A DNA stretch of 64,000 nucleotides from a virus. The notes beneath the pieces were generated by a model that searched no databases, had not been told where the DNA came from, and worked only from the letters and a program-made list of their open reading frames with translations. Positions 1-64,000 of this stretch are shown in pieces (within the stretch, counting starts at the first letter, position 1; every line of letters begins with the position of its first letter). Location of the stretch: IMG/VR virus record IMGVR_UViG_3300035180_000254. One strand, 5' to 3'. Both the position numbers and the translations under genes were made by a program.

Positions 1-267
1 GCCCTCAACGAGTTCTACGACGGCATCCTGGAGCTGGCCGACAAGTACGCCGAGGTGTACATGGGCCTGACCAAGCAGGTGCCTGTCGCCTCTTGGCCCC
101 GCGTCGAGCTGCCCACAGGCACACCGGCGGAGATGCTGGAGGAGTTCTTGGAGGACATCGAAGAGGAAGAGGAGGAAGACAGCGACCACCAGTCGCTGCT
201 GAACATCCTGGCCGAGATGGAAGAGCTGACCGCCCAGACCCTCTACAAACTCAAGAACCTGAAGTGA
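1..267 (+). CDS. 3' end of a late gene cut by the window edge (possibly terminase large subunit, judged only by position)
   Basis: Frame 1 is open from base 1 to the TGA at 265-267. Acidic EEEEEEDSD tail. Lies directly upstream of the portal gene. Confidence 0.4.
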   Translation, partial: ALNEFYDGILELADKYAEVYMGLTKQVPVASWPRVELPTGTPAEMLEEFLEDIEEEEEEDSDHQSLLNILAEMEELTAQTLYKLKNLK

Positions 268-273
268 CACACC

Positions 274-2430
274 ATGCCCATCAATACCGACCTCGCCAAG
301 AAAATATGGACCCGGTACACCTGGGCACGTGACAACGGGCACAGCAAGTACGTCGAGAAGGCCGAAAAGTGTGACCGCTTTTTCATGGGCGACCAGTGGG
401 ACCCCACTGACCGCGCCAAGCTGGAGCTGGTGCGCCGCCCAGCGCTCACGCTGAACAAGATCATGCCCACGGTGGCCAACATCATGGGCGAGCAGATTCA
501 GGCCCGTGCCGAGACCAGCTTCCGACCCCGCGCCGGTGCGCCCAGCGAGACCGCTGACGTGCTGAACAAGGTCTACAAGCAGATCATGGACAACAACCAG
601 ATGGCCTGGAAGCGTTCGGACATGTTCGCCGACGGGATCATCGGCTCGCGCGGCTTTTTGGACGTGCGGATTGACTACAACGACGCCATGCAGGGCGAGG
701 TGCGGATTGACAATCTAAACTCTAAAAACGTGATCATCGACCCGGACGGCGAAGAGTACGACCCGGACACCTGGGGCGAGGTTTTCACCACGAAGTGGGT
801 CACAGCTGACGACATCGCCGTCCTCTACAACAAGGAAGACGCCGAGCTGCTGCGAAACCGCGACCAGAGTTACTTCCCCTACGGCTACGACTCCATCCAG
901 GCCTTCCGGGACCGTTTTGGCGACCGTTTTAACCCGATGTACACAGGCGACTACGACAATAGCAACGTGATGCGCAACATCCGCATCATCGACCGCCAGT
1001 ACCGCGTGCTGGACAAGCAGAAGCACTTCGTGAGCCAGGACGGCGACATGCGCCCGATCCCAGACGAGTTCGACCGCAACAAGATCGCCATGTTCGTGGA
1101 CCAGTTGGGCTTCAAGGTGGTCAGCAAGCTCGTACGTCGCATCCGCTGGACGGTGATCGCCGACAGCGTCGTGCTGCACGACGACTTCAGCCCCTACAAG
1201 CACTTCACCGTGGTGCCGTTCTTCCCCCACTTTCGCCGTGGCACGACCATCGGCCTGGTGGAGAACCTGATCGGGCCTCAGGAGCTGCTGAACAAGATCT
1301 CCAGCCAGGAGCTGCACGTGGTGAACACCACGGCCAACAGCGGCTACAAGGTGAAGGCCGGTGCCCTGTCCAACATGACCCCCGAGGAGCTGGAGCAGAA
1401 GGGTGCCCAGACCGGCATCGTGATCGAGGTGAACGGCGACCCGGACAAGGATGTGCAGAAGATCGCCCCGAATCAGGTGCCCCAAGGCCTGGACCGCATC
1501 AGCTACAAGGCTGAGGAGAGCATCAAGACCATCTCGGGCGTCTCCGACAGCATGCAGGGCATGGACCGCGCCGACGTGGCTGCGAAGGCCATCCAGCAGA
1601 AGCGCCAGGCAGGCAGCACGAACCTGGTCAAGCCGCTGGACAACCTGACCCGCACCGACTACATCCTCGCGCGCAACGTGCTGGACTTGGTGCAGGAGTT
1701 CTACACCGAAGAACGCCTGATGACCATCACCCACGACCAGGCCACCGGTGAGACTGAGACCTTCGCGGTGAACCAGGCCACGCCCGAGGGCCAGGTGATC
1801 AACGACCTGACCTTGGGCGAGTACGACGTGGTGATCACCAGCATCCCGGCCAAGGAGTCCATGGAGGACAGCCAGTTCGAGCAGGCCATCAGCATGAAGG
1901 AGATGGGCATCGCCATCCCCGACAGCGTGCTGATCGACTCCAGCCGCCTGGTGAACAAGAAGGACATCATCAAGCAGATGCAAGCGGCCAGCCAGTCGCC
2001 CGAGGCTCAGAAGCAGCAGCAGCTGCAGCTCTCGGCTCAGGAAGCCGAGGTGGCCAAGACCCAGGCCGACGCAGCCCACAAGCAGGCCGACAGCGGCCTG
2101 AAGCAGGCCAAGACGGTGCAGACCCAGGTCGAGACCCAGATCGCTGCCCGTGGCGAGCCCGACGACGGCTCCAGCCAGGCCAAGATGGCTGAGGCCGAGA
2201 CCAAGCACGCCCAGGCCGAGCACGAGGCTGATCTGAAGGAGCGCGAGTTCCAGCGCGACACCCAGCTGAAGTTCATGGAGATGGGACTGCGTCGTGAAGA
2301 GTCCCACAACAAGACGGCCTTGCAGGCCGACGATTTGGCACAGAAGCGCGAGATGCAACGCGCGGAGCAGGCAAAAGCAGCGGCTGCATCCGCCGAGAGA
2401 CCCACAGCATCACAAGGAGCACCTAAATGA
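274..2430 (+). CDS. portal protein
   Basis: 718-aa ORF. The N-terminal FFMGDQWD...RRPALTLNKI pattern recalls podovirus/N4-type portals. Q/A/E-rich C-terminal tail. Sits between the terminase-like fragment and the scaffold/capsid genes, and overlaps the next start by 4 nt. Confidence 0.8.
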   Translation: MPINTDLAKKIWTRYTWARDNGHSKYVEKAEKCDRFFMGDQWDPTDRAKLELVRRPALTLNKIMPTVANIMGEQIQARAETSFRPRAGAPSETADVLNKVYKQIMDNNQMAWKRSDMFADGIIGSRGFLDVRIDYNDAMQGEVRIDNLNSKNVIIDPDGEEYDPDTWGEVFTTKWVTADDIAVLYNKEDAELLRNRDQSYFPYGYDSIQAFRDRFGDRFNPMYTGDYDNSNVMRNIRIIDRQYRVLDKQKHFVSQDGDMRPIPDEFDRNKIAMFVDQLGFKVVSKLVRRIRWTVIADSVVLHDDFSPYKHFTVVPFFPHFRRGTTIGLVENLIGPQELLNKISSQELHVVNTTANSGYKVKAGALSNMTPEELEQKGAQTGIVIEVNGDPDKDVQKIAPNQVPQGLDRISYKAEESIKTISGVSDSMQGMDRADVAAKAIQQKRQAGSTNLVKPLDNLTRTDYILARNVLDLVQEFYTEERLMTITHDQATGETETFAVNQATPEGQVINDLTLGEYDVVITSIPAKESMEDSQFEQAISMKEMGIAIPDSVLIDSSRLVNKKDIIKQMQAASQSPEAQKQQQLQLSAQEAEVAKTQADAAHKQADSGLKQAKTVQTQVETQIAARGEPDDGSSQAKMAEAETKHAQAEHEADLKEREFQRDTQLKFMEMGLRREESHNKTALQADDLAQKREMQRAEQAKAAAASAERPTASQGAPK

Positions 2431-3449
2431 GTATCTTGCTGAAACACCTCCTCCACCCGTACATGGCCCCAGCCGGGGACGCAGACGGTGGCGGCGGGGC
2501 CACGGACCGTGGCGACGACTTCACCCCCACTGACGAGGACCTTCACGAAGACGCGAACAGCGCTGCAGCCCAGCTCGCAGCCGCTGAGACCGCAGCCAAG
2601 GGCGAGGGCGGCGATGACGACGTGGACCCTGACGCCCCTGAAGCGTCCGCCGACTCGGAGACCAAGACCAAGACCAAGACCAAGGACTCCCGCATCCCCC
2701 TGAGCCGCCACCAGGAAATCCTGGCCCGCGAGCGTGAGCAGCGCGCCGCCGCCGAGGAGCGCCTGGCCCAGTACGAGAAGGGCCAGCAGGTCGCCACGAT
2801 TAACGAGGACCTGTCCAAGCTGGAAGACAGCGTGCTGGCCATGGAGAAGGAGTACACCAAGCTCCTGGCCGACGGCGAGATCGACAAGGCCACCGAGAAA
2901 ATGACCGCGATCCGCCGCGCCGAGCGCCAGATCACCGAGACCAAGGCCGAATACCGCAGCCAGGTCGCCATCGCCCAGGCCACCGAGCAGGCCCGCTACG
3001 ACACCGCGCTGGAGCGCATTGAGTCCAACTTCCCCGTACTGAACCCGGACGACGACGCCTTCGACAAGGCCGTGCTGGGCGAGGTGGTGGAGTGGAAGCT
3101 GTTCTACGAGAAGCAGCGCAACCTGACCCCCACCAAGGCCCTGCAGGCTGCGGTGAAGAAGGTCGTGGGTGCCGAGACCAAGGCCCAGGAAAGGGCCACC
3201 GAGGTCGCGCCCAAGGTGGACGCAGCTGCCGTGGCGAAGGACGTGGCCAAGGAGCGCAAGGCCGCTGCCGCAGGCAAGACCGCCGACGCGGTGAACAAGA
3301 CCCCGGCCAGCACCAACAAGGTCGGCCTGGACAGCGACAAAGCTGGCGGTGCGCTCAGCACCAAGGACGTGATGAAGATGTCCCAAGACGAGTTCAAGAA
3401 CCTGCCTGACGACGTGCTGGCCCGCATGCGCGGCGACACATTCGCTTAA
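2427..3449 (+). CDS. scaffolding protein (putative)
   Basis: 340 aa, acidic, Ala/Glu/Lys-rich and coiled-coil-like. Classical position between the portal and capsid genes. Confidence 0.55.
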   Translation: MSILLKHLLHPYMAPAGDADGGGGATDRGDDFTPTDEDLHEDANSAAAQLAAAETAAKGEGGDDDVDPDAPEASADSETKTKTKTKDSRIPLSRHQEILAREREQRAAAEERLAQYEKGQQVATINEDLSKLEDSVLAMEKEYTKLLADGEIDKATEKMTAIRRAERQITETKAEYRSQVAIAQATEQARYDTALERIESNFPVLNPDDDAFDKAVLGEVVEWKLFYEKQRNLTPTKALQAAVKKVVGAETKAQERATEVAPKVDAAAVAKDVAKERKAAAAGKTADAVNKTPASTNKVGLDSDKAGGALSTKDVMKMSQDEFKNLPDDVLARMRGDTFA

Positions 3450-3467
3450 GCCCCAAGGAGAAACAAC

Positions 3468-3827
3468 ATGATCAAACCAACCGTAGGCCGCAAGGTCTGG
3501 TATCGCCACGACAACGCGCCCATATCGCTCGGGGGCGGCCACTTCTTGCGCCCCGCGCAGATTTCTGACCAGCCGATGGACGCGACTGTCGTGTACGTCT
3601 GGGACGACCGCATGGTGAACCTCCACGTCATGGACCACCACGGCAACAGCTTCAACCGCACCAGCGTGAAGCTGCTGCAAGACGGCGACGTTCCTCCCAT
3701 GGGCAGCGGTTACGCCGAATGGATGCCCTACCAGCAGGGCCAGGCCAAGGCCGCAGGCGAAGCGCCCGTCGTGGCCCAAGACGCCTCCGTGCAGCTCGTC
3801 GGCGTAGAAATGTCGGGTGAAGCATGA
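3468..3827 (+). CDS. hypothetical protein
   Basis: 119-aa ORF with a GGAG-type RBS (aaggagaaacaac ATG). Overlaps the next gene start. Confidence 0.7.
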   Translation: MIKPTVGRKVWYRHDNAPISLGGGHFLRPAQISDQPMDATVVYVWDDRMVNLHVMDHHGNSFNRTSVKLLQDGDVPPMGSGYAEWMPYQQGQAKAAGEAPVVAQDASVQLVGVEMSGEA

Positions 3828-4183
3828 AGTCCGCAGTCCATTCCATCGCCCGCGTCTGCCATGAGGTGAACGCGGCCTACTGCGCCGCCCTCGGTGACAA
3901 ATCCCAGCCCACGTGGGAAGACGCACCCGAGTGGCAGAAGAACTCGGCCATCGCCGGCGTCGAGCTGCACCTGGCCAACCCGGACCTGGGCGTCGACGCC
4001 AGCCACCAAGCGTGGATGGAGCAGAAGCGCCAAGAGGGCTGGACCTACGGCCCGGTCAAAGACTCGGTGAAGAAGGAGCACCCCTGCTACGTGCCCTACG
4101 CTGACCTGCCGACCGAGCAGAAAGCCAAGGACTTTATTTTTCGCGGTGTCGTGCACGCCATCGCGCGCGAAATGGCACGCTGA
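3824..4183 (+). CDS. RyR-domain protein
   Basis: QEGWTYGPVKDSVKKEHPCYVPYADLPTEQKAKD closely resembles the ryanodine-receptor repeat core (GWTYGP.RD..K.HPCLV.F..LPE.E), as I recall it. Confidence 0.65.
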   Translation: MKSAVHSIARVCHEVNAAYCAALGDKSQPTWEDAPEWQKNSAIAGVELHLANPDLGVDASHQAWMEQKRQEGWTYGPVKDSVKKEHPCYVPYADLPTEQKAKDFIFRGVVHAIAREMAR

Positions 4184-4225
4184 ACACTCCACAGCCGTCT
4201 CCCTGCGGAGGTGCCATGCTTGAAG

Positions 4226-4258
4226 CCCACGGACTCAAAAGGTCCGTGGGTCTTTTTA
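4226..4258 (+). terminator. rho-independent terminator
   Basis: Stem cccacggac (4226-4234) pairs with gtccgtggg (4242-4250). 7-nt loop, then tcttttta. Confidence 0.7.
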
Positions 4259-4268
4259 TTTCCGTTCG

Positions 4269-4281
4269 ATCTAATTTAGAT
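4269..4281. promoter_or_regulatory. palindromic site ATCTAA-T-TTAGAT (copy 1 of a 12-mer found three times)
   Basis: ATCTAATTTAGA also occurs at 36301-36312 and 49238-49249. It is AT-rich in a GC-rich genome and lies in an intergenic region. Confidence 0.5.
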
Positions 4282-4528
4282 TAGGGTAAAGGTCGGCTAG
4301 GGATGCAACCCGAGAAGCGACTTATCATCGCCTGCCATTTCCTTCAGATAGCCCTCCGATAAAGGTGCACATGATCATCTAAGCTCTAAAATAGATTACA
4401 CTTCGTTCTATTCGATTTAGGCAGGTTCTCGATAGCAACCTCCACCCTCGTTGGTCGAGACGACACATCGGCAAGAAGCAGCGGAAACGCAATTTTTTTG
4501 TTTGATCGTTTTGAAAAGGAGAGCCGCT

Positions 4529-5641
4529 ATGGCTTTAACCAACTTTGGATTGCTCACGTCTGAGCAAAAGACCGTGTGGTCGATGGATTTGTGGAAACAA
4601 GCCCGCAACATGTCTTTCGTGAACAAGTTCCTGGGCAAAGGCCCGAACTCCATGGTTCAACATATCACCGAGCTGAAGAAGACTGAGAAGGGCGCGCGCG
4701 CCGTGATCACTTTGCTGGCTGACCTGGTGGGTGACGGTGTCGCGGGTGACCGCACGCTGGAAGGCAACGAAGAAGGCATGCAAACCTTCGACCAAGTGAT
4801 TCGCATCGACCAACTGCGTCATGCCAATCGCCACGAAGGCCGCATGGCTGACCAAAAGTCCGTTGTCGAGTTCCGTGGCAACAGCCGCGATGTGCTGGCC
4901 TACTGGCTGGCTGACCGCATCGACCAGATGGCGTTCCTGACGCTGGCTGGCCGCAGCTATGCCTTCAAGAACAACGGCGCAACCCGCGTCGGTTCTGACC
5001 TGCAATTCCTGGAATTCGCCGCCGACGTGTCCTCACCCTCCAATGGCCGTCGCCTGCGTTGGGATTCCGTGGGCAAGACCCTGGTGTCCAACGCTGCCTC
5101 CAGCGCTGTGATCGCCGGTGATACCCCCAGCTGGAACATGTTCGTTCAGCTCAAGGCCTATGCCAAAGACCGCTACATCCGTGGCGTGACCGGCGAGGGC
5201 GGCGAGGAAACCTACCACGCCTTCCTGACTCCCCAGGCCATGGCCAAGCTGAAGATGGACCCCGACTACATGGCCAACTTGCGTTACAGCCAGAACATTG
5301 GCGTCAACGACAAGCTGTTCAGCGGTAGCTCGGTGAAGATCGACGGCATCTACCTGCACGAGTTCCGCCACGTGCCCAACACCTTCGGTGCAGCCTCTGG
5401 CTCCAAGTATGGCGCCTCCGGCACCGTCGACGGCGCACAGATTCTGTTCTGTGGCGCGCAAGCACTGGGCATGGCCGACATCGGCGCACCCGAGTGGAAC
5501 GAGAAGGGCTTCGACTACGACAACCAACAGGGTATCTCGGTTGGCAAGATCGCCGGTTTCCTGAAGCCCAAGTTCGCCAGCATCTACGAAAACGGCTCGA
5601 CTGAAGACTTCGGTGTTCTGTCTTGCTACGTGGCTTCTTAA
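4529..5641 (+). CDS. major capsid protein (N4-gp56-like family)
   Basis: AAGGAGAG RBS at 4516-4523, 5 nt before the ATG at 4529. The N-terminus MALTNFGLLTSEQKTVWSMDLWKQARNMSFVNKF...ITELKKTEKGARAVITL matches my recollection of the N4-gp56 capsid family. Followed by a terminator one gene later. Confidence 0.8.
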   Translation: MALTNFGLLTSEQKTVWSMDLWKQARNMSFVNKFLGKGPNSMVQHITELKKTEKGARAVITLLADLVGDGVAGDRTLEGNEEGMQTFDQVIRIDQLRHANRHEGRMADQKSVVEFRGNSRDVLAYWLADRIDQMAFLTLAGRSYAFKNNGATRVGSDLQFLEFAADVSSPSNGRRLRWDSVGKTLVSNAASSAVIAGDTPSWNMFVQLKAYAKDRYIRGVTGEGGEETYHAFLTPQAMAKLKMDPDYMANLRYSQNIGVNDKLFSGSSVKIDGIYLHEFRHVPNTFGAASGSKYGASGTVDGAQILFCGAQALGMADIGAPEWNEKGFDYDNQQGISVGKIAGFLKPKFASIYENGSTEDFGVLSCYVAS

Positions 5642-5654
5642 GGAGTAACCCACC

Positions 5655-6161
5655 ATGAGCAAAATCCAAGCCGCCCGCACCGTGCAGCGCATCCTGACTG
5701 CCGAGTTCGCCTTCAACTACAACGACTGGTCCATCGACTCCGTCTCGCTGGTGAAGACCACCTACGGTTCCACCACCGCTCTGGCCGATCCCAGCTCCGC
5801 AGTGTCCGGCCTGACCGCTGGCACCGGCATCACCTTCGACTGCATCCCGATGCCCATCGGCGCTGTGATCATGGGTGGCGCTGTGATCGTCGAGACCGCG
5901 TTCGCCGGTATCGGTGCCGCAGCCGTGCTGAACCTGGGTGTCGCTGGCAACACCAGCGCCCTGGTCTCGGCAATGGACCTGGACGCCGCCACCAGCGGCT
6001 CCCGCACCGCGATCTCGCTGACCGCTCCGTTGCTCTGCAACGCTGGCCAAAACATCCGTCTGACTACCTCCGGCCTGACCGCCGCTGCTACCGCAGGCAA
6101 GGTCCGTGTCCGCGTGGATTACACGATTGATGGCAAGGCCGACGAGGTCGTTGTCGCCTAA
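5655..6161 (+). CDS. hypothetical virion protein (possible capsid decoration/cement protein)
   Basis: 168-aa ORF 13 nt after the capsid gene with an AAGGAG RBS. Followed by a strong terminator. The function is guessed from position only. Confidence 0.5.
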   Translation: MSKIQAARTVQRILTAEFAFNYNDWSIDSVSLVKTTYGSTTALADPSSAVSGLTAGTGITFDCIPMPIGAVIMGGAVIVETAFAGIGAAAVLNLGVAGNTSALVSAMDLDAATSGSRTAISLTAPLLCNAGQNIRLTTSGLTAAATAGKVRVRVDYTIDGKADEVVVA

Positions 6162-6171
6162 GTGACCGCAT

Positions 6172-6200
6172 GAACGGGGCTTCGGCCCCGTTCCTTTATC
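6172..6200 (+). terminator. rho-independent terminator
   Basis: Stem gaacggggc / gccccgttc with a ttcg tetraloop, then ctttatc. Confidence 0.6.
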
Positions 6201-6218
6201 AACCACTGGAGAACCAAA

Positions 6219-6419
6219 ATGAAGTACACGCTTCCCTTCGACCACGTGCTCGCCACTAAGAGCGGCCTGGCTGTCGAATTCAAGGCCGACGTGCCCACCT
6301 TCGTACCTGAGATTGCTGCCGCCGAGGCGCTGGCATTCGGCGCTGTAGCGTCCGACGAGCCTGACGACACTCCCGAGCCCGGCAACCAGATGCCTTCTGA
6401 CGAAGGAGCCGCAGCATGA
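6219..6419 (+). CDS. hypothetical protein
   Basis: 66-aa ORF with a GGAG RBS. Overlaps the next start. Confidence 0.6.
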   Translation: MKYTLPFDHVLATKSGLAVEFKADVPTFVPEIAAAEALAFGAVASDEPDDTPEPGNQMPSDEGAAA

Positions 6420-6790
6420 AGTTCGTGATGCACCGCAATCGCACCATCGTGTCCACCAGTGGCCACGCCGTCGAATTCGTGAAAGGTGAGCTGACCCACG
6501 TGCCCCCTGCCATGTACGAGCAGGTTATGGCCGCTGGCGCTGTGCCTGAAGAAGAGCTGGACCTGGACCCCAAGGAAGAGGGTAAGGTCGAGGAACCCAC
6601 AGACCCCGCCACCCGCCAGAAGGCGCTGTTCGCGGCCATGGAGAAGGTCACCCTGCGCGGCAAGCGTGAGGAGTTCACCGCCTCCGGTGCCCCGCACGCC
6701 AAGGTGCTGTCCAACGAGCTGGGCTGGACTGTCAGCAACAAGGAACGCGACACCGCTTGGGCCGCGTTCCAGACCCGCGAGAACGAGTAA
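6416..6790 (+). CDS. hypothetical protein
   Basis: 124-aa ORF, translationally coupled to its neighbours. Confidence 0.65.
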   Translation: MKFVMHRNRTIVSTSGHAVEFVKGELTHVPPAMYEQVMAAGAVPEEELDLDPKEEGKVEEPTDPATRQKALFAAMEKVTLRGKREEFTASGAPHAKVLSNELGWTVSNKERDTAWAAFQTRENE

Positions 6791-6793
6791 CCC

Positions 6794-7435
6794 ATGAACA
6801 CGACAGAACTACTGGCCCTGGCTCGCGCCGAGCTGTACGACATAGAGACGCCCTACCTCTGGTCGGACGCCATGCTGTACACCTACATCGACGACGCCCA
6901 GAAGCAGTTCTGTCGTCTCACCTACGGCATCGAAGACGCCCGCAGCTTCAAGATCACCATCAAGGCCGACGGCACCGAATGGTACGCCATCGACCCGGCG
7001 ATCCTGAAAATCCGTGATGCCTCTGACGCCTCCACCGGCGACGACGTGCCGCTGATCGCATCCGAGAAGATGCGCCAGCAGGGCCTGAAGTTCGACGGCA
7101 ATCAAGGCCCGCTGCGCGCCCTGATCACCGGCCTGGAGAAGGGCTATGTCCGCACACATCCCAAACCTAACACTGCATCTGTGGTGGAACTCCATGTGTT
7201 CCGCCTGTCCGAGGATGTGGCCGCTGGAGATGACTTCGAGATCGACCCGCAGCACCACATCAACCTCCTCGACTGGGTGAAGAAGCGCGCCTACAGCGTC
7301 CAAGACGCTGAGACCTCCGACCCGCGCAAAGCGGCTGAGCACGAGCAGGCCTTCAAAGTCTACTGCGCCGCTGCCAAGGTCGAGCAAAGCCGCGCACGTC
7401 GCCCTGTGTCCACCGTCGCATACGGAGGCCTCTGA
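6794..7435 (+). CDS. head-tail adaptor-like protein (putative)
   Basis: 213 aa. Position downstream of the capsid block. N-terminal LARAELYD...YLWSD..L..YIDDAQ pattern as in podovirus adaptor/head-completion proteins (from memory). Confidence 0.45.
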   Translation: MNTTELLALARAELYDIETPYLWSDAMLYTYIDDAQKQFCRLTYGIEDARSFKITIKADGTEWYAIDPAILKIRDASDASTGDDVPLIASEKMRQQGLKFDGNQGPLRALITGLEKGYVRTHPKPNTASVVELHVFRLSEDVAAGDDFEIDPQHHINLLDWVKKRAYSVQDAETSDPRKAAEHEQAFKVYCAAAKVEQSRARRPVSTVAYGGL

Positions 7436-7707
7436 TGTCTACCCTGAAAAAAGACCCGGACGCGATCCTCGACTACACCGTTGATTGGGGCCCATACCTG
7501 ACGGCCCTCGGTGACGTGATCACGTCCGTCACTTGGGTCCTCTCGAGCGGCCTCACGGAGGTCTCTCAACAAAACACCTCCACGACGGCCACGGCCTTCG
7601 TGTCTGGTGGCGTCTTGGGTGATACCGAGACCCTTACATGCCGAATCGTGACAGCCGGTGGGCGCACTGATGACCGGACCATTCCCATCAAGATCGTCAA
7701 CCGCTAA
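7435..7707 (+). CDS. hypothetical virion protein
   Basis: 90-aa ORF. Its start overlaps the upstream stop (TGATG). Confidence 0.65.
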   Translation: MSTLKKDPDAILDYTVDWGPYLTALGDVITSVTWVLSSGLTEVSQQNTSTTATAFVSGGVLGDTETLTCRIVTAGGRTDDRTIPIKIVNR

Positions 7708-7716
7708 GGAGCCACC

Positions 7717-8172
7717 ATGGCCACTACCGCCTTCTGCAACTCGTACAAGCAGGAAATCCTGCAAGGCCTGCACCTCGCAGCCAATACCTACAAGATCGCC
7801 CTGATCAAGGTCGCACCGACCACGACCTTCGGTGCGTCTACCACCAACGCGGGCACTCCCGGCACCAGTGCTTCGTCCCAAGCCAACATCGGCACCGACG
7901 AAGCCTCTGGCACCGGCTACACCAGCGGCGGCGCGACCCTGGCTGGCTACTCTGCCACCCTGCAGGGCACTACCGGCTGCTTGGACTTCACCACGCCGAC
8001 CTGGGCTAGCTCCACCATCAGCGCCACTGCTGCGGTGATCTACAACAGCTCGGTGTCCAACCGCGCTGTGAGCGTGCATGACTTCGGCGGCACCATCAGC
8101 TCCACCGCTGGTACTTTCACTGCGACCATGCCTGCCGTCGGCGCTGGCACCTCGCTGATCCGCGTGGCCTGA
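7717..8172 (+). CDS. hypothetical virion protein (small fibre/collar-like)
   Basis: 151 aa, Thr/Ser/Gly/Ala-rich, with a GGAG RBS. Confidence 0.65.
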   Translation: MATTAFCNSYKQEILQGLHLAANTYKIALIKVAPTTTFGASTTNAGTPGTSASSQANIGTDEASGTGYTSGGATLAGYSATLQGTTGCLDFTTPTWASSTISATAAVIYNSSVSNRAVSVHDFGGTISSTAGTFTATMPAVGAGTSLIRVA

Positions 8173-8468
8173 TGCCTCAAGCAGAAGCTGCTCTCCTGGA
8201 CCTCGGCCATTTGGTCGAGCGTATCAAGTCCGTCCGCGCTTCGCCCGAGGAGCTGGCGGAGCTGGCCACCAACCGAATCATCTCGGTTGGCGACAAGTCG
8301 CACTTCGCCATCCGTGACCAGGCCCACGCCTTCCGCGAAGGCATCCGCGACGTGATCCGCCAGTACGTCGAACGCGCCGTGTACGCCGAGCAGCTGAACG
8401 TCGCCCAGGCACTGCGCGATGTCGGCCACCCCGAACTGGTCCCCGTCATCGCGGACCGCATGAAGTAA
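8172..8468 (+). CDS. hypothetical protein
   Basis: 98-aa ORF. TGATG overlap with the upstream gene. Confidence 0.65.
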   Translation: MPQAEAALLDLGHLVERIKSVRASPEELAELATNRIISVGDKSHFAIRDQAHAFREGIRDVIRQYVERAVYAEQLNVAQALRDVGHPELVPVIADRMK

Positions 8469-8480
8469 CTGGAGCGCTAA

Positions 8481-9677
8481 ATGCCGTTTACCCCTTCTTC
8501 GTCCGCCAGCTCCGCTTTCGGCGGCGACTCTGAAGTCGCAGCTGCCGAAACGTGGCCGATCAGTAAGCTGGCATATGGCGCTAGTGGCTCGGGCACTCGC
8601 GTCACCGCAGCGACCCCCATGCCAATCGGCCCTGGCTCTGCCGCTGCGGCCACCACTGGTGCCATCGTCGCAGCCTCTACAGTCGTCGGCCCCGTCACCA
8701 TGGGCACGATGAACGGCCTGACCGTGACGGTCAGCGGTACGCATGCGGGCGTCAACTTTGGTTTCTGGGGCTCGAACGACAACACGCTGTGGTTCCCCGT
8801 CAACGCTGTTCGTACGGACACAGGAATCTCTGAAACCACTTCGGGTGTACTCACAGCCAATCAGTCCCGCGCATGGGACATCAGCATTGGCGAGTTCTTG
8901 TATTTCCGTGTTGTGGCCACCGCCTGGACGAGCGGCAGCGCTGCTATCGCCATCCAGCCCGGCATGTTCTCATCTGAGTCACAAGTGGCGGCCATTGCGC
9001 ATGCGATCTACAACACGACCCTGCCGACGTTCACTGCAGGCTCGCTGGCTTACCTGCTGTCCGATGTGAATGGGCGCTTGGTGGTGACAGGCCAGGGGGC
9101 TGCGGCTGCTTCGATTGCTGGTGCACCAGTGCGTGTCGGTGGTACTTTCACCACCACACTGCCGACTTACACCACCGGCCAGCAGACTGACCTTCAGGTC
9201 ACTGCGCGCGGTGAAGTTTTGGTGGCGCTGTCCAACGGCGCGACGGCTGTGGCGGTCAAGGCCGCAAGCACCGCTGCCGCAACGACTGACCCGGCACTGA
9301 CCGTTGCCTTGTCGCCCAACAGCCCAGCACCGGCTACCACAAGCGCCAACCAGGCTTGCGCCAACATTAACGTGAACGCGGTGGGAGCAACCGTTACCGC
9401 CGTGAAGGCTAGCGCGGGCAACCTCTTTGGCATGTCCCTGGTGAACAACAATGCCGCAGTCGTCTTCGTGTCGTTCTGGAACGTCGCCGTCGGCTCAGTG
9501 ACGTTGGGCACCACGGTTCCAACTTGCGTCTTCGCCATCCCTGCCAGTGGTGTGCTGAACCTTCCCCCTAGCGCATTGGCGCTGCTCAATAGTGCGACTG
9601 CCATCAGCTTCGCTGCCGTCACTGCTTACAACGGAGCCGCCGGAGGCTCCGTTACCGGGTCGATCTTCTACAAATAA
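8481..9677 (+). CDS. virion structural protein (putative)
   Basis: 398 aa, Ala/Thr/Ser/Gly-rich beta-type composition, inside the tail/fibre gene block. Confidence 0.65.
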   Translation: MPFTPSSSASSAFGGDSEVAAAETWPISKLAYGASGSGTRVTAATPMPIGPGSAAAATTGAIVAASTVVGPVTMGTMNGLTVTVSGTHAGVNFGFWGSNDNTLWFPVNAVRTDTGISETTSGVLTANQSRAWDISIGEFLYFRVVATAWTSGSAAIAIQPGMFSSESQVAAIAHAIYNTTLPTFTAGSLAYLLSDVNGRLVVTGQGAAAASIAGAPVRVGGTFTTTLPTYTTGQQTDLQVTARGEVLVALSNGATAVAVKAASTAAATTDPALTVALSPNSPAPATTSANQACANINVNAVGATVTAVKASAGNLFGMSLVNNNAAVVFVSFWNVAVGSVTLGTTVPTCVFAIPASGVLNLPPSALALLNSATAISFAAVTAYNGAAGGSVTGSIFYK

Positions 9678-9686
9678 GGGGCGACT

Positions 9687-11927
9687 ATGGCCCTCAATGT
9701 CGGCGCGTTCTCCCCGATAGCGGCGTCGAACTACGCAAATACGCAGACCACAGCCGCGATCACCACTGCTGCCAGCGGCAGCACGTTCGTCGTGCCCTAC
9801 AACGGCGCACAGGGGGTCATCGCCAGCATCCTTGACAACAAGGGCAACATCTACGTCCTCAAGGAAACGAGCAACTACAACGGGACGTTCCAGTCCTTGT
9901 ATGCCTATGTTTGCGAAAACGGCGTTGGCGGCGCGGGCCACACGGTCACAATCGCCCTCAATTCCGGCGCTTATGCGGCGTACTCTTTTGGGTTGGTTGA
10001 GATCACCGGCGGCGCGGTATATGACGTGTCGTTCCCGAGTGCTGGCGTTTCCACAACGCCGCCGACAGGCAGCATCACGACAACTGATGCAGATGTGGTT
10101 CTGTCGTTTTGCGGTGGCCCCTCATACACCACCTACACCAGCGTTACGGACAGCTTCGGCAACATCATTGCGTCGCAGTTGGATGGCGCGACCTATGGCA
10201 CGCAATCGGCTGTTGGTGCGCTTGTCCAGTCGAGTGCAGGTTCGATCAGCGACACATTCACATGGAGCGCGTCGATAGGTTACGGCACCATCATCATGGG
10301 CTTCAAGTCCTCCACAGCACTGACTGCTGGGCTTGTTCCATACCCGATTGGCGGAAATGTCGCGGTTGGCATGGCCTTCCCAAGTGCATCTGGCGGCGGC
10401 ACGGCGACACTGACTGGCGTCGGCACCACTTCCGGCGTCGGCACTCCCACAGCCTTCGGCTACGCGGCCACGCCCTTGGCCAGCGCAACTGCAACTAGCG
10501 CCGTCGGCACCATCACTGCATCAGGCACCAGCTCGGTAGCCGGGAACGCAGCGCTGATTGGTGTCCCGGCCACTTCCGCCGCTGGCACGCTGACCGCTAC
10601 GGGAACTGCCGCCACGACCCTCGCAGGCGCTGCGACCACGGCCTCTGCAGGCACGATCACAGCCTCTGCTGGCGCATCAGGAAACGCGACGCTCACCGGT
10701 GTCCCGGCTACCTCTGCGGCTGGCACGCTGGCCGGGGCAGGGCAGGGCACTGTCGCCCTGGTCAGTACCTCGGCCACGTCCGCTGCTGGCACGCTGACGG
10801 CCTCGGGCGCAGCCGCGCTGACCCTGGCCGCAGCCACCGCGACCTCTGCCGCAGGCACTGTCGCGGCCTCGGGCGGTAGCGTCGGCGCAGCGCCGCTTAC
10901 CGGTGTCGCCGCGACCTCTGCCGCAGGCGTCCTGGCCCCTACCGCCTCCAGCGCAGCGACCCTCTCTGGGGCCTCTGCCACGGCCTCCGCAGGGGCGATT
11001 ACAGCCTCCGCAGGGGCTTCGGGCACCGCTACCATCACCGGTGTCGCTACGACCTCCGCAGCGGCCTCTCTGGCCGCTTCCGGGGCCGCTTCCAGGGCAC
11101 TTACGGGCGTCTCTGCCACCGCCACCGCTGGCACCCTGGCAGCTTCGGGTACGGCCTCCGCTACCGTGGCACTCGCCGGGGTCCAGGCCACCGCCGCTGC
11201 TGGCACCCTGACGGCCTCTGGCACGGCCACCGGTACAGCCACTCTCACCGGTGTGACCGCCACGTCCTCTGTCGGCACCGTCACCGCTACGGGGGCTGGC
11301 GCTGGGCAGGCCAACCTGGCTGGCGTCGGCGCGACTGCCTCGGCTGGCGCACTGACCGGCTCCGGCCAAGCCACCAAGGCTCTGACCGGCACCTCTGCCA
11401 CGGCTGCAGCCGGGACCATCACTGCCTCGGCTGTCACTGCCGCGACCCTGACCGGTGTCGCAGCCACTGGCTCTGCCGGGGCGCTCACCGCCAAGGGTGG
11501 CGCCTCGGTGGCGCTAGGCAGCGTGTCTGCCACGGCCCAGGCTGGCAGCGTCACGGCTGGCGCGAGTCGGGCCGTGGCCCTCACCGGTGTAGCGGCCACA
11601 TCGGCTGCGGGCACTGTGTCTGCGGCGTCCATCACCACCGCGCTGCTGGCCAGCGTGCAGGCCAACTCTGCTGCGAGCGCCATCGTCGCGCGCGGCATCG
11701 CCAACGTCCTCATCACGGGTGCGCAAGCCTCGTCCTCCGCTGGAAGCATCCACGCAGTCGCTGGTAGCGACTACGTGCCCGACCCGCGCCTGACGCTGAC
11801 TGTGCAGCCCGACCCTCGCATCCTCACCGTCCTTGCGGACCCCCACGCGCTGGTTGTACCGGCAGAGTCCCGAACCCTTCTCGTCACTGCAAGCGCCCTC
11901 CAGGCGAGCGTGGCACCCAGCTTCTAA
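9687..11927 (+). CDS. tail fibre-like protein with a long tandem-repeat shaft
   Basis: 746 aa. Globular N-terminal ~235 aa, then about 20 degenerate ~22-aa repeats (consensus near LTGVxATSAAGTLTASGxxxxx). Short DPRxLTV-type repeats at the C-terminus. Confidence 0.7.
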   Translation: MALNVGAFSPIAASNYANTQTTAAITTAASGSTFVVPYNGAQGVIASILDNKGNIYVLKETSNYNGTFQSLYAYVCENGVGGAGHTVTIALNSGAYAAYSFGLVEITGGAVYDVSFPSAGVSTTPPTGSITTTDADVVLSFCGGPSYTTYTSVTDSFGNIIASQLDGATYGTQSAVGALVQSSAGSISDTFTWSASIGYGTIIMGFKSSTALTAGLVPYPIGGNVAVGMAFPSASGGGTATLTGVGTTSGVGTPTAFGYAATPLASATATSAVGTITASGTSSVAGNAALIGVPATSAAGTLTATGTAATTLAGAATTASAGTITASAGASGNATLTGVPATSAAGTLAGAGQGTVALVSTSATSAAGTLTASGAAALTLAAATATSAAGTVAASGGSVGAAPLTGVAATSAAGVLAPTASSAATLSGASATASAGAITASAGASGTATITGVATTSAAASLAASGAASRALTGVSATATAGTLAASGTASATVALAGVQATAAAGTLTASGTATGTATLTGVTATSSVGTVTATGAGAGQANLAGVGATASAGALTGSGQATKALTGTSATAAAGTITASAVTAATLTGVAATGSAGALTAKGGASVALGSVSATAQAGSVTAGASRAVALTGVAATSAAGTVSAASITTALLASVQANSAASAIVARGIANVLITGAQASSSAGSIHAVAGSDYVPDPRLTLTVQPDPRILTVLADPHALVVPAESRTLLVTASALQASVAPSF
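10401..11765 (+). repeat. in-frame tandem repeat array (~66-bp period, about 20 copies, degenerate)
   Basis: Recurring ACCGGTGTC..GC.AC.TC.GC.GC.GGCAC.CTGAC.GCCTC.GG units, read directly in the DNA and in the translation. Confidence 0.75.
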
Positions 11928-11946
11928 ATCTCTCAAGGAGTACATC

Positions 11947-12417
11947 ATGGCCGCATGGTCCGACACCGCTGAAAACAAACTGATCGACTGGTTCTTTCGA
12001 GGCCAGGCGCTGGGCCTGACTGGCGCATCCGCTGGCGCTGGCTCCGGCCCCACCACTCTCTACATCGGCTTGCTGACCGCAGCACCCACAGACTCGACCG
12101 CTGGCACCGAGGTGAGCGGCGGCTCGTACGCCCGTGTGGCGGTGACTAGCTCGCTGGCGAACTGGGCTGGCACACAAGCGGCAGGCTCTACATCCGCATC
12201 TACTGGCACATCCGGCACGACCAGCAACAACAACACCATCACCTATAGCCCCTCGCCGACCGTGTCGTGGGGTACTGTCACCGCCGTCGGCATTTATGAC
12301 TCGGCCTCTGGTGGCAGTTTGCTGGTCTACTCGGCGCTGTCCCTGGCAAAGGTCATCAATATCGGCGACTTGGTAACGTTCCCTGCAGGGGCGCTGACCT
12401 TCCAGATCGACAACTAA
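11947..12417 (+). CDS. small fibre-like virion protein
   Basis: AAGGAG RBS before the ATG at 11947; the track start at 11833 overlaps the previous gene. 156 aa with an N-terminal ENKLIDWFFRG motif and a Gly/Ser/Thr-rich middle. Confidence 0.65.
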   Translation: MAAWSDTAENKLIDWFFRGQALGLTGASAGAGSGPTTLYIGLLTAAPTDSTAGTEVSGGSYARVAVTSSLANWAGTQAAGSTSASTGTSGTTSNNNTITYSPSPTVSWGTVTAVGIYDSASGGSLLVYSALSLAKVINIGDLVTFPAGALTFQIDN

Positions 12418-12426
12418 GGTCGAGCC

Positions 12427-15312
12427 ATGGCGGCAGTTACTCTCGCCGCAAATGCAGCGGCGGGTGCTAGCCTAGTTGGGCCAGCGCCCAACTACACGGT
12501 ATTTGATACCCACACGTTCCCGGCAGCGCCCACGCAGTGGACCACACCGGCGTACGGTAATGGCGTGCTCGTCAGCTTGGCGGACTCGTCATCCGTCGCT
12601 GCGGTATCCACTGATCTGGGTGTTACATGGACTACACAGTCCATCGCGCTAGGTGCGGCCTCATACACAAATCCTGCCTTCGGTGCAGGGCTATTTGTTG
12701 GCCTTGTCTACTCGTCGGCCTCATACATCACGTCGCCTGACGGGACCACATGGACGACCAGAACACTCCCGGCGTCCCATCTCTGGGACTCAATCATCTA
12801 CGGAGGCGGGCAGTTCTGCGCACTGTCCGGTGACGGGTATGCTGCGGCTTCGTCGGACGGACTGAGCTGGACCATAACGGCCATGCCTAGCACAGGCACT
12901 TCACCGTACTGGAATAGCGTCGTCTACGGTAATGGGATGTTTGTCGCTTCTGCCTACGGCAGTGCTGCACAGGCGTCGTCTACCAATGCATTCCAGAGCG
13001 GCAGCACTGCGAACTTATTAAACCCACTAGCAGCCGGGTCGACCGCCAGTCCCGCTACTGCGTTTGGTAGAGGCGTGTTCGTCAGTATTAAAGACGACAT
13101 GGTGGCTCTCTCGACCAACGGTCTGCCGACAACGTACTCGACAATAGGTGCCATACCGACTTCAGGGCGTCAGTGGCAATTGTGCTTCGATGGGCGAAAC
13201 TTCATCGCTGTTGAGCCCAACTCCTCAGACATGATTCTTTCGCAGGACGGTCTGACGTGGGTACTGTACTCGCTGCCGATTTCTGGAGCTGATGGGGTAT
13301 TTAGCACCAGTGGTGCCGTGATCATCATCCCGGCTGCGGCTGGGACAACCTCCATCACCATCGGGAACGGGCCGACAGCAAGTTCCGCCGCTGCGTCCGG
13401 GGTGCAACTCGCCGCCAACGCTGTCGCCTCAGCCGCATTCTCCACGACGTTTACGTACAACGTAGTCTCGATGTCGGCAACTGCTCTGGCATCCGCCAGC
13501 ATGCCGGTGTACACCCCCAGCTACACATCACCGGCGACGTTCTCAGCGCCAGCCACGTCCTCATTTTGGAGGGGCGTCGCGTACGGCAACGGACAGTTCG
13601 TCGCAGTACCTTATGCGGCTGCGTCGGTCGACGTGTCTAGCGACAACGGCGCGACATGGACAACCGTCACGCTAAGTTATCTCGGGGGCAACACCCAAGT
13701 CGCGTACGGAAACGGCCTGTTCGTTATATTCTCGTACCTCTCGACCAGCTACCACACATCGCCTGACGGGTTCACCTGGACCACCAGGACATTGCCGGCC
13801 TCGTATAAGTGGGTCGACCTCGCGTTCGGCGGAGGGCTGTTCTGTGCATTGTCAAATGATGGGTACGCCGCGACATCGGCGGATGGTATAAGCTGGGTCT
13901 TCTCGACCATGCCGACCATACCCACAGGCACGGGGCTTCAGGGATGGAACGGCGTCTGCTACGGCAACGGGGTATTCCGGGCCTGGACTTATGGTGGCTC
14001 CGGGATGCAGGCCATCTCTCCGAGCGGGTTTCAGTCGGCGATAACGTACAACACAAACGACCCGTTCAAGCCTGCCGATGGGCCGCCGTCTGCGTACGGG
14101 AATGGGAAGTTTGTCTCCATTAGTGGCCAAGTCGTAGCATCGTCACCCAACGGGCTGCACACGACATCGAGCAGCATAGGTTCTATCGCCCCGGCTGGAA
14201 CAAACTGGACTATCTCGTTTGACGGCGGGAACTTCATCGCGGTGGCGGGCACCACGACGACCATACTCACGTCCGCAGACGGCGTAACCTGGGCCGCGCA
14301 CACAGCGCCGGTGGCCGGAGCTGTGGCATGTAGTGGGAACGGCGTCACGGTCGTGATGCCATCGGACACGGGAACCACGGGATACACCATGCCCGCTGGC
14401 GGCGGGCTGGTTCTTAGCGCCGTCGCACCAATAACTACGGCAACGACCGTAGTTCTCGCGGTAGCGTTCTCTGCTGCTGCGACTGTGCAGGCAGCGCTCG
14501 CTTTCACCAACACGACACTTTCGGCATCTGCAACAGCGATCGCTTCAGCTACGGCAGCACTCAGCACGTCTGGAGTGGTAGCACTTGGGGCTGCAGGGGT
14601 CTCTTCTGCTTCCGCCTCCGCATCAATTATGGTGCAGCGGGTTCTCCTAGCTACTGCGGTGGCTACTGCGGCCACCGGCTGCTCTATCGCCCTATCGGTG
14701 CCGCTCGCCGCCGACGCACACTCGGTTGCATCTGGAAGCCCAGCACTCAGTCTGAGCAAACTGCTCTCGTCCGTCCAGGTTGCCAGCGCAAGCGCCTCCG
14801 CTGGACTGCTGAACTACCCACTGCTGCAAGCCTCTGCCGTAGCGTCAGCGTCTGCGTCGGCCAGCGCCACGATACGGGCCCTGCTAGCCGCCCAGGCCCA
14901 GGCCCAGGCCCAGGCGACTGGCGCTGTCATGCAGGCCGTTCAGCTAGCCGGGACCGGTGCAGCACAAGCCTCCGCGCCTGCTGCGCTGCTGATCACCGTA
15001 CAGATGGGCGCAGCCCCTGCCGCAACCGCTCTGGCATCTTCGGCTGCGTCCATCCAGAAGCTCATGGCAGCATCTCCGGCTGCGGAGGCCTCTGGCTCAG
15101 GCGCGATCCTCCAGACCTACTCGCTGGCCGCTGGTGCGCAGGCGCAGGCGAGCATGGTGCCGAACTTCTCCACCGCTATGACCCTGAGCGCCCAGGCATA
15201 CGCAACAGCGACCATGTCTGCGTCAATCACCAGCGGCTTCGTGTTCAAGTCGAACCGGCTGCGCACGATCATCGTCCCAGCTGAGGCCAGGATGGTCAAA
15301 TCTAACATCTAA
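12427..15312 (+). CDS. receptor-binding/fibre protein with two tandem Asp-box (BNR-like) beta-propeller halves and an Ala-rich C-terminal region
   Basis: 961 aa. Eight S-x-D-x-G-x-[TS]-W boxes (STDLGVTW, SPDGTTW, SSDGLSW, SQDGLTW, SSDNGATW, SPDGFTW, SADGISW, SADGVTW), arranged as two colinear ~300-aa duplicates. The C-terminal ~300 aa is Ala/Ser/Thr/Gln-rich and includes AQAQAQAQ. Confidence 0.7.
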   Translation: MAAVTLAANAAAGASLVGPAPNYTVFDTHTFPAAPTQWTTPAYGNGVLVSLADSSSVAAVSTDLGVTWTTQSIALGAASYTNPAFGAGLFVGLVYSSASYITSPDGTTWTTRTLPASHLWDSIIYGGGQFCALSGDGYAAASSDGLSWTITAMPSTGTSPYWNSVVYGNGMFVASAYGSAAQASSTNAFQSGSTANLLNPLAAGSTASPATAFGRGVFVSIKDDMVALSTNGLPTTYSTIGAIPTSGRQWQLCFDGRNFIAVEPNSSDMILSQDGLTWVLYSLPISGADGVFSTSGAVIIIPAAAGTTSITIGNGPTASSAAASGVQLAANAVASAAFSTTFTYNVVSMSATALASASMPVYTPSYTSPATFSAPATSSFWRGVAYGNGQFVAVPYAAASVDVSSDNGATWTTVTLSYLGGNTQVAYGNGLFVIFSYLSTSYHTSPDGFTWTTRTLPASYKWVDLAFGGGLFCALSNDGYAATSADGISWVFSTMPTIPTGTGLQGWNGVCYGNGVFRAWTYGGSGMQAISPSGFQSAITYNTNDPFKPADGPPSAYGNGKFVSISGQVVASSPNGLHTTSSSIGSIAPAGTNWTISFDGGNFIAVAGTTTTILTSADGVTWAAHTAPVAGAVACSGNGVTVVMPSDTGTTGYTMPAGGGLVLSAVAPITTATTVVLAVAFSAAATVQAALAFTNTTLSASATAIASATAALSTSGVVALGAAGVSSASASASIMVQRVLLATAVATAATGCSIALSVPLAADAHSVASGSPALSLSKLLSSVQVASASASAGLLNYPLLQASAVASASASASATIRALLAAQAQAQAQATGAVMQAVQLAGTGAAQASAPAALLITVQMGAAPAATALASSAASIQKLMAASPAAEASGSGAILQTYSLAAGAQAQASMVPNFSTAMTLSAQAYATATMSASITSGFVFKSNRLRTIIVPAEARMVKSNI

Positions 15313-15328
15313 TATAGAATACCCCACC

Positions 15329-16474
15329 ATGGACATCAAAGCGTTCCGAGGTCTCAACAACGTGACCGACCCTTTGCGGCTCGGTCTGGACTGGCTCGTC
15401 CAAGCAGACAACGTGAACGTGACCAGCACCGGCTCCCTCGTCAGCCGTGAGGGGTACAGCCAGTCTCTGGTGGGCAACTACACCGCCATCTACAGCACCC
15501 AGGACTACCAGCGCTGCTACGTCGTCAAGGCAGGCGTACTGCAGACCTTCGAGGGCGCTCAACTCATAACTCTAATTTCGAACGCACAGATGTTCTGGGC
15601 CGAAGTGAACGGCCAGGTCTTCTTCAACAACGGCACCGACAGCGGTGTGATCCTGCCGGACAACACCGTGCTGCCGTGGGCCTGGGCCACGCCGACGCCG
15701 CCCGCTGTGTCGGCCTCCACCGGCAACCTGCCTGCTGGCGTCTACCAGGTGCGCTGCTCCTTCGTGCTGCCCGACGGGCGCGAGACCGGCACCGGTGACT
15801 CCGCTGAGATTTACCTCGACGGCTCCCAGGCGCTGGTGATCTCCAACATCCCGCAGGCTGGCGGTGTGACGAACGTCTACATCGCACCGGCCAACAGCGA
15901 CGTGTACCAGCTGGCCTACGTCACCGTGGCCAAGAGCCTGACCTTCAACGGCTCCATCGACACCCTCGGGCGCGACCTGCTCAACGCCTTCTTGGACCCG
16001 CTGCCTGCTGGGTCCAGCGTGATCCAGCACTGGAAGGGCTGCATCTACGCCGCGCAGTACATGCCCAATGAGAAGCAGACCGTGGTCTGGTTCACTGAGC
16101 CTCTGGGTTTCCACCTGTTCAACTTGAACAGCAACTTCTTCATCGTGCCTGGCCAAGTCCTGATGCTGGCCCCGCACGACGACGCACTGATCATCGGCAC
16201 CGATGCACGTGTGTTTGCCTACACCGGTGACAAGCTCCAAGAGCTGGCCGACTACGGCGTCATCCCTGGCCAGCACTGGGCCGAGGACGATGACCGCATC
16301 CTGTTCTGGACACTGCGGGGCCTGTGCGCCGCGCTGCCCTTCAAGAATCTTACCGAGCGCCAAGTTTCAGTGGCGCCAGGTCTTAGTGCTGGCGGGGCCA
16401 TTGTGCGCAGTGGCGGGCAAAAACGCTATGTCGTTGCACTCCATGCTGGAGGGTATCCATTCAATGCTAAATAG
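15329..16474 (+). CDS. virion structural protein (putative tail component)
   Basis: 381-aa ORF within the tail gene block. Confidence 0.65.
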   Translation: MDIKAFRGLNNVTDPLRLGLDWLVQADNVNVTSTGSLVSREGYSQSLVGNYTAIYSTQDYQRCYVVKAGVLQTFEGAQLITLISNAQMFWAEVNGQVFFNNGTDSGVILPDNTVLPWAWATPTPPAVSASTGNLPAGVYQVRCSFVLPDGRETGTGDSAEIYLDGSQALVISNIPQAGGVTNVYIAPANSDVYQLAYVTVAKSLTFNGSIDTLGRDLLNAFLDPLPAGSSVIQHWKGCIYAAQYMPNEKQTVVWFTEPLGFHLFNLNSNFFIVPGQVLMLAPHDDALIIGTDARVFAYTGDKLQELADYGVIPGQHWAEDDDRILFWTLRGLCAALPFKNLTERQVSVAPGLSAGGAIVRSGGQKRYVVALHAGGYPFNAK

Positions 16475-16634
16475 CCTATATCGTGCCGGTTGGGTGGAGC
16501 TTGCGCTTCTCAGCTACGTACGCTTGGTGCGCGGAATCTTTGGTTGGGTACGTGCCAATCGAAGATAGCTGACTGAGCGTACACATGAACTTTACCCCAC
16601 TTTTCTTCAATCGTTACTCCTAAAGGAACTCATC

Positions 16635-17384
16635 ATGACTTTGCGTCTCTCTACCGGTACTCGTACCGGCCTGGCTGGCAACGGCGGCTTCGGCGAGCTG
16701 TTCAAGAACGGCTCCATCGGCATCTACTCTGGCACTCAGCCTGCTACCGCTGATGCTGCAGTGACCGGCACCCTGCTGGGCACAGTGACGGCGGCCTCCG
16801 CCGCCCTGACCCAGGAGACCCGCGCCACCGGCAACGTAACCATCACTGGCGCCACCGGCAGCATCACCGCCGTGACCGTCGGTACGTTCAACATCATCCC
16901 GAACGAGACCATCCCCTACAACACCAGCACCACCCAGACCGCCTCAGACCTGGCTGATGCAGTGAACCGCAACGGCTACTACCTGGCCTCAGCCTCTGGC
17001 GCTGTCGTGACCCTGACCCCCAAGGCTGGCACTGGCGCTGTCCACAACGGCTACGTCGTGGCCGCGACTAGCACCTTGACCGTCACCACCGGCAATATCG
17101 CCAGTGGCGTGAACCCTGCCAACGGCCTGGTGTTCACCCCCGCTGCTAGCGGCACGGTGTCGAAGTCCGGCGTGTGGAGCTTCAATGGCGTAGCCGCAGG
17201 CACTGCTGGCTGGTTCCGCCTGATTGGCTCTGCCGCTGATGCTGGCGCTCTGTCGACCACCCTGCCCCGCATGGATGGCTCCATCGCTACCTCCGGCGCA
17301 GACCTGAACCTGTCGAACATCGCCATCGCCATCGGTGCGCCGACCACCATCGACTCCTTCGTCTTCACTGTGCCCGCACAGTAA
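16635..17384 (+). CDS. virion structural protein (fibre-like)
   Basis: 249 aa, Thr/Gly/Ala-rich, with an AAAGGAAC RBS. Confidence 0.65.
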   Translation: MTLRLSTGTRTGLAGNGGFGELFKNGSIGIYSGTQPATADAAVTGTLLGTVTAASAALTQETRATGNVTITGATGSITAVTVGTFNIIPNETIPYNTSTTQTASDLADAVNRNGYYLASASGAVVTLTPKAGTGAVHNGYVVAATSTLTVTTGNIASGVNPANGLVFTPAASGTVSKSGVWSFNGVAAGTAGWFRLIGSAADAGALSTTLPRMDGSIATSGADLNLSNIAIAIGAPTTIDSFVFTVPAQ

Positions 17385-17389
17385 GCCCT

Positions 17390-19258
17390 GTGGAACACCG
17401 GCTGATTCAAGGTGGTGAGCAGTTCCTCCCGTTTGCCCGCAGTCGCATCAAAGCTCTGCGGGCGACGGGGCTGCAACACGCGAGTCAGCAGTTCGAGATC
17501 GACGGTGTTTCCATCAAAGCCCGCATTGACGGCGAGCACGACTACATCACCCTCTCGGGAGGCGTCAGCATCCTGAGTGGCGTGGTGCAGGGCGGCACCA
17601 TCGTCAGCGCCCCGCCGCCCGGCTCCCCACCAGGCACAGCCTCAGTCCCATCCCTGAGCAAGTTCAAGCCCACGACCCAGTGCTACAAGCTGGCCCTGGG
17701 CAGTGACCCGGCCAAGAGCCCGAATACCTACAACTACGAGCCCAAACTGTCCACGCTGCGCGACAGCTCCATCACCACCGCATCCTACTTCGGCCACACG
17801 ACCAGCCAGCACGGTGACCTGCGTGCCAGCATGTACTCCGGCATCATGGCGAAGGTCGTCCAGTTCCTGGTGGGCCTGGGGCGGACAAAGGTCAACCCGG
17901 CAGATGTGGTGGTCAAGTACAACTGGCAGTTCTCAGTCTGCCACGGTGTGATCCTCGACCCAGATAAGAAGCCGTGGCTGGTGGAGATCAGTGCGGCGCG
18001 TGGCGTCATCGCCATGAAGTTGCCGATGCTGGCTGGCAAGAAGACTGGTTCCGACGCACTGCGCGAGATGGTCAAGCTGATCGGCGGCATCCCTACCGGA
18101 GAGACATTCCCGGCGAGCATCACGGCAGGTCTTGCGGCAGGCACGATCTTCCAGCTAATCTCAGTCGCTGGCATGTCAGCGTTCTTCGGGAAGACCTCAT
18201 ACAGCGATGACATGGGGTGGTCATTCGATGACACCGGTAGCGAGGCGCACAACACCTGCCTGGGGGTGATCAGTGGGGCCAACGGCGGATACCACTACAA
18301 GCTAGGGTTTACGTTTGCTCAGAATCCAGACAAGACCTATACCCCTTCGGCTTCGCTCACCCAGGTCAGCGCGAACAAACTGAGCCACGCACCGTCTTTC
18401 AGCTTCTTCGACCGGACGAACGTGTCGGGGTCTGGAACCGGCAATACCTCGCTTTCTGCAAACGCACTTGCCGACGCGGAGTCGCCAACACTACTCGCAT
18501 GCCACATCAACGGGCAGCTTGTGCTTGTGCAAAATCTGGACGGCAAAGGCAGCGTGCTTTCGAGCGTCACTACAGGGTCTGGCACCATCCCAATACCCGC
18601 GACATATTTCCCTGGGCACGACCCGGCCAATCCGCCAGTCCAGATACTGGTCCCTGCTCACATCTCGTTCAATCAGACTGCGGTTACTGAACCGACGTAC
18701 GGGCTGCGCATCACGGGGACTGAATTCTCTACACCAGAGACCACCTCGATCTTCGACCAGAATCCAGTGATAACTAACGAGCTCGACTATTTCCAGGTCG
18801 ACGCCGCAACCACCATCCAGCCAGTGTGGGCACTGGCTGGATGGTGGTGTAGCGGGTGCAGGGATGGGTTCCGCATAGTGGCGCGAACTGCAAGTGTCGG
18901 CATCTCCAGGACATCTTCCTACATCGGTTCCACATACCCCGGAGGCCCGCAGACGTTCCCGACGTACCCGGCTGACACAACTGCGGACAACAGGTACTTC
19001 ACTGGCATCGTGTTCCGCGAGCAGTTGGTGCCATACAAGTCGGCCTTATACAGCGTAGCACCGACACTGACCGACGGCTGGGCGGGAATAACTCCGCGCC
19101 CCCAATACGACATTGTGTACAGCACCTTCGGTGCCACGCCGCAGATGGTCCACACCGAGTGGGACGGGGCAAACTATGCGACCCACACCACGGGCGCCTT
19201 AGCTGATGCCGCGAGCTACACCCCCAACTACTACTCCTACGTGGGATACACAACATGA
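17390..19258 (+). CDS. virion structural protein (large tail component)
   Basis: 622-aa ORF with a GTG start 3 nt after the upstream stop. Confidence 0.65.
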   Translation: MEHRLIQGGEQFLPFARSRIKALRATGLQHASQQFEIDGVSIKARIDGEHDYITLSGGVSILSGVVQGGTIVSAPPPGSPPGTASVPSLSKFKPTTQCYKLALGSDPAKSPNTYNYEPKLSTLRDSSITTASYFGHTTSQHGDLRASMYSGIMAKVVQFLVGLGRTKVNPADVVVKYNWQFSVCHGVILDPDKKPWLVEISAARGVIAMKLPMLAGKKTGSDALREMVKLIGGIPTGETFPASITAGLAAGTIFQLISVAGMSAFFGKTSYSDDMGWSFDDTGSEAHNTCLGVISGANGGYHYKLGFTFAQNPDKTYTPSASLTQVSANKLSHAPSFSFFDRTNVSGSGTGNTSLSANALADAESPTLLACHINGQLVLVQNLDGKGSVLSSVTTGSGTIPIPATYFPGHDPANPPVQILVPAHISFNQTAVTEPTYGLRITGTEFSTPETTSIFDQNPVITNELDYFQVDAATTIQPVWALAGWWCSGCRDGFRIVARTASVGISRTSSYIGSTYPGGPQTFPTYPADTTADNRYFTGIVFREQLVPYKSALYSVAPTLTDGWAGITPRPQYDIVYSTFGATPQMVHTEWDGANYATHTTGALADAASYTPNYYSYVGYTT

Positions 19259-20331
19259 GCAATGACGCCAACCTGATCTACATTGCGCCCACCGTGGCAG
19301 CGTATGGTGGCGCGAACATCGCCTGGCAGATGCCCTTCCCCGTGCTGGCAGCGGCGGGCCACGACGCGAGCGGTGAGCGGGCCTTCGCGGGCACCATGCC
19401 GTCTGCCACGCTGTCTGCCCGAGGCGGCGCGAATGCTGCACTCGAAGCACCCATGGGGCTGCTCACCATCACGGCCACATCCGTCGGGTTGGGCACTGCC
19501 GCGCTGGCCATGCCCGCACCTACGCTCGCCTCCAGCGCCACAGCCACAGGCAAGGGCAGCGCAGCGCTGACCTTCGGCTCCATCGGGGTGAACACCTACA
19601 GCCTGGTGGGCTACTCCGGCGCGGTGCTCTCCGTGACTCTGACTGGCGGCTACACCCTCGCGGCCACCGGCACCACCGGCAACGTGGGCGGCGCTGCCCT
19701 CACGCTGCCTCTGTACGACCTGACGGCCTCTGGCTCCCAGCCCAACATGGGCGACGCCTCGCTGCTCATGCCCTCTGCGCGGTTGGGTGCCCAGGCCCAG
19801 GCATGGCTGGCCATGCCGAGCGCCACGCTCACCGCCGTCGGCACCGCCGTGGTGGCCGTGACCTACGAGGCCTATGCAGTGAACCTGAACCACACCCCCC
19901 GCCCCGGCGTGGACCTTGTGGACGAAGTGACCCACTACACGAACTACGCGTTTGATCGCATCGTGCGCTACAAGAACAGCTACTACGGCATGAACAGCAC
20001 TGGCCTGTACCTGCTCGAAGGTGTGACCACGGACACCTGGGCCGTGCAGACCGCCGAGACGGACTTCAAGTCTGCGCAGAAGAAAACCGTGGAGACGGCC
20101 TACTTCGGCGGGCGCATGCCACCGGCCAGCACCGTGAGTCTGATCGCCCGCGAGAACGCAGCCAACACCTACAACTACACCACCCCGCGCGGGGCTCACG
20201 CGCAGAACTATCGCCAAGCCTTTGGGCGCGGCATCAAGGCTCGGTACTACGCCCTCGGCCTGTCCGGCACCGATCATTTTGACCTCGACTCCGTCACGCT
20301 CAATGTGACCACCCTCGCACGAAAGGTATAA
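19255..20331 (+). CDS. virion structural protein
   Basis: 358-aa ORF. ATGA overlap with the upstream gene. Confidence 0.65.
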   Translation: MSNDANLIYIAPTVAAYGGANIAWQMPFPVLAAAGHDASGERAFAGTMPSATLSARGGANAALEAPMGLLTITATSVGLGTAALAMPAPTLASSATATGKGSAALTFGSIGVNTYSLVGYSGAVLSVTLTGGYTLAATGTTGNVGGAALTLPLYDLTASGSQPNMGDASLLMPSARLGAQAQAWLAMPSATLTAVGTAVVAVTYEAYAVNLNHTPRPGVDLVDEVTHYTNYAFDRIVRYKNSYYGMNSTGLYLLEGVTTDTWAVQTAETDFKSAQKKTVETAYFGGRMPPASTVSLIARENAANTYNYTTPRGAHAQNYRQAFGRGIKARYYALGLSGTDHFDLDSVTLNVTTLARKV

Positions 20332-20334
20332 GCC

Positions 20335-22236
20335 ATGGCCGCAGATGTCACCTCCCTAATCTCCAACGCGCAGGGTTACACGACCTCGCTCGTCACGCAG
20401 GCGACCAATGCCATGCAGCAGGCCGTCACCACGGCTGGTTCCATTGGCTACTCTGTGCCGAACTACACGCTGGCCACACTGCCGAACTTGCCCAGCGCCA
20501 CCATCGACCTCACACTGCCCACGCTGACCGACGCCACGATGGAAGCGCCACCCGAGCCGACTGATGGCCTCGTGTTCCAGGACATCCCGACCATGGACGC
20601 AGGCGTGGCTCCCAGCCTGGCCGCGACCCTGCCCACGATCACGCTGCCGACCGACCCGTCCCAGCTCGCAGCCTTCACCGATGTGGCTCCGGCCATCAAC
20701 ACCTCCATCGCATTCCCTGACCCTCCGGCTGCGCTGCTGGACCCGCTCCTGGACGCACCCACCTTCGCAGACCACGCTGTGCCGGACGCGCCCCAGGTGC
20801 TGCTGCCTTCGTTCACGGCCACTGCGCCCGTGGATGGCACCGTCGCGCCGACGAACCTGGATACGGTGTTCGGCAACTCGTACGCCAGCGCTGCACCCAG
20901 CATGCAGGCTGCTGTGGCCGGGTATGTGGACTCCATGATGGCGAAGTACAACCCGCAGTACAGCGCCCAGATGTCGGCCATCGAAGCCCAGCTGAGCAAG
21001 TACCTGGCGGGCGGCACCGGACTGAACGCTGCTGCCGAGAACGCCATCTACGAACGCAGCAAGAGCAAGGTCAACGCCGAGGCACTGCGTGTGCGTGACC
21101 AGGCCCTGGCCGACGCTGCCACACGCGGCTTCACCATGCCCAGCGGCGCGCTCCTGTCTGCTACCCAGCAGGCACGCCAAGGCGGTGCCGACAACAACGC
21201 CCGCGCCGCTGCCGAGATCGTGGTCATGCAGGCTGAGATGGAGCAGAAGAACCTCCAGTTCGCCGTGACCACTTCCACCGGTCTGCGTACCTCCATGCTG
21301 AACGCGGCGCTCTCCTACATGCAGAACCTGTCCACCATCAACGGCCAGGCTCTGGAGTACGGCAAGACTGTGCTGAATGCCGTGGTCGAGACCTACAACA
21401 CTGCGGTGAAGGCATTCGAGGTGAAGCTCGAAGCCTACAAGGCCGATGCCATGGTCTATGAGACCCGACTCAAAGCGGCCATGGCTGGGGTGGAGCTGTA
21501 CAAGGCAGAGATCGACGCACTGCAAGCACTGACCACTGTGGACCACGCCGAGATCGAGATCTACCGCGCTCGCATTGAATCCCTCGTCTCTGTGTCCAAC
21601 CTGTACCGCACGCAGATCGAAGCGGTGCAGGGCCGCGTCGGACTGGAGAAGCTGAAGCTCGAAATGTTCCAAGCCCAGGTGCAGACCTACGCCACTCAGG
21701 TGCAGGCCAAGAGCGCCGAGTGGCAGGGCTATACCGCCGCCATCGGTGGACAGACTGCCAAGGCCCAGGTCTACGAGACCCAGGTCCGCGCCTTCGGTGC
21801 CCAGGTGAACGCCTACCAAGCCGTCGTGTCTGCCAAGGCCGAGGTGATCCGCGCCGCTGCCGCGACCAATCAGGCCCGCGCCAGCCAGTATCAGGCCCAG
21901 ATGAGCGGCTACAGCACACTGGTGCAAGCCCGTGGTGAGGTGGCCCGCACTAAGATCGAAAACCAGCGTCAGGTGATCCTGGCCTACCAAGCCAAGGTGC
22001 AGGCGCAGATCGGCAACGCCCAGGTCCAGCAGAGCTACTACAAGGCCGCTGCCGATGTCGCCATCGCTCGTGCAGAAGGCGACATCAAAGCCCAGATCGC
22101 GGGCATCGACAGCCAGCGCGCATTCAACACGACGATCAGCCAGCTGGGCACGGCGAATGCGAACATCTTTGCCAACCTGGCCAGCTCGGCGCTCTCGGGC
22201 ATGAACACCCTGGTGGCGCAGACTGCGGCGAGCTAA
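20335..22236 (+). CDS. internal virion/ejection-type protein (putative)
   Basis: 633 aa. The C-terminal half is Ala/Gln/Val-rich, long and helical (coiled-coil-like), as in podovirus core proteins. Confidence 0.55.
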   Translation: MAADVTSLISNAQGYTTSLVTQATNAMQQAVTTAGSIGYSVPNYTLATLPNLPSATIDLTLPTLTDATMEAPPEPTDGLVFQDIPTMDAGVAPSLAATLPTITLPTDPSQLAAFTDVAPAINTSIAFPDPPAALLDPLLDAPTFADHAVPDAPQVLLPSFTATAPVDGTVAPTNLDTVFGNSYASAAPSMQAAVAGYVDSMMAKYNPQYSAQMSAIEAQLSKYLAGGTGLNAAAENAIYERSKSKVNAEALRVRDQALADAATRGFTMPSGALLSATQQARQGGADNNARAAAEIVVMQAEMEQKNLQFAVTTSTGLRTSMLNAALSYMQNLSTINGQALEYGKTVLNAVVETYNTAVKAFEVKLEAYKADAMVYETRLKAAMAGVELYKAEIDALQALTTVDHAEIEIYRARIESLVSVSNLYRTQIEAVQGRVGLEKLKLEMFQAQVQTYATQVQAKSAEWQGYTAAIGGQTAKAQVYETQVRAFGAQVNAYQAVVSAKAEVIRAAAATNQARASQYQAQMSGYSTLVQARGEVARTKIENQRQVILAYQAKVQAQIGNAQVQQSYYKAAADVAIARAEGDIKAQIAGIDSQRAFNTTISQLGTANANIFANLASSALSGMNTLVAQTAAS

Positions 22237-22261
22237 GATGTGGCCTCAGATTGGAGGCCAT

Positions 22262-22447
22262 ATGAATAAATTCGACGACCCCATTGAGCGCGTCATGGTA
22301 GACCTCAAAGGAGCTGCGCAAGGGTTCAGGGACGGCCTCCGCGACGGGCAACGTACGGAAGAACCGACGGCCACCAGCACATGGGCTAAGGTCGTACTGT
22401 GGGCTGTGGCTGCGGTTGTGGTGCTCGCGGTGATGGTGCGGCTGTAA
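22262..22447 (+). CDS. small membrane protein
   Basis: GGAGG RBS 5 nt before the ATG at 22262; an alternative ATG lies at 22238. C-terminal TM segment VVLWAVAAVVVLAVMV. Confidence 0.55.
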   Translation: MNKFDDPIERVMVDLKGAAQGFRDGLRDGQRTEEPTATSTWAKVVLWAVAAVVVLAVMVRL

Positions 22448-22534
22448 ACGACCTACGGGTGGGCGCTAAGCGCTAAAATACCGCCATCCCACTGGAGCTG
22501 CAGGCTATGAAGGTGCTTCCCTCAAGGAGCACCC

Positions 22535-24346
22535 ATGGCTACCAACGTCTCTCTCCGACCCAACTGGGCGTACGGCACTAACGATGCAGGCGCTCCGGGG
22601 CGCGTACCCGATATGGGTGCCCCCGGCCCGTACACTCCGCAGCCCCAAGCGGCCCCGGCGCCCGGCACCTCCCCCTACGCCGCAGGCAACGCGACGGCGC
22701 AAGACGTAGCCGACAAGTACCGCCTGCGCCAGCCTGCCTACGACGCTGCGCAGCGTATGAAGGCCGCATCCGGCATCGAAGCGCCCCGCGCCGGTACTGC
22801 CGGTGCGCTCGCTGGCATCGCCATAGGTTCCGCCGCCGAGTCGGCTGGTACCCCCACGGCGAACTACCGTCGACGCCTGGGTATGGACCCGAACGGCGAC
22901 GACCTGGCTGGCGACCTCGGGGCACGAACCGTGGGCGTCATGTCCGACTTCGGCGCGAAGGTTCTGGACGCCCCGGTGGACCTCCTGAACGCAGGCTCCC
23001 GTATGTTCGGCGGCAAGGGCGACATGCAGCTCCCTGACGGCTCGTTCTCCGACAGTATCCGTCGTCAAGACGGCGAGAACCCCACGCCCGACGCTGCGGC
23101 CCCCCTAACCCCTAACCCCTCCCTACGCCCTGCCACTGGCGCTGGCGCTGGCCGGGCCAGCCCTGGCTTCGACGACCCACGCCGTGTGGATCGTGACCCC
23201 TCGCGCGCGAGTCTGGGCACCATGCGCGACTACACCAACGAGCTGGCCAACGTGCCCAGAGACCTGCCCGGCGACCTGCGCCAAGGCGTGATCTACAAGA
23301 CCAAGGGCGCGCACGGCGAGACCGTGTACAGCGGCAAGAACGTCACCGGCGACGCGCAGCTTGTGGACGGGAAGGGCGCGACCATCCAAGGCGGCGGCTC
23401 CGTGAGCACCGTGCCCGGCGTGGACCCAGCTGCTGTACGCCAAGCGCTGGCCAATCCTGACGGCTCTCGCTGGAGCGCTGGCGACAACGCCATCATGGCT
23501 GCGAACCTGCGCGACGGTGTGGACCCCTACCGTGGCACCTCGCGCCAAACTGGCGCAGGCAAGGACGCCCAGATGGACAGCCTGCGTGCCCTGGCCTCGA
23601 ACCCCAATGCCATTGGCCACAACGGCGCTGCGCGCCTGTTGGGCACACTCATGGGCGATGACACCGCCCGACGCGGTCAGGACATCAACGAGAACGAAAA
23701 CATCCGCAACAACATGACCCAGCTGCGCGGTCAGGACATGACCAACCTGACGGCGCGCGCGCGCATGCAGTACGACATGAATAAGGACCAGCGCGACTTC
23801 GCCGCTGGCCGCAGCGACGCCGACTTCACCCAGCGCCAAGCTGCCAAGAAGGCGATGGACGAGCAGATCGACGCGCGCTTCACTGACCCTGCCACCGGCA
23901 AGGTGGACCCGGTGAAGGCCGATGAATACAAGCAGTTCATGAACAATGGCATCGCCGACACAGCCGCGAAGCTGAAGGCCTCCAACGACCCGCGTGAGCA
24001 GGCCCTGGGCAAGAAGCTCGATGGCCGCAGCTACGCCGACATGGACCCTGAGGACCACTCCGCGATGGAGCAGCTCTGGCAGAACCGTGAAGCCTCCCGC
24101 AAGGCCAACGGCTGGATGCCGACCACCGGCAATTTCACCGATAGTCTGCGCCCCAAGGACTGGGCACCTACCGGTGTGGACAGCCGCACCATCGGCGGTG
24201 ACCACGTGCAATTCAAGAACGGCTCGCACGTGTCTGTGAACGACCTGACCGGCAGCACGCTGGGTCTCGGCCCCAAGCAGACCGCTGCGTTCGACCCGAC
24301 CCTGCGCGCCGCGCAGGAAGCACAACTCCGCCGCCAAGGACGCTAA
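22535..24346 (+). CDS. internal virion/ejection-type protein (putative)
   Basis: 603 aa with an AAGGAGCACCC ATG RBS. Low-complexity Pro/Ala/Gly N-terminus. Sits just upstream of the giant gene. Confidence 0.55.
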   Translation: MATNVSLRPNWAYGTNDAGAPGRVPDMGAPGPYTPQPQAAPAPGTSPYAAGNATAQDVADKYRLRQPAYDAAQRMKAASGIEAPRAGTAGALAGIAIGSAAESAGTPTANYRRRLGMDPNGDDLAGDLGARTVGVMSDFGAKVLDAPVDLLNAGSRMFGGKGDMQLPDGSFSDSIRRQDGENPTPDAAAPLTPNPSLRPATGAGAGRASPGFDDPRRVDRDPSRASLGTMRDYTNELANVPRDLPGDLRQGVIYKTKGAHGETVYSGKNVTGDAQLVDGKGATIQGGGSVSTVPGVDPAAVRQALANPDGSRWSAGDNAIMAANLRDGVDPYRGTSRQTGAGKDAQMDSLRALASNPNAIGHNGAARLLGTLMGDDTARRGQDINENENIRNNMTQLRGQDMTNLTARARMQYDMNKDQRDFAAGRSDADFTQRQAAKKAMDEQIDARFTDPATGKVDPVKADEYKQFMNNGIADTAAKLKASNDPREQALGKKLDGRSYADMDPEDHSAMEQLWQNREASRKANGWMPTTGNFTDSLRPKDWAPTGVDSRTIGGDHVQFKNGSHVSVNDLTGSTLGLGPKQTAAFDPTLRAAQEAQLRRQGR

Positions 24347-24349
24347 GCC

Positions 24350-27300
24350 ATGGGAATTCTCGCCGACGCACTACGCTCGCAAGCCGCTGCCACGGACGAC
24401 GGTCCCTACCAGGCCCCCGAGTCCGAACCCTCCAAGGGCCTGCGCGGTGGCGTGGCGTCTCTGAGTGCCCAGCTCAACGCCTTCGCCGGTAGCGCTGGCC
24501 GGTCCGCTGGACTGACCAACTTCGCCGATGGCCGCGATGAGGCCGTCCGACGGAACCTCGCCGAGGCCCAAGAGGCCGACCGAGCAGCCGCCACCCCCAC
24601 CTGGGACGGCGTGCATGACCTACGCAGCGGCCTGAACTGGGCTGGCTACAAGGCAGGCCAAGCGCTCCCGGCCCTGGTCGGTGGTGTCGCGGCTGGTGCT
24701 GCTGGTGCCGCCGCCGCCCCGGCGCTGGGTATAGGTGCTGGCGTAGGTGCCCTGGCTGGCTCGACCCTGGCCTTCACCCCGGTGAACGCGGGCGACATCG
24801 CCCTGCGCAACCCGAACAGCGCTTTCAGCACCCAACTGGCTGGTGGTGCGATCTCCGCGCTGGCCGAAAACGCCCTGCCCGGTGCGCTCGGCGGGCGTTT
24901 GGCAGGTGCGGGCCTGCGCGAGGGTGCCACGCAAGCAGCAAAACGAACACTCAGTCAGACAATCCAGCACCAAGGGGCCGAGAACATCCTGGGCCAGGGC
25001 GCTGCCATGGGCGTCGGTGAGGGCGTCAAGCAGGCCGCTTCAGGGCAGGAGTACGACGACGCAGCCATGAAAGACGCCGCTTTGGGCGGCGCGGTCATGG
25101 GCATACCCCTGGCCGGTGGCCATGTGGCCGCTGATGTGCTGACCGGCACCCCGGTCAAGGGCGTGAATGCTATCAGGGACGCAGCCAAAGCGGCCAAGGA
25201 CAGGGTTTCTGAGGCTACTGGCACCCCTGGTAGCCCGGAGGTCCCCGAGGCCCCCAAATCGCCCAGTCCGCTGGAGCGCATGCGCAAGGCCTTCACCCCC
25301 AAGGAAGACGATGGCCTGGCCAAGGTCGCCGAGGGCCAGCCGCTGAACACCGAGAACGAAATTGCCGGTGCTGCGGGTCAGGAAGCCAACGACAAGACCG
25401 CCTTCGAGAAGGTCCGCGCCAGCCTGAGCGAGATGGCCGAGGACGTGGGTATCTCCCCCGAGATGCGCCAGTCGGCCAAGGACACTTTGGACAACCTGGC
25501 CAGTCACCCTTCTGCGGTGCGTATGGGTGCAACCCTGGCCAGCGGCTGGAAAGCAGCCAAGGAAAAAGCCGAGGGCCTGAAGGACTTCGTCACTGACAGC
25601 GTGAAGGACTTCAACGCCCGCCAGGAGAACCCTGGCGGTACGGACGCCCGCATCACCGACAAGGACTCCAACACCATCGACGCGGATGCCAAGGAGGTCA
25701 AACGCTCCGACGACTTCTCCGGTGAGCGCAAGGTGCTGACCGACGTGGCGGCTCCGTGGCTCCAGAAGAACAGCCCCGACACCTTGAACGACCCCGAGGC
25801 GATGAAGAACGTCGGCGAGCTGTTCCGCCAGGTCCTGCACCACACCTACACCTCCGACGCGCCGCTGCCCGAGGGGATCAAGAACGGCCTGTTCCAGCAC
25901 TTCGGCGACGACACGACCAAGCTGCTGGACCAGATGAATGCCGCCCGTGGCGACACGCCTCCAGCGCAGCTGGTGAAGCACGCAGACCAGATGGGCAATC
26001 TGGCCGCAGACCAGAAGGCCTTCGGCTCCCTGAAAGGCATGGTGCAGAAGGCCCTGGAGGAGAACGGCCACGCCGACTCCATGGACGCGGGCGAACTGAC
26101 CCGTCACATGATGGACTGGTATGCACGCGATCCGCGCAACCGCGAGGGCGCTGGCACCGACGAGTTCCTGGTCGCCAAGGCCAGCAACGAAGCCCGTCAG
26201 GTACAGGACCTGATGGAGTCCACTTTGGGCAAGCACACCAAGAAAATCCAGAAGGCTCTGGAGTCCGAGATTCTGCGCCAGCGTGGCGTGCATGAAGAAG
26301 CCACCGCTGGCCGGGGCCGAGACCTGCCCGACGAAGACGAGCACATGTACGACGAGGGTGAGGGCGACAACAACTCCAGCGACCCGGCCATGGACCGTGT
26401 GCAGTATGGCGGTGGCAAGAGCAAGAACCAGCCGCTGTATGACCCGGCTAAGTTCAAGGCAGAGAACCGCGAGGGTCAGAACTACGGCCAGCAGGCTCTG
26501 TATGACGCTCAGGCCAAGCACCCTGACCGCAAGGTGGCCTGGAAATCCGAGAAAGAACTGGGCGTGGGCAAGGGCCGTGAGGACCACGGCTTTGTGGTGG
26601 CCGAGAAGCTGGCTGACAGCGACGGCTTCCAAGGCCAGGACTACAAGCGCATGGCGTTCAACACGAAGTCCTACGGCGGCGACAAGGCTCACCCCTCCCG
26701 CATCGACGTGGACGGCCACACGCTGGACGCCACCAAGATCGAACGCGCCGGTGCCAAGCACATGCAGCGCACCGGCATCGCCCCCGAAGGTGACGCACTG
26801 GCGCGCAAGAACCAGGCCCTGCTGCACGGCATCTCGCAGCTGATGATTGAGCACCCCGAGTTCAAGCCCAGCCCTGATCTGGTGGTGCGCCACACGGACG
26901 GCAAGCCCGTCACGCTGAAAGAGATCAAGGGCGCAGACACCGTAGGTGTGCGCTCCTCCGCACGTACCAAGGCCCAAGAGACCCTGGACGGCATGGAGAC
27001 CCATGAGATCGAGAGCATCTACCGGCGCAACCACAACGCCATCAAAGAAGCTGAAGACAAACTGCGCGAACACGTGGCCGGTCTGGTGGCCCAGCGTGAA
27101 AGCGAGATAGGCGCTGAGCTGCCAGCATGGCGCGCACGCGAGCTGAAGTACGAGCTGTTCAAGGACAAGGACCTGCGCGAGCACTTCGGACTGAACGAGT
27201 TGGAATCCAAAGGCCGCACCCTGAGCAGCGAGCTGTTCAAGCGCGAGCGCAGCGACTCTGCCCAGGACATGCTGGCCAAGAACGGCCAGCAGGACATCGG

Positions 27301-30300
27301 TGAGGACGCCAACATCCATCAGATTCAGTCCCTGAAGGGCTCGGGCAATAACGGTGAGCACCGCATCACGACCAACATGGACGGCACGCCGCGCTACACC
27401 CAGACCCGCAGCACCGGTGGCGGCGGTGAGAAGGCACGCGGCCACCAAGGGCACGAGGCGGTGGTGGACCGTGGGCACGAGCTGATCGCTGCGGTGCAGG
27501 CCAAGACCGGTCTGCAGAGCCGCACCGGCAACACGCTGGGTCACGCCATGCTGCAACTGTCTGAGCACATGGATGCCATGACCCCGCGCGAGCGCGCAAG
27601 CCTCGTGGCCATGACCCACCATGAGGCCACCACCGACGTGATCGCCAAGACCCTGGCCCCGCTGCAGGACAAGTACCTGGGTGCTGACTGGAAGGCCCCT
27701 GAACCGGCCAAAACTGCCAAGGGTGACGTGCCCAAGCAGAGCAACCTGAAGGACACGAAGGTCCAAGGCCCTAGCAACCACGAGCTGGGCAGCAAGGCCG
27801 ATGCGCCATGGGAGAAGGTGTTCGGCAAGGACTTCGGACGCGGTGAGGCCAAGCCCTCCGAGACTGCGGCCAAGTCCACCCGTGACCTAGCTGACAAGCG
27901 CAATGGCTCCAATCTGTTTGGGGGAAACCCCGACCCAAAAGCGGTAGCCGCCGAGAAGGCGGCTTCCTCTGGTAAGAGCTTGGAGCGCCTGCAGCGCGAG
28001 TTCCCCGACATGGCACTGCGCCGTGCCTCCCCCGAGGAGCAAGCCCACATCGACGGCGTGCTTGACCGTGTTAAGGCGTCACTCGGCGACCGCATGCCTG
28101 AGATTCAAGGAATCCAGGTCCACGACACCAACGACCAGAAGTTCGCTGGTAAAGCGGTGACCCGCGAGAGCCTGCACCACATCATCCTGAACAAGCAGCT
28201 GTTCGACGACCACACGCTGTTCACAGGCTCGTTGGAGGGTAAGGTAGAGCGCGCGGTGGCGCATGAGGTGGGGCACCTCCTCGACCGCGAGCTGGGGAAC
28301 TACTCCGACAACCACGACGACTTCTTCCGCGACGGCGATCTCCACGGAGAGATTCAGGCCGCGATGGAGAAAAACGGCACGCTCCGTCAGTGGTACGCTC
28401 AGGCGATGACCACGGCGCGCAACCCGCAGCGTGAGTTGTTCTCCCAGTCTTTTGCCCTATATCAATTCAACCCGGAGGTAATGCGTGAAGTCCTTCCAAA
28501 GACCTACGAAGCCATCAAAGCCCTCACCGAACGAGGATCGCGGGGACCAGCTGAAGCTGGGCGGGCTGGCGTACAAGCCGAAGCCGGGGGAGGTGTCAGT
28601 GTTCAGCAGGCCCGCTTCACCGAAGCCGTCCGCAAAGGCGACCCCAAAGTCCTCGAAGAGCTGAAGACCAGCAACGACCCGAAGTCGCTCCAACGCGCCG
28701 TCGAGGCGCTGGCTGGCGAGGAGCCTACACCTGAGGTGATGAAGGCCACGGACGTGGCCAACGCACGCATCGCCGAGCTACTGCACGCCAACCCCGACAC
28801 AGCCTACGGCATGCAGACCAAGAAGTACAGCCTCGAAGGCACGCTCCATGAGCGCGGCTCACGGTCTGCTACCGAGGCAGTGAAGGACTACCTGGACCGC
28901 GTCACTCCGTGGGTGCGCCAGCAGCTGGACCGGTTCATGCCGCACGCCGGTGAGTACGACCCGGCTGGCGTCATCCGCGTGGCGGTGAATGCACTAAACC
29001 CGCGCAGCACGGCCTACCACGAGTCCATGCACGCGTTCTTCCACGACCTCATGACCAAGGGCCACGGCGATGTGGTCGACGTGCTGCAGAAGGTCGCTGA
29101 CTCTCCCGTGGTGCTGGCCCAGATGAAGCAGTTCTTCAAGGATGAGATCGGCGTGCTGCGCCAGCTCAAGAATGATCCCGAAGAGCGCGTGGCCGTGATG
29201 TACCAGATGTGGGCGCAGGGCAAACTGAACCTGGCACCCAAGGCCGAGGGGCTGTTTGGTCGCATCGGTCAGTTCCTGCGCGGCCTGATAGGTCACTGGA
29301 CCAACGAAGAGCACGCCGAGCACATCATGAACTACTTCCACAGCGGTGAGTACGCTGAGGACCGCCTGGAGCCTAGCGTGGTGGCCAAGGCCCTGATGTC
29401 CAAGAACCTGACCCAGGTGGCTGCGCAAATCCGCACGCTGGCCAAGCCGCTGACCCACCTCGCTGAGGAAGTGGTCGGTTCCGGTGGCCAGAACCTGCGC
29501 GACACCAACGTGCCCTCGCTGCAGCGCATCGCTGAGCTGGTGAAGAAGAAGTACACCGACGAGGGCCGTGACGCTGGCTACATCCCGGCATCGCGTGAGG
29601 CCTACACCGAGCGTGCCAACAAGCTGGCCGGTCTGGTGGAGGGCGCTGATGAGTCTGTGCAGCGCGAGGCGCTGCAGGCGCTGCAGACCGGCAAGGTGCC
29701 GACCTCTCCTGAGGCCAAGGCCCTGCACCAAGGTATCCGCGCACTGCTCGACGAAGCACACAGCTACCTGACCGCAGCCGGTGTGAAGCTCGGTGACCTG
29801 GGCGTGGGCAAGGACTACTTCCCCCGCACCTGGGACCCGCACTACCTGTCCAAGAACAAGGAAGCGTTCATGGACATGGCGCGGCACTACCCCGAGTGGC
29901 ACAACCCCGAGGAGACCTACAACAAGCTGGTGGCCGCTGACGGTTCCGAGCTGCAAGTCGTTGGCCAGCCGGGTATGGGATCGAATAAGGAGCGTGTGCT
30001 GTCCTTCATCTCGCATGAGGACGCTGCGCCCTTCATGACCAAGGAGCTGCTGCCCATCGTGAGCAGCTACCTCCAACAGGCCACGCGCAAGGCTGAGTGG
30101 GCACGGCGCTTCGGCGGCGACAACCACCGCATGAACGAGCTGCTGGACCAGGCCCGGCGCGAAGGTGCCACGGTGCGTGACATCAAGAACACCGAGCGCT
30201 ACATCCAAGCTGTGAACGGCACACTGGGCGATGACCTGAACCCTACGGCTCGACGCCTCATGGGCGACATGATCGTGTACCAGAACATCCGTCTGCTGCC

Positions 30301-31315
30301 GCTAGCGTTCTTCAGCGGCATCGTGGACCCCATGGGCATCGCAGTCCGTGGTGGTGGTGTGGGCAACGCATGGAAGGCCTTCACCCGTGGCATCTCGGAG
30401 ATCTCCGCAGGCCTGAAGGGCACCGGCTCCAAGGACGCGGCCACGAAGTTGGCTGAGGACCTGGACGTGATCAGCAAGGCATCTCTGACCCACGCGCTGG
30501 GCGCGACCTACACGCAGGGTGTGGTGGGCGGCACGGCACGCAAGATCAACGACACGTTCTTTCGCTTCAACCTGATGGAGCAGTGGAACACCTCCATGCG
30601 CGTGGGCGCGACAGAGGCAGCACTGCAGTTCATCGCCAAGCACTCCAAGGGCGAGAGCGTCCACAGCGCACGCTACATGAAGGAGCTGGGCCTGAACCCG
30701 AGCGATGTGAAGATGGTGGATGGCCGCGTGGCTACCGGCACACATGAAGGTCTGAGCCTGGAGCAGGCAGCACGCATCAAGTCCGCTGTGAACCAGTGGG
30801 TGGATGGTGCCATGCTCCGGCCTGATGCCGCCGACAAGGCTGTGTGGATGTCTGACCCTCACTTTATGCTGATCAGCCACCTCAAGCAGTTCGTCTACGC
30901 CTTCCACCACACCATTCTGGGACGGGTGGTGCATGAGGCCAAGAACGGCAACTACAGCCCCGCGATGGCGCTCATGGGCTACGTGCCCATCATGATCGCT
31001 GCGGACGCGGCCAAGGGCTTCATACAGACTGGTGGCGGCGTGCCAAGCTGGAAGAAGGACTGGGGCGTGGGTGACTACCTGGAGAACGGCATCGAACGCG
31101 CAGGTCTCTATGGCGTGGGCCAGATCGGTCTGGACGCAGCACGCGGGAATTTTGGCTCGGTCACAGGTCCGAGCATTGAGCAGTTGGGTGACGCCATGAA
31201 GACGCTGGCCGGACGCGAGACCTACCAATCCTTCATCCTGCATTCGATGCCAGCGAATGCTCTGTATGCGAATGCGTTCGGCGGAGGAAAGGCGGACCCG
31301 ACTTTTGCGGAGTGA
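24350..31315 (+). CDS. giant virion-associated protein with two zincin-like HExxH motifs
   Basis: 2321-aa uninterrupted ORF. Gly/Ala-rich hydrophobic stretch near residues 95-150. HEVGH at 28262-28276 and HESMH at 29018-29032. It is the last gene of the late operon. Confidence 0.7.
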   Translation: MGILADALRSQAAATDDGPYQAPESEPSKGLRGGVASLSAQLNAFAGSAGRSAGLTNFADGRDEAVRRNLAEAQEADRAAATPTWDGVHDLRSGLNWAGYKAGQALPALVGGVAAGAAGAAAAPALGIGAGVGALAGSTLAFTPVNAGDIALRNPNSAFSTQLAGGAISALAENALPGALGGRLAGAGLREGATQAAKRTLSQTIQHQGAENILGQGAAMGVGEGVKQAASGQEYDDAAMKDAALGGAVMGIPLAGGHVAADVLTGTPVKGVNAIRDAAKAAKDRVSEATGTPGSPEVPEAPKSPSPLERMRKAFTPKEDDGLAKVAEGQPLNTENEIAGAAGQEANDKTAFEKVRASLSEMAEDVGISPEMRQSAKDTLDNLASHPSAVRMGATLASGWKAAKEKAEGLKDFVTDSVKDFNARQENPGGTDARITDKDSNTIDADAKEVKRSDDFSGERKVLTDVAAPWLQKNSPDTLNDPEAMKNVGELFRQVLHHTYTSDAPLPEGIKNGLFQHFGDDTTKLLDQMNAARGDTPPAQLVKHADQMGNLAADQKAFGSLKGMVQKALEENGHADSMDAGELTRHMMDWYARDPRNREGAGTDEFLVAKASNEARQVQDLMESTLGKHTKKIQKALESEILRQRGVHEEATAGRGRDLPDEDEHMYDEGEGDNNSSDPAMDRVQYGGGKSKNQPLYDPAKFKAENREGQNYGQQALYDAQAKHPDRKVAWKSEKELGVGKGREDHGFVVAEKLADSDGFQGQDYKRMAFNTKSYGGDKAHPSRIDVDGHTLDATKIERAGAKHMQRTGIAPEGDALARKNQALLHGISQLMIEHPEFKPSPDLVVRHTDGKPVTLKEIKGADTVGVRSSARTKAQETLDGMETHEIESIYRRNHNAIKEAEDKLREHVAGLVAQRESEIGAELPAWRARELKYELFKDKDLREHFGLNELESKGRTLSSELFKRERSDSAQDMLAKNGQQDIGEDANIHQIQSLKGSGNNGEHRITTNMDGTPRYTQTRSTGGGGEKARGHQGHEAVVDRGHELIAAVQAKTGLQSRTGNTLGHAMLQLSEHMDAMTPRERASLVAMTHHEATTDVIAKTLAPLQDKYLGADWKAPEPAKTAKGDVPKQSNLKDTKVQGPSNHELGSKADAPWEKVFGKDFGRGEAKPSETAAKSTRDLADKRNGSNLFGGNPDPKAVAAEKAASSGKSLERLQREFPDMALRRASPEEQAHIDGVLDRVKASLGDRMPEIQGIQVHDTNDQKFAGKAVTRESLHHIILNKQLFDDHTLFTGSLEGKVERAVAHEVGHLLDRELGNYSDNHDDFFRDGDLHGEIQAAMEKNGTLRQWYAQAMTTARNPQRELFSQSFALYQFNPEVMREVLPKTYEAIKALTERGSRGPAEAGRAGVQAEAGGGVSVQQARFTEAVRKGDPKVLEELKTSNDPKSLQRAVEALAGEEPTPEVMKATDVANARIAELLHANPDTAYGMQTKKYSLEGTLHERGSRSATEAVKDYLDRVTPWVRQQLDRFMPHAGEYDPAGVIRVAVNALNPRSTAYHESMHAFFHDLMTKGHGDVVDVLQKVADSPVVLAQMKQFFKDEIGVLRQLKNDPEERVAVMYQMWAQGKLNLAPKAEGLFGRIGQFLRGLIGHWTNEEHAEHIMNYFHSGEYAEDRLEPSVVAKALMSKNLTQVAAQIRTLAKPLTHLAEEVVGSGGQNLRDTNVPSLQRIAELVKKKYTDEGRDAGYIPASREAYTERANKLAGLVEGADESVQREALQALQTGKVPTSPEAKALHQGIRALLDEAHSYLTAAGVKLGDLGVGKDYFPRTWDPHYLSKNKEAFMDMARHYPEWHNPEETYNKLVAADGSELQVVGQPGMGSNKERVLSFISHEDAAPFMTKELLPIVSSYLQQATRKAEWARRFGGDNHRMNELLDQARREGATVRDIKNTERYIQAVNGTLGDDLNPTARRLMGDMIVYQNIRLLPLAFFSGIVDPMGIAVRGGGVGNAWKAFTRGISEISAGLKGTGSKDAATKLAEDLDVISKASLTHALGATYTQGVVGGTARKINDTFFRFNLMEQWNTSMRVGATEAALQFIAKHSKGESVHSARYMKELGLNPSDVKMVDGRVATGTHEGLSLEQAARIKSAVNQWVDGAMLRPDAADKAVWMSDPHFMLISHLKQFVYAFHHTILGRVVHEAKNGNYSPAMALMGYVPIMIAADAAKGFIQTGGGVPSWKKDWGVGDYLENGIERAGLYGVGQIGLDAARGNFGSVTGPSIEQLGDAMKTLAGRETYQSFILHSMPANALYANAFGGGKADPTFAE

Positions 31316-31340
31316 GTCTTAGGTTACGAAAGCCCGCTCT

Positions 31341-31435
31341 ATCTCTATATAGGAATAATTTCTTCTACTTAATACTAATTTAATTTTCTGTAATTGATAA
31401 TTTAATTTTATAAGTATAAGTATATAAGTATATAG
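31341..31435 (+). repeat. AT-rich island, left copy of an inverted pair (partner 61617-61711)
   Basis: Ordered blocks ATCTCTATATAGG, TCTACTTAATACTA, TAATTGATAA, TATAAGTATAAG and GTATATAG recur in the reverse complement of 61617-61711. Confidence 0.8.
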
Positions 31436-31444
31436 AGGGAGAGC

Positions 31445-31672
31445 TTACGTTTTGCGCAGGCCGGAAACGATCCAGGCTGCAGTGAGAGTGATGACCCAAG
31501 CAATCGCGCCGTACATGGCAATGAGCGCCGCTTCATGTTCGTGATGCAACGACCATTGTGTGCCGCAGATGAACGCGACGAAGCTGGCCCACAGGATGCC
31601 GAGTTTTGCGCTCGGTGTGGATGAGTAGAGGCTGAATGCAGCAGTGAGGGAGCCGATGGCCGTGAGTGTGAT
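31445..31672 (-). CDS. small 3-TM membrane-protein-like ORF lacking a canonical start codon (possible pseudogene or non-canonical start)
   Basis: The frame ending at TAA 31447-31445 reads ITLTAIGSLTAAFSLYSSTPSAKLGILWASFVAFICGTQWSLHHEHEAALIAMYGAIAWVITLTAAWIVSGLRKT, with strong GC at third positions. The frame is open up to 31714, with no ATG/GTG/TTG before a late CTG. Confidence 0.35.
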   Translation of the reverse strand: MTLTAIGSLTAAFSLYSSTPSAKLGILWASFVAFICGTQWSLHHEHEAALIAMYGAIAWVITLTAAWIVSGLRKT

Positions 31673-31814
31673 CGACGCATGGTTTCCATAGGTGAACCTA
31701 AATAGTTTGGGGCTTTACGCGGCCCAGTTTATTAAAAAGTGGGCCTGAACGCCAGATAGGTCAGCAAATAAGCTACCGGCATAATCTAAACTCTAAAGCA
31801 GATCGAATACGACC

Positions 31815-32201
31815 ATGGACGATTTTCAAAACTCACAGATACCGCAGCCACCAGTGGTGTTGCAAAACCGTCGGGTCAACGACCCGCTATCACCAGTAAT
31901 TGAACTGGTGAAACAAATTCACGCCAACCAGATCGCACTGGACGCAAAACTCTCTAAAGGTCTGGGCGACCAGACGATTGAGCTGGCTACAGCAATTGCC
32001 ACCCTCATGAAGGACAGCTTCCCTGAAGGCGACCCTGATGGGCACCGCCGCTACCACGAAGCCAGCATCAAAGCCGCTGAGGAGCGCGCCAAGTTCTGGG
32101 CAGAGCTGAAGGGCAGCGTCGTCAAGTGGGGAGTCGTAGGCGTCCTGACATTCATCGCAGGAGCAGCTTGGAAAGCATTCTTACTGGGACCTAAGCCATG
32201 A
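31815..32201 (+). CDS. membrane-anchored protein upstream of endolysin (holin/antiholin candidate)
   Basis: 128 aa with a single C-terminal TM (WGVVGVLTFIAGAAWKAFLL). ATGA overlap with the endolysin gene. Confidence 0.4.
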   Translation: MDDFQNSQIPQPPVVLQNRRVNDPLSPVIELVKQIHANQIALDAKLSKGLGDQTIELATAIATLMKDSFPEGDPDGHRRYHEASIKAAEERAKFWAELKGSVVKWGVVGVLTFIAGAAWKAFLLGPKP

Positions 32202-32815
32202 CACAACGTACCGCAGATGAATGGGCCGACATCCTCACCAAGTGTGGTGTGACCGAGCCGACTACCGCCCTATGGGCGCCGGTGTTCGCCGACGTGTTCA
32301 GCCACTATGACCTCAGCCAGGGTGACACCGAACTCGACGACTTCTTGGGTCAGGTGCTGCATGAGAGCGCACACCTGACACACCTGAGCGAGAACCTGAA
32401 CTACAGCGCAGAGCGTCTGATGGTCGTATGGCCTCACCGCTTCCCCACGCTGGAGATGGCCAAGCAGTTTGAGCACAAGCCCGAGCTGCTAGCCAACATG
32501 ATCTACGGCGGGCGCATGGGCAACGTGAACGCTGGCGACGGTTGGAAATACCGTGGCCGTTCGCCTATCCAAATCACCGGCCATGACAACTACGCCCACG
32601 TGGGCGACCTGATGGGTCAGGACCTGGTGAACATGCCTGAGCTGCTGGAGCAGCCGCGCTTCGCACTGGAGGCATGTGTCCTGTGGTGGGAGGCCTCGAT
32701 ACCGGATGACATCTTGGGCGACCCCGAGAAGGTCACTAAGCGCGTGAACGGCGGGCTCATAGGCCTGGCTGATCGTGAGCAGATCACCAACGAAGCACGG
32801 GAGGCACTGGCATGA
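32198..32815 (+). CDS. endolysin, glycoside hydrolase family 19 (chitinase-like lysozyme)
   Basis: LGQVLHESAHL, IYGGRMGN and YRGRSPIQITGHDNY match the GH19 signature [FHY]GRG[AP]xQ[IL][ST][FHYW][HN][FY][NY]. Confidence 0.85.
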   Translation: MTQRTADEWADILTKCGVTEPTTALWAPVFADVFSHYDLSQGDTELDDFLGQVLHESAHLTHLSENLNYSAERLMVVWPHRFPTLEMAKQFEHKPELLANMIYGGRMGNVNAGDGWKYRGRSPIQITGHDNYAHVGDLMGQDLVNMPELLEQPRFALEACVLWWEASIPDDILGDPEKVTKRVNGGLIGLADREQITNEAREALA

Positions 32816-33084
32816 GACTGAAGACATACCTGATTGCACTGGCCTTTATCTGGGCGTTCATCGCGTTCAGCAACAAGAGCCACGCACAAACACTCGACCC
32901 ACTCAAGGACTACCGCTATGCAGGACAAGTTGTACGAGCGACTGATGGAGCCACTGCCCGATCCGCCGTCTTCAATATGCAGTGGCTTCCCGACGCAATT
33001 AAATCAGCCAAGGGACCCTTTACCAAGGACCACTTCGAACGACGGGTCTATGAAGGCCACGCCCTTAGCAAAGGCTGTCCTTGA
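32812..33084 (+). CDS. secreted/periplasmic small protein
   Basis: N-terminal signal-like MRLKTYLIALAFIWAFIAFSNKSHA-Q. Confidence 0.55.
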   Translation: MRLKTYLIALAFIWAFIAFSNKSHAQTLDPLKDYRYAGQVVRATDGATARSAVFNMQWLPDAIKSAKGPFTKDHFERRVYEGHALSKGCP

Positions 33085-33085
33085 C

Positions 33086-33298
33086 ATGGAACCTATTCGC
33101 ATCAGCGATGTGGACATTCACCACCCGTTGCTTCTGCCGGAAGCACGTATCGGTTTGGCCTTATCAAAGGACAAGGTAGAGCACTACATCTCGAAAGGGA
33201 TGGTGAAGGAAGCACAGGGGGCGGGCAAGGTCACGATGATCATGTTCCAGGCCCTCATCGGTATCAACGACATCGACACAGGATGGGGAGAACTGTAA
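33086..33298 (+). CDS. hypothetical protein
   Basis: 70-aa ORF starting at an ATG just after the upstream stop; the track lists a longer out-of-context start at 32834. Confidence 0.5.
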   Translation: MEPIRISDVDIHHPLLLPEARIGLALSKDKVEHYISKGMVKEAQGAGKVTMIMFQALIGINDIDTGWGEL

Positions 33299-33660
33299 TG
33301 GGTAAATTTTTGAGCACCTTGGCCGTGGAACAGGTTAACCCTGACCAAGGTACGTGGCGGCTGACACAGCCGCTGTCCTTCCACTCGATCTTCGCTGGCG
33401 TCCTGACGGTGCCCGCAGGATTCGTCACGGACTTCGCTAGTGTGCCACGCATCCCGATCATCTTCGACGTGCTGGGCGACAAGGGCCAGGCCGCAGCAAC
33501 GCTGCATGACTGGCTCTACGCGAAGCCGCACCCGCTGGAGACCCGCGAGCGTGCAGACGAGGTGTTGAAGGAGGCCCTGATTGCTCAGGGCATGGACGAC
33601 GCCGAGGCATCACTGATGTTCCTGGGCGTGCGCCTGGGCGGGGAGAGCCACTATGAGTGA
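33298..33660 (+). CDS. DUF1353-like phage protein
   Basis: TAATG coupling. The motif GFVTDFASVPR...LHDWLY is typical of the DUF1353 family, as I recall it. Confidence 0.6.
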   Translation: MGKFLSTLAVEQVNPDQGTWRLTQPLSFHSIFAGVLTVPAGFVTDFASVPRIPIIFDVLGDKGQAAATLHDWLYAKPHPLETRERADEVLKEALIAQGMDDAEASLMFLGVRLGGESHYE

Positions 33661-33910
33661 ACGCAAATGGTGTGTGATGGACCTGGTGGTCGACCACCAG
33701 ACCGGCAAGCTGCGGGAGACCGCGCTATGGTCCAACATTGGCAAGGCCACGATGACCTGGGCCTTTATCTACACGGTCTTCTATGCCAAGGGCAGCTTCA
33801 GCGAGTTGCTGTGGGCTGCGTACGGCTCCATCGTGGTCTGCCACGAACTGGCCGCGCGCTACTTCAACCAGCAGCAACAGAAGCTGGACAAAGACACGCC
33901 CAAGCCATGA
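33653..33910 (+). CDS. holin candidate (two TM segments)
   Basis: 85 aa. TM1 ATMTWAFIYTVFYA, TM2 LLWAAYGSIVVCHELAA, and a charged C-terminus. Sits directly upstream of Rz. Confidence 0.5.
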   Translation: MSERKWCVMDLVVDHQTGKLRETALWSNIGKATMTWAFIYTVFYAKGSFSELLWAAYGSIVVCHELAARYFNQQQQKLDKDTPKP

Positions 33911-34398
33911 TCGCCGCGATCACCGCCTTCTTTGGCAAATTCAAGTATGTCTTCGACATCGCAGCCATTGGCGGGTTGATCGCAGCCCTTGCCGTGGGCA
34001 TACACCACTACGACGCAGGACAGCGCGCAATTGGAGCAGCCGACATCCAAAAGCGCTGGGACGCAGCAGAAAAGCTGCGCGCCGAGAACGAAGCCAAGGC
34101 CACCAAGCAGCTTCAGACCACTATAGACGCACAGCGGAGCCAGACCAATGCACAAATCACAACCCTCAATACTTCTCTCGCTTCTGCTATTGCAGGGCTG
34201 CGTGACCGCCCCACAAGGCCAGACGTGCCCAACCCTACCAGCTCTGGAACGGGATGCACGGGGGCACAGCTTTTCCGGGGAGATGCAGAATTTCTTGCAG
34301 GGGAAGCTGCCCGCGCAGACAGGCTCCAAGTCCGACTCGACGCCTGTTATTCAGCCTATGACAAGGCCCGTGAAGCCGTGAATGGCTCTAAGCCATAG
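33907..34398 (+). CDS. i-spanin (Rz-like)
   Basis: ATGA-coupled start at 33907. N-terminal TM (IAAIGGLIAALAVGI), followed by a coiled-coil periplasmic region. Contains an embedded lipoprotein ORF. Confidence 0.65.
   Translation: MIAAITAFFGKFKYVFDIAAIGGLIAALAVGIHHYDAGQRAIGAADIQKRWDAAEKLRAENEAKATKQLQTTIDAQRSQTNAQITTLNTSLASAIAGLRDRPTRPDVPNPTSSGTGCTGAQLFRGDAEFLAGEAARADRLQVRLDACYSAYDKAREAVNGSKP
34148..34381 (+). CDS. o-spanin (Rz1-like lipoprotein) embedded in the +1 frame of Rz
   Basis: MHKSQPSILLSLLLLQGC is a lipobox-like signal followed by a Pro/Thr-rich mature part. The ORF lies entirely inside 33907-34398. Confidence 0.55.
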   Translation: MHKSQPSILLSLLLLQGCVTAPQGQTCPTLPALERDARGHSFSGEMQNFLQGKLPAQTGSKSDSTPVIQPMTRPVKP

Positions 34399-34502
34399 AA
34401 ATCAGTCATAGCGGGCCGAAACCCGCATGCCTAGGGCCTTGCAGCGGTAACGAGGCACCTTGACATGGTGACCTGGGACCAGACCCGCACGGGCGCGCTG
34501 CT

Positions 34503-34528
34503 GCTGCGTACTCGGGTGAATACGCAGC
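34503..34528. terminator. hairpin in the convergent intergenic zone (possible bidirectional terminator)
   Basis: gctgcgta (34503-34510) pairs with tacgcagc (34521-34528), 10-nt loop. There is no clear U-tract. Confidence 0.3.
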
Positions 34529-34558
34529 GGGCAGCGGCTTCATGCAGGCCTAGTGACT

Positions 34559-35221
34559 TCACTGTAGCGCAACCTTCGGTGCGGTCAGTGCGTACTCAGC
34601 GCCGAGCACACTCAGCAGCTGTTCCGGGCCGTGTTCGGGGAACAGCTTCATGTAACGCTCCAACACGACGTTGTCTTCCTCGCCGTTCCACATCTTGCGG
34701 TACGTGCCTTCCTTGTAGCCATTGGCCTGGCGGAACAGGTTCAGCACGTTCTTGCCGAGGTAGATTTCGTACAGCCGGTCCCAGGTCAGGTCGAAGCGGA
34801 CCATGAGCTGGGCGAACGCCGGGCCGTTGAGCTGGCGCTGAATCGCCGCACTGCCAGCCAGCAGATCAATCAGCTTGCGGGTCTCCACACCTGTGATCTC
34901 GCCGAACGCGTCCGGGTCTTCTTCCAGCTTGGTGAAGTAGGCAGCGATCTCGGTGGCCGCAGCCTCGAAGTCGCCTTCGTGCAGCGCCAGGATGTGGCTC
35001 ATGGCGAAGTGCCAGATGTCCACCAGTTCCAGTTGCATCTGCCCTCGGGTGTAGTGGCCGTCAGCCTTCCACCATTTCCAGCCTAAGCCGTCCAGCATCT
35101 CGGCGGCTTCCATGTAGATGGCGCGATACCAGGAGTAGCCAGCGGCCATCCAGTCAGGGTTCACCACCTGGTTCAGCTTGTCTTGTAGTCGGAGCATGTC
35201 CGATATTTGTTGACGGATCAT
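34559..35221 (-). CDS. dimeric dUTPase / MazG-like nucleotide pyrophosphohydrolase
   Basis: Motifs WYRAIYMEAAEMLDGLGWKWWK and ELVDIWHF, as in the all-alpha dUTPase family. ATGA-coupled start at 35221; the track start at 35242 is an alternative. Confidence 0.6.
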   Translation of the reverse strand: MIRQQISDMLRLQDKLNQVVNPDWMAAGYSWYRAIYMEAAEMLDGLGWKWWKADGHYTRGQMQLELVDIWHFAMSHILALHEGDFEAAATEIAAYFTKLEEDPDAFGEITGVETRKLIDLLAGSAAIQRQLNGPAFAQLMVRFDLTWDRLYEIYLGKNVLNLFRQANGYKEGTYRKMWNGEEDNVVLERYMKLFPEHGPEQLLSVLGAEYALTAPKVALQ

Positions 35222-35646
35222 GCTGCGTTCTCGTTGAGCCACAGGATCAGACCGACCTTGTCTGTGGGCACGTCCACTTCAGTCTCAACGACTTCCTTGC
35301 GCGCGAAGCCCTCTTCATAGAGCGCAGCGCGGGCCTTCACGCCCTCAGCTTTGCTGCCGACCCAGAGGGTCTTGGTTACCTTATCGGCAAGGCTACCGGA
35401 TGCCTTGATTTTGTACAGTCTCACGTTTTTCACTCCTTGGTTAAGTGCCCTACGGGCGTCGCGGACCACGCCCAGAAGCGCGTGGTCCATGTCCTTGGGT
35501 GATACCGATAGCGCTATGTGGCGCGGCGGTACACCATCTCGGCTGACCGACAGCACGGTGTGCGTGCGCTGGCGCAGCACCTCCACCTTCACGTCATCTC
35601 CGAGGGCTTTGATGGCCAGTAACGCGCGACGGTGGATGGCTTTCAT
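35218..35646 (-). CDS. hypothetical protein
   Basis: 142-aa ORF. Confidence 0.65.
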   Translation of the reverse strand: MKAIHRRALLAIKALGDDVKVEVLRQRTHTVLSVSRDGVPPRHIALSVSPKDMDHALLGVVRDARRALNQGVKNVRLYKIKASGSLADKVTKTLWVGSKAEGVKARAALYEEGFARKEVVETEVDVPTDKVGLILWLNENAA

Positions 35647-35659
35647 TGCGTAGTCTTAT

Positions 35660-36265
35660 TTAGATTTTAGATTTGACGGCTAATTCAAACGAAAGCTTTT
35701 GCACATTCATTCGGTGATAAGTTCGCTGGTATGGAATTTTGAGTTCTCGGCACCACTGCGCCAAAGACTGCTTTTTTCCTCGGTATGCAATAAGCCTGAC
35801 GTTGCACCTGTTGTTCTGCACTGCACACGAGGACCATACGCAATTGGCTTTTGAGTACCCTAAGTTTCCGTCGACGCGGTCAATAGACATGCCCACAGGA
35901 CGCTCGCCCATATCGCGAAAGAACGCTTCGAATGAGTCCCACTCAGGTGCCACAGCAATACCGCGTCCACCGTAGTTGGGGTATGAAATGTGGTTAGGGT
36001 TGGAGCAGCGTGCGCGCATTTCCTGCCAGGTCCTGTATGTCCGGCTTACACCCTTCATGTGTGACGCATGTCCGTGGGCGGGAGAACCTATGCGCCATAT
36101 GCACCCGCAGGAAGTCGTCCGCCCTTGACGCAGCGCGTCACCAGTTACCACTTTAAGCCCGCCGCACTTGCACTTGCATACCCAGGCAGCTTTGCCACCC
36201 TCAGGCAATGCAGGTGCCATGACAGTTAGCTTCCCATAGGCGTTACCCAGCTCGTCTTTAGCCAT
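35660..36265 (-). CDS. free-standing homing-endonuclease-like protein (zinc ribbon + YGGRGI family), paralog of 43665-44405
   Basis: YGKLTV, CKCKCGG...SCGC, ARCSNPNHISYPNYGGRGI and DRVDGNLGY blocks. GAGG RBS before the ATG at 36265. Own AT-rich upstream region containing TATAAT. Confidence 0.7.
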   Translation of the reverse strand: MAKDELGNAYGKLTVMAPALPEGGKAAWVCKCKCGGLKVVTGDALRQGRTTSCGCIWRIGSPAHGHASHMKGVSRTYRTWQEMRARCSNPNHISYPNYGGRGIAVAPEWDSFEAFFRDMGERPVGMSIDRVDGNLGYSKANCVWSSCAVQNNRCNVRLIAYRGKKQSLAQWCRELKIPYQRTYHRMNVQKLSFELAVKSKI

Positions 36266-36295
36266 ATACACCTCGTAATAAAAGAATCGGATCTA

Positions 36296-37171
36296 TTATA
36301 AATCTAATTTAGACCTTAGACCTTTAAACGAAGGGTGGCGAGGTAGGTCCTTGCGCCCGATGGGGAAGTGGTTGTACGAGACCAGCGCACCGATTGGAGG
36401 GTTTATCCACATCTGTATCCGGTCGGCTTCAGTAAATCCGGTCCCAATATGAAACTCGACCCCACTGTTTATGTCGCGTACGTGAAGAGCGCCCATGCGT
36501 CCCTTACCGACTTTGTTTTCTTTGTGGCTGCTACGTTTGGTGCGGCCCAGCTCGTTGGTGGTAGCTTCGTTGCCGTTGTGCATCTCTTCGACGACGCCGA
36601 GAACGACGCATTCGTCGGTGAGCATGCGCTTCACCTTCAGAAGGAAGCCCTCCTTGGCGGTGCTGCGGCCGAACTTGTAGGGCGAGTCAGGGTGGCGCAG
36701 GATCACGCCCTCATGGCCAGCCTCTAACGCATTGGCTTCGAACTTATTCAGAGATTCGATGTCGTGGACGGCCACTTGCTCCAATGCCATCAGACGAACA
36801 CCCGCGCCACTGACCGTGCGCAGCATGCGCTTGTAGCGGTCGTAGAAGGGGCGGTCTTCGACCTTGTCGAACACGTAGAAGTTCCAGTCCACGTCCTTCT
36901 TATTCTCGGTCATGACACCACTAACCGTGTCACGGTAGCAAGTGGGGCTGTTGGTCGGTCCGACGATCAGCTCGCCGTCCAGACCCTCAAACGAGGCCTT
37001 GCTGAGCACCGCGCTGATGTGCATGTTCGGGATAGGCTTGAGCGAACGGCTCAGGAGCTGGCCTTTGCGCACGATGGCGCGGATACCGTCGAGCTTGATT
37101 GACGCGAAATACCCAGCACTCCAGTCCAGCATGTCAAGGTCAGCGTTAGTTGCGAGCATCGGACGAAACAT
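36296..37171 (-). CDS. ATP-dependent DNA ligase
   Basis: Motif I IKLDGIR, motif III LDGELIV, motif IV EGVILR, motif V LLKVK. Confidence 0.85.
   Translation of the reverse strand: MFRPMLATNADLDMLDWSAGYFASIKLDGIRAIVRKGQLLSRSLKPIPNMHISAVLSKASFEGLDGELIVGPTNSPTCYRDTVSGVMTENKKDVDWNFYVFDKVEDRPFYDRYKRMLRTVSGAGVRLMALEQVAVHDIESLNKFEANALEAGHEGVILRHPDSPYKFGRSTAKEGFLLKVKRMLTDECVVLGVVEEMHNGNEATTNELGRTKRSSHKENKVGKGRMGALHVRDINSGVEFHIGTGFTEADRIQMWINPPIGALVSYNHFPIGRKDLPRHPSFKGLRSKLDL
36301..36312. promoter_or_regulatory. ATCTAATTTAGA site (copy 2), next to a TATAAT box upstream of the endonuclease gene
   Basis: The minus strand reads ggtctaaattagatttataatagatcc, about 25 nt upstream of the 36265 start. Confidence 0.45.
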
Positions 37172-37237
37172 GTTTATTCCTTTTCGGGGTAGTTAGTGAT
37201 TTTCGAGCGGCCACCCCACCAGTTAGGTCTACTCGCT

Positions 37238-37471
37238 TCATTTCTTTTTTCCTGCGTTGTAAGCACCCATGACGCGCAGCGCCTTGGTGCTCAAGGGGTC
37301 TCTGAATTGGGCCTGGGCCACAACGGCGTTGAGTGCCTGCGACACCTGGCCTTTGATCTCGATGGGCATGATGTTCATACGCCAAACCTTCTTGGTCAGG
37401 TCATAGACCTCGTAGAGGCCCCAGCCCTGTCGTGCGGCCTCGGCCTTTTCGCTCGGTGTTAGATCGGACAT
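37238..37471 (-). CDS. hypothetical protein
   Basis: 77-aa ORF. Confidence 0.6.
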   Translation of the reverse strand: MSDLTPSEKAEAARQGWGLYEVYDLTKKVWRMNIMPIEIKGQVSQALNAVVAQAQFRDPLSTKALRVMGAYNAGKKK

Positions 37472-37509
37472 AGAGTTTAGATTTCAGGTCAGCGCCAAAG
37501 CGCGTGAGG

Positions 37510-37635
37510 TTACGGAGTCTGTCGAATCGTGATCTGGAGGTGGGGCATGGTGATGTGGATCGTCTTGCCTTCTTCCGTGATGACCACACCAGGGCGGTCT
37601 GCCAGCAGCCTGGGTGCGTATTCCACACCAACCAT
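37510..37635 (-). CDS. small hypothetical protein (41 aa, below the track threshold)
   Basis: MVGVEYAPRLLADRPGVVITEEGKTIHITMPHLQITIRQTP, with GC-rich third positions. It fills the gap between two genes. Confidence 0.35.
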   Translation of the reverse strand: MVGVEYAPRLLADRPGVVITEEGKTIHITMPHLQITIRQTP

Positions 37636-37653
37636 CGGCACGTCCAGGTTCTT

Positions 37654-37881
37654 TCACTGGTAGGCCCACCGGGCGCGTGAGCCACCTTCTTGGGCCGACG
37701 GAACTCGGGTGACGAGCGCCCTGCGCCACATTAGCCCAAGGTAGTCAGAGACGCGGTTTGCGGTAGCCGCATGCTCCCTCACATCAGGCAGATCGAACAG
37801 CTCATTGCAGTCCATCGCCCGGCCACTCTCACGGAGAGCTATCTCCAGGGCTTGAAGAAGCCCCTTCTCAGAATGTCTCAT
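37654..37881 (-). CDS. small DNA-binding-like protein (winged-helix-like)
   Basis: 75-aa ORF preceded by a perfect palindrome. The fold guess is based on size and composition only. Confidence 0.5.
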   Translation of the reverse strand: MRHSEKGLLQALEIALRESGRAMDCNELFDLPDVREHAATANRVSDYLGLMWRRALVTRVPSAQEGGSRARWAYQ

Positions 37882-37892
37882 TTCTTTCTTCT

Positions 37893-37907
37893 ATCGAATC
37901 ATTCGAT
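37893..37907. promoter_or_regulatory. perfect 7-1-7 palindrome ATCGAAT-C-ATTCGAT (operator candidate)
   Basis: Read directly in the sequence, 12 nt upstream of the ATG at 37881. Confidence 0.5.
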
Positions 37908-37908
37908 T

Positions 37909-38064
37909 CTAATCTCTATACGCGTCGAAACGTCGAGATGGACGTGTAACACGCTTACCCTCACGGGCGCGGCGAGCCATGTAGTAGAGGAGCAGCGAGG
38001 TCGAGACGGTCTGGTACACCGCTCGCAAAACCCGCGCTGTCGTAAACAGAGTGGTGAAGTTCAT
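37909..38064 (-). CDS. small membrane protein (51 aa)
   Basis: ATGA-coupled to the upstream nuclease gene. Hydrophobic LRAVYQTVSTSLLLYYM followed by a basic tail. Confidence 0.4.
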   Translation of the reverse strand: MNFTTLFTTARVLRAVYQTVSTSLLLYYMARRAREGKRVTRPSRRFDAYRD

Positions 38065-38456
38065 TGCACAAGCCTTTGGATGATCGCCGCCAGCTCCTTG
38101 CGCGTTTTGTGAAGACGCAGGAAGTCGACGGCTGTAAACGTGTCGTCCCAATCTTCATTGGGCAACCACACACCACCGTCCTTGTGGCCGACGATCACAC
38201 CTACGAAACGGCCCTCAGCGTGTCGACCCTTCAGCCACTCCTGTTGGAGCTTCGAGAGGTCGATCTTGATAACCGTGTCCACGCGCTTGGGCATGGTGAT
38301 GAACTTGTACTCCACCCAGAGATCAGCACCGGCACCGGAGTACCACACATCAGGCACACCACCCAGGTAGGGATTATTGTTTTTCATGTGATACACCGTG
38401 CTGGGCAGGTGCTTGTTCACGCTGTTCGTGAACGTGGTCTCTGGCTTGGCGCTCAT
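38061..38456 (-). CDS. PD-(D/E)XK nuclease (VRR-NUC-like)
   Basis: GGVPDVWY...DLWVEYK matches the D...(D/E)xK arrangement. 131 aa. Confidence 0.6.
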   Translation of the reverse strand: MSAKPETTFTNSVNKHLPSTVYHMKNNNPYLGGVPDVWYSGAGADLWVEYKFITMPKRVDTVIKIDLSKLQQEWLKGRHAEGRFVGVIVGHKDGGVWLPNEDWDDTFTAVDFLRLHKTRKELAAIIQRLVQ

Positions 38457-38755
38457 CCGCGCTTCTTCGAGGGCACGACCTTCTTGGCGGCTTCGTCGTC
38501 CAACAGGCGTTTCTCCACCAGGCGCGTGTAGCCGATGATGTCGGTCCAGCTGTCGATATAGTTCACATCGCCGTTCAGGACGCGCCCGATTTTGTGCTGC
38601 ACCATCTCCAGTGCTTCCTTCTGGTCAGCAGTCAGCTCGGCCCACTTGGGCGAGGCGTGCATGACGGCCTTCAGGTCCTGGGTGATCTGAGCGTGGCCGA
38701 CGAATGCACCATAGCGCGTGCCACGTTCTTCGAGGGTGTTGTCGATGGTGCTCAT
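38453..38755 (-). CDS. hypothetical protein
   Basis: 100-aa ORF, coupled to its neighbours. Confidence 0.65.
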   Translation of the reverse strand: MSTIDNTLEERGTRYGAFVGHAQITQDLKAVMHASPKWAELTADQKEALEMVQHKIGRVLNGDVNYIDSWTDIIGYTRLVEKRLLDDEAAKKVVPSKKRG

Positions 38756-39126
38756 GCCTTCTGCACCTCATTAATGTAGTCGAAGAACTCGACCAGGGCG
38801 TGGCGGTTCTTGAAGCGGAAGCCGTCTTTGCCGTCGTTACTCGACACGGCCTCGACGCCTTCGCCTTCCAGGAACAGGACGAACATGTCGTCGACACGCT
38901 CCATGCCCACGTTGATGTGGTTGCCCTTGCCTTCGACGACGGTCGGGCCGACTTCCATGTTCGCACCGCCTTCACGGCGGGCAATGTATGCGGGGCAGTT
39001 GCAGGCATCGGGGGCTGAACCTTCGCGCTCGGCTTCAGCACGCTTCAGTGCTTCCTGGATGAAGTCGCCCAGAGACTTCGCCGGGTTTGTGGGTTTGGCC
39101 TGCTCGGCCTTTTCTTTTTCAGTCAT
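38752..39126 (-). CDS. hypothetical protein
   Basis: 124-aa ORF. Confidence 0.65.
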   Translation of the reverse strand: MTEKEKAEQAKPTNPAKSLGDFIQEALKRAEAEREGSAPDACNCPAYIARREGGANMEVGPTVVEGKGNHINVGMERVDDMFVLFLEGEGVEAVSSNDGKDGFRFKNRHALVEFFDYINEVQKA

Positions 39127-39674
39127 GTCTTCGCCTTGGTTTTCAAGAACAGGGCCTTGTGAATTGCGCTCACCGTCTGGGCCTGCTGATATGCGTCAGA
39201 CAACGCGTTGTGCTTGACTCCCAAAGGCGGGACACGAATGTCCTTAGCTCCGGGCAAATTCTTGTAGGTGCGGAAGCAGCGAGAGTTCCAGAACTTCCAC
39301 GGAATCTCAATGCCTTGCTGTGTGTACGCATGTGCCAGCATGGGCAGATCAAAGTCCGCGCCGTTGGACCACATCTCGTACTTGTCGGTGCCGATCCAGT
39401 CGCTGAACTCGACCAGGCCAGCGCCAAGGGTTTCCTTGGCTTCATGGAAGACCGCCTGTGCTGCGACGTCTTGCTTCATCCACCAGATCAGCGTGTCCTC
39501 GCTGATGCGTCGCTTCCACTCCAGGTTCGACTCGATAGAGATCGAACGGTAGAAGCCGTCGTTGTCGATCTCGCCGGTAGCGAGGTCAAACTTCACAGCG
39601 CCAATCGACAGAATAACTGCGTCGGCGGTAGTGCCTAAAGTTTCGAGATCACACATCACGTGCTTCATGCACAA
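39123..39674 (-). CDS. DnaQ-like 3'-5' exonuclease
   Basis: Exo I CDLETLG, Exo II NGADFDLPML, Exo III HNALSDA. Confidence 0.8.
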   Translation of the reverse strand: MCMKHVMCDLETLGTTADAVILSIGAVKFDLATGEIDNDGFYRSISIESNLEWKRRISEDTLIWWMKQDVAAQAVFHEAKETLGAGLVEFSDWIGTDKYEMWSNGADFDLPMLAHAYTQQGIEIPWKFWNSRCFRTYKNLPGAKDIRVPPLGVKHNALSDAYQQAQTVSAIHKALFLKTKAKT

Positions 39675-39784
39675 CTCCCTTGTTCGGTTAATTGACGATC
39701 TGCTTTAGAGCGCAGATCGGACGCGAATAGTACGAGGGGTTACGGATAAACCCTATAGCCCGTTCGGACTATTCGCGGCATCAC

Positions 39785-40072
39785 TTACGCAGCGACGGGT
39801 TCGAGAGCGGCCAACTTGGCGTTGATCTTCTCGGTGCCCTTGGCGGCAGCAGCAGCAGCCTTCTCAGCCTTGGCGGCAGCCAGGGCGTGTGCCTTCTGGG
39901 CCACAGCCACGGCCTTGTCAGCTTCCTTCTTGGCAGCAGCCAGTGCCTTAGCGGCGCTGGCCACGGCTTCGTTGTGGGGCTTCAGAGCTTCCTTCTGGGC
40001 CTTCAGCAGGTCTTGCAGACCCTTCTTGGCGGTCTTGACTTCAGCGGGGGTGAGAGCGGGTTTCTTAGCCAT
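39785..40072 (-). CDS. Ala/Lys-rich coiled-coil protein (histone H1-like composition)
   Basis: AAGGAG RBS before the ATG at 40072. The sequence is mostly A/K/E (KALAAAKKEADKAVAVAQKAHALAAAKAEKAAAAAAKG). Confidence 0.6.
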   Translation of the reverse strand: MAKKPALTPAEVKTAKKGLQDLLKAQKEALKPHNEAVASAAKALAAAKKEADKAVAVAQKAHALAAAKAEKAAAAAAKGTEKINAKLAALEPVAA

Positions 40073-40286
40073 TGAATTTCTCCTTGAGTTGGCTTGCATA
40101 CGCAATTTCATTGAGCCGGACGGCCCGTGATATGAGTCGGTTTAGGACGGACTCTCTCCTTTGTGAGCCTGCCTCCAGTTGGAGACAGGCCAGCACTTCT
40201 TCCTCGGTCAACTTGTCCAGCACGGCGACGAGCGCGCCGTACGAACGAAGCGCCTCAGCGATCTTGTACTTGCTGACTCTGGTCAT
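40065..40286 (-). CDS. hypothetical protein
   Basis: 73-aa ORF overlapping the next start by 8 nt. Confidence 0.6.
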   Translation of the reverse strand: MTRVSKYKIAEALRSYGALVAVLDKLTEEEVLACLQLEAGSQRRESVLNRLISRAVRLNEIAYASQLKEKFNG

Positions 40287-40289
40287 GTT

Positions 40290-41078
40290 TTAGCGGCGAG
40301 CGGGAGCTGCGCGACCCTTGGCACCCTTGGGCTTGGGGGTCTCGTAGCCGGACACGTCGGGTTCCTGATTCAGCAGGGCGCGAGCTTCTTCCTGGCGACC
40401 GAAGTGGACTTCCAGGTCTTCGTTGGGCTTCGCGTCGGTGAAGGTCAGCTTGGGGTAGTCTTCGCCATCGTCGAAGCCCACAGTGACCACAACACCCACG
40501 GGCGGCACTTGGAACGTGCGGCTGGTGCTCTGCACGAAGCCGTCGAAGCTCTTCAGGCCGGTGGGCGACACTTTCAGCAGGTAGATCGGTGCGTCGGCGT
40601 CGGAGCCGGGTTCCACCACAGCCAGCAGGCGGGTGTTGGAGCAGGCCTTGCCCTTGCCCTTGGAGCCGAAGGCGTTCATGGGGCAGCTGGCGCAGTCGTC
40701 GCACTGCTGCTGGGGGCTGTTACCCGAGGGAATCAGCTTGGTCGGGATGGTGCCGATGGCGAAGCATGCCGGAGGCACGATGTTATCCTTGTCGAAATCA
40801 GCTTCGTAGAACTCGTTGCGAGCCACGAAGTCGATCACGACCATCTCGACGGGGCCGTCGTCTTTACGGCCGTCAGGGAACGCGAACTTCTTGCCGGCGG
40901 TGCGGATGCTGATGCCGGAGGCGGGCGCAGTGCGCTCGTTCATGGCAGCAGCTTGAGCAGCCAGCTGAGCGCGGATGTCGACGACAGCGCCGCTAGTCTT
41001 TTTCAGAGCTACGGCGTTGGTGCCAGCCTTTGCAGACTTGGCGGGTGCAGCGGGCGCTGCCTTTTTTGCGGTGGCCAT
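40290..41078 (-). CDS. ssDNA-binding-like protein (putative)
   Basis: 262 aa with Ala/Lys-rich termini and a central Cys cluster (CDDCASCP...ACSN). The call rests on size and position in the replication block only. Confidence 0.35.
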   Translation of the reverse strand: MATAKKAAPAAPAKSAKAGTNAVALKKTSGAVVDIRAQLAAQAAAMNERTAPASGISIRTAGKKFAFPDGRKDDGPVEMVVIDFVARNEFYEADFDKDNIVPPACFAIGTIPTKLIPSGNSPQQQCDDCASCPMNAFGSKGKGKACSNTRLLAVVEPGSDADAPIYLLKVSPTGLKSFDGFVQSTSRTFQVPPVGVVVTVGFDDGEDYPKLTFTDAKPNEDLEVHFGRQEEARALLNQEPDVSGYETPKPKGAKGRAAPARR

Positions 41079-41087
41079 GTTGGCTCC

Positions 41088-41498
41088 TTAAGTTGTGGAA
41101 CGGAGATTGATGCGCTTCTTGGTGAAGGGGACAACACCAGGAACTTTCTTCCCCTGCTCCAGCAACTCGCGGTAGCTGGGGTCGGAGACACGACGCTGGA
41201 GCAAGTGCCAGAACTTGTTCTTTGCGATGTAGGGGTAGAACGCGTCCCAGTCCTGCACGTCGGCAGTGACAGAGGACGTGATGGACACGGAGGCCTTGGT
41301 GCCGGTGGCCTTTTCCAGGCCTTCCTTGCCCAGGCGCTCCATGAGCTTTTCTTCGATCTCTTTGGCCTTTTCCTCGACCTCTTTGATCTGAGTTTCCAGG
41401 GCGCGCTTCTGTTCGCGGTAGCCCCAGAGCTGGTCGATGGTTGCGCCCACCGCGAGTTCGCGGACCTTGGGCATTGCGGTCTTTGTGGCTGTTGCCAT
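41088..41498 (-). CDS. hypothetical protein
   Basis: GGAG RBS before the ATG at 41498. Coiled-coil middle region. Confidence 0.6.
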   Translation of the reverse strand: MATATKTAMPKVRELAVGATIDQLWGYREQKRALETQIKEVEEKAKEIEEKLMERLGKEGLEKATGTKASVSITSSVTADVQDWDAFYPYIAKNKFWHLLQRRVSDPSYRELLEQGKKVPGVVPFTKKRINLRSTT

Positions 41499-41552
41499 AC
41501 TTTTCTCCATAGGTGAATTATTACACAATCTTTGACAGATCTGAAAAAGATT

Positions 41553-42335
41553 TCAGACGACGTAGCTCAGGCCAGCACGACCTTCGTACTTGTTGCGCTC
41601 CTTAGGCACGCCGATCTCAGCAAGTTCTTTCTTGACTGCCCCACCTGTCAGGTAAGCAGTCTTGAGGAACACGTCATCGTTCTTCAGAGCCCAGGGGTTC
41701 TCCAGCAGCTGCTTGAACTGCGACTGCTCCAGCGGTCTGCCCTGATGAATGCGGTCACGAAGCATCAGTGCCAGCAGATGCTCATCGTCCCGGCGCGCGG
41801 TTCGGAATGGCGCATGTGCTTGCCGCAACCGCGTCACTGCGTCGCGGTACTCACGGAACGGGCCGAGGAGCTTCCTGATCTCAGCTGCGCGTTTCTTGTC
41901 CAGCACGTACCGTTCATGCCGGTGCACGAGGTCCGTGTCCACCATCCACTTTCCGTTCTTCGGCCGGAACTCCAGCACGCCCTTCTTGGGTACGTACCAG
42001 TTACCGTCTTGCTCGACGTACATGTCGCCTTTATGACTACGCGCGTTGATTCCGAGCGGCAGATAGCAGCTGGCGAAGTTGATCGTGCTTATGCTGTCGT
42101 AGAAACGGATCGTGATCAAGTCTTTGTACCAAGTCACCACATCAGTCCGGTGGTAACGAAAGTCAAAGACGCCATCCCGGTTACGCACGACCTTGGTGGT
42201 ATCACGCTTGTTCTTCAAACCGCGCCAGCCGTCCAGAGAGGACAGCGGTGCATCCTCCCAGACCTTCTTCGCGGCTTCATACGTGTGAGCGTGGGGGATA
42301 CCCCGTCCATCAAATGCAAACATTGACTTCTCCAT
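41553..42335 (-). CDS. hypothetical protein
   Basis: 260-aa ORF. Confidence 0.65.
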   Translation of the reverse strand: MEKSMFAFDGRGIPHAHTYEAAKKVWEDAPLSSLDGWRGLKNKRDTTKVVRNRDGVFDFRYHRTDVVTWYKDLITIRFYDSISTINFASCYLPLGINARSHKGDMYVEQDGNWYVPKKGVLEFRPKNGKWMVDTDLVHRHERYVLDKKRAAEIRKLLGPFREYRDAVTRLRQAHAPFRTARRDDEHLLALMLRDRIHQGRPLEQSQFKQLLENPWALKNDDVFLKTAYLTGGAVKKELAEIGVPKERNKYEGRAGLSYVV

Positions 42336-42416
42336 GTAGGGTGGACTACTCGCTGCGTCGCCTTAAACGCCAGAGCGTTTAGGCTCTAACGTAGCGCATC
42401 CGCTTTCGTCCGTAAA

Positions 42417-42974
42417 CTATTTGCCGGTAAGGTGTTTCCACGTCTTACCGTTCTTTATGTTTTGGACCGACGACTGAGTCAGCCCATAGGCGTTAGCAAT
42501 GACGCGAGTCAGCCTTATGTCGTCGAGAATCGCCATCACTTGCTGTTCGTTGAGCTTGGCCGAAAGATTGGCCTCGCCCTTAGCACCGTATGCACGGCCT
42601 TTTTCTCGGAGGTCGCGCATGTTGTCTTGATGCGTGCCGAGTCGTAGATGCTCAGGATTCACGCACCCTGGGTTGTCGCACTTGTGCAGAACGTGCATGC
42701 CTCTCGGAATTGGCCCATTGTGCATAACCCATGACCCACGGTGAGCATTTTTCTCGCCGTGGGCGGTCCATATCCCATACCCGCAAGTTACTGTTGCCCC
42801 GATCCATAACCAGCAGTTGGTTATTGAGTCGACCTGGTAACGTTCGCGGAACGGTACTCCGCGCAAGTTCGCTGATTTAAGCGGGTCGCCATATTTCATA
42901 AACGCGCGGTAGTGTTTTTTACAGTACCCGCGACCGACCGACGGCTCGCCGCAAACAGAGCAGGGTGTACGCAT
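42417..42974 (-). CDS. HNH homing endonuclease
   Basis: HVLHKCDNPGCVNPEHLRLGTHQDNMRD (HNH_3 type) plus a C-terminal helix-turn-helix-like tail. Own AAAGGAG RBS and an upstream TATAAT. Sits directly downstream of the polymerase gene. Confidence 0.8.
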   Translation of the reverse strand: MRTPCSVCGEPSVGRGYCKKHYRAFMKYGDPLKSANLRGVPFRERYQVDSITNCWLWIGATVTCGYGIWTAHGEKNAHRGSWVMHNGPIPRGMHVLHKCDNPGCVNPEHLRLGTHQDNMRDLREKGRAYGAKGEANLSAKLNEQQVMAILDDIRLTRVIANAYGLTQSSVQNIKNGKTWKHLTGK

Positions 42975-43012
42975 GTGAACTCCTTTAATGTTCCTCTATT
43001 ATATAGTAACGA

Positions 43013-45973
43013 TTATTTACTATAGTTAGAGGCATGCCCTCCTTCGCATGCGAGCGGGATGTCGGGGCACCAGCTGGGCGCTGTGCTCATGACCTTGGTC
43101 ATCAGCGCGAAGCACTGCTTGGCCTGAGCGGTCTTGGGCAGCGCCACAGCTTCGTCGTGTGTGGTCATGACGATGCGGTACTTCTTGCGAATCTGCAGCA
43201 TCTGCCAGGCCACGATGATTCGCGCCAGGGCCTGCACGATGTTCTCGCACAGCAGCCCGCCGTAAATCTTCTTGCGCATGTCGCCGGACTTGTAGGACCA
43301 CTCGTCCCAGCCCTTGTCACTGACGGCCTTGCGCAGCTCGGGGTACTTGAGCGACATGCCGTTAGGGAGCCAGATGGTCTCCTTCTCCCATGTGATCGGG
43401 CCATGACGACCGGACCGGCCAGCGGCCATGTCTTCGATGATCTTGGCACAGATGTCCCAGCCGCCTTTGATCTTGTGATTCGTTCGGCGGTACGTGTTCA
43501 CGATCTGCACGCAGCGGTCCAGCTCGAAGAAGATCGGCGGGCCACCGAGGGCACCCTTGGCCAGGGTCATCTGGAACTTCGGTGCGCCCATCTGGAAACC
43601 AAGTCCGAGAACGCAGTTATGAACGATGACCGGGCCGTCATCAGACATGACTGTGAAACAATGGTTAGGCCCTGCGTTTGCGAGATCGTAAGTTTGCGTT
43701 GTCTGCTTCGAGATCACGAATGCGTTGTTCGAGGTCTTCGATTCGTCGCTTGTTTCCGGTGTTGACAGACTTAGTGGCGAATCTGACGTTGCCTGGGCAG
43801 TACCCGCTGTTGTTGTCGATTCGATCAAACTCAAGCTCAGGTACATCCCATCCAGGTAATGTCTGGACATACCGCAGAAACTCTGCTCCGTCGTTGCACC
43901 AGCCAGGATGAACTGCGATGCCGCGTCGCCCATAGTGCTTATACGAGGCATTGTTCGGGTTACTACAGCGCGCAATTGCTGATGACAAGCGGTTAAGCAG
44001 GCGAGTGCGATGCTCGTCATTCGGCATAGCATCCCTGTAGACCCAGTAGCGTTTTGCGCTTGCCGCAATTTTTGCGCAAGCGTTGCATCGCGTAGAGCGT
44101 CCTGCCTTAAGGCTGCTGACATAGACCATAGACTCGGCCCCGCAAGAGCACTGGCAGACAGGGCGATACCCCCACGGCTTGCCGTCTTTTGACGTGTAAT
44201 GCTCCCACCGTACGACGGTAAGTTCGCCGAACTTAGTGCCGACCGGAAAAGGGAACGGTCGGTAAGGACCTCTTGCCACTCCAGCCACCCACGTTCCGTC
44301 AGGATTTCGTGGTCCGGCGTGGCGGATATTCCCCGGTATGACAGGGTCGTCCTCACTCCTTGCTTTACTAGCCCATCGTGCGTTACCCATGATTTTCCAT
44401 CCCATAGCAAATCGTTAGATCGTATTTGGGGTATAGACTTAAGACCATGGTTTGTCAATACGATGGTGTCTGGTCCGAGGCAGACCTTGCCCACGAAGCG
44501 TTCGGTCTTGTCTTCCTTGGTGATCGGCCGGCCGTAGATCAGCGTGGCGAAGTTGCAGTAGGCGTCGCTACCGGTGCCAGCGTCAGCCGCACGGAACGCA
44601 GCCATGAGGTCATCCTGACCCCACAGCCAGCCGTTCACGCGGGCTTCGATCTGGCCGCTGTCCACCACGCACATCTGGTAGCCCTTGGGTGCCAGGATGG
44701 ACAGGCGCAGCTCACCACCACGGGTGAGGTTCTGCATGTTCATCTTGTTGTTGCCGCCCCACCGGCCCGTGTGAGCGCGGTAGTAGGCATAGCCCACCGG
44801 CAGACTCATGCCGTTGGCACCAGCCTTCAGGAAGCGTTCTGCGCGCGTAATATTCGTCGTGCTTTTAACCGCAAGACGAGCATCGACCAGCGAGCGGATA
44901 CGATCTTGCTTCGCCGAAATCTTAGGTATGTCCTTGACTTTGTTCGGGTCAAGCGCACCGCGCCAGAGGTCAATGTTCTCGGGGAGCGACGTGAACTCGG
45001 CGTCATCCTTTGCGAACGCGTACGACCATTTATCCTCTTCAGCGACAAGGGCCTTCTCCTCTTTGCTCAGCTTGATATACGCCTTGCTGGGCTTCATGGG
45101 CGGGTCGATGCCCTCGGCCCGCAGCAAGTCAGCGAACTTCTCGTTGGAGCCGATGACGCGCTTGATGATCAGCATGTCACGCTCCTCACCGGTCAGCGCG
45201 CGCTCAGCCGTAGTCTTGAGCACGGTTTTGTCGGCGTAGTAGGGCTTGGGGTCCAGCACTGCATAGAACTTGCGCTTGCGTTCGGCCACCTCGCGCTCGT
45301 ACTCTTTCTGCACGCGCGGGATGTCCACCTTCAGCACCGGGTCGCAGAACATGCGGATGGTCATGTCCACCAGGTCCAGCTCGTCGGCAGGGAACTTGGC
45401 GTGCATCTCCTTGAAGATGGCGTGCGTCAGGTCCACGTCTTGGGCGCAGTAGGGCGTCACCGCCTTGACCAGCTTCTGATCCCAGTCGCCCACGCCCTTA
45501 GTGGTCTCCAGCACGCCGTCGAGCTTGGAGCCCTTGCCGTAGAACTGGGCCACCTCGTCCAGGCTCGCACCAATTTCATTGCTGTGCAGGCCACGGGCCA
45601 TGCTCAGCGTGTCGTAGTACTGGAACGGGACGATCTTGTAGACGTGCGAGAGGATGAAGCCGTCGAAGGCCGTGTTGTGGCAGAGCAGGCTGTGCGTGGC
45701 CCAGTTAATGCTCTGCAACGCGGCCATGATGCGTAGCTGCCCGGTGTACACCTTGGTCGGTTTGTTGCCGATCTTGATGCCCACCATCTGTGCCTTGAAG
45801 CGCTTATCACGTACGTACTCAGACGTGCTGAGTTTGGACAGGGTGTAGTCGCTATCCCAATAGCTTTCGAAGTCAATAGTTACGAGGCGGTTCCAGTCAA
45901 CGATCCCAGGCGTGATGTCCGGGCGGTTAATGATCACCTGTGCCTTGCGGCGTATTGCGTCTCCCCATCCCAT
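43013..45973 (-). CDS. family A DNA polymerase with 3'-5' exonuclease domain, interrupted by an intein
   Basis: Exo I TIDFESY, Exo II HNTAFDGF, Exo III YCAQDVD. Pol motif A VVDSGQIEARV; motif B RFVGKV/CVLGLGFQMG, split by the insertion; motif C TTHDEAV. Probable start at 45973 (TGATG coupling); the track start is 46039. Confidence 0.85.
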   Translation of the reverse strand: MGWGDAIRRKAQVIINRPDITPGIVDWNRLVTIDFESYWDSDYTLSKLSTSEYVRDKRFKAQMVGIKIGNKPTKVYTGQLRIMAALQSINWATHSLLCHNTAFDGFILSHVYKIVPFQYYDTLSMARGLHSNEIGASLDEVAQFYGKGSKLDGVLETTKGVGDWDQKLVKAVTPYCAQDVDLTHAIFKEMHAKFPADELDLVDMTIRMFCDPVLKVDIPRVQKEYEREVAERKRKFYAVLDPKPYYADKTVLKTTAERALTGEERDMLIIKRVIGSNEKFADLLRAEGIDPPMKPSKAYIKLSKEEKALVAEEDKWSYAFAKDDAEFTSLPENIDLWRGALDPNKVKDIPKISAKQDRIRSLVDARLAVKSTTNITRAERFLKAGANGMSLPVGYAYYRAHTGRWGGNNKMNMQNLTRGGELRLSILAPKGYQMCVVDSGQIEARVNGWLWGQDDLMAAFRAADAGTGSDAYCNFATLIYGRPITKEDKTERFVGKVCLGPDTIVLTNHGLKSIPQIRSNDLLWDGKSWVTHDGLVKQGVRTTLSYRGISATPDHEILTERGWLEWQEVLTDRSLFRSALSSANLPSYGGSITRQKTASRGGIALSASALAGPSLWSMSAALRQDALRDATLAQKLRQAQNATGSTGMLCRMTSIALACLTACHQQLRAVVTRTMPRISTMGDAASQFILAGATTEQSFCGMSRHYLDGMYLSLSLIESTTTAGTAQATSDSPLSLSTPETSDESKTSNNAFVISKQTTQTYDLANAGPNHCFTVMSDDGPVIVHNCVLGLGFQMGAPKFQMTLAKGALGGPPIFFELDRCVQIVNTYRRTNHKIKGGWDICAKIIEDMAAGRSGRHGPITWEKETIWLPNGMSLKYPELRKAVSDKGWDEWSYKSGDMRKKIYGGLLCENIVQALARIIVAWQMLQIRKKYRIVMTTHDEAVALPKTAQAKQCFALMTKVMSTAPSWCPDIPLACEGGHASNYSK
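43616..44482 (-). mobile_element. intein (289 codons) in polymerase motif B
   Basis: Begins CLGPDTIVLT (Cys1 at 44482-44480) and has a TPDHEILT block B. Ends YDLANAGPNHCFTV...PVIVHN (Asn at 43618-43616), followed by Cys+1. Confidence 0.8.
43665..44405 (-). CDS. homing-endonuclease-like gene nested inside the intein in a different reading frame
   Basis: 246-aa ORF offset by 2 nt from the polymerase frame. Paralogous to 35660-36265: FGELTV, CQCSCG...CNAC, ARCSNPNNASYKHYGRRGI and DRIDNNSGY blocks. The true start may be internal; the conserved part begins near 44240. Confidence 0.7.
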   Translation of the reverse strand: MGWKIMGNARWASKARSEDDPVIPGNIRHAGPRNPDGTWVAGVARGPYRPFPFPVGTKFGELTVVRWEHYTSKDGKPWGYRPVCQCSCGAESMVYVSSLKAGRSTRCNACAKIAASAKRYWVYRDAMPNDEHRTRLLNRLSSAIARCSNPNNASYKHYGRRGIAVHPGWCNDGAEFLRYVQTLPGWDVPELEFDRIDNNSGYCPGNVRFATKSVNTGNKRRIEDLEQRIRDLEADNANLRSRKRRA

Positions 45974-46173
45974 CAGTTGTCCTCCGGCATGCGCGGGCAG
46001 GGTGCCCAGTGAGTCCAGTAGCGGGACTTGCCGTCCCACTGACTGTAGACAGCCACACCGCCAATACCCAGGAGCTGCAGCTTCACGCCGCGCGGTGTGT
46101 CAAGGCCGATCTTTTGCCAGTAGTAGTCTGTTGACACAGCGACCGTCTGGTCCTTGTTGAGGGTGTGGCTCAT
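45973..46173 (-). CDS. hypothetical protein
   Basis: 66-aa ORF whose stop overlaps the polymerase start. Confidence 0.55.
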   Translation of the reverse strand: MSHTLNKDQTVAVSTDYYWQKIGLDTPRGVKLQLLGIGGVAVYSQWDGKSRYWTHWAPCPRMPEDN

Positions 46174-46319
46174 GCGAACGCCCTTGCACCGGCGAGGCGG
46201 AATGCTTCAACCGACACGCGCACGTCGAAGCCGTCCCAGTTATGAACTTTCACGATAGCTTCCTGAGCACGACCGGTGTAGTTGGCCATGTGGTCGCCTT
46301 GAATCAGAACGAGTTTCAT
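46170..46319 (-). CDS. small hypothetical protein (49 aa, below the track threshold)
   Basis: MKLVLIQGDHMANYTGRAQEAIVKVHNWDGFDVRVSVEAFRLAGARAFA. ATGA-coupled to the next gene. Confidence 0.4.
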   Translation of the reverse strand: MKLVLIQGDHMANYTGRAQEAIVKVHNWDGFDVRVSVEAFRLAGARAFA

Positions 46320-46329
46320 ACGATCTCCG

Positions 46330-47868
46330 TTAGAGTAAAGAGAATAGGTCGAGTAGATTGCTCATGCGGGCATTCTTCTCATTCAAGATGTCCCACACCA
46401 GCTCTTCGCGCGTGTCTTTGGCCGTGACCACGATGTTCTCGGTCTTCTGCGTCTGACCCATGCGGGCCTGACGCTTGGAGCCTTGCTTGAACACCTCCAG
46501 GTCATAGGTCGGGCCAGACCAGATGGTGGCCGTGCCCTTGGTCAGCGTGAGGCCGTGCGCTGCGCTCTTGGGGTGAGCGAACAGGGTCTGGTAGGCACCG
46601 GCCTGGTAGCACTTCACGATGGCCTCGCGCTCAGAGTCCTTCACGCTGCCGTCGATCAGAGCGAACGTGACGCCGCGCTTTTCAGCCTCGGCAATCAGGA
46701 GGTCGCGTTGGTGCTTCCAATAGAAGAAGCACAGGCTGTGCTTGCGCGCTTCGATCAGGTCCAAGATCATCTCGTAGCGGCCAGTGTCGATCAGGTGGTA
46801 CTTGTTCTCGGACTCGTACACAGCGCCCGAGGCAACCTGGAGCAGCTTCTGGGCCAGGACACCGGCGTGCTGGGCAGTGATAGCTGCCTTGGGCATTAGC
46901 TTTTTGCTGCGCACGCGGGCCGTAGCGCGCTCTTCCATGGTGCCGTAAATCTGCAACATGCAGGTCTCCAGCATCTCGTCGTATGCCTTGCGATGCGCGC
47001 GGCCCAGTTCGTAAGGGATGCTGTACTGATGGGTCTCAGGGATGTCCACACAGTCCTCGAACTTGTGCCGGATGGTGATGTCGCTGAGCAGGCCGAACAC
47101 GGCTTCCTCGGCGCCACCCTTGTCCGACCAGTTGATGGCGTTGGCGTTCATACCGACCTGCTTAGGCGTACACACTGTGTTGCGGAACGCATAGAAGCTC
47201 GGGCCGAGACGCTTGCCGCCGTCCAGGAGCAGTACCTGATGCCAGACATCCGTGATGCTGTTGCTGTTGGGCGTGCCCGTCATGCAGCAGCGGTAGTGGA
47301 AGAACTTGCTGATCTTGGCGGCAGCACGTGAGCGCTGGGAAGCGTGGTGCTTGTAGGCGGTGGACTCGTCCACGACCAATTCGGAGAAGCGCGCGAAGAA
47401 GCCCTTAGGCTGCTTGGCGAGCCACTTCACCGCGTCGATGTTGGTGACGTAGACATCAGCGTCCTGCTTGAACACTTCTTCGTGTTTGCCTGCCGTGCTT
47501 ACTGCCACCGTGAGCTGGGGTGCGAACTTCTTGATGTCGTTGAGCCATACCGACCTCAGCAGTGATTTCGGCGCGAGTACTAGCATAGAGCGCCCAGGCG
47601 TCGTAGAAGTCGTCGTGGTTCGTTTTGTACCGCGACGACTCGTCCCGGACGATGCGGCCCGTAGTCGTGTCGCAAACGCCATGATCCGCACATACGTCTT
47701 GCCCGTCCCAGGGTCGCTGCAGTCGAAGACTATGTCGGTCTTCTCATTGTGCTTGAGCGACTTGACCTGATGCGCGAAGGGCTTGATTACGGCGGGCGTT
47801 GATTTCGTTTTTTTGACCTGCTTCGTAGTACCGCGCAAGGCTGAGTGCGGAGAGGCTAATGCGACCAC
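46330..47868 (-). CDS. SNF2/DEAD-like superfamily 2 helicase
   Basis: Walker A DPGTGKT, motif II VVDESTAYKH, motif III MTGTPNSN, and a C-terminal helicase domain. GTG start with an AAGGAA RBS. Confidence 0.8.
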   Translation of the reverse strand: MVALASPHSALRGTTKQVKKTKSTPAVIKPFAHQVKSLKHNEKTDIVFDCSDPGTGKTYVRIMAFATRLRAASSGTSRRGTKRTTTTSTTPGRSMLVLAPKSLLRSVWLNDIKKFAPQLTVAVSTAGKHEEVFKQDADVYVTNIDAVKWLAKQPKGFFARFSELVVDESTAYKHHASQRSRAAAKISKFFHYRCCMTGTPNSNSITDVWHQVLLLDGGKRLGPSFYAFRNTVCTPKQVGMNANAINWSDKGGAEEAVFGLLSDITIRHKFEDCVDIPETHQYSIPYELGRAHRKAYDEMLETCMLQIYGTMEERATARVRSKKLMPKAAITAQHAGVLAQKLLQVASGAVYESENKYHLIDTGRYEMILDLIEARKHSLCFFYWKHQRDLLIAEAEKRGVTFALIDGSVKDSEREAIVKCYQAGAYQTLFAHPKSAAHGLTLTKGTATIWSGPTYDLEVFKQGSKRQARMGQTQKTENIVVTAKDTREELVWDILNEKNARMSNLLDLFSLL

Positions 47869-47959
47869 GGAGTCGTTCCTTTACTTGATGTTTGAGAATT
47901 CGTTCGCCCCACTTCTTGAGCAGGTAGCGCTCGTGTGAGCGCCGCTGAGATGCGTTCAT
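47744..47959 (-). CDS. hypothetical basic protein overlapping the helicase 5' end
   Basis: 71-aa ORF. Its last ~40 codons overlap the helicase N-terminus in another frame, so its real extent is uncertain. Confidence 0.3.
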   Translation of the reverse strand: MNASQRRSHERYLLKKWGERILKHQVKERLRGRISLSALSLARYYEAGQKNEINARRNQALRASGQVAQAQ

Positions 47960-48667
47960 CTAGACTCCCACAGTGCAGTGCTCAGTGTTCTTGTACGGGC
48001 ACCACCTGCAACTAAATTTGTTAGCATTGGTCGGAAAGTCATCACACTCGGTGATCGACATTCCCTGGTTGTGAAAGTTTTGTTTGAAGCGCAATGCTTG
48101 GCTACGTGTGAACTGACGTTCAACGATCTCGCCATGGTCGATGTACCAGTCAGCTACGGTCACGTGTTCGAGTTGGGGGTAGCGCAGGAACGTCGAGACT
48201 GCGTAGAGTTGAAGCTGCTGCGCGTGGACGATTTCATTCCCGTAGATACGTCCAGTTTTGAAGTCGATCAGACTCGCGTGAGTCTTCGACCAGTGGACGA
48301 GTGCATCCACCTTCATACGCACCCAGCCAGACTTCCAGGGGGCGACATCCCAACCCTTGTCGAAGGCCCACTCCTCTTCCATTTCGACCATGCCATCGGC
48401 ATACATCGAGCGCAACAAATCCATGTGCATACTAAAGTGCTTCTCAGCCTCTGGGCAGAGTGCATCATGCTCATTGCGGACGTAAGCCTCAGCGTTCTCA
48501 TGCACTCGGGTGCCACGGTCATTGCCGTGCTCGGTCTTACCAGGAGGCAGAGGGCGTTCAGGCTCTGGTATCTTGTTAATGTGCTTCAGCATGAACATGC
48601 GTTTGCACTTCGAAAAATCCTGGAGTTTCGAGAACGACCAGCTGCTGGTTTTGACTTGAGTGGTCAT
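47960..48667 (-). CDS. Cas4/RecB-like PD-(D/E)XK exonuclease with a 4-Cys cluster
   Basis: N-terminal Cys (FSKCKR), core IDFKTG, QLQLYA (QxxxY), and C-terminal CRWCPYKNTEHC. Confidence 0.75.
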   Translation of the reverse strand: MTTQVKTSSWSFSKLQDFSKCKRMFMLKHINKIPEPERPLPPGKTEHGNDRGTRVHENAEAYVRNEHDALCPEAEKHFSMHMDLLRSMYADGMVEMEEEWAFDKGWDVAPWKSGWVRMKVDALVHWSKTHASLIDFKTGRIYGNEIVHAQQLQLYAVSTFLRYPQLEHVTVADWYIDHGEIVERQFTRSQALRFKQNFHNQGMSITECDDFPTNANKFSCRWCPYKNTEHCTVGV

Positions 48668-49152
48668 GTTGGTGTGGTAGGGTGGTAAATACGTTTGGCT
48701 GCGAGGTACGCTTCATGCGCTACTTGCGGGCTGTTAAACCGGCCAAGAAAGTGGTGTTTGCGCTGAGCGACGATTTGAGCCACCCACTGGCAAGTACGTG
48801 CTTCAAAACTAACGCCTTGGTAACCAGTGGTATTGCGACTAGGAATTCCACGGTTGTGCTGATTCATAGAAGGCGTCGCATCGCGCAAGTTCTTAATCCT
48901 GTTGTCCGCCTTCACACGGTTCTTGTGATCAACCTCATATGTCGGCCAGACGCCATGGACGTAGAACCAAGCAAGGCGGTGTGCCAGATAGCGTTTGCGG
49001 TCAATGCCAATACGGAGATAGCCATTTGCCATGACATCACCGACTTCATGACCACGAACTGCGGTCGCCCTCCGGCGCTTAAAGATGCCCGTCAGTGGGT
49101 CGTAATCTAAAACAGACTTAAGACGTTCGTGCGTTAGAATCTGACTGCTCAT
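48664..49152 (-). CDS. HNH-AP2 homing endonuclease
   Basis: EVDHKNRVKADNRIKNLR (HNH) followed by YQGVSF...WVAQI...LGRFNSPQVAHEAYLAA (AP2-type DNA-binding domain). Probable start at 49152, with a GAGGGG RBS. Confidence 0.8.
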   Translation of the reverse strand: MSSQILTHERLKSVLDYDPLTGIFKRRRATAVRGHEVGDVMANGYLRIGIDRKRYLAHRLAWFYVHGVWPTYEVDHKNRVKADNRIKNLRDATPSMNQHNRGIPSRNTTGYQGVSFEARTCQWVAQIVAQRKHHFLGRFNSPQVAHEAYLAAKRIYHPTTPT

Positions 49153-49237
49153 GGCGCTTGTTCCCCTCTGACAAGTGGTGTGTGAAGTGGTGCTCGGGAG
49201 GTTCCCGCCTTCCGAGCATTGCGCCATTCTACACTCG

Positions 49238-49249
49238 ATCTAATTTAGA
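49238..49249. promoter_or_regulatory. ATCTAATTTAGA site (copy 3) upstream of the HNH-AP2 gene
   Basis: Identical 12-mer. The neighbouring tctacact is shared with 61544-61551, upstream of the primase gene. Confidence 0.45.
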
Positions 49250-49676
49250 GTTTCGATCTTATATCATTCGCAAGATCGACGGAATACTGAGAGTCAATAG
49301 AGCGGGTGACTCTGGCCAAATCATAAGGACCGTCACCGAAGTATTTGGTATCAATGTCGGTGTCATCCTCACCAATGCGGATGAACGCACCAGACATTCG
49401 CATCCCTGATACTTCGTTGTCGCTAGGCCAGTCACTGAAGTGTGACCACAGTTTGTTGATGCGATCCACGTCTTCATAGCCGCCGTACCACTTCCAGTCC
49501 TCAGCGGTAAAGCAGATCGTGACGTACACCTTACTACGGGTGATGGACATGTGCTCTTCGCACGGGTCCTTACCAATCCCGGTCCAAGGGTTCGTCAGTC
49601 GAAACGCGCCCCAGGCGGTGAGGACTTCTTCCTCTACGCCCTGGACGACCATGTGTACGTCGCTGCGGTATCCCAT
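49245..49676 (-). CDS. hypothetical protein
   Basis: 143-aa ORF. Confidence 0.65.
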   Translation of the reverse strand: MGYRSDVHMVVQGVEEEVLTAWGAFRLTNPWTGIGKDPCEEHMSITRSKVYVTICFTAEDWKWYGGYEDVDRINKLWSHFSDWPSDNEVSGMRMSGAFIRIGEDDTDIDTKYFGDGPYDLARVTRSIDSQYSVDLANDIRSKL

Positions 49677-49677
49677 A

Positions 49678-50784
49678 TCAAATCCTTATCCGCACGTGCT
49701 CACCCCACGGCGGGACCACGTTGGTTGTCATACACCAGAGCACCGGGTAGTCGGGCTGCTCAGAGGGGAAGGGGCCGTAGCCGTCGGTCAAGTAGATGAA
49801 CGCGGCGGGCTTGTGGTCATGATCTTCGAGCCACTGGAACGGCGGGTGGAAGTCGGTGCCACCGCCACCATGCGGCTTGAACTCGGGCAGGCCACCGCCT
49901 TGCTCAATCTCGTCCACGTGCGCCACACGGGAGTCGCAGTAGATGTTGATCAGCTTCTCGGGGTGGGTGCTCTCGAACGCGGCAGTGATCTCGCTGCCAA
50001 ACGCGGCCAGGGTAGGGCCGTCGATGGAGCCGGAGGTGTCGATGCCGGTGGCCAGCAGGCCCATGCTCTCACTATGCAGCGCAGGTAGGCAGTAGCCGTA
50101 GGGCACGTACTTCTTGTTCAGACGGGACCAGCTGTAGTCGTTGCGGCTGATCTCGGTGATGAAGCGCTGCAGCACCTGTTGCCAGGGCACCTGAGGCTCC
50201 TCGTTGATCTCGACGAAGCGCTCCATGCCCTTGGGCATCTTGCCCATAACCTTGGCACCGGCCACGGCTTGTTGGACGTTGATCTCCCACTCCATGTCCA
50301 TCTCGACGGTCTCACCCGCCGATTCGCTGGCGTCCACCACCTGGTCGAACTGTTCCAACTTCTCGGACTGCTCCATATCCTGCATGAGCAGATCGTAGAT
50401 GTGCTCGGTGGACATGTCCTTGTACTTGGCGTCATAGAGCCAGTTCTGGCCAAGCTTGAAGCCAGCTTCCTTGATGACCAGGTTGATCATGTAGTCACCG
50501 GCAAAGTTCCAAACCTTCGGGTTACGGCCGTGGCGACGCGTGGTGTGGTTCGAGACGCAGTGCATGATCTCGTGGACGAACGCAGACTGGGCCAGGTCCT
50601 TGGGCAAGGTCAGCACGAAGTCCGGGTTGTAGAAGATGTGCTTGCCGTCCACGCACAGCGTCGGAATCTTGGTGTTCTCCACCAGCTTCAGGTGCATGGC
50701 CAAGCGGCCAAAGAAGTAGTGATCCAGCAGCAGCGCCACGCGAGCGGCGATGAGGTGGTCAAGCGCTTTCTTGTTCATCTTCAT
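49678..50784 (-). CDS. VWA-domain protein with an N-terminal HExxH metallopeptidase-like domain (DUF2201-like)
   Basis: FVHEIMHCV in the N-terminal half. MIDAS-type GIDTSGSI in the C-terminal half. Confidence 0.7.
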   Translation of the reverse strand: MKMNKKALDHLIAARVALLLDHYFFGRLAMHLKLVENTKIPTLCVDGKHIFYNPDFVLTLPKDLAQSAFVHEIMHCVSNHTTRRHGRNPKVWNFAGDYMINLVIKEAGFKLGQNWLYDAKYKDMSTEHIYDLLMQDMEQSEKLEQFDQVVDASESAGETVEMDMEWEINVQQAVAGAKVMGKMPKGMERFVEINEEPQVPWQQVLQRFITEISRNDYSWSRLNKKYVPYGYCLPALHSESMGLLATGIDTSGSIDGPTLAAFGSEITAAFESTHPEKLINIYCDSRVAHVDEIEQGGGLPEFKPHGGGGTDFHPPFQWLEDHDHKPAAFIYLTDGYGPFPSEQPDYPVLWCMTTNVVPPWGEHVRIRI

Positions 50785-51430
50785 ATCCCTTTAGTTCGTC
50801 TTCGAGCATGTCGTTCGCAATTAGAGCTTCGAGCACTTGCTCGTCGTCAGAAAGGTAGTCGTTTTCTTCTTCGAGCTTGATGTACAAGTCGTCAGCATGG
50901 CCTTTTATTTCTTTTTTAAGGTTTTCGAAGAACTCCTCCATGACAGAGTCAAATTCGTCGCGGACTTGTTGCTGTGCTGCCTGCCTCAAAGCCGGTGCGT
51001 CGTCATCGACATCAGGCAAGTCATATTCGAAGTCAAACTTCATCGAGCTGGAGTGGCAGTAGTGCCCTTTCGAACTCCACACGATGTGGCAGTCTAGGTC
51101 TGACTTGTATCGGGCATACATCTCTTGCGCTGCTGGAATTTTTTCCATACGGCAAAGAAGATCAGAACAATACATACGACCGGCGAATGATGCGCCGTCG
51201 CCCTGGCTGCTAAAGCCGGAAAAGCTAATGTCCGGCTCTTCCCATATGTGGCCTTTGGCCGTACGTTGCGTCCGGGTGTCGATGTGTATTCCGAGCGCCT
51301 GCATATCCAACACAAAATCTGTATAGATGCCGTCCCACCAGTCGTCACAGAGGTTGACATCCCGGTACTTGTCGAGGATCGTTTGCTGGTCGAAACTGCT
51401 CAGGGCTTCGAAGCGTTCTCTAAGTTCCAC
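50759..51430 (-). CDS. acidic hypothetical protein
   Basis: 223 aa with a very Asp/Glu-rich C-terminal third. Confidence 0.6.
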   Translation of the reverse strand: MELRERFEALSSFDQQTILDKYRDVNLCDDWWDGIYTDFVLDMQALGIHIDTRTQRTAKGHIWEEPDISFSGFSSQGDGASFAGRMYCSDLLCRMEKIPAAQEMYARYKSDLDCHIVWSSKGHYCHSSSMKFDFEYDLPDVDDDAPALRQAAQQQVRDEFDSVMEEFFENLKKEIKGHADDLYIKLEEENDYLSDDEQVLEALIANDMLEDELKGYEDEQESA

Positions 51431-51659
51431 GGAGCCTCCTCAGTGCAATAGATTCCTCTACCCAGGCTTGCGCCTCTTCGGCAGTCAGGAAGAACATGGT
51501 CTGGTCTTGGAGCAAGTTGCTGCCTTTAACCCTGCGAGTTCGCAACGTGTCATACCCGTTGCGGTTCAGCGACTTCAGGTACTGACCGACGAACTCGCGT
51601 GCGTAGTAGCAGTAAGCACTGACGCCATCGGCACTAGGCTTCCAGGTCAGCTCGGACAT
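51420..51659 (-). CDS. hypothetical protein
   Basis: 79-aa ORF. Confidence 0.55.
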   Translation of the reverse strand: MSELTWKPSADGVSAYCYYAREFVGQYLKSLNRNGYDTLRTRRVKGSNLLQDQTMFFLTAEEAQAWVEESIALRRLRGT

Positions 51660-52477
51660 ACTGCCAAGATCGCCTGGGCCTCAGACAGCACACGTGCGCG
51701 TGTCGTCGCCGAGTTGCGCAGCTTCTGCGGGTCGACGATCAGGCCCGCGACGATACGGTCACAGACGTGCTGCATGTTCGGGTCGTCGTTGATGTTTAGG
51801 CCGGGCAGGAGTCGGCTCAGGTCTTCGAGGTTTTCGATAAGCGAGTCGTGAATCACAGTCTTTTTAGCGCTGAGCCGATCAACGACACGACTAAGGCCTT
51901 CCCGAATTCGTACCCAGGCTGATTCAATCGCGGCTTTCTGTCGTTTAACCACTCGGTCAGTAAGCTCCTGAGAAATCCGTGCGCGTTCTGCGTCACCCAC
52001 GTCCACACGAAAATCGCTTCCGTCGGGCACAGGCATGATGTCCAGCTCCACGTCGAACTTGCCGTACAGCTCAGAAGCTTCCGGGTAGTCGTCGGGCTGG
52101 AACATCGTGCCCAGGCGGCGACGGGCCTCCTGTACGAGTGTGGGGTATTCCTGGGCGAACTTGGAGACCAGGTTCGCGTACTCCTGCTTCATACGGCGCA
52201 TCTCGGCGCTATAGTCGCGGAACAGCTTGGAGGGGAGCAGCCGCGCACCGTTGTCCATCCACGGCAAGGTCATCTTGTAGTGGTAGTTGCGGATGCTGGT
52301 CGCATACTGGGTCAGCGGGTCCAGGTACTGCTTGTCGATTAGGTCTTTGTTGTAGCGGCCTGCGTCACGTGCATTGTGCGCAGCCTCCACTTCCCTAGAG
52401 ACCTTCTTGTCTTGCTTGCGTGCTGTCCAACAGCTCACAGAGAGCGTGATCAGCATCGCCTTATCTTGAAGTGCCAT
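51647..52477 (-). CDS. DUF3150-like protein (putative partner of the AAA+/VWA pair)
   Basis: The N-terminus LITLSVSCWTARKQDKKVSREV resembles the DUF3150 family, as I recall it. Located between the AAA+ and VWA genes. Confidence 0.45.
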   Translation of the reverse strand: MALQDKAMLITLSVSCWTARKQDKKVSREVEAAHNARDAGRYNKDLIDKQYLDPLTQYATSIRNYHYKMTLPWMDNGARLLPSKLFRDYSAEMRRMKQEYANLVSKFAQEYPTLVQEARRRLGTMFQPDDYPEASELYGKFDVELDIMPVPDGSDFRVDVGDAERARISQELTDRVVKRQKAAIESAWVRIREGLSRVVDRLSAKKTVIHDSLIENLEDLSRLLPGLNINDDPNMQHVCDRIVAGLIVDPQKLRNSATTRARVLSEAQAILAVCPS

Positions 52478-52688
52478 TGTTTCCTCTCAATCGCAGAATC
52501 GCGAACTCAGTTTGAAATTCGTCGAGTCGTTCACGTATGTAGTCAGCACTCTCGCCGGGATCGTTGCGATGGTCCCAGTACCACTGATACCAGGCGCGCT
52601 CTACACCAGCTACATACATGTCCATCACTTTGCTCACCGCAGCGGCGTGCCAAGACTGGAACTCACTTGGATGGAGGTAGTTCACCAC
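52461..52688 (-). CDS. hypothetical protein
   Basis: 75-aa ORF. Confidence 0.5.
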   Translation of the reverse strand: MVNYLHPSEFQSWHAAAVSKVMDMYVAGVERAWYQWYWDHRNDPGESADYIRERLDEFQTEFAILRLRGNNGTSR

Positions 52689-52908
52689 GAATCCTCATCA
52701 AGGCGATCTTCTCGACCATCCACTCCATGCGCTCCGTGCTGATGCGTAAGCCCCTCAGCGCGCCGTTGTAGTGGATACGGTAGCTATCGACTAGACTGCC
52801 GTACCGAGCGTTGCCAATGTTGAAATGCTTCTTGTACTCAAGCAGCGCTCGCATTGGCAGCTCGTCAGGGTCAATCCAGTCAGCCCTTGCGTAATCACGC
52901 AGGGACAC
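52663..52908 (-). CDS. hypothetical protein
   Basis: 81-aa ORF. Confidence 0.5.
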   Translation of the reverse strand: MSLRDYARADWIDPDELPMRALLEYKKHFNIGNARYGSLVDSYRIHYNGALRGLRISTERMEWMVEKIALMRIRGELPPSK

Positions 52909-52913
52909 AGCTA

Positions 52914-53936
52914 CTAGACCAGCAAAGAGCGGTTCTCACGAATCCAGCTCGTAAACGCTTTGGTCTCGCTGATCGCTTCATCGCGGCGGTCAGCCTGGGT
53001 GACGTACACCACCTCGAAGTCCTTGGACATGCGGCCCACGTACTTCAGGTAGGCCGGGAACGTCTCGGGCGTAGTGCGTGCTTCCAGGCCAGCCAGGACG
53101 GCATAGCGCGTGCTGGGCGACTCGGGCACCATCACGCCTTCGGGGTCGCTGGCGATCTTGTCCAGGTCAGGCATGTGTGCGCGATCACGTGCAAAGCCCA
53201 CTAGCTTGGTCGCCACGCCTTCGCCGATGGTGCCTTGCAGCAGCGGCAGCATCACCTCGGGGCGCAGCTTGCTGTTGATGACCTTGTCGGCCACGGCCCA
53301 GGTACGGGGCGTGTGGAAGGCGCGGGCACCGGGCTCAATCTTCTCGACGACCAGGTCACCGGGCTGCATGCGAATGTAGCCACGGGTGGTCTCGCTCAGG
53401 CCCTTGTCCAGCGCCCAGTTGTTCCAGTCTTCGTGGTCCACCGTGTAATCCAGGTGGATGAAGCGGTTGCACAGCGCGGCGGGCATGGCATGCACCACGG
53501 AGCGGTCTGTGGAGCGGTTGCCAGCGGCCAGAACGGTCCAGCCAGGGGGTAGCACGTAGTCACCGATGCGGCGGTCCAGGATGAGCTGGTAAGCCCCTGC
53601 TTGGACCGAGTTGGGGGCAGCGTTGATCTCGTCCAGGAACAGGATGCCGTTGCCCTTGGTGGGCAGCTGGGCCATAGGGAAGAAGGCCATGGTCTTGGTG
53701 GCCGTGTCGGGCATGGGGAAGCCCTTGAGGTCAGTCGGGTCGCAGTTCGACAGACGGATGTCCACGAAGGCGAAGTAGTCCTTCTTGGCCTTGATCTTGG
53801 AGTTGATGCGGTCCACAGTGGCGCGGACCACGTCGGACTTGCCGACGCCGGGAGGACCCCAGATCATGGTCGGCTGCTGGATGCTCACGACGTATTCGAG
53901 AGCTTCGATGAGGAGAGAAGGCTTCATGTTGTCCAC
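52914..53936 (-). CDS. MoxR/CbbQ-like AAA+ ATPase
   Basis: Walker A GPPGVGKS, Walker B ILFLDEINAA, and ~340 aa length typical of the AAA_5/MoxR class. Confidence 0.8.
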   Translation of the reverse strand: MDNMKPSLLIEALEYVVSIQQPTMIWGPPGVGKSDVVRATVDRINSKIKAKKDYFAFVDIRLSNCDPTDLKGFPMPDTATKTMAFFPMAQLPTKGNGILFLDEINAAPNSVQAGAYQLILDRRIGDYVLPPGWTVLAAGNRSTDRSVVHAMPAALCNRFIHLDYTVDHEDWNNWALDKGLSETTRGYIRMQPGDLVVEKIEPGARAFHTPRTWAVADKVINSKLRPEVMLPLLQGTIGEGVATKLVGFARDRAHMPDLDKIASDPEGVMVPESPSTRYAVLAGLEARTTPETFPAYLKYVGRMSKDFEVVYVTQADRRDEAISETKAFTSWIRENRSLLV

Positions 53937-53947
53937 CTAAAAAAGAA

Positions 53948-54166
53948 TTAAGGATATTTGCGCGGCCACAGGGGCAGCGTGATCTTTTCAGCCCCGAAGA
54001 GTTCGAGGTATGTGTTGGGGTAGACCTGGTTACCCGGCGCGACGTACATTCCTTTATTGCAGTAGTGCGGCACGAGCAGCAGGCCAAGCAGCAGATATGC
54101 AGTCTGTGGGGCCAGCTCGTGGGGAACGTTGTAACTAGCCACGGTAGGCATGGTGGTCAGGTCCAT
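53948..54166 (-). CDS. hypothetical protein
   Basis: 72-aa ORF. Confidence 0.5.
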   Translation of the reverse strand: MDLTTMPTVASYNVPHELAPQTAYLLLGLLLVPHYCNKGMYVAPGNQVYPNTYLELFGAEKITLPLWPRKYP

Positions 54167-54296
54167 AGGTGACGCAGAATTTCTCTGCGCCCAGCTCGTT
54201 GCGCTTCGCCTTGGCGTCGGGCTTAGAGGGGAAGAACAGGTCGGGGAGGATGCGACCAGTGGAGAGGTCGCGCAATGCGAACAGGCGAGGTTTCAT
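54135..54296 (-). CDS. small hypothetical protein (53 aa, below the track threshold)
   Basis: MKPRLFALRDLSTGRILPDLFFPSKPDAKAKRNELGAEKFCVTYGPDHHAYRG. An upstream AT-rich stretch contains TATAAT. Confidence 0.4.
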   Translation of the reverse strand: MKPRLFALRDLSTGRILPDLFFPSKPDAKAKRNELGAEKFCVTYGPDHHAYRG

Positions 54297-54350
54297 GGTG
54301 TTCCGCTTCTACTGAAGTTGTTGCTGGATCGAAAAAGATTATAGATTACT

Positions 54351-54500
54351 TCAGCATTTGTCTCCTCGGGATTTAATGTGTTTATTTCCGTCGTTGCGGT
54401 AGTAAACGTGCTCCTTATTGGGCTCGTACTTACCCTTGAGTTTGTTCACCAGCACACCTGGGGTGGTCTGGACGGGGAGTTTGATTGGCTTGGGTTTCAC
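54351..54500 (-). CDS. small basic protein (49 aa, below the track threshold)
   Basis: GTG start overlapping the upstream TGA (GTGA). MKPKPIKLPVQTTPGVLVNKLKGKYEPNKEHVYYRNDGNKHIKSRGDKC. Confidence 0.35.
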   Translation of the reverse strand: MKPKPIKLPVQTTPGVLVNKLKGKYEPNKEHVYYRNDGNKHIKSRGDKC

Positions 54501-55018
54501 TTGTTCATCTCCTCAACCCACAGGTTGTTGACGGACATGCACTGCATCACATCGTCGATGTGCATGGGTGCCATCCACTTCGTAGCGTCCACGCCCACGT
54601 CCAGGCGGTTCTTGGCCTTGTTGGACATGCCGTGGCTGTGGCCATGGAGGTGATAGCGGTACTCACGCCGCCAGCTCTCCAGCGGGTAGTGACACAGCAC
54701 GAAGCGACGCTCCTGGTCGACCTTGAGGTAGGTCAGCTCGGGTAGCACTTCGTAGAAGAGGTGCATGACCTTCTTGGCGCGTCCCAGGTCGTGATTGCCT
54801 GGCACCAGGATGATCTTGCCCTTGAGACGTTCGATCAGCTCATAGTTGCTGAAGGCCACGTCGCCTAGATGGTAAACGGTATCATTGAACTTGACCGTTT
54901 TGTTCCAGTTGTCGATCATCACCTCATTCATGTGCTCAACTGATGCGAACGGACGCTGGCAATATTGGATGATGTTGTTGTGACCGAAGTGCGTGTCGGA
55001 TATGAAGAAGATGCTCAC
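54497..55018 (-). CDS. calcineurin-like metallophosphoesterase (Ser/Thr phosphatase-like)
   Basis: Motifs ISDTHFGH, GDVAF, PGNHD and HGHSHG. Confidence 0.8.
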   Translation of the reverse strand: MSIFFISDTHFGHNNIIQYCQRPFASVEHMNEVMIDNWNKTVKFNDTVYHLGDVAFSNYELIERLKGKIILVPGNHDLGRAKKVMHLFYEVLPELTYLKVDQERRFVLCHYPLESWRREYRYHLHGHSHGMSNKAKNRLDVGVDATKWMAPMHIDDVMQCMSVNNLWVEEMNK

Positions 55019-55344
55019 GTTGCTCCCCCTTCGCGTGCTGTGATAGCGGCGTCGATGGCTTGGTCAAGTGCGTCCATGCGGTACGTGGTAAACGGCTTGA
55101 ACCGATCCCCGTACCATTCGTAGCGAACCTGCCATCCGGCACTGCTTTGCAGTGTTGCGGCAGGCGGATGACTTGGGGTAGCGCCACATGCCTCTCGCAG
55201 CCACCGATACCTTGCAGCATCCCGCCCCGACTCCTGCACGGCGGTGGCTAGGGTGGCTAGAGTGGCTAGAGTGGCTAGGGCTTCTTCGCGTTCTTCGTAG
55301 TTGGCAGTGCGCCAGCACCCTGCAAGTTGCATGATCTTGCTCAT
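55015..55344 (-). CDS. hypothetical protein containing a (LAT)4 repeat
   Basis: 109-aa ORF. LATLATLATLAT is encoded by four 9-bp repeats at 55244-55279. Confidence 0.55.
   Translation of the reverse strand: MSKIMQLAGCWRTANYEEREEALATLATLATLATAVQESGRDAARYRWLREACGATPSHPPAATLQSSAGWQVRYEWYGDRFKPFTTYRMDALDQAIDAAITAREGGAT
55244..55279. repeat. 4 x 9-bp tandem repeat (gtggctagR)
   Basis: gtggctagg gtggctaga gtggctaga gtggctagg, read directly in the sequence. Confidence 0.85.
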
Positions 55345-55526
55345 TCAGTACCCCCATAATCTGCTGCCACTGCAGCTAAAAATGCACTAACAATAATGAC
55401 AAACGTTGTGATAAGAAACTTAGTGTCTGGCATCCACGTTGTGTTCTGAATGGCAGCAGTGGAAATGGACGTAGCGATCACCAGTCCGGCTGTGCGCGCA
55501 ACACGGCCTCCGTCGATCTTGCTCAT
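55341..55526 (-). CDS. small membrane protein
   Basis: 61 aa with two hydrophobic segments. Confidence 0.5.
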   Translation of the reverse strand: MSKIDGGRVARTAGLVIATSISTAAIQNTTWMPDTKFLITTFVIIVSAFLAAVAADYGGTE

Positions 55527-55759
55527 ACTGTTCCTTTCAGTGCGGTGGTGAGGGCGGCTCTAGCTTCTGCATACAGCTTGTCAGCCTTAAATGTTGTGCT
55601 GCTATATCGCAGTTCTTCCAAAGCCTCCAGCGCCTGCTGTGCTGCTGCTCGGAGTGTTTCAAGTTCAACCTGTAAGGGATGCTTACAAGCTGCGTGCAGT
55701 GGCGGCTCTGTTGTGATGTACTTACGGCCATTGGCGTCCGTGATGATTTTCTCAGTCAT
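55523..55759 (-). CDS. hypothetical protein (tandem paralog A)
   Basis: Shares LRAAAQQALEALEEL and the C-terminal TTALKG with the next gene. Confidence 0.6.
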   Translation of the reverse strand: MTEKIITDANGRKYITTEPPLHAACKHPLQVELETLRAAAQQALEALEELRYSSTTFKADKLYAEARAALTTALKGTV

Positions 55760-56025
55760 TTCATTCCTTTCAGTGCGGTGGTGTTGATGTAGGCTTGGGC
55801 GTACTCGGCGGCGTTCAAGTCGGCACCGGGCCAGTCATCATTGGCTATATGCTTCAAAGCCTCCAACGCCTGCTCTGCTGCTGCGCGGAGTGTGGCTATC
55901 TCCGCATGCAGATCAACGGTTACTGCTGCGACGTAGACGTGGAGTTGGTCGGCGGTGTAGACGGGCTTGTGGTCATTGCCCCAGTCGCATAAAAAACCAG
56001 TTGGCTCTGGCAGTGGTGTGGTCAT
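55756..56025 (-). CDS. hypothetical protein (tandem paralog B)
   Basis: LRAAAEQALEALKHI and NTTALKG. The DNA block cctttcagtgcggtggtg is repeated at both gene ends. Confidence 0.6.
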   Translation of the reverse strand: MTTPLPEPTGFLCDWGNDHKPVYTADQLHVYVAAVTVDLHAEIATLRAAAEQALEALKHIANDDWPGADLNAAEYAQAYINTTALKGMK

Positions 56026-56028
56026 AGA

Positions 56029-56281
<253 letters not shown>

Positions 56282-56298
<17 letters not shown>

Positions 56299-56656
56299 CA
56301 ATAGACTCCTTGGCTACCGTGCTGCATGGGATCAACTCACACACGCCTATCAACGCAATCTCAGGATTAACTACGTCGATCTTGCAGTCGGGTTGCACGC
56401 CAGTCTGAGCGACACCAGACAGCGCAATACCGTCTTTTGCTTTCCATGACCACAGGCGGCGAGAGTCTTTCAAGATTACGTTTTCACCATCCACGCTCAC
56501 GACTTCACCGGCATGGACTCCTGCGGCGTAGCAACGTGCAATGACGTACTTTCCGACAAAGGGGTGTCGCGTGGTTTGTGCAGGTTGCGCAACGGTTCCA
56601 TTTACAAGTGCTGCGATTTCGCGGATTTGCTTGAGTGTCAGTTCTTCGATGTTCAT
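56282..56656 (-). CDS. hypothetical protein
   Basis: AAGGAAAATGAA ATG start at 56656; the track start at 56740 lies in poor context. Confidence 0.6.
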
Positions 56657-56697
56657 TTCATTTTCCTTGGTTAAAATAGTTGGAAGTGGTGTAGTGG

Positions 56698-56877
56698 TCA
56701 CGGTGTCTGTTCTTTTACTTGTCGCGTCCACTGTACCCACGTTTCTGCGTCAAACAGCCACACATAGTTTTGACCTAACTCTTGGGCGCGGTCGTCAGCG
56801 CCAAAGAAGTCCTCATGCTCACCGAGGTACACGATGTTGTCGCCATCGGTGAGTCCGTACCATTTACGCGAGTTCAT
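56698..56877 (-). CDS. small hypothetical protein (59 aa)
   Basis: GGAGGTG RBS before the ATG at 56877. MNSRKWYGLTDGDNIVYLGEHEDFFG... Confidence 0.5.
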   Translation of the reverse strand: MNSRKWYGLTDGDNIVYLGEHEDFFGADDRAQELGQNYVWLFDAETWVQWTRQVKEQTP

Positions 56878-57241
56878 CAGGCACCTCCACTTCATCGCCC
56901 AGCTTTGAGGCCACGTAACAGCGCAGCCCGGCGACCAGTTCGGACTTATCGCACTGCATGTGCTCGTTCTCGCCTGAGTAGTTGTATCCGTCATATGCAA
57001 TCCACAGACCTGAGTGGTCAATGGTGCGACTGATGTGTTCACGGGTCAGAATTGGCCCGCCTTGTGCCCAGTCGGTGGAGTAGGGTGGTGCCTTTTTGGA
57101 ATACTTCGGCATTTCGTTGTCTGCGCTAGGCCAAATCCAGAACGCATCACGCACTGACGGGCCTTCGTAGATGCCGCCTTCACACCTCGCAACCGCCCAA
57201 TCAAGGGCTTGATCTTTCAGTTCAGATGTTTTGATTTTCAT
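56864..57241 (-). CDS. DUF2591 (NinX-like) phage protein
   Basis: The N-terminal LKDQALDWAVARCEG pattern is typical of the DUF2591 family, as I recall it. Confidence 0.55.
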   Translation of the reverse strand: MKIKTSELKDQALDWAVARCEGGIYEGPSVRDAFWIWPSADNEMPKYSKKAPPYSTDWAQGGPILTREHISRTIDHSGLWIAYDGYNYSGENEHMQCDKSELVAGLRCYVASKLGDEVEVPDELA

Positions 57242-57474
57242 TTCCGATTCATCAATTCGTACGTCCCGCGCGAGTTCGTGAACTCGTCGTGGAAGCGGCT
57301 GATCACCTCTTCAGTCAGCTCCTCGTCGCTGGCGTTATTCAGCAGGAACGCAGGGAACTGGGTGAAGTCGGGCTCGGGCGGCTGGGCTGCGCGGTCCACC
57401 AGGAAGGCGATCAGGCAGATGAGCACTGTCACCACGACGATGGCGACGATCCAGAGGTTGTTTACGTAGTCCAT
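57238..57474 (-). CDS. small membrane protein
   Basis: N-terminal TM LWIVAIVVVTVLICLIAFLV. Confidence 0.55.
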   Translation of the reverse strand: MDYVNNLWIVAIVVVTVLICLIAFLVDRAAQPPEPDFTQFPAFLLNNASDEELTEEVISRFHDEFTNSRGTYELMNRK

Positions 57475-57770
57475 ACAGGTGCCTTTCTATCGCCATGCCA
57501 GGCGTTCCATAGGGTGTCGCTGGCCTTGCGGCGTATGTGAGATTTGGGTTTACGGAACTGCTGAAGGACCGTGATGCCTGACACCTTGCTCAGGGCACGC
57601 ATGATCCGACCGCAGTCAATGCAGTGGTCGTAGCGTCTACGACCGTGGTCGTGTTTGTTGAACGACAGAGACGGTTTGCTCTCGCCGCAGCAGATGCACT
57701 GGCGCAGCTTGACCTCACGTCTCAGGTTCGCTAAAGACTTAGAGGTCGGTGCCATTTCACGGACGTGCAT
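57462..57770 (-). CDS. zinc-ribbon protein
   Basis: CICCG...x23...CIDCG, in a basic protein of 102 aa. Confidence 0.55.
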   Translation of the reverse strand: MHVREMAPTSKSLANLRREVKLRQCICCGESKPSLSFNKHDHGRRRYDHCIDCGRIMRALSKVSGITVLQQFRKPKSHIRRKASDTLWNAWHGDRKAPVWTT

Positions 57771-58278
57771 CCACGAAGGCCACCAGCTTGTCGATATCAG
57801 CCTGGGTATCGGCGATCACCTTCAGCAGCTTGGCGGGCTTGGCCTTGATCTTATTCAGAGTTTCGATCTGGGCTTCCAGTTGGCCGATCTTTCGAAAGAT
57901 GTCGCCGTCGCTGAGCGTGGCAGCGTCAGCACCGGCGATGAAGGTTTTGGTTTCGATGACGGGGGTCTTTTCGGACATGGTGGTTTCTTCCTTGAGGTTG
58001 TCGTAGATTTCTTTGGTGGTTTGGACGCTGGTCGGTTTACCGACGTGGTAATACTTCATGGTGCCGACATCAAAGGCGACCAGTCGGAGGTAGCTCAGCT
58101 TGCTGATCACGCCGTCGGCGGGACGCTGCAGTTTCTCAGCCATCTCTTTGAGAGAGCTGCCCATAAAGTACAGCTCTTTGAGTGCGTGCAGCTCTACGCT
58201 TGTCCAGATCTTTCCGTGCCGGGCACGGATGATGTTGTCGTTATGTCCGAAGGACGTGTCAAATGTTTCTTGGGTCAT
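57757..58278 (-). CDS. putative DNA-binding protein (Myb/GcrA-like HTH at the N-terminus)
   Basis: WTSVELHALKELYFMGSSLKEMAEKLQRPADGVISK pattern, with a coiled-coil C-terminus. Confidence 0.45.
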   Translation of the reverse strand: MTQETFDTSFGHNDNIIRARHGKIWTSVELHALKELYFMGSSLKEMAEKLQRPADGVISKLSYLRLVAFDVGTMKYYHVGKPTSVQTTKEIYDNLKEETTMSEKTPVIETKTFIAGADAATLSDGDIFRKIGQLEAQIETLNKIKAKPAKLLKVIADTQADIDKLVAFVDARP

Positions 58279-58736
58279 GCTGTACCACTCAAGAGTTGTT
58301 GAAGTTGCTTGAACCGCTCACTTTGCTTCTCAGCAGTGGTGAACTGTTCTTCGATCTCGACTGCGCAGCTGTCCAAGTCATCGGCCAGGTTGCGCAGGCG
58401 TGCGGCCAGGTCGCCAATCTTATCGAGCGGTGACTTGACCGGTGTGGGTTTGGGTGCTGTAGTTGGTGTGACCATGGCTGTAGGTTTCTCCGGTTTAACT
58501 GGTGCGCGCGAGTAGGCGCTGGGTTTGCTGCCACGTTCCAACACGAGGCCCGCATCGGTCAGGTGCCGCAGGCATCCTTGCAGCGTGCGGAAGTCGGGGA
58601 TCATGTTGGTGCGTGCCAGCTCGGCCTGAATCTGCTGCGGTGTCCACATCTCTTGGATAGGCACCGCTGCGTAGACCTTCTTGGCTGTTGCTGTCATGCC
58701 GTTAATGAGCGACTTGAAGCGGGCCTGGGGCATCAT
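58275..58736 (-). CDS. putative winged-helix DNA-binding protein
   Basis: TATAKKVYAAV...QIQAELAR...LRHLTDAGLVLE resembles a wHTH recognition region. Confidence 0.45.
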   Translation of the reverse strand: MMPQARFKSLINGMTATAKKVYAAVPIQEMWTPQQIQAELARTNMIPDFRTLQGCLRHLTDAGLVLERGSKPSAYSRAPVKPEKPTAMVTPTTAPKPTPVKSPLDKIGDLAARLRNLADDLDSCAVEIEEQFTTAEKQSERFKQLQQLLSGTA

Positions 58737-58915
58737 GGCTTAGGCTCCTTCACGACGTGTGCGATGGGCATGCACAGCGGCGTGAGCTTTTCGATTGCCC
58801 ATTCGAGCGCTGCGATTTCTGATTTGTCCCACGTGTTGTCGTAGGGCCTGGCACGCAGGAATTCGACGCGTCGGCGCATCGTGCGTAGGTGCTTGGCTGG
58901 ACCTGCTCCGCTCAT
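58733..58915 (-). CDS. hypothetical protein
   Basis: 60-aa ORF. Confidence 0.5.
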   Translation of the reverse strand: MSGAGPAKHLRTMRRRVEFLRARPYDNTWDKSEIAALEWAIEKLTPLCMPIAHVVKEPKP

Positions 58916-58922
58916 ATGAGTT

Positions 58923-59102
58923 TCATCCGATCTGTTTTAGAGTTAAGAATTGTACACGCCGCGAAGCCGTGCGAACGAGAACTGAGCACTGGCGTACGAA
59001 CCGGTCGTGGCTTGGGTAAGCGCAGTCATGGCTGTCTACAACGGCGTAATAACGTGGAGCACAACCCGTGCCCTCACGCACAGGGATCATGACGAGCTTC
59101 AT
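58923..59102 (-). CDS. small hypothetical protein (59 aa, below the track threshold)
   Basis: GGGAGG RBS 5 nt before the ATG at 59102. MKLVMIPVREGTGCAPRYYAVVDSHDCAYPSHDRF... Confidence 0.4.
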   Translation of the reverse strand: MKLVMIPVREGTGCAPRYYAVVDSHDCAYPSHDRFVRQCSVLVRTASRRVQFLTLKQIG

Positions 59103-59140
59103 CCGAGCCTCCCACGTAGCCGTGCTTTCAGTGCATCATG

Positions 59141-61519
59141 TCACTTCACCTTTGTCTTCTTCGCTACCGGGAAGTGGTCAGCGATGTATTTGTGGAAGTT
59201 ATTGGTGTCCTTCCACTGCACGCTCAGGCCGTTCACTGACTTGTTGTTCACCCACACGACCTTGGTGTGGACGCGGTGGTGTTTGAGCAGTGAGGTGAAC
59301 TTGTTGGGCGAGACTGGGATGTTGCCCACCACATACTCGAAGATCACACGCAGCTCGTCACGTGCGATGTTGCACTTGCCATCAGGCGCCGTGCGGCCGA
59401 TCAGATTAGCGATCACCTCACGGTAGTCCTCCACCTTGTTGGACATCATCGCGTTGCGTGTGTAGCTCTGGTCGGTAGGCAGCTGGTCAATGAAGAAGCC
59501 GAAGTTACCGTCCAGCATGGCGCTTGCCACCGTGTCGATGGACGACTCGGAGATGGAGATCATGGTGTCGCGGTCGGTGGTATGGATCACCTCGCCAGCC
59601 TTGGCCTCGTCCAGGGAGTAGGACAGCAGGTAGTCGTGAAACGCTTGCAGCTCCTTCTCGATGGTCTCCAGTTCCTTGTCGCTGATCGCCAACTTGCCAG
59701 GCTGGTAAGCACCGACGTTGAAGCGGCGGTCATTCTTGTCGATCAGCACCGGGTCTGTCATGTTGGACATGAGAATCCAGTTGCTGTAATTGCGTGCTTC
59801 CATGGCGTTGCTGTACATAGCGCGCATGGGGACGAACTGCTCGGTGATGAAGTTCTTGAGCTTGGCCATGACGCCCTTCTCGTTTTGCAGTGCCTTGATC
59901 TGCACCTCATCCACGAACACCAGCAGCGAGTTCTCCATGAACTGGTTGTACTTGTCACCCAACTCCTCCATCCGGCGGCTAGCTACGTGAGCTGCACCGA
60001 ACAGAGGGCGCAGGATGTTGTTGGTCAGGATGCCCTTGCCAGTCCCTTGGGTGCCATGCAGTACCCATGCTGTCTTGGTGCGGTCGCGCTTCTGGAGCAC
60101 GAATGCGGTCCAGTTGAGGAAGTGCTCAGTCACATCCACATCCAGGCCCAGCGCATGGTGCAAGACCTTGAAGATGGTGGGTGGGCACTTGGTCACCTTG
60201 CGTGCTGTTGCCTTCATATAGGGGCTAGGCACGAACTTGTTGATGGTTTTGTTGGCTACATCGACCCGGACGTTATCCATTGGGTCAAAGACCAGGTCCC
60301 ACTCAGGTATGTAGTCACCCAGTGGTACACCGTACTGGAGAGCGAAGTGTCGCAGCTGGGTTTCGTTTTTGGCTGGTGTGATGTCGAGGACATCGGAAGT
60401 GTTGTCATAAGTACCACGGTAATACACACCAGACTTGCGGTCACAGAAAGCCAGATAAGTAATGCCCGAACTTGACGTGCGAAGATTTCCTGACGAGGTG
60501 ATCTGCAGCCAGTAGTCGGGGAGCAGTTCTTTGGTGAGGTAGCTTGGTTCCCCCTTAAACGAGTGGATGTAGTCCGGGCGATCTTCCGGGTGGTAGTACG
60601 CCCAGGAATCACCACCGTTCAGATTGAAGTAGACGAAGCCGCGTTCCGTCTTCATCTCGGTGATGGATGCCTCGTCCGGCTTGAGCATGACCTCGGCATT
60701 GCCCACGATCTTGTAGGAGAACTTGCGCTTGGGCAGGAATGCTGCCTCACGCAGTTCAGCGATGCGGTCATGGCTGAGCTTCTTGTTCTTCTCGGTGGTG
60801 TTGATAGCACTGGCGAGTGCCAGCGTGTCGTACTTGCGTTTCTCCAGCTTGATACGTGGGTTCTTGCCCATCGGGTCCTTGATGCCTTTGAGGATGGGAG
60901 GCGCGATATAGATCAGCTTGTCGTTCTGGCATGCGCTCACATCCAGTGGCCAGGAGAGGGAGTTGCCAGTCTTGGTGAGCGTCATGGCTTCACGCAACAT
61001 GGGCACTTCGTGGTTCTTCTGGATCAGCCACTGCTTGATCAGCGGTGCGGTGTAGGCCTTGTCCAGCATCATGAAGACGTGGGCACGTATCTTCTTGTCA
61101 GAGACACCATATGAGGCAGACCACTGAACGATATATGAAATGTCTTCGAGACCGAGTTCCTTGAGGAACAGGTCAATAGTGAGCGGGGTGCTGAGTGTTT
61201 GTCCACCAGGTGTGGTCACGGTGATGTGCTCGGGCAGTCCGTCCAGGTCCAACACAAGCCACTCGGTGGGATCGTTGGTGTTGGTACTACCTGCACGAGA
61301 CTCTTTCACGAGGTCACGTGAGATGCTGCCCTTGAGCACACAGTTGCCACGCGCTGCGTGCTTGCTCAATAGGGACTCAAACTGGGTGAGGTTGTTAGCC
61401 ACTTCACGGTGGCTGGTGAACTCCCAGGTCATGGGATATGGAGTCTTTGTCAGGTCTCCGTTCACTTTTGAATATTGCTTGGTCAGAGGCTGGTCTGCCT
61501 GCAGAAACACGAGGTTCAT
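59141..61519 (-). CDS. bifunctional AEP primase-polymerase / SF3 (D5-like) helicase
   Basis: N-terminal WLVLDLDG (DxD) and IRAHVFM (His motif). Helicase Walker A HGTQGTGKG in the C-terminal half. 792 aa. Confidence 0.8.
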   Translation of the reverse strand: MNLVFLQADQPLTKQYSKVNGDLTKTPYPMTWEFTSHREVANNLTQFESLLSKHAARGNCVLKGSISRDLVKESRAGSTNTNDPTEWLVLDLDGLPEHITVTTPGGQTLSTPLTIDLFLKELGLEDISYIVQWSASYGVSDKKIRAHVFMMLDKAYTAPLIKQWLIQKNHEVPMLREAMTLTKTGNSLSWPLDVSACQNDKLIYIAPPILKGIKDPMGKNPRIKLEKRKYDTLALASAINTTEKNKKLSHDRIAELREAAFLPKRKFSYKIVGNAEVMLKPDEASITEMKTERGFVYFNLNGGDSWAYYHPEDRPDYIHSFKGEPSYLTKELLPDYWLQITSSGNLRTSSSGITYLAFCDRKSGVYYRGTYDNTSDVLDITPAKNETQLRHFALQYGVPLGDYIPEWDLVFDPMDNVRVDVANKTINKFVPSPYMKATARKVTKCPPTIFKVLHHALGLDVDVTEHFLNWTAFVLQKRDRTKTAWVLHGTQGTGKGILTNNILRPLFGAAHVASRRMEELGDKYNQFMENSLLVFVDEVQIKALQNEKGVMAKLKNFITEQFVPMRAMYSNAMEARNYSNWILMSNMTDPVLIDKNDRRFNVGAYQPGKLAISDKELETIEKELQAFHDYLLSYSLDEAKAGEVIHTTDRDTMISISESSIDTVASAMLDGNFGFFIDQLPTDQSYTRNAMMSNKVEDYREVIANLIGRTAPDGKCNIARDELRVIFEYVVGNIPVSPNKFTSLLKHHRVHTKVVWVNNKSVNGLSVQWKDTNNFHKYIADHFPVAKKTKVK

Positions 61520-61616
61520 GATGTCCTTTCAGAAAGAGGGAGTCTACACTGTCTAAAACAGAGCTTAGAGCTATAAGCGTAAGACCAGATCAAAAGACCC
61601 ATTCTCCTCTGTAATA

Positions 61617-61711
61617 CTATATACCTTATACTCTTATACTTATATTCTTATCTTATCAATTAGATATTATTATTTTAGTAGTACTAAGTAGATAAAAACC
61701 TATATAGAGAT
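61617..61711 (-). repeat. AT-rich island, right copy of the inverted pair (partner 31341-31435)
   Basis: The reverse complement reads ATCTCTATATAGG...TCTACTTAGTACTA...TAATTGATAA...TATAAGTATAAG...GTATATAG. It lies about 100 nt upstream of the primase-helicase start. Confidence 0.8.
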
Positions 61712-61777
61712 GGAGCCAAGCCCAAAGCCCAAGGTACACTAATTCGTACTCCGTCATTTGCCTAAGTTTTAAGCAGC

Positions 61778-61806
61778 GAGGTTGAAGGCAAGCTGCCCTC
61801 AACCTC
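61778..61806 (-). terminator. strong hairpin (13-position stem with one mismatch, 3-nt loop)
   Basis: gaggttgaaggca agc tgccctcaacctc. Confidence 0.4.
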
Positions 61807-61884
61807 ACCCACTTAGCACCTAACAGTAGCTCGCAAGAGTTCAACCCACTTGGGTATCACCCAACCGTTTGCAGTTAGCGTGGC

Positions 61885-61914
61885 GAACAAGTCTTCGAGC
61901 ACGTAGACTTGTTC
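61885..61914 (-). terminator. strong hairpin (perfect 10-bp stem) just downstream of the 61940-62875 gene
   Basis: gaacaagtct (61885-61894) pairs with agacttgttc (61905-61914). There is no U-tract. Confidence 0.45.
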
Positions 61915-61939
61915 CTCACTCATGTGATGCAGCAACACA

Positions 61940-62875
61940 TCAGCTCTCGAACTTGGCGATCATCGCATCGAGCGCATCCATCAAGTCGAACGCTTCCACG
62001 GTCAGCATCGCATACGCTGCAGTGGTCACGCCCTTCCAGTTGGCGAGCTTGACGACAGCACGCTCAGCAGCTGCCTTGACCTGCTGCGTCATACGCACCT
62101 GCAAATCCTTGCCGAGTTCGTGGAACGCAACTTCAGCGAACTCATTGCGGTACTCAGCGACGTTGAAGATGGACACGACCGCAGGTGCGGTGAGCACCTT
62201 GGTCTTGTGCTGGTTCGTGTAGGTGTTGGCCTGCTGCTTGATCAGCAGCTGGTGAACAGTCTCGAAGCGCTCAGGGTTCTTGCGCGTCATTGCCTTGGCC
62301 AACGTCTCCAGATTGAGTGACGTGTCCTCGTTGAGCGTGCGCGGCTTCTCGCTAGCCATCAGCTCTTCGAGCGTACGCGGTGCGTACTTCGTGCCCACAA
62401 CCTTGGCTGCGGTCTCAGCCTTGTCGTGCCACTGCGTACGCAGCACGAGCAGCATGCTCAGGCTACGCAATGTGCCAGTGTTCTCCTCAAAGCCGAGGTC
62501 CACGTTGTAGGACTCATTGGCCTTGATCTCAGCGATGTCGTTGATGAACTCGTTGAAGTCATCAATCGAATCAGCCTTGGTGGCACGCATGCGGTAGAAC
62601 AGGTCACGCGCTTGCGAGATGCACTGCATGTCCAGTGCCCAAGCCACGGACTGACGCAGTTCGTACTTGAGATGCGAGTTAGCGATCTCGTCGATCAGGT
62701 CCTGCGGATCGAAGAACGTATTGCGGGATTCAACCTGGCGGCGGGTGATCTCCTCAGCAGCAGCGCCACGCGAGGTGACGCTGCCTTCGAAGATCACTTT
62801 GTCGCCATCGTCAGCACCTTCGGTGTCGAGTTGGTTGCGGATGATGTCAGCGGATTCGCGGTTGAGAACTTGCAT
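61940..62875 (-). CDS. hypothetical early protein
   Basis: 311-aa ORF. Confidence 0.65.
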   Translation of the reverse strand: MQVLNRESADIIRNQLDTEGADDGDKVIFEGSVTSRGAAAEEITRRQVESRNTFFDPQDLIDEIANSHLKYELRQSVAWALDMQCISQARDLFYRMRATKADSIDDFNEFINDIAEIKANESYNVDLGFEENTGTLRSLSMLLVLRTQWHDKAETAAKVVGTKYAPRTLEELMASEKPRTLNEDTSLNLETLAKAMTRKNPERFETVHQLLIKQQANTYTNQHKTKVLTAPAVVSIFNVAEYRNEFAEVAFHELGKDLQVRMTQQVKAAAERAVVKLANWKGVTTAAYAMLTVEAFDLMDALDAMIAKFES

Positions 62876-63072
62876 AGTAAAACTCCAGTTTGGTTAAGGG
62901 AAACATTAGGATTGCTGGTTACGGTTCCAGCGTGCTATGGGTCGCACCGACGAGTGGTCGCAGAGCCGAGACCCAACCTCAGCTCTTGTGTCGTTAACCC
63001 AGACACACAACCCCCTAGCTCTTGGCATCGCGGTGTTGGGGCTTGCATACACCCGCAAGCTAGGCTCTAGGT

Positions 63073-63100
63073 GCATGCAGGAATTGGATGTCCTGCATGC
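63073..63100 (-). terminator. hairpin (perfect 10-bp stem) 5 nt after the stop of 63105-63284
   Basis: gcatgcagga (63073-63082) pairs with tcctgcatgc (63091-63100). Confidence 0.45.
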
Positions 63101-63104
63101 AATA

Positions 63105-63284
63105 TCAACAACGACACAAACGCAGCGTGCCGTGCAAACGCTGGTGTGCTTCCATGAAGGTGAGACCGAACTCCTCCATGAGTTGAATCTCACGCAGCTC
63201 CAATGCCTCTTCGGGCGTGGGCAGCGGGCTAGCTACCTCAGTGAGTTCGAGGCACATAGCCTCGTAAGAAACTTCTTCGAACAT
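63105..63284 (-). CDS. small hypothetical protein (59 aa, below the track threshold)
   Basis: AAGGAG RBS before the ATG at 63284. MFEEVSYEAMCLELTEVASPLPTPEEALELREIQLMEEFGLTFMEAHQRLHGTLRLCRC. Confidence 0.5.
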   Translation of the reverse strand: MFEEVSYEAMCLELTEVASPLPTPEEALELREIQLMEEFGLTFMEAHQRLHGTLRLCRC

Positions 63285-63322
63285 GCTTACTCCTTGTGGA
63301 TGAACATAGATAGGTAGTTGAG

Positions 63323-63346
63323 ACAGACGCTGTACTCAGCGTCTGT
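63323..63346 (-). terminator. hairpin (perfect 10-bp stem, tact loop)
   Basis: acagacgctg pairs with cagcgtctgt. Confidence 0.4.
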
Positions 63347-63542
63347 GGATTTAGGTGAGCGAAACGAGCACGTATGTCCACGTGTCGTAGCCCACTCGAC
63401 ATGATTCGATTCGGATGAACCGAGCAGCCGCGTGACCTAGCTGTTAGCTTTGAGGATCACGGCGCACTCAGCAAGATGACAACGAGAGCGAACGCAATGC
63501 AGATGCAAGCGTCCACAACGATACGGTCGTGGTGGTGCATGG

Positions 63543-63827
63543 TTACTTAGCTCCAAGGTTAAAGAAGCCGCGCACATACTTGCCGGTCTTCTTGTCGTTG
63601 TAGCCATACAGCTTGCGTCCTATGCTGAGTGCACCGGACACAGTAGCTGCACCGATGCCCGCGATGACGAGTGCTTGTCCACTTCCACCGTGCAAGATGC
63701 ACAGGAAAATGAACACGCAAATATCAACGATCACGGGGTTGGAAAGCAGTCGAAGCTTCCATTTGACGGACATCTTCGCCATGATCATCAGCAGACCAAT
63801 TCCAATGGTTACGCCTTCAGCAAACAT
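63543..63827 (-). CDS. membrane protein
   Basis: Probable start MFAEGVTIGIGLLMIMA at 63827, just after the upstream stop. Three hydrophobic segments. Confidence 0.55.
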   Translation of the reverse strand: MFAEGVTIGIGLLMIMAKMSVKWKLRLLSNPVIVDICVFIFLCILHGGSGQALVIAGIGAATVSGALSIGRKLYGYNDKKTGKYVRGFFNLGAK

Positions 63828-63831
63828 GGCT

Positions 63832-64000
63832 TCATGCTCCCATTTTGATAGCAGAGAACCAAGCACCGGCGCGACCCATAGCCGCACCAGCACGACTCTT
63901 GGCAGTGTCGAACTTCTCGCTAACTGCCTTGGCTGCGCCGCCTTCGATGATCAGGTTCTGAACGAGAAAACCTGCGAGCAGCGAGCCCAGCCATGTGATC
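63832..64000 (-). CDS. 3' end of a gene truncated by the window edge
   Basis: Open frame ITWLGSLLAGFLVQNLIIEGGAAKAVSEKFDTAKSRAGAAMGRAGAWFSAIKMGA, ending at TGA 63834-63832. Confidence 0.45.
   Translation of the reverse strand, partial: ITWLGSLLAGFLVQNLIIEGGAAKAVSEKFDTAKSRAGAAMGRAGAWFSAIKMGA

Follow-up and report, generated by a model that had tools for sequence, protein, structure and literature searches.

Paired AT-rich islands, most likely two replication origins, in the genome of an uncultured phage related to Pseudomonas phage KPP25

We analyzed a 64-kb stretch of viral DNA (the window; IMG/VR record IMGVR_UViG_3300035180_000254) that belongs to a circular genome of 67.3 kb. The window has an overall GC content of 59.8% and contains two islands with minima of only 12.5% (island L) and 17.5% GC (island R) in 80-nt windows, matching the extreme AT-richness that an initial annotation of this DNA had described. 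These are the only strongly AT-rich islands of the genome, as the 3.3 kb beyond the window lack a third. Island L (31308..31472, plus strand; 80-nt windows below 33% GC) lies 26 nt past the stop codon of the gene for a 2321-aa virion protein, the last late gene. It had also been described as facing the lysis genes, but these begin on the plus strand only at 31815, and an open reading frame on the minus strand (31445-31711) intervenes. Island R (61565..61744, minus strand) lies directly upstream of the gene for a 792-aa primase-helicase (59141..61519, minus strand), which heads a predicted 27-kb replication operon; the distance from the end of the island's last box to the start codon at 61519 is 97 nt, close to the roughly 100 nt reported before. 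Just upstream of R, a GC-rich hairpin (61780..61804, minus strand) appears to close the early gene block. Our terminator scan did not call this hairpin, and relatives have a similar one at the same place, often followed by a run of T. The two islands are spaced by 45% of the circle, and the genes of the two strands meet at 34398/34559, within the interval of 34.4-34.56 kb given earlier. In this genome GC skew does not separate the direction of replication from that of transcription.

Islands L and R are diverged inverted copies of each other. Local alignment of L (31341-31437) with the reverse complement of R (61617-61711) gave a score of 76, rising to 81 when the flanks were added, and the copies are about 75% identical across some 100 nt. 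AT-rich DNA of low complexity is easy to align, and two such intergenic stretches might resemble each other by chance and have no common function. However, dinucleotide shuffles of the islands scored 25.5 on average (sd 4.3) and reached the observed score in 0 of 5000 cases (z = 11.7). In addition, the position and layout of the islands are conserved over about 100 relatives and their repeats co-vary with a protein (see below). Chance similarity is refuted by these three results, and we give it virtually no credence.

All five sequence blocks that the initial annotation had listed as common to the islands were found at their coordinates, and they turned out to be pieces of a larger, partly dyad-symmetric layout. 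In both islands, three tandem repeats lie to one side of an AT core, inverted copies of the repeat occur opposite them as well as in the two flanks, and each core is bounded by TATATAG boxes that face outward. Block 2 repeats block 4 in degenerate, inverted form, and blocks 1 and 5 are outward copies of one box. Read along the plus strand, island L starts with an outer-left flank holding the inverted repeat core GTCTTAGG (31316..31323; CTTA is TAAG on the other strand), followed by the outward-pointing left box ATCTCTATATAGG (31341..31353; block 1), which is TATATAGAG on the minus strand. Next come a pyrimidine-rich half with the degenerate inverted repeat copies TCTACTTAATACTA (31364..31377; block 2) and the strand-neutral AT core (31378..31408), the proposed unwinding element. 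The core is followed by three tandem TATAAG repeats (31409..31428; copies at 31409-31414, 31415-31420 and 31423-31428), an outward-pointing right box GTATATAGAG (31428..31437; block 5, lengthened) and an outer-right flank with the inverted repeat core GCTTACG (31442..31448).

Island R has the same order of parts when read on the minus strand. Its outer-left flank contains two inverted repeat cores (61763..61773; CTTA on the minus strand) and is followed by the left box ATCTCTATATAGG (61699..61711), a pyrimidine-rich half with the inverted repeat copy TCTACTTAGTACTA (61679..61692) and a strand-neutral AT core (61645..61678). Three tandem TATAAG repeats (61625..61644; copies at 61639-61644, 61633-61638 and 61625-61630) lead to the right box GTATATAG (61617..61624), which points toward the primase-helicase gene, and two further inverted repeat cores, CTTACGCTTATA on the minus strand, lie in the outer-right flank within the 97-nt leader (61572..61583). 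The AT cores of both islands contain TAATTGATAA (31391-31400 in L, 61653-61662 in R), an element missing from close relatives, and that of R has two more direct ATAAG copies (GATAAGATAAG, minus strand). Each island thus carries three tandem TATAAG repeats plus 3-7 additional TAAG cores, compared with 2.6 TAAG per kb window-wide, and every one of the three occurrences of TATATAGAG in the window is at an island edge. Island R formed no significant hairpin.

A large clade of environmental phages akin to Pseudomonas phage KPP25 has retained both islands. In 70 of 85 relatives the primase-helicase gene has an island no more than 700 nt upstream, and these include nearly all relatives with at least 52% protein identity; in 15 of 18 relatives an island lies at most 350 nt past the giant virion gene. 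KPP25 itself, whose primase-helicase is 43% identical, has exactly two islands, and in five genomes the copies are near-antipodal, 45-50% of the circle apart. Most relatives have triple repeats with a period of about 8 nt beside the AT core. A switch from pyrimidines to purines along the strand is present in 72 of 73 of their islands, and dyad symmetry exceeds that of composition-matched shuffles (z >3) in 41%. The repeat itself varies by lineage (TATAAG, TGTAAG, TGGAAG, TAGAAG, TAGAAC, TGCTAG, CGTAAC and others), but within a genome the two islands carry the same one, as observed in each of the five genomes with both copies covered.

Inverted copies that remain about 75% identical could recombine and so invert the intervening 30 kb, now or in the past, as the initial annotation had considered. 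Similarity of the spacers beyond the conserved motifs indeed suggests some exchange between the copies. Against inversion, contigs of four metagenomes span both islands in a single arrangement; none of them contains an inversion junction, although contigs have low power for rare isomers. Comparison with related phages showed that the gene order around both islands is conserved, and we found no recombinase among the proteins scanned. Moreover, KPP25 and two other genomes have direct rather than inverted copies, so that recombination there would delete half of the genome. We consider a role in inversion very unlikely. The orientation of L relative to its neighbor genes flips among lineages; that both islands point inward describes this genome and is not a conserved property.

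The product of the gene next to R has a DUF5906/superfamily-3 helicase core, with Pfam matches to DUF5906 and VapE-like domains. A Foldseek search matched its fold to the C-terminal region of the NrS-1 primase-polymerase (E = 2e-17), to the poxvirus D5/E5 primase-helicases and to the primase-helicase of SaPI5 (PriRep5; E = 2.5e-4). Public metagenomes contain more than 2,500 proteins of this family. Residues 715-782 (59174..59377, minus strand) form a C-terminal domain modeled with a winged-helix-like topology (strand-helix-helix-strand-strand; pLDDT 85-90). When searched in isolation, this domain gave weak matches mostly to winged-helix proteins, the best of which (E = 0.3) is not significant. 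The presumed recognition helix (NKFTSLLKHH) is nearly invariant across lineages whose repeats differ, so that specificity would need to reside in the wing. This is a less usual arrangement, and it counts against the islands being origins.

The sequence of the repeat is coupled to two residues of this wing, V754 and W756 (codons 59258-59260 and 59252-59254), which are two residues apart in the first wing strand. We traced repeat and protein characters on a tree built from primase-helicase residues 1-690 only. The base before the AA of the repeat (G or T) agreed with residue 754 (K/R or other) in 51 of 54 taxa, with 9 and 7 parsimony changes, and the base after the AA (C or not C) agreed with residue 756 (R or not R) in all 54, with six changes each. 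For each residue, none of 20,000 characters simulated on the tree matched this concordance. When all 769 alignment columns were scanned, 754 and 756 were each top for their own base. We picked the repeat cores by visual inspection while also seeing the protein alignment; blind automatic 4-mer counts gave 14/20,000 and 7/20,000, a weaker but still significant result.

The location of R bears on transcription as well as on replication. Because R is enclosed by the hairpin at the end of the early genes on one side and by the leading gene of the tightly packed 27-kb operon on the other, a promoter must be in or beside it, and R probably also holds the promoter of the operon together with an autoregulatory operator. 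The islands might then be nothing but a duplicated regulatory cassette: middle promoters under the control of an activator or repressor, in which three tandem operator repeats cover the -35 region and the -10 is TATA-like, and to which the primase-helicase or another phage factor binds purely for transcription control. In most lineages three repeats are indeed followed, after a fixed gap, by GTATATAG or TATAAATCAA..ACTTAG and then by a conserved leader of about 100 nt. Such a combination of three repeats, a TATA-like box at a fixed distance and a leader resembles an activator-dependent promoter, a likeness that speaks against origins.

Several findings nevertheless argue that transcription control does not by itself account for the islands. 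Our promoter scan found a sigma-70 consensus promoter in neither of them. Of the sigma70-like hexamers in the initial annotation, TTGATA is missing from two close relatives (L004 and L005) and is spaced 9 or 15 nt from TATAAG. No sigma gene was present among the proteins scanned, and RNA polymerase families had no match in this set, which covered small open reading frames in part. The flipping orientation of L is incompatible with a promoter serving the lysis genes; in three genomes the end of L nearer the repeats is turned toward the 3' terminus of the giant gene. The outward boxes on the far sides would drive antisense transcripts. Finally, the protein whose residues follow the repeats is a replicative primase-helicase. 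The duplicated promoter proposed earlier is at most partly right, and we regard a purely regulatory cassette as unlikely. Two particular promoter types were not supported: a plain sigma-70 promoter with conserved -35 and -10 hexamers 16-18 nt apart, for which the scan finds no instance in L or R, and a promoter for a T7- or N4-type phage RNA polymerase, as no polymerase family was matched among the proteins scanned, TATATAGAG occurs only at island edges and R lacks a significant hairpin. The giant virion protein had no sequence match in the PDB.

The co-variation of repeats and wing residues leads us to interpret each island as a set of repeats that would bind an initiator, combined with an unwinding element. 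They are most likely two near-antipodal replication origins recognized by the phage's own primase-helicase. Of the three roles initially offered, this one has the best support, from the coupling to the wing and from a layout like that of the origins of related initiators (PMC9371898). Each island has a core of 30-35 bp of nearly pure A+T that should melt easily, flanked on one side by 3-5 tandem short repeats (core TAAG, here as TATAAG) and by inverted copies opposite and in both flanks. The C-terminal domain of the primase-helicase would read these repeats via its first wing strand. The protein would then assemble on either side of the AT core, open it and prime DNA synthesis. Features typical of origins are present, namely clustered short repeats in non-coding DNA, an AT region between opposed repeats and an initiator with a superfamily-3 core; R also adjoins the initiator gene, whereas L is 30 kb away from it. 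The two islands have the same build and are placed as in two-origin phages of the SPP1 kind, one at the initiator gene and the other in the late region, and their common repeats suggest that one protein binds both.

Island L might serve as a further origin, or it might be another site bound by the initiator and acting on forks that reach it. If only R fires, L would be a high-affinity site with a different job, such as a fork barrier or terminus roughly opposite the origin, a trigger for changing from circle-to-circle to concatemer replication as proposed for SPP1 oriR, or a cis-acting enhancer like P4 crr. In five genomes 45-50% of the circle separates the copies, L is distant from the initiator gene and free in its orientation, and SPP1 provides a precedent (PMC6316719). 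This phage also has headful-type packaging genes and one of its assemblies exceeds unit length, so that concatemers are expected. However, L has the full layout of R, with an AT core and both boxes that a mere barrier would not need. The near-antipodal spacing may merely reflect a gene order common to all these phages, which means that the five genomes are not independent in this respect. A single origin at R with L in another role therefore appears rather improbable to us. We are similarly doubtful of a bolder combination, in which R is the origin, incoming forks are halted or remodeled by the same primase-helicase at L as a programmed site, and residues 754 and 756 form a simple protein-to-DNA code. 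If it were true, L would act as a terminus, or it would set off the change to concatemers for headful packaging, and the code would predict origin specificity across thousands of uncultured phages.

Two origins read by the primase-helicase would have parallels in several known systems. Geminivirus Rep iterons are lineage-specific short direct repeats that adjoin the TATA box in the promoter of the initiator itself; their sequence changes together with a small number of residues that give Rep its specificity, and origin and promoter/operator overlap. Rep itself is a rolling-circle (HUH) endonuclease unrelated to the initiator proposed here, and acts on ssDNA genomes in eukaryotic hosts. Satellite phage P4 requires two separated cis sites bearing the same octamer repeats. 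A few kb separate crr from ori in P4, whereas islands L and R are half a genome apart. P4 alpha and ORF904 of the archaeal plasmid pRN1 combine a primase, a superfamily-3 helicase and a winged-helix domain in a common order (PMC2777425). Like the primase-helicase in the window they join primase and helicase in one polypeptide, and their C-terminal winged-helix domain binds the origin, but their primase is of another type and the repeats differ in sequence and spacing.

The origins of the Staphylococcus aureus pathogenicity islands (SaPIs) adjoin the rep gene and consist of opposed 5-6-nt repeats around an AT-rich center, which are read by a C-terminal winged helix and differ between elements (PMC9371898). 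Their initiator (Rep/PriRep), a superfamily-3 helicase that loads itself and in SaPI5 is fused to a primase, takes its specificity from the C-terminal domain. The window shares the opposed short repeats about an AT center and the location beside the initiator gene. It differs in that the element is upstream rather than downstream of the gene, is present in two copies per genome, has extra conserved TATATAG boxes and occurs in a lytic-type tailed phage with a 67-kb genome and Gram-negative hosts; at the sequence level the proteins are only about 13% identical. Bacillus phage SPP1 has two like-built origins, one inside the initiator gene and the other intergenic in the late region; as in the window, oriL and oriR are AT-rich islands that combine direct repeats with an AT-rich unwinding element, in a phage with headful packaging (PMC6316719). 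SPP1 gp38, however, is a protein of its own that binds the origin and depends on a loader as well as a DnaB-type helicase, and it is unrelated to the primase-helicase. On the circle, about 13 kb lie between the SPP1 origins, which are thus not near-antipodal.

The islands are most likely a known kind of origin that is new for this large group of uncultured phages; the literature searched makes no mention of an origin or promoter for them. The primase-helicase family includes therapeutic-candidate Pseudomonas phages of the KPP25 group. Both putative origins, the protein that would read them and the two residues that would set its specificity can now be predicted at the sequence level. A further phage with two matched origin-like sites also bears on how circles are converted to concatemers for headful packaging, and this sequence-level prediction may offer a route to predicting the replication compatibility of co-infecting relatives.

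The window has a GC content of 59.8% and drops below 20% GC at only two places when read in 80-nt windows: island L (31308-31472, minimum 12.5% GC) and island R (61565-61744, minimum 17.5% GC). Judged from the source contig, the window lacks 3277 bp of a 67.3-kb circular or circularly permuted genome, and the missing part contains no third island. The initial annotation had described five ordered blocks common to L and the reverse complement of R; we found the block coordinates to be correct and the likeness to go beyond that of AT-rich sequence in general. Local alignment of the L plus strand with the reverse complement of R scored 76, against a mean of 25.5 (sd 4.3, maximum 58) for 5000 dinucleotide-preserving shuffles of R (z = 11.7), and this control excludes chance similarity. 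A megablast search with the L region found nothing similar among 50,697 phage records, and relatives were reached via proteins only. Rfam at gathering thresholds and ARAGORN returned nothing in the window, which excludes a structured RNA or tRNA as far as these two can tell. When the islands were folded as single strands, the end boxes of L could pair (z about -2.4 to -2.8), whereas those of R could not (z +0.9 and +1.2). Because L folds and R does not, we concluded that a cruciform or hairpin is not a common feature of both islands.

The window represents the greater part of the genome of a tailed phage found in microbial-mat and sediment metagenomes, with the Pseudomonas phages KPP25 and phiR18 as nearest named relatives (primase-helicase identity 43%). 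The plus-strand late genes begin with the portal (274) and end with a 2321-aa virion protein (24350-31315); next come L and a short plus-strand block with a glycoside-hydrolase-19 endolysin (31815-34398). A tightly packed replication operon (34559-61519) occupies the minus strand, its first gene encoding a 792-aa primase-helicase, and beyond R lie a GC-rich hairpin (61780-61804) and minus-strand early genes. A divergent intergenic region separates the early genes from the terminase genes, outside the window. GC skew tracks gene direction and is of no use for placing an origin. Contigs of several metagenomes branch at 62347, 62576, and 62950, in the early-gene region, and strain variants therefore differ in the early genes just past R.

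Both islands are conserved in position. An AT island lies no more than 700 nt upstream of the primase-helicase gene in 70 of the 85 IMG/VR relatives whose upstream DNA was long enough, including nearly all relatives at ≥52% identity, and other islands are nearly absent from the 10-kb flanks. In one relative (L127) the island lies about 2.9 kb upstream, and the sole island of another (L097) is of a different kind. At the other site, 15 of 18 relatives have an island within 350 nt past the stop codon of the giant virion gene, and the remainder have it further downstream. KPP25 has exactly two islands, at the two matching places (26.5 and 58.4 kb); the papers searched on KPP25 and Kochitakasuvirus make no mention of promoters, origins, or AT-rich regions.

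Read toward the primase-helicase gene, an island begins with inverted copies of the repeat core in its flank; next are a run rich in C, the box CTCTATATAG, and a half that is rich in pyrimidines and contains degenerate inverted copies of the repeat. Past the A+T core come three repeats in tandem, recurring about every 8 nt (6+8 in the window), then a second box, which reads GTATATAG in the lineage of the window and TATAAATCAA..ACTTAG in many other lineages, and finally more inverted repeat cores. Both boxes point outward, and TATATAGAG occurs three times in the window, each time at an island edge. The strand switches from pyrimidine to purine in 72 of 73 islands, and the left half resembles the reverse complement of the right half with z > 3 in 41% of islands (composition-matched shuffles). 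It follows that, of the five blocks, block 2 pairs with block 4 as its degenerate inverted counterpart, while a single box, present twice, makes up blocks 1 and 5. Block 3 (TAATTGATAA) is common to L and R of the window and was not found in two relatives with 86-88% identical primase-helicases (L004 and L005), a distribution that suggests sequence exchange between the two island copies inside one genome.

Two further features were seen beside L-type islands. A minus-strand open frame (31445-31711), in which three segments resemble membrane helices, ends at a distance of 8 nt from the right box of L. It has no ATG, GTG, or TTG start ahead of codon 56 (an ATG at 31689 is in a different frame), no indel in contigs of four metagenomes, and no relative at other L-type loci, and may be a gene with an unusual start, a decayed gene, or no gene at all. 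In addition, the motif TTCGGGGCTATTCGC(T/A)GCG is conserved about 200-340 nt from L-type islands in relatives L035-L045, and its counterpart in the window (TTTGGGGCTTTACGC, 31706-31725) overlaps a terminator-like hairpin. The GG and GC of this motif, about 10 nt apart, recall the -24/-12 elements of a candidate sigma-54 site.

The repeat itself differs by lineage (TATAAG, TGTAAG, TGGAAG, TAGAAG, TAGAAC, CAGAAC, GATAGTAAG, TGCTAG, AATTAC, and ATGAGA; CGTAAC in KPP25), and within a genome it is identical in both islands in all five genomes with both copies examined, whose island pairs scored 45-106, far above the shuffles (mean about 20). The two islands had been thought to point into the segment they enclose. 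This inverted arrangement holds for the window and is not a conserved trait, the copies being direct in KPP25 and two IMG/VR genomes and ambiguous in one. Since polarity is constant for the island next to the primase-helicase gene, it is the island behind the giant gene that flips relative to its neighbors. It had also been proposed that the islands are recombination substrates that once inverted the module. We regard this as highly improbable, given the direct copies in three relatives and the single arrangement in four metagenomes, where contigs of the four DNA runs contain neither an inversion junction nor a contig end at the islands.

We then considered the primase-helicase. AlphaFold models (mean pLDDT 73; 85-90 in the C-terminal domain) matched the NrS-1 primase-polymerase in its C-terminal region (E 2e-17), the SaPI5 primase-helicase (E 2.5e-4), and poxvirus D5/E5 primase-helicases. 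The final ~80 residues are modeled as strand-helix-helix-strand-strand-helix, an order typical of winged helices, and the isolated C-terminal domain gave weak, non-significant Foldseek matches (best E 0.3), mostly to winged-helix proteins. Inteins (PF14890) lie within the primase-helicase of several relatives (P0030, P0038, and others) in this family of about 2,500 members.

To compare wing and island sequences in tree order, we used a tree built from residues 1-690 only. Two residues of the first wing strand, 754 and 756, change along with the repeat sequence: 754 is K or R where G precedes AA (GAAG, GAAC) and V, A, P, or similar where T does (TAAG), and 756 is W where G follows AA and R where C does. 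The latter rule holds at no fewer than five separate places on the tree, KPP25 among them; L127, with R at 756, has the flank GTTGAAC/GTTCAAC, which is consistent with the C rule and is not a clean triple repeat. With curated repeat cores, the base before AA agreed with residue 754 in 51 of 54 cases (9 and 7 parsimony changes) and the base after AA with residue 756 in 54 of 54 (6 and 6), concordances that were never reached when 20,000 characters were simulated on the same tree (maxima 45 and 50). Because these cores had been chosen with the protein in view, we repeated the test with blind 4-mer counts, which gave 47/61 for 754 (14/20,000) and 56/61 for 756 (7/20,000). Across all 769 alignment columns, 754 was the top column for the first base (0.79 of 1.0 bit; next column 0.50) and 756 for the second (0.56 of 0.61 bit; next 0.33). 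The wings of close relatives (L013, L092, L014, and L021) differ via point changes, not domain swaps. Since the wing lies 2.3 kb from the island, across the region from which the tree was built, linkage alone does not explain the coupling. The helix preceding the wing is near-invariant and may bind the conserved boxes or the backbone.

Judged from sequence, then, the islands are a functional, conserved, and duplicated cis-element. The arrangement of repeats, boxes, and leader favors a pure promoter cassette, for which the initial annotation had pointed to the sigma70-like hexamers TTGATA and TATAAG. Neither island contains a sigma-70 consensus promoter, however, and TTGATA is not kept in relatives; the boxes point outward, the L copy may flip freely, and the protein to which the repeats are coupled is a replication protein, so that we consider this reading unlikely. 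A scan of ~45 proteins revealed neither an RNA polymerase nor a sigma factor, and no public RNA run matched the window. The 2321-aa virion protein has two HExxH zincin-like motifs (HEVGH, HESMH), matches PHROG virion structural protein families in its C-terminal third only, and has no Pfam or PDB sequence match; its candidacy as a virion RNA polymerase is unsupported.

In an iteron-type origin, a replicative primase-helicase reads short repeats, oriented both ways, around an A+T core. From this definition and the closest described cases, we propose that the islands are probably two copies of an iteron-plus-unwinding-element origin served by the SF3 primase-helicase. In SaPI origins, which adjoin the rep gene, 5-6-nt repeats flank an AT-rich center in opposite directions and are recognized by a self-loading SF3 helicase through its C-terminal winged helix; two hexamers of this helicase are thought to load, one on either side (PMC9371898). 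P4 alpha and pRN1 ORF904 have a common domain order (PMC2777425), in which the phage protein would resemble them. The likeness to SPP1 lies in the two-copy arrangement: oriL is located within its initiator gene and oriR between genes of the late region, each of them an AT-rich island containing repeats, and the initiator at oriR has been proposed to stall forks, leading to concatemer synthesis (PMC6316719). By analogy, the phage primase-helicase, once synthesized, would bind both islands, open the A+T core, and prime synthesis, thereby firing the origin. R is the sole non-coding DNA from the hairpin closing the early genes to the start codon of the primase-helicase, its 97-nt leader also has repeat cores, and it very probably holds the promoter and operator of the replication operon as well. 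The L-R distance is 45.0% of the circle in the window and 46-50% in four other genomes, a spacing that suits two origins, or an origin and an opposite fork-handling site, and that may be a mere product of shared gene order.

Other observations concern the replication operon and the wider family. The 1008-aa family-A DNA polymerase (43013-46039, minus strand) has an endonuclease-like insertion (PHROG 93, residues 540-828), and three HNH-type homing-endonuclease-like genes are dispersed in the operon (42417-42974, 48664-49227, and 49678-50784, all minus strand). The source contig (L135, JGI 3300036715) is 87.5 kb long, exceeding the 67.3-kb unit genome; its length, taken with the Terminase_6 large subunit and the portal of P22 type, is as expected for a circularly permuted genome with terminal redundancy that is packaged by the headful mechanism. 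One relative (L136) lies inside the complete chromosome of Acidovorax sp. T1m (CP021648.1, 2.39-2.41 Mb). It has a 66% identical primase-helicase with the expected A/W wing residues, a TATAAG island as in the window, an intein in the large terminase (19-2370), and, among the early genes, an inserted IS21-type element (rve and IstB). This copy is a clue to a host among the Comamonadaceae, and may mean either that certain members are maintained in cells or that phage and host DNA were merged during assembly.

In a clade for which the literature searched holds no earlier-described origin, the islands would represent a kind of element already known, the iteron origin served by an SF3 primase-helicase; as far as we can tell, the two-residue correspondence of wing and repeat is new in this primase-helicase family.

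What the first reader, a model, noticed from the sequence alone, without database searches (positions are those of the whole stretch)
43616..44482. DNA polymerase intein whose homing-endonuclease gene is encoded out of frame inside the intein
The Pol A ORF on the minus strand is interrupted inside motif B. The junctions read ...ERFVGKV | CLGPDTIVLT ... PVIVHN | CVLGLGFQMG...

The insertion is 289 codons long and has clear Hint signatures:
- Cys1, with a block A-like CLGPDT.
- Block B, TPDHEILT.
- C-terminal YDL...NHCF and VIVHN, followed by Cys+1.

The central ~190 codons in the polymerase frame are Ser/Ala/Thr/Leu-rich and look like off-frame sequence. I see no LAGLIDADG, HNH or GIY-YIG motif there.

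A different frame of the same strand (43665-44405, offset 2 nt) encodes a 246-aa protein. That protein is unmistakably paralogous to the free-standing endonuclease-like gene at 35660-36265. Shared blocks are FGxLTV, CxCxCG...CxxC, ARCSNPN..SY..YG.RGI and DR[IV]D.N.GY.

The polymerase precursor therefore has to be translated through ~740 nt that simultaneously encode a separate endonuclease in another frame, and the polymerase frame is stop-free throughout. The HEG ORF fits exactly between the N- and C-terminal Hint segments: its conserved part starts where Hint-N ends, and its stop codon lies in the first residues of Hint-C.

From memory, canonical inteins carry the endonuclease as an in-frame domain, and split inteins with a free-standing HEG between gene halves have been described. 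A contiguous intein with an overprinted, out-of-frame HEG would look like an intermediate in intein-HEG association.
Basis: partly seen in the sequence, partly recalled or inferred. Interest (0 to 1): 0.85.

Follow-up and report, generated by a model that had tools for sequence, protein, structure and literature searches.

The report
Polymerase intein hiding an out-of-frame endonuclease-like gene
A phage DNA polymerase gene carries a self-splicing protein insert (intein) whose middle part is really a second gene in another reading frame, probably the enzyme that spreads the insert; the layout is real and shared by hundreds of phages, but the kind was first reported in 2025-2026 preprints.

Summary
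The family-A polymerase ORF (43013-46039, minus) is open through a 289-codon insert (43616-44482) in motif B. A 246-aa ORF (43665-44405) lies in the -1/+2 frame and is paralogous to 35660-36271 (BLASTP E=1e-18).

It is not a sequencing artefact. The same frame relation holds in all 9 phage and contig loci inspected first and in about 85 of 90 loci overall, including Salmonella Jersey-like phages.

Across 66 distinct inteins the wobble position follows the polymerase frame in codons 1-60 and 271-289, and the nested frame in codons about 91-255. The polymerase frame there is only kept stop-free: 66 of 68 sequences have no stop, against about 4.4 stops expected and P(0) of about 0.01 per sequence.

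A profile of the Hint parts matches solved inteins (E=1.2e-5). Intein-less alleles confirm the junction and show patchy presence among near-identical exteins.

The nested protein matches PHROG families labelled HNH endonuclease (E=2e-35). It matches no Pfam HNH model and has no conserved catalytic histidine, so nuclease activity is inferred, not shown.

Out-of-frame endonuclease genes in contiguous inteins were reported for actinophages (2025 preprint) and a cyanobacterial dnaX intein (2026 preprint). This is a new, very large member of a recently described kind.

The parts
43013..46039 (-). Family-A DNA polymerase precursor ORF (1008 aa, 720 aa after removal of the intein). It has a 3'-5' exonuclease domain and a polymerase domain.
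   Evidence: ORF. Pfam DNA_pol_A and DNA_pol_A_exo1. NCBIfam Pol I models. 35-45% identity to the intein-less Pseudomonas phage KPP25 polymerase on both sides of the insert.
43616..44482 (-). Class-1-type intein, 289 codons (Cys1 ... His288-Asn289, followed by Cys+1 at 43613-43615). It is inserted one residue after the Lys of motif B (R..GKV|C|VLGLGFQMG).
   Evidence: Boundaries. The insert is absent from KPP25, which reads VGKT-S-ILGLGYGMG. Invariant C1, T55, H58, D105, H-N across 26-72 homologs. A profile of the Hint parts matches solved inteins: PI-MtuI 1.2e-5, Spl DnaX mini-intein 2.5e-5, Neq Pol, NrdJ-1, DnaB; 15 of 16 hits are inteins.
44213..44482 (-). Hint-N (intein codons 1 to about 90; blocks A and B, CLGPDT ... 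TPDHEILT). Codons 61-90 are a transition zone.
   Evidence: The most variable codon position is polymerase-frame position 3 in codons 1-60 (0.57-0.64, against 0.29-0.43 for positions 1 and 2). AlphaFold2 gives beta strands with pLDDT 69-83 for residues 1-30.
43718..44212 (-). Read-through linker of the intein (polymerase-frame codons 91-255). It is Ser/Thr/Ala/Leu-rich, has no confident fold, and is kept only stop-free.
   Evidence: The most variable position is polymerase-frame position 2 (0.56-0.71), which is position 3 of the nested frame. pLDDT is below 50 for 37-133, 145-184 and 221-262. Stop avoidance. Composition.
43616..43717 (-). Hint-C (intein codons 256-289; blocks F and G, TYDLANAGPNHCF ... 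VIVHN).
   Evidence: The wobble returns to polymerase-frame position 3 in codons 271-289 (0.64 and 0.55). The block is conserved in all homologs. The DnaX mini-intein alignment reaches the VYDI block.
43665..44405 (-). Nested ORF in the -1 (+2) frame: 246 aa from the first ATG (44405), 241 aa from the conserved start ATG at 44390-44388, stop TAA 43667-43665. Putative homing endonuclease (phrog_374-type).
   Evidence: PHROG phrog_374 E=2.1e-35. 122 close homologs at 41-84% identity. AlphaFold2 mean pLDDT 85, above 90 for most of residues 50-220, N-terminal 1-45 disordered. The wobble follows this frame.
43740..44252 (-). Conserved core of the nested protein (aa 52-222). It contains the FGELTV strand, a Cys4 zinc ribbon (C86, C88, C107, C110), a helical region (HRTRLLNRL, ARCSNP), YxxYGxRGI, and a beta-beta-alpha-like DRID...N...N motif.
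   Evidence: Invariant and near-invariant columns. Model secondary structure. Weak hhalign alignment of residues 191-221 to the HNH_3 motif of the protein at window 42417-42974 (E=0.048).
43674..43742 (-). C-terminal leucine-zipper-like helix of the nested protein (aa 222-244), perhaps for dimerisation.
   Evidence: Helix 222-244 in the model. Recurrent weak bZIP and coiled-coil Pfam matches in family members.
44388..44403 (-). Likely translation initiation region of the nested gene: GGGATGGA (44403-44396, the codons for Trp27-Asp28-Gly29 of Hint-N), a 5-nt spacer, then ATG 44390-44388 (overlapping Trp32).
   Evidence: A start codon sits at this position in 61 of 66 inteins (ATG 42, GTG 17, TTG 2). 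TGGGAYGG lies upstream in nearly all. Sequence. Function as a ribosome-binding site is inferred.
35660..36271 (-). Free-standing paralog of the nested gene (203 aa), between a DNA ligase gene (36296-37171) and a small ORF next to a dUTPase gene.
   Evidence: BLASTP E=1e-18. phrog_374 E=2.1e-53. Neighbours identified.

Best explanation
The insert at 43616-44482 (minus strand) is an intein in motif B of a phage family-A DNA polymerase, and it carries a separate gene overprinted in the -1 frame.

**Shown**
- The two ends of the insert (codons 1 to about 90 and about 256-289) evolve as protein in the polymerase frame. They carry all the Hint splicing signatures.
- The middle (about 165 codons) evolves as protein only in the -1 frame. 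In the polymerase frame it is merely kept free of stop codons.
- The -1 frame encodes a well-folded protein of 241-246 aa with a zinc ribbon, a helical core and a leucine zipper. It belongs to a very large family of phage and bacterial proteins, with a free-standing paralog in the same genome.
- Homologous inteins with the same frame offset occur in hundreds of phages and are patchily present among near-identical polymerases.

**Inferred**
- Ribosomes reading the polymerase frame make a 1008-aa precursor. Hint-N and Hint-C fold together, with the Ser/Thr/Ala-rich read-through segment as a disordered loop.
- Protein splicing removes all 289 residues and joins ...RFVGKV to CVLGLGFQMG..., which restores the O-helix.
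- Other ribosomes start internally at ATG 44390. This start is preceded by a GGGATGGA Shine-Dalgarno-like stretch that is itself the Trp-Asp-Gly codons of Hint-N. They make the nested protein.
- In mixed infections that protein recognises, and probably cuts, intein-less polymerase alleles near motif B. Repair then copies intein plus gene (homing).
- The arrangement most likely arose when a free-standing gene of this family landed in the loop of a mini-intein (or replaced an older endonuclease domain). Selection on the essential polymerase then purged stop codons from the read-through frame.
For: **Frames and paralogy**
- Frames and ORFs.
- Paralogy.

**Recurrence of the layout**
- The same -1 offset with an open polymerase frame occurs in Pseudomonas phage MR14, Vibrio phage 97.13, EBPR siphovirus 2, Salmonella phage Ent1, E. 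coli phage fPoEco01 and three contigs.
- It also occurs in nearly all of 80 metagenome loci.
- Of 72 delimited inteins, 70 have no stop.

**Selection per frame**
- Codon-position switch across 66 distinct inteins.
- Stop avoidance: 4.4 stops expected, P(0)=0.01 per sequence, 66 of 68 observed with none, third frame 13.8 stops.

**Intein identity**
- Hint homology to solved inteins: E=1.2e-5 to 1e-4 (weaker).
- Invariant C1, T55, H58, H-N and +1 Cys or Ser.
- Exact extein junction against intein-less KPP25.

**Mobility**
- About 170 Jersey/Kaguna-like records have the junction split, against 542 contiguous, with both states above 95% extein identity.

**The nested protein**
- phrog_374 E=2e-35.
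- pLDDT 85.
- BFVD structural matches to phage proteins named HNH or AP2 homing endonucleases, E down to 1e-12.
- 171,869 family representatives.

**Expression**
- Conserved internal start in 61 of 66 inteins.
- No conserved -1 slippery site.
- No promoter-like site inside.
- No intron RNA family.
Against: - Nothing here shows that the precursor splices or that the nested ORF is translated.
- The nested protein matches no Pfam HNH, Endonuclease_7, GIY-YIG or LAGLIDADG model, even at E<=10.
- It has no significant fold match in the PDB; the best is PacI at E=0.88.
- It has no conserved histidine. At the position where HNH_3 proteins have the catalytic His, a weak alignment (E=0.048) places Asp194, followed by invariant Arg195. 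It may be a DNA-binding protein rather than a nuclease.
- The Shine-Dalgarno-like stretch and the start codon are forced by conserved Hint-N residues (WDGxxW). Their conservation therefore does not prove selection for initiation. GTG codons at residues 40 and 43 are alternative starts.
- The AlphaFold2 model of the polymerase-frame intein was built on a shallow alignment (mean pLDDT 45.5). The 'disordered loop' rests mainly on the codon-position evidence.
Confidence: 0.72

Rival explanations
1. The anatomy is as described, but the nested protein is not a nuclease. It would be a sequence-specific DNA-binding protein (zinc ribbon plus degenerate beta-beta-alpha plus zipper). It would then act as a regulator, as a targeting subunit for another nuclease (for example the HNH_3 enzyme encoded just downstream at 42417-42974), or as a selfish passenger with another mode of spread.
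For: - No conserved His, and D194-R195 sits where HNH proteins have (D/H)-H.
- No Pfam nuclease model matches at E<=10 in any of 55 members.
- No PDB fold match.
- PHROG matches cover only inner parts of longer profiles, for example positions 198-355 of 617 in phrog_374.
- BFVD neighbours include 'DNA-binding domain protein' and AP2/ERF-named proteins.
- Many family members are arrays of repeated modules joined to HTH domains.
Against: - The gene sits exactly where inteins carry their homing endonuclease.
- The family behaves like free-standing homing genes: a paralog lies next to the ligase gene and about 980 phage records carry copies.
- The intein is patchily present among near-identical polymerases, which needs some homing activity.
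- The downstream HNH_3 gene is absent in relative L007, which still has the intein.
Confidence: 0.2
2. The nested protein is made by -1 ribosomal frameshifting from the polymerase frame, as an N-extein/Hint-N/HEG fusion, rather than by internal initiation.
For: - The nested frame is the -1 frame of the polymerase and overlaps Hint-N by about 60 codons.
- Salmonella phage SS3e has an annotated 268-aa 'HNH endonuclease' that is Hint-N fused in frame to the HEG core.
Against: - Only 6 of 66 inteins have any canonical X_XXY_YYZ heptamer in codons 16-95, none at a conserved place and none in the window.
- In about a third of the inteins the -1 frame has a stop just upstream of the conserved start (frame-2 codon 28), so a shift further upstream could not reach the HEG.
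- The SS3e fusion is a single record and may be an indel.
Confidence: 0.04
3. It is an ordinary in-frame bifunctional intein, or a split gene, miscalled because of two compensating indel errors in this assembly.
For: None beyond prior expectation. One relative has one stop in Hint-N and another has two in the overlap (L019, L044), which shows that errors or real disruptions do occur.
Against: - The same frame offset and intein lengths of 278-300 codons are found in more than 70 independent sequences, including finished genomes of cultured phages sequenced by many laboratories.
- The periodicity switch is gradual and located at the Hint borders in all of them.
Confidence: 0.01
4. It is a decaying element: an inactive intein remnant or a pseudogenised endonuclease that is drifting, with the polymerase tolerating the insert.
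For: - The Ent1 annotators saw 'splicing domains' only.
- The insert lies in a surface-exposed helix region in some polymerases (my own knowledge).
Against: - There is strong purifying selection in the nested frame (position-3 diversity 0.56-0.72, against 0.18-0.57 at positions 1 and 2).
- The nested-protein model is confident.
- Splicing residues are invariant.
- The insertion breaks the O-helix motif R..(G/A)K....G..YG, which is needed for catalysis, so an unspliced product should be dead (established knowledge of family-A polymerases).
Confidence: 0.03

Closest known systems
[quoted passage not shown]
   Same: A contiguous intein whose splicing domain and extein share one frame, with an endonuclease-type ORF in 'frame 3' on the same strand filling the place of the endonuclease domain. 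The in-frame translation of that part has no recognisable structure. The authors propose invasion of an intein by a free-standing HEG, and note that annotation pipelines miss such genes.
   Different: - Host genes there are terminase, minor capsid, thymidylate synthase and DNA polymerase III alpha of actinophages. Here it is a family-A polymerase of phages of Proteobacteria and of uncultured phages.
[quoted passage not shown] Here the ORF starts about 60 codons inside Hint-N.
- Their sampling was described as sparse. Here 455 metagenome stretches and about 170 phage records are available.
- A Gordonia phage minor-capsid intein that shares Hint-N similarity has no same-strand copy of this HEG family.
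Cyanobacterial dnaX intein with an out-of-frame homing endonuclease (bioRxiv 10.64898/2026.09.14.751524)
   Same: By its title and the start of its abstract, it is an intein in a replication gene that encodes its homing endonuclease out of frame and is sporadically distributed.
   Different: It is in a bacterial chromosome rather than a phage, in a different extein, and presumably with a different endonuclease family. The text could not be opened, so I could not make a detailed comparison.
Fractured genes: split inteins with a free-standing homing endonuclease gene between the gene halves (Dassa et al. 2009, PMC2677866)
   Same: A separate endonuclease ORF related to free-standing phage HEGs lies between Hint-N and Hint-C coding parts. 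The arrangement is seen as support for the 'splicing domain first, endonuclease later' origin of inteins.
   Different: - There the host gene is broken into two ORFs and spliced in trans, and the endonuclease is Vsr-like.
- Here the host ORF is continuous and the endonuclease-like gene is overprinted.
- One relative (L044) has two stops in the polymerase frame inside the overlap, and a second, apparently split intein upstream. It may be the fractured state of the same element.
ShiLan domain: hidden out-of-frame HNH endonuclease inserted in a mycobacteriophage methylase gene (Arsenault et al. 2025, PMC11855218)
   Same: An endonuclease ORF lies in another frame of a host gene that stays open through it. 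The open question of how the inner ORF is translated is the same.
   Different: ShiLan has no detectable splicing domains, so the read-through peptide is thought to stay in the methylase. Here the read-through peptide is flanked by Hint-N and Hint-C and should be excised.
Canonical bifunctional inteins (for example PI-SceI, PI-MtuI) and mini-inteins
   Same: Cys1, block B TxxH, terminal His-Asn, +1 Cys, and insertion in a catalytic motif of a replication enzyme. The Hint profile matches the PI-MtuI, DnaX, DnaB and NrdJ-1 inteins.
   Different: Canonical inteins carry a LAGLIDADG or HNH domain in frame, and mini-inteins have a short loop. Here there is a loop of about 165 residues with no function of its own in that frame.
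'Intein-containing DNA polymerase precursor' of Jersey-like Salmonella phages (SETP3, vB_SenS-Ent1/2/3 and many others)
   Same: It is the homologous intein at the same motif-B site, with the same -1-frame ORF (44% identity to the window's nested protein).
   Different: - In the records the intein is annotated as 'encoding splicing domains' only.
- In LPSE1 the nested ORF is called as a hypothetical protein while the polymerase is left unannotated.
- I found no paper that connects the two.

Membership tests
Intein (Hint superfamily, class 1) | Cys, Ser or Thr nucleophile at the first residue of the insert | tested here: met
   Cys1 (TGC 44482-44480). It is invariant in the aligned homologs and is Cys in all 72 delimited inteins.
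Intein (Hint superfamily, class 1) | Block B TxxH | tested here: met
   TPDH at residues 55-58. T55 and H58 are invariant.
Intein (Hint superfamily, class 1) | C-terminal His-Asn followed by Cys, Ser or Thr at +1 | tested here: met
   VIVHN|C in the window. H and N are invariant, and +1 is Cys in 70 and Ser in 2 of the 72 inteins.
Intein (Hint superfamily, class 1) | Sequence or fold homology of the N and C parts to known Hint domains | tested here: met
   - A profile of 26 Hint-N+Hint-C sequences matches PI-MtuI at 1.2e-5, Spl DnaX mini-intein at 2.5e-5 (covering profile positions 3-116), and Neq Pol, NrdJ-1 and DnaB inteins.
- Single sequences do not reach Pfam thresholds.
- The AlphaFold2 model was too poor for a fold search.
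Intein (Hint superfamily, class 1) | An in-frame insert at a conserved site, absent from homologous host proteins | tested here: met
   KPP25 polymerase is colinear and lacks the 289 residues. 542 Jersey/Kaguna-like records are contiguous across the site.
Intein (Hint superfamily, class 1) | Protein splicing activity | not testable with these tools
   It needs expression of the precursor. It is inferred from the invariant catalytic residues and from the position inside the essential motif B.
Inteins with an out-of-frame homing endonuclease gene (2025-2026 preprints) | The extein plus Hint frame is continuous and stop-free across the insert | tested here: met
Inteins with an out-of-frame homing endonuclease gene (2025-2026 preprints) | A conserved endonuclease-type ORF in another frame of the same strand, between Hint-N and Hint-C, under its own purifying selection | tested here: met
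Inteins with an out-of-frame homing endonuclease gene (2025-2026 preprints) | Endonuclease of the endonuclease VII-like type (as in the actinophage cases) | tested here: inconclusive
   No Pfam Endonuclease_7 hit and no 1E7D fold match, but a weak match to phrog_1035 'endonuclease VII' (2.6e-5). It is probably a different family.
HNH / His-Me finger endonucleases | Match to curated HNH models | tested here: not met
   No Pfam HNH, HNH_3 or similar hit for the window protein or any of 55 relatives at E<=10. No NCBIfam hit. Only PHROG families carrying the label match (phrog_374 2.1e-35, phrog_2081, phrog_3377).
HNH / His-Me finger endonucleases | A beta-beta-alpha-metal motif with the catalytic (general base) histidine | tested here: not met
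   - A beta hairpin plus helix exists at residues 192-218 and aligns weakly with the HNH_3 motif (E=0.048).
- The His position holds Asp194, the next residue is invariant Arg195, and no His column is conserved.
HNH / His-Me finger endonucleases | DNA cleavage activity | not testable with these tools
   It needs purified protein and a target-site substrate.
Fractured genes (split intein + free-standing HEG, Dassa et al. 2009) | The host gene is divided into two ORFs that end and begin with split-intein halves | tested here: not met
   The window ORF is continuous. Relative L044 does show stops in the overlap.
Group I/II intron carrying a homing endonuclease ORF | A ribozyme structure around the ORF, with no need for an open host frame | tested here: not met
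   No Rfam match at E<=1 in 43300-44800. The host frame is kept open by selection. The ends evolve as protein in the host frame.

The most novel reading that the evidence does not exclude
This polymerase intein family may record, within one homologous element, the whole path by which inteins and homing genes associate.
- Free-standing gene: the paralog in the same genome.
- Overprinted gene inside a contiguous intein: most members.
- Fractured gene with split intein halves: L044-like members.

On this reading the element also hops between at least four insertion points 1-5 codons apart in motif B. In addition, the nested protein would be a new type of homing nuclease that lacks the catalytic histidine of HNH enzymes. 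Its ribosome-binding site and start codon would be hard-wired into the invariant Trp-Asp-Gly-x-x-Trp codons of Hint-N, so that splicing domain and homing gene cannot be separated by recombination.
Probability: 0.2. Interest if true: 0.75.

Novelty: new member of a known kind. Interest (0 to 1): 0.6.

Why it matters
- **A missed gene.** Inteins listed as 'splicing domain only' or 'decaying' may still be fully mobile, because their homing gene is hidden in another frame. Here this holds for a long-annotated intein of the Jersey-like Salmonella phages, which are being studied for use against Salmonella. Gene callers either miss the nested gene or, as in LPSE1, call it and drop the polymerase.
- **A large test set.** With hundreds of sequences, this family seems to be much the largest sample of the arrangement available. 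That allows tests that the sparse actinophage cases could not support: per-frame selection, stop-codon purging, movement of the insertion site, and the transition to split genes.
- **An experimental system.** Intein-plus and intein-minus phages with more than 95% identical polymerases are in culture, so homing, splicing and translation of the inner frame can be tested directly.
- **An open question.** The arrangement bears on whether endonucleases joined pre-existing splicing domains.

Tried and rejected
- **Near-identical DNA in the phage collection:** none, so the window's own phage is not in it.
- **Pfam and NCBIfam on both frames:** no Hint, LAGLIDADG, HNH, GIY-YIG or AP2 model reaches significance on single sequences.
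- **Fold search of the nested protein against the PDB:** nothing below E=0.88. Only the viral predicted-structure library gave matches.
- **Structure of the polymerase-frame intein:** only 9 extra sequences could be used, mean pLDDT was 45.5, and the PDB fold search on it was meaningless.
- **Search for an in-frame version of this endonuclease-like domain inside an intein:**
  - None of the best 150 family representatives carries Hint-N or Hint-C, except the SS3e fusion. This samples 150 of 171,869 and is not exhaustive.
  - Ten long representatives showed HTH, SNF2 or methylase parts, and no Hint.
- **-1 frameshift site:** not conserved.
- **Internal sigma-70-like promoter:** none.
- **Intron RNA families:** none.
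- **Gordonia phage minor-capsid intein as a possible link to the actinophage cases:** no same-strand copy of this gene family.
- **Viral-contig scan with the single protein:** only one free-standing relative.
- **The 2026 dnaX preprint:** it could not be opened.
- **Hint / HEG / extein distance comparison:** only moderate correlations (Spearman 0.41-0.51) with discordant pairs. This suggests transfer but is not a proper test, and I do not rely on it.

Full report
**1. What is in the window**

On the minus strand, ORF 43013..46039 encodes a 1008-aa protein. It has a 3'-5' exonuclease domain and family-A polymerase motifs.

Between ...TERFVGKV and CVLGLGFQMG... lies a 289-codon insert (44482..43616). 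It starts CLGPDT, contains TPDHEILT and ends TYDLANAGPNHCF...VIVHN, followed by Cys.

I translated the insert in all three frames:
- Frame 0 is open.
- Frame +1 is broken by many stops.
- Frame +2 (equivalently -1) holds a 246-aa ORF, 43665..44405.

That ORF is 31% identical over 189 residues to the free-standing ORF 35660..36271 (E=1e-18). The central 165 polymerase-frame codons are 52% Ser/Thr/Ala/Leu.

**2. It is not an assembly artefact**

tblastn against 50,697 phage records found the nested protein and the polymerase-frame insert at the same places in many genomes, with the same 170-nt (mod 3 = 2) offset. These genomes include:
- about 140 Salmonella Jersey-like phages (SETP3, SE2, Ent1-3 and others)
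- E. coli Kagunavirus phages
- Pseudomonas phage MR14
- Vibrio phage 97.13
- EBPR siphovirus 2

I read the DNA of five of these genomes plus three contigs that carry close relatives. All have a polymerase ORF open through the insert and an ORF of about 250 aa one frame behind it.

A scan of metagenome contigs gave 455 stretches encoding relatives. I kept 80 of them, and in nearly all the hit is spanned by a long ORF at offset +1. I could set intein boundaries in 72 sequences (278-300 codons). Seventy of these have no stop in the polymerase frame.

**3. Which frame is under selection where**

I used 66 distinct inteins and protein-guided codon alignments, and measured nucleotide diversity at each codon position in windows of 15 codons.

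| Intein codons | Most variable position | Diversity there | Diversity at the other two positions |
|---|---|---|---|
| 1-60 and 271-289 | polymerase-frame position 3 | 0.55-0.64 | 0.07-0.43 |
| 91-255 | polymerase-frame position 2 (= nested-frame position 3) | 0.56-0.71 | 0.20-0.58 |

Codons 61-90 and 256-270 are transitional.

A protein domain cannot have its second codon positions as the fastest-evolving sites. So the middle of the intein is not a domain in the polymerase frame. It is the read-through of a gene that is selected in the other frame.

The read-through frame is nevertheless protected. I resampled synonymous codons of the nested gene, using the family's own and already biased codon usage. 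This gives 4.4 stops per sequence and P(no stop) of about 0.01. Observed, 66 of 68 sequences have none, while the third frame averages 13.8 stops.

**4. The insert is an intein**

- **Profile matches.** Single sequences do not reach Pfam thresholds. A profile of 26 Hint-N+Hint-C sequences matches solved inteins and almost nothing else: PI-MtuI 1.2e-5, Spl DnaX mini-intein 2.5e-5 (across both halves), then the Neq Pol split intein, NrdJ-1 and DnaB (an 8-sequence profile gave weaker matches).
- **Catalytic residues.** Cys1, Thr55, His58, the block-F Asp and the terminal His-Asn are invariant. The +1 residue is Cys or Ser.
- **Junction.** The intein-less polymerase of Pseudomonas phage KPP25 aligns on both sides and reads VGKT-S-ILGLGYGMG where the window reads VGKV|C|VLGLGFQMG. 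This is the R..(G/A)K....G..YG O-helix motif, motif B of family-A polymerases (my own knowledge). An unspliced product should therefore be inactive.
- **Not an intron.** No intron RNA family matches.
- **Not shown.** Splicing itself is inferred.

**5. The nested protein**

- **Sequence family.** It matches PHROG families labelled HNH endonuclease (phrog_374 2.1e-35, and phrog_2081, 3377, 8790) and weakly an 'endonuclease VII' family (2.6e-5). It matches no Pfam or NCBIfam model.
- **Predicted structure.** With a 55-sequence alignment AlphaFold2 gives a confident model: mean pLDDT 85, above 90 through most of residues 50-220. The first 45 or so residues, which overlap Hint-N, are disordered. 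The model shows beta hairpins with a Cys4 zinc site (C86, C88, C107, C110), a helical core, a beta-beta-alpha unit at 192-218 and a long C-terminal helix with leucine-zipper character.
- **Fold searches.** Nothing in the PDB resembles the model significantly. In the viral predicted-structure library it matches phage proteins named HNH homing endonuclease, AP2/ERF-domain protein or DNA-binding protein.
- **Family size.** The family has 171,869 cluster representatives at E<=1e-3, many with repeated modules.
- **Caveat on catalysis.** The alignment has no conserved histidine. A weak profile alignment (E=0.048) puts Asp194 where HNH_3 enzymes have the catalytic His, followed by invariant Arg195.

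I therefore treat 'homing endonuclease' as the most likely function, from position and behaviour, but not as a demonstrated one.

**6. How the inner gene could be expressed**

- **Conserved start.** A start codon at frame-2 codon 30 (window ATG 44390-44388, Met6 of the listed ORF) is present in 61 of 66 inteins. It is preceded at a suitable distance by TGGGAYGG.
- **Limit of that evidence.** These bases are the codons of the invariant Hint-N residues Trp27-Asp28-Gly29 and Trp32. The signal is built into the splicing domain, so its conservation cannot be taken as independent evidence.
- **Upstream mini-ORF.** In about a third of the inteins an upstream ATG is closed by TGA two codons before this start.
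- **Alternatives checked.** GTG codons at residues 40 and 43 are alternative starts. No conserved -1 slippery heptamer exists, and there is no promoter-like site inside the insert.

Internal initiation on the polymerase mRNA is the simplest reading.

**7. Evidence for mobility**

I searched the spliced junction of Salmonella phage Ent1.
- 542 records have it contiguous.
- About 170 records have it split into two places about 0.9 kb apart.
- Both states occur among polymerases more than 95% identical: for example S119 is contiguous at 98.2%, while 'sidste' and 'Jersey' match each half at 100%.

Homologous inteins sit at four neighbouring points of motif B.

| Residues between the motif-B Lys and Cys1 | Number of inteins |
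|---|---|
| 0 | 1 |
| 1 (includes the window) | 31 |
| 2 | 3 |
| 5 | 37 |

Distances between Hint parts, nested genes and exteins are only moderately correlated, with discordant pairs. This suggests transfer, but I give it little weight.

**8. Prior knowledge**

[quoted passage not shown] The endonuclease there is endonuclease VII-like and lies in frame 3. They propose invasion of an intein by a free-standing gene.
- **Same group, ShiLan.** They also described a hidden out-of-frame HNH gene in a methylase that has no splicing domains (PMC11855218).
- **2026 preprint.** A preprint title reports an out-of-frame endonuclease in the cyanobacterial dnaX intein. I could not open it.
- **Split inteins.** Split inteins with a free-standing Vsr-like gene between the halves are older (PMC2677866).
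- **This family.** I found no paper that notes the nested gene in the Jersey-like phage polymerase intein. In GenBank the Ent1 intein is annotated as 'encoding splicing domains'. In LPSE1 the nested ORF is called a hypothetical protein and the polymerase is not annotated.

The kind is therefore known, very recently. This family, its endonuclease-like protein and its size are new.

**9. Verdict**

The anatomy is certain. Dual use of the sequence is shown by selection patterns.

Still inferred:
- splicing
- internal initiation
- homing

The main open point is whether the nested protein is itself a nuclease.

I rate the finding as a new member of a recently described kind, with interest 0.6. Reasons:
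- It turns a widely annotated 'mini-like' intein into a complete mobile element.
- It offers a large data set.
- It comes with cultured intein-plus and intein-minus phage pairs for direct tests.

Noticed in passing
L024, L017, L071/L072, L020 and others; window site 43613-43615 / 44483-44485: Homologous inteins carrying the same -1-frame gene are inserted at four different points of polymerase motif B: 0, 1, 2 or 5 residues after the conserved Lys (n = 1, 31, 3, 37). At the +5 site the +1 Cys replaces a Leu of intein-less polymerases. So the element has shifted or re-inserted within a stretch of about 15 nt.
   Followed up: partly
L044:1-3900 (ERZ1026856 NODE-391): In this relative the polymerase frame has two stops inside the overlap, while the nested ORF stays intact (273 codons open). 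The same polymerase gene has a second intein upstream. Its N part ends in a stop and its C part is in another frame, preceded by a zinc-ribbon remnant (FRCACGWEG...CRTCSAKRR). It looks like a doubly fractured gene with split inteins, but it could be assembly error.
   Followed up: partly
L019:2424-3293: There is a single stop codon in Hint-N (EHGWAE*SEAL) of an otherwise intact intein and nested gene. It is either a pseudogene or an error.
   Followed up: no
P0128 (Salmonella phage SS3e, 'HNH endonuclease', 268 aa): The annotated protein is Hint-N (from GGFKDIMAV...) fused in frame to the nested protein's core. This means a one-base shift between the two frames in that record. Whether it is a real mutation or a sequencing error is unknown.
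   Followed up: partly
window 42417-42974 (-): An HNH_3 endonuclease gene (Pfam E=8.9e-17) lies immediately downstream of the polymerase. The close relative L006 has one at the same place and L007 does not. It is therefore a second, sporadic free-standing homing-type gene in the replication module.
   Followed up: partly
window 35660-36271 (-) and neighbours 34559-37171: The free-standing paralog of the nested gene lies between an ATP-dependent DNA ligase gene (36296-37171) and a small ORF next to a dUTPase_2 gene (34559-35242). This is a typical intergenic position for a free-standing homing gene. Its presence or absence in relatives was not checked.
   Followed up: no
L092 (Salmonella phage LPSE1, KY379853.1:450-1193): In this GenBank record the nested ORF is annotated (hypothetical protein gp39, UniProt A0A1L7DRS1), and the polymerase that contains it is not annotated at all. 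In most other records the reverse holds. Gene callers pick one of the two overlapping genes.
   Followed up: yes
L012, L013, L015, L021 and about 18 more: In about a third of the inteins the first in-frame ATG of the nested frame opens a three-codon mini-ORF (ATG GGA TGG TGA) that ends two codons before the conserved start. This could couple or tune initiation.
   Followed up: no
P0221, P0200: Some members of the nested protein's family are fused in one ORF to an SNF2 helicase N-terminal part, or lie upstream of a DNA methylase domain. These may be further cases of this gene family inserted into replication or modification genes.
   Followed up: no
L008:2412-8138: In this 40-kb contig the polymerase frame is open for 1909 codons, far longer than other polymerases of the group. 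It may hold further inserts or a fusion with a neighbouring gene.
   Followed up: no
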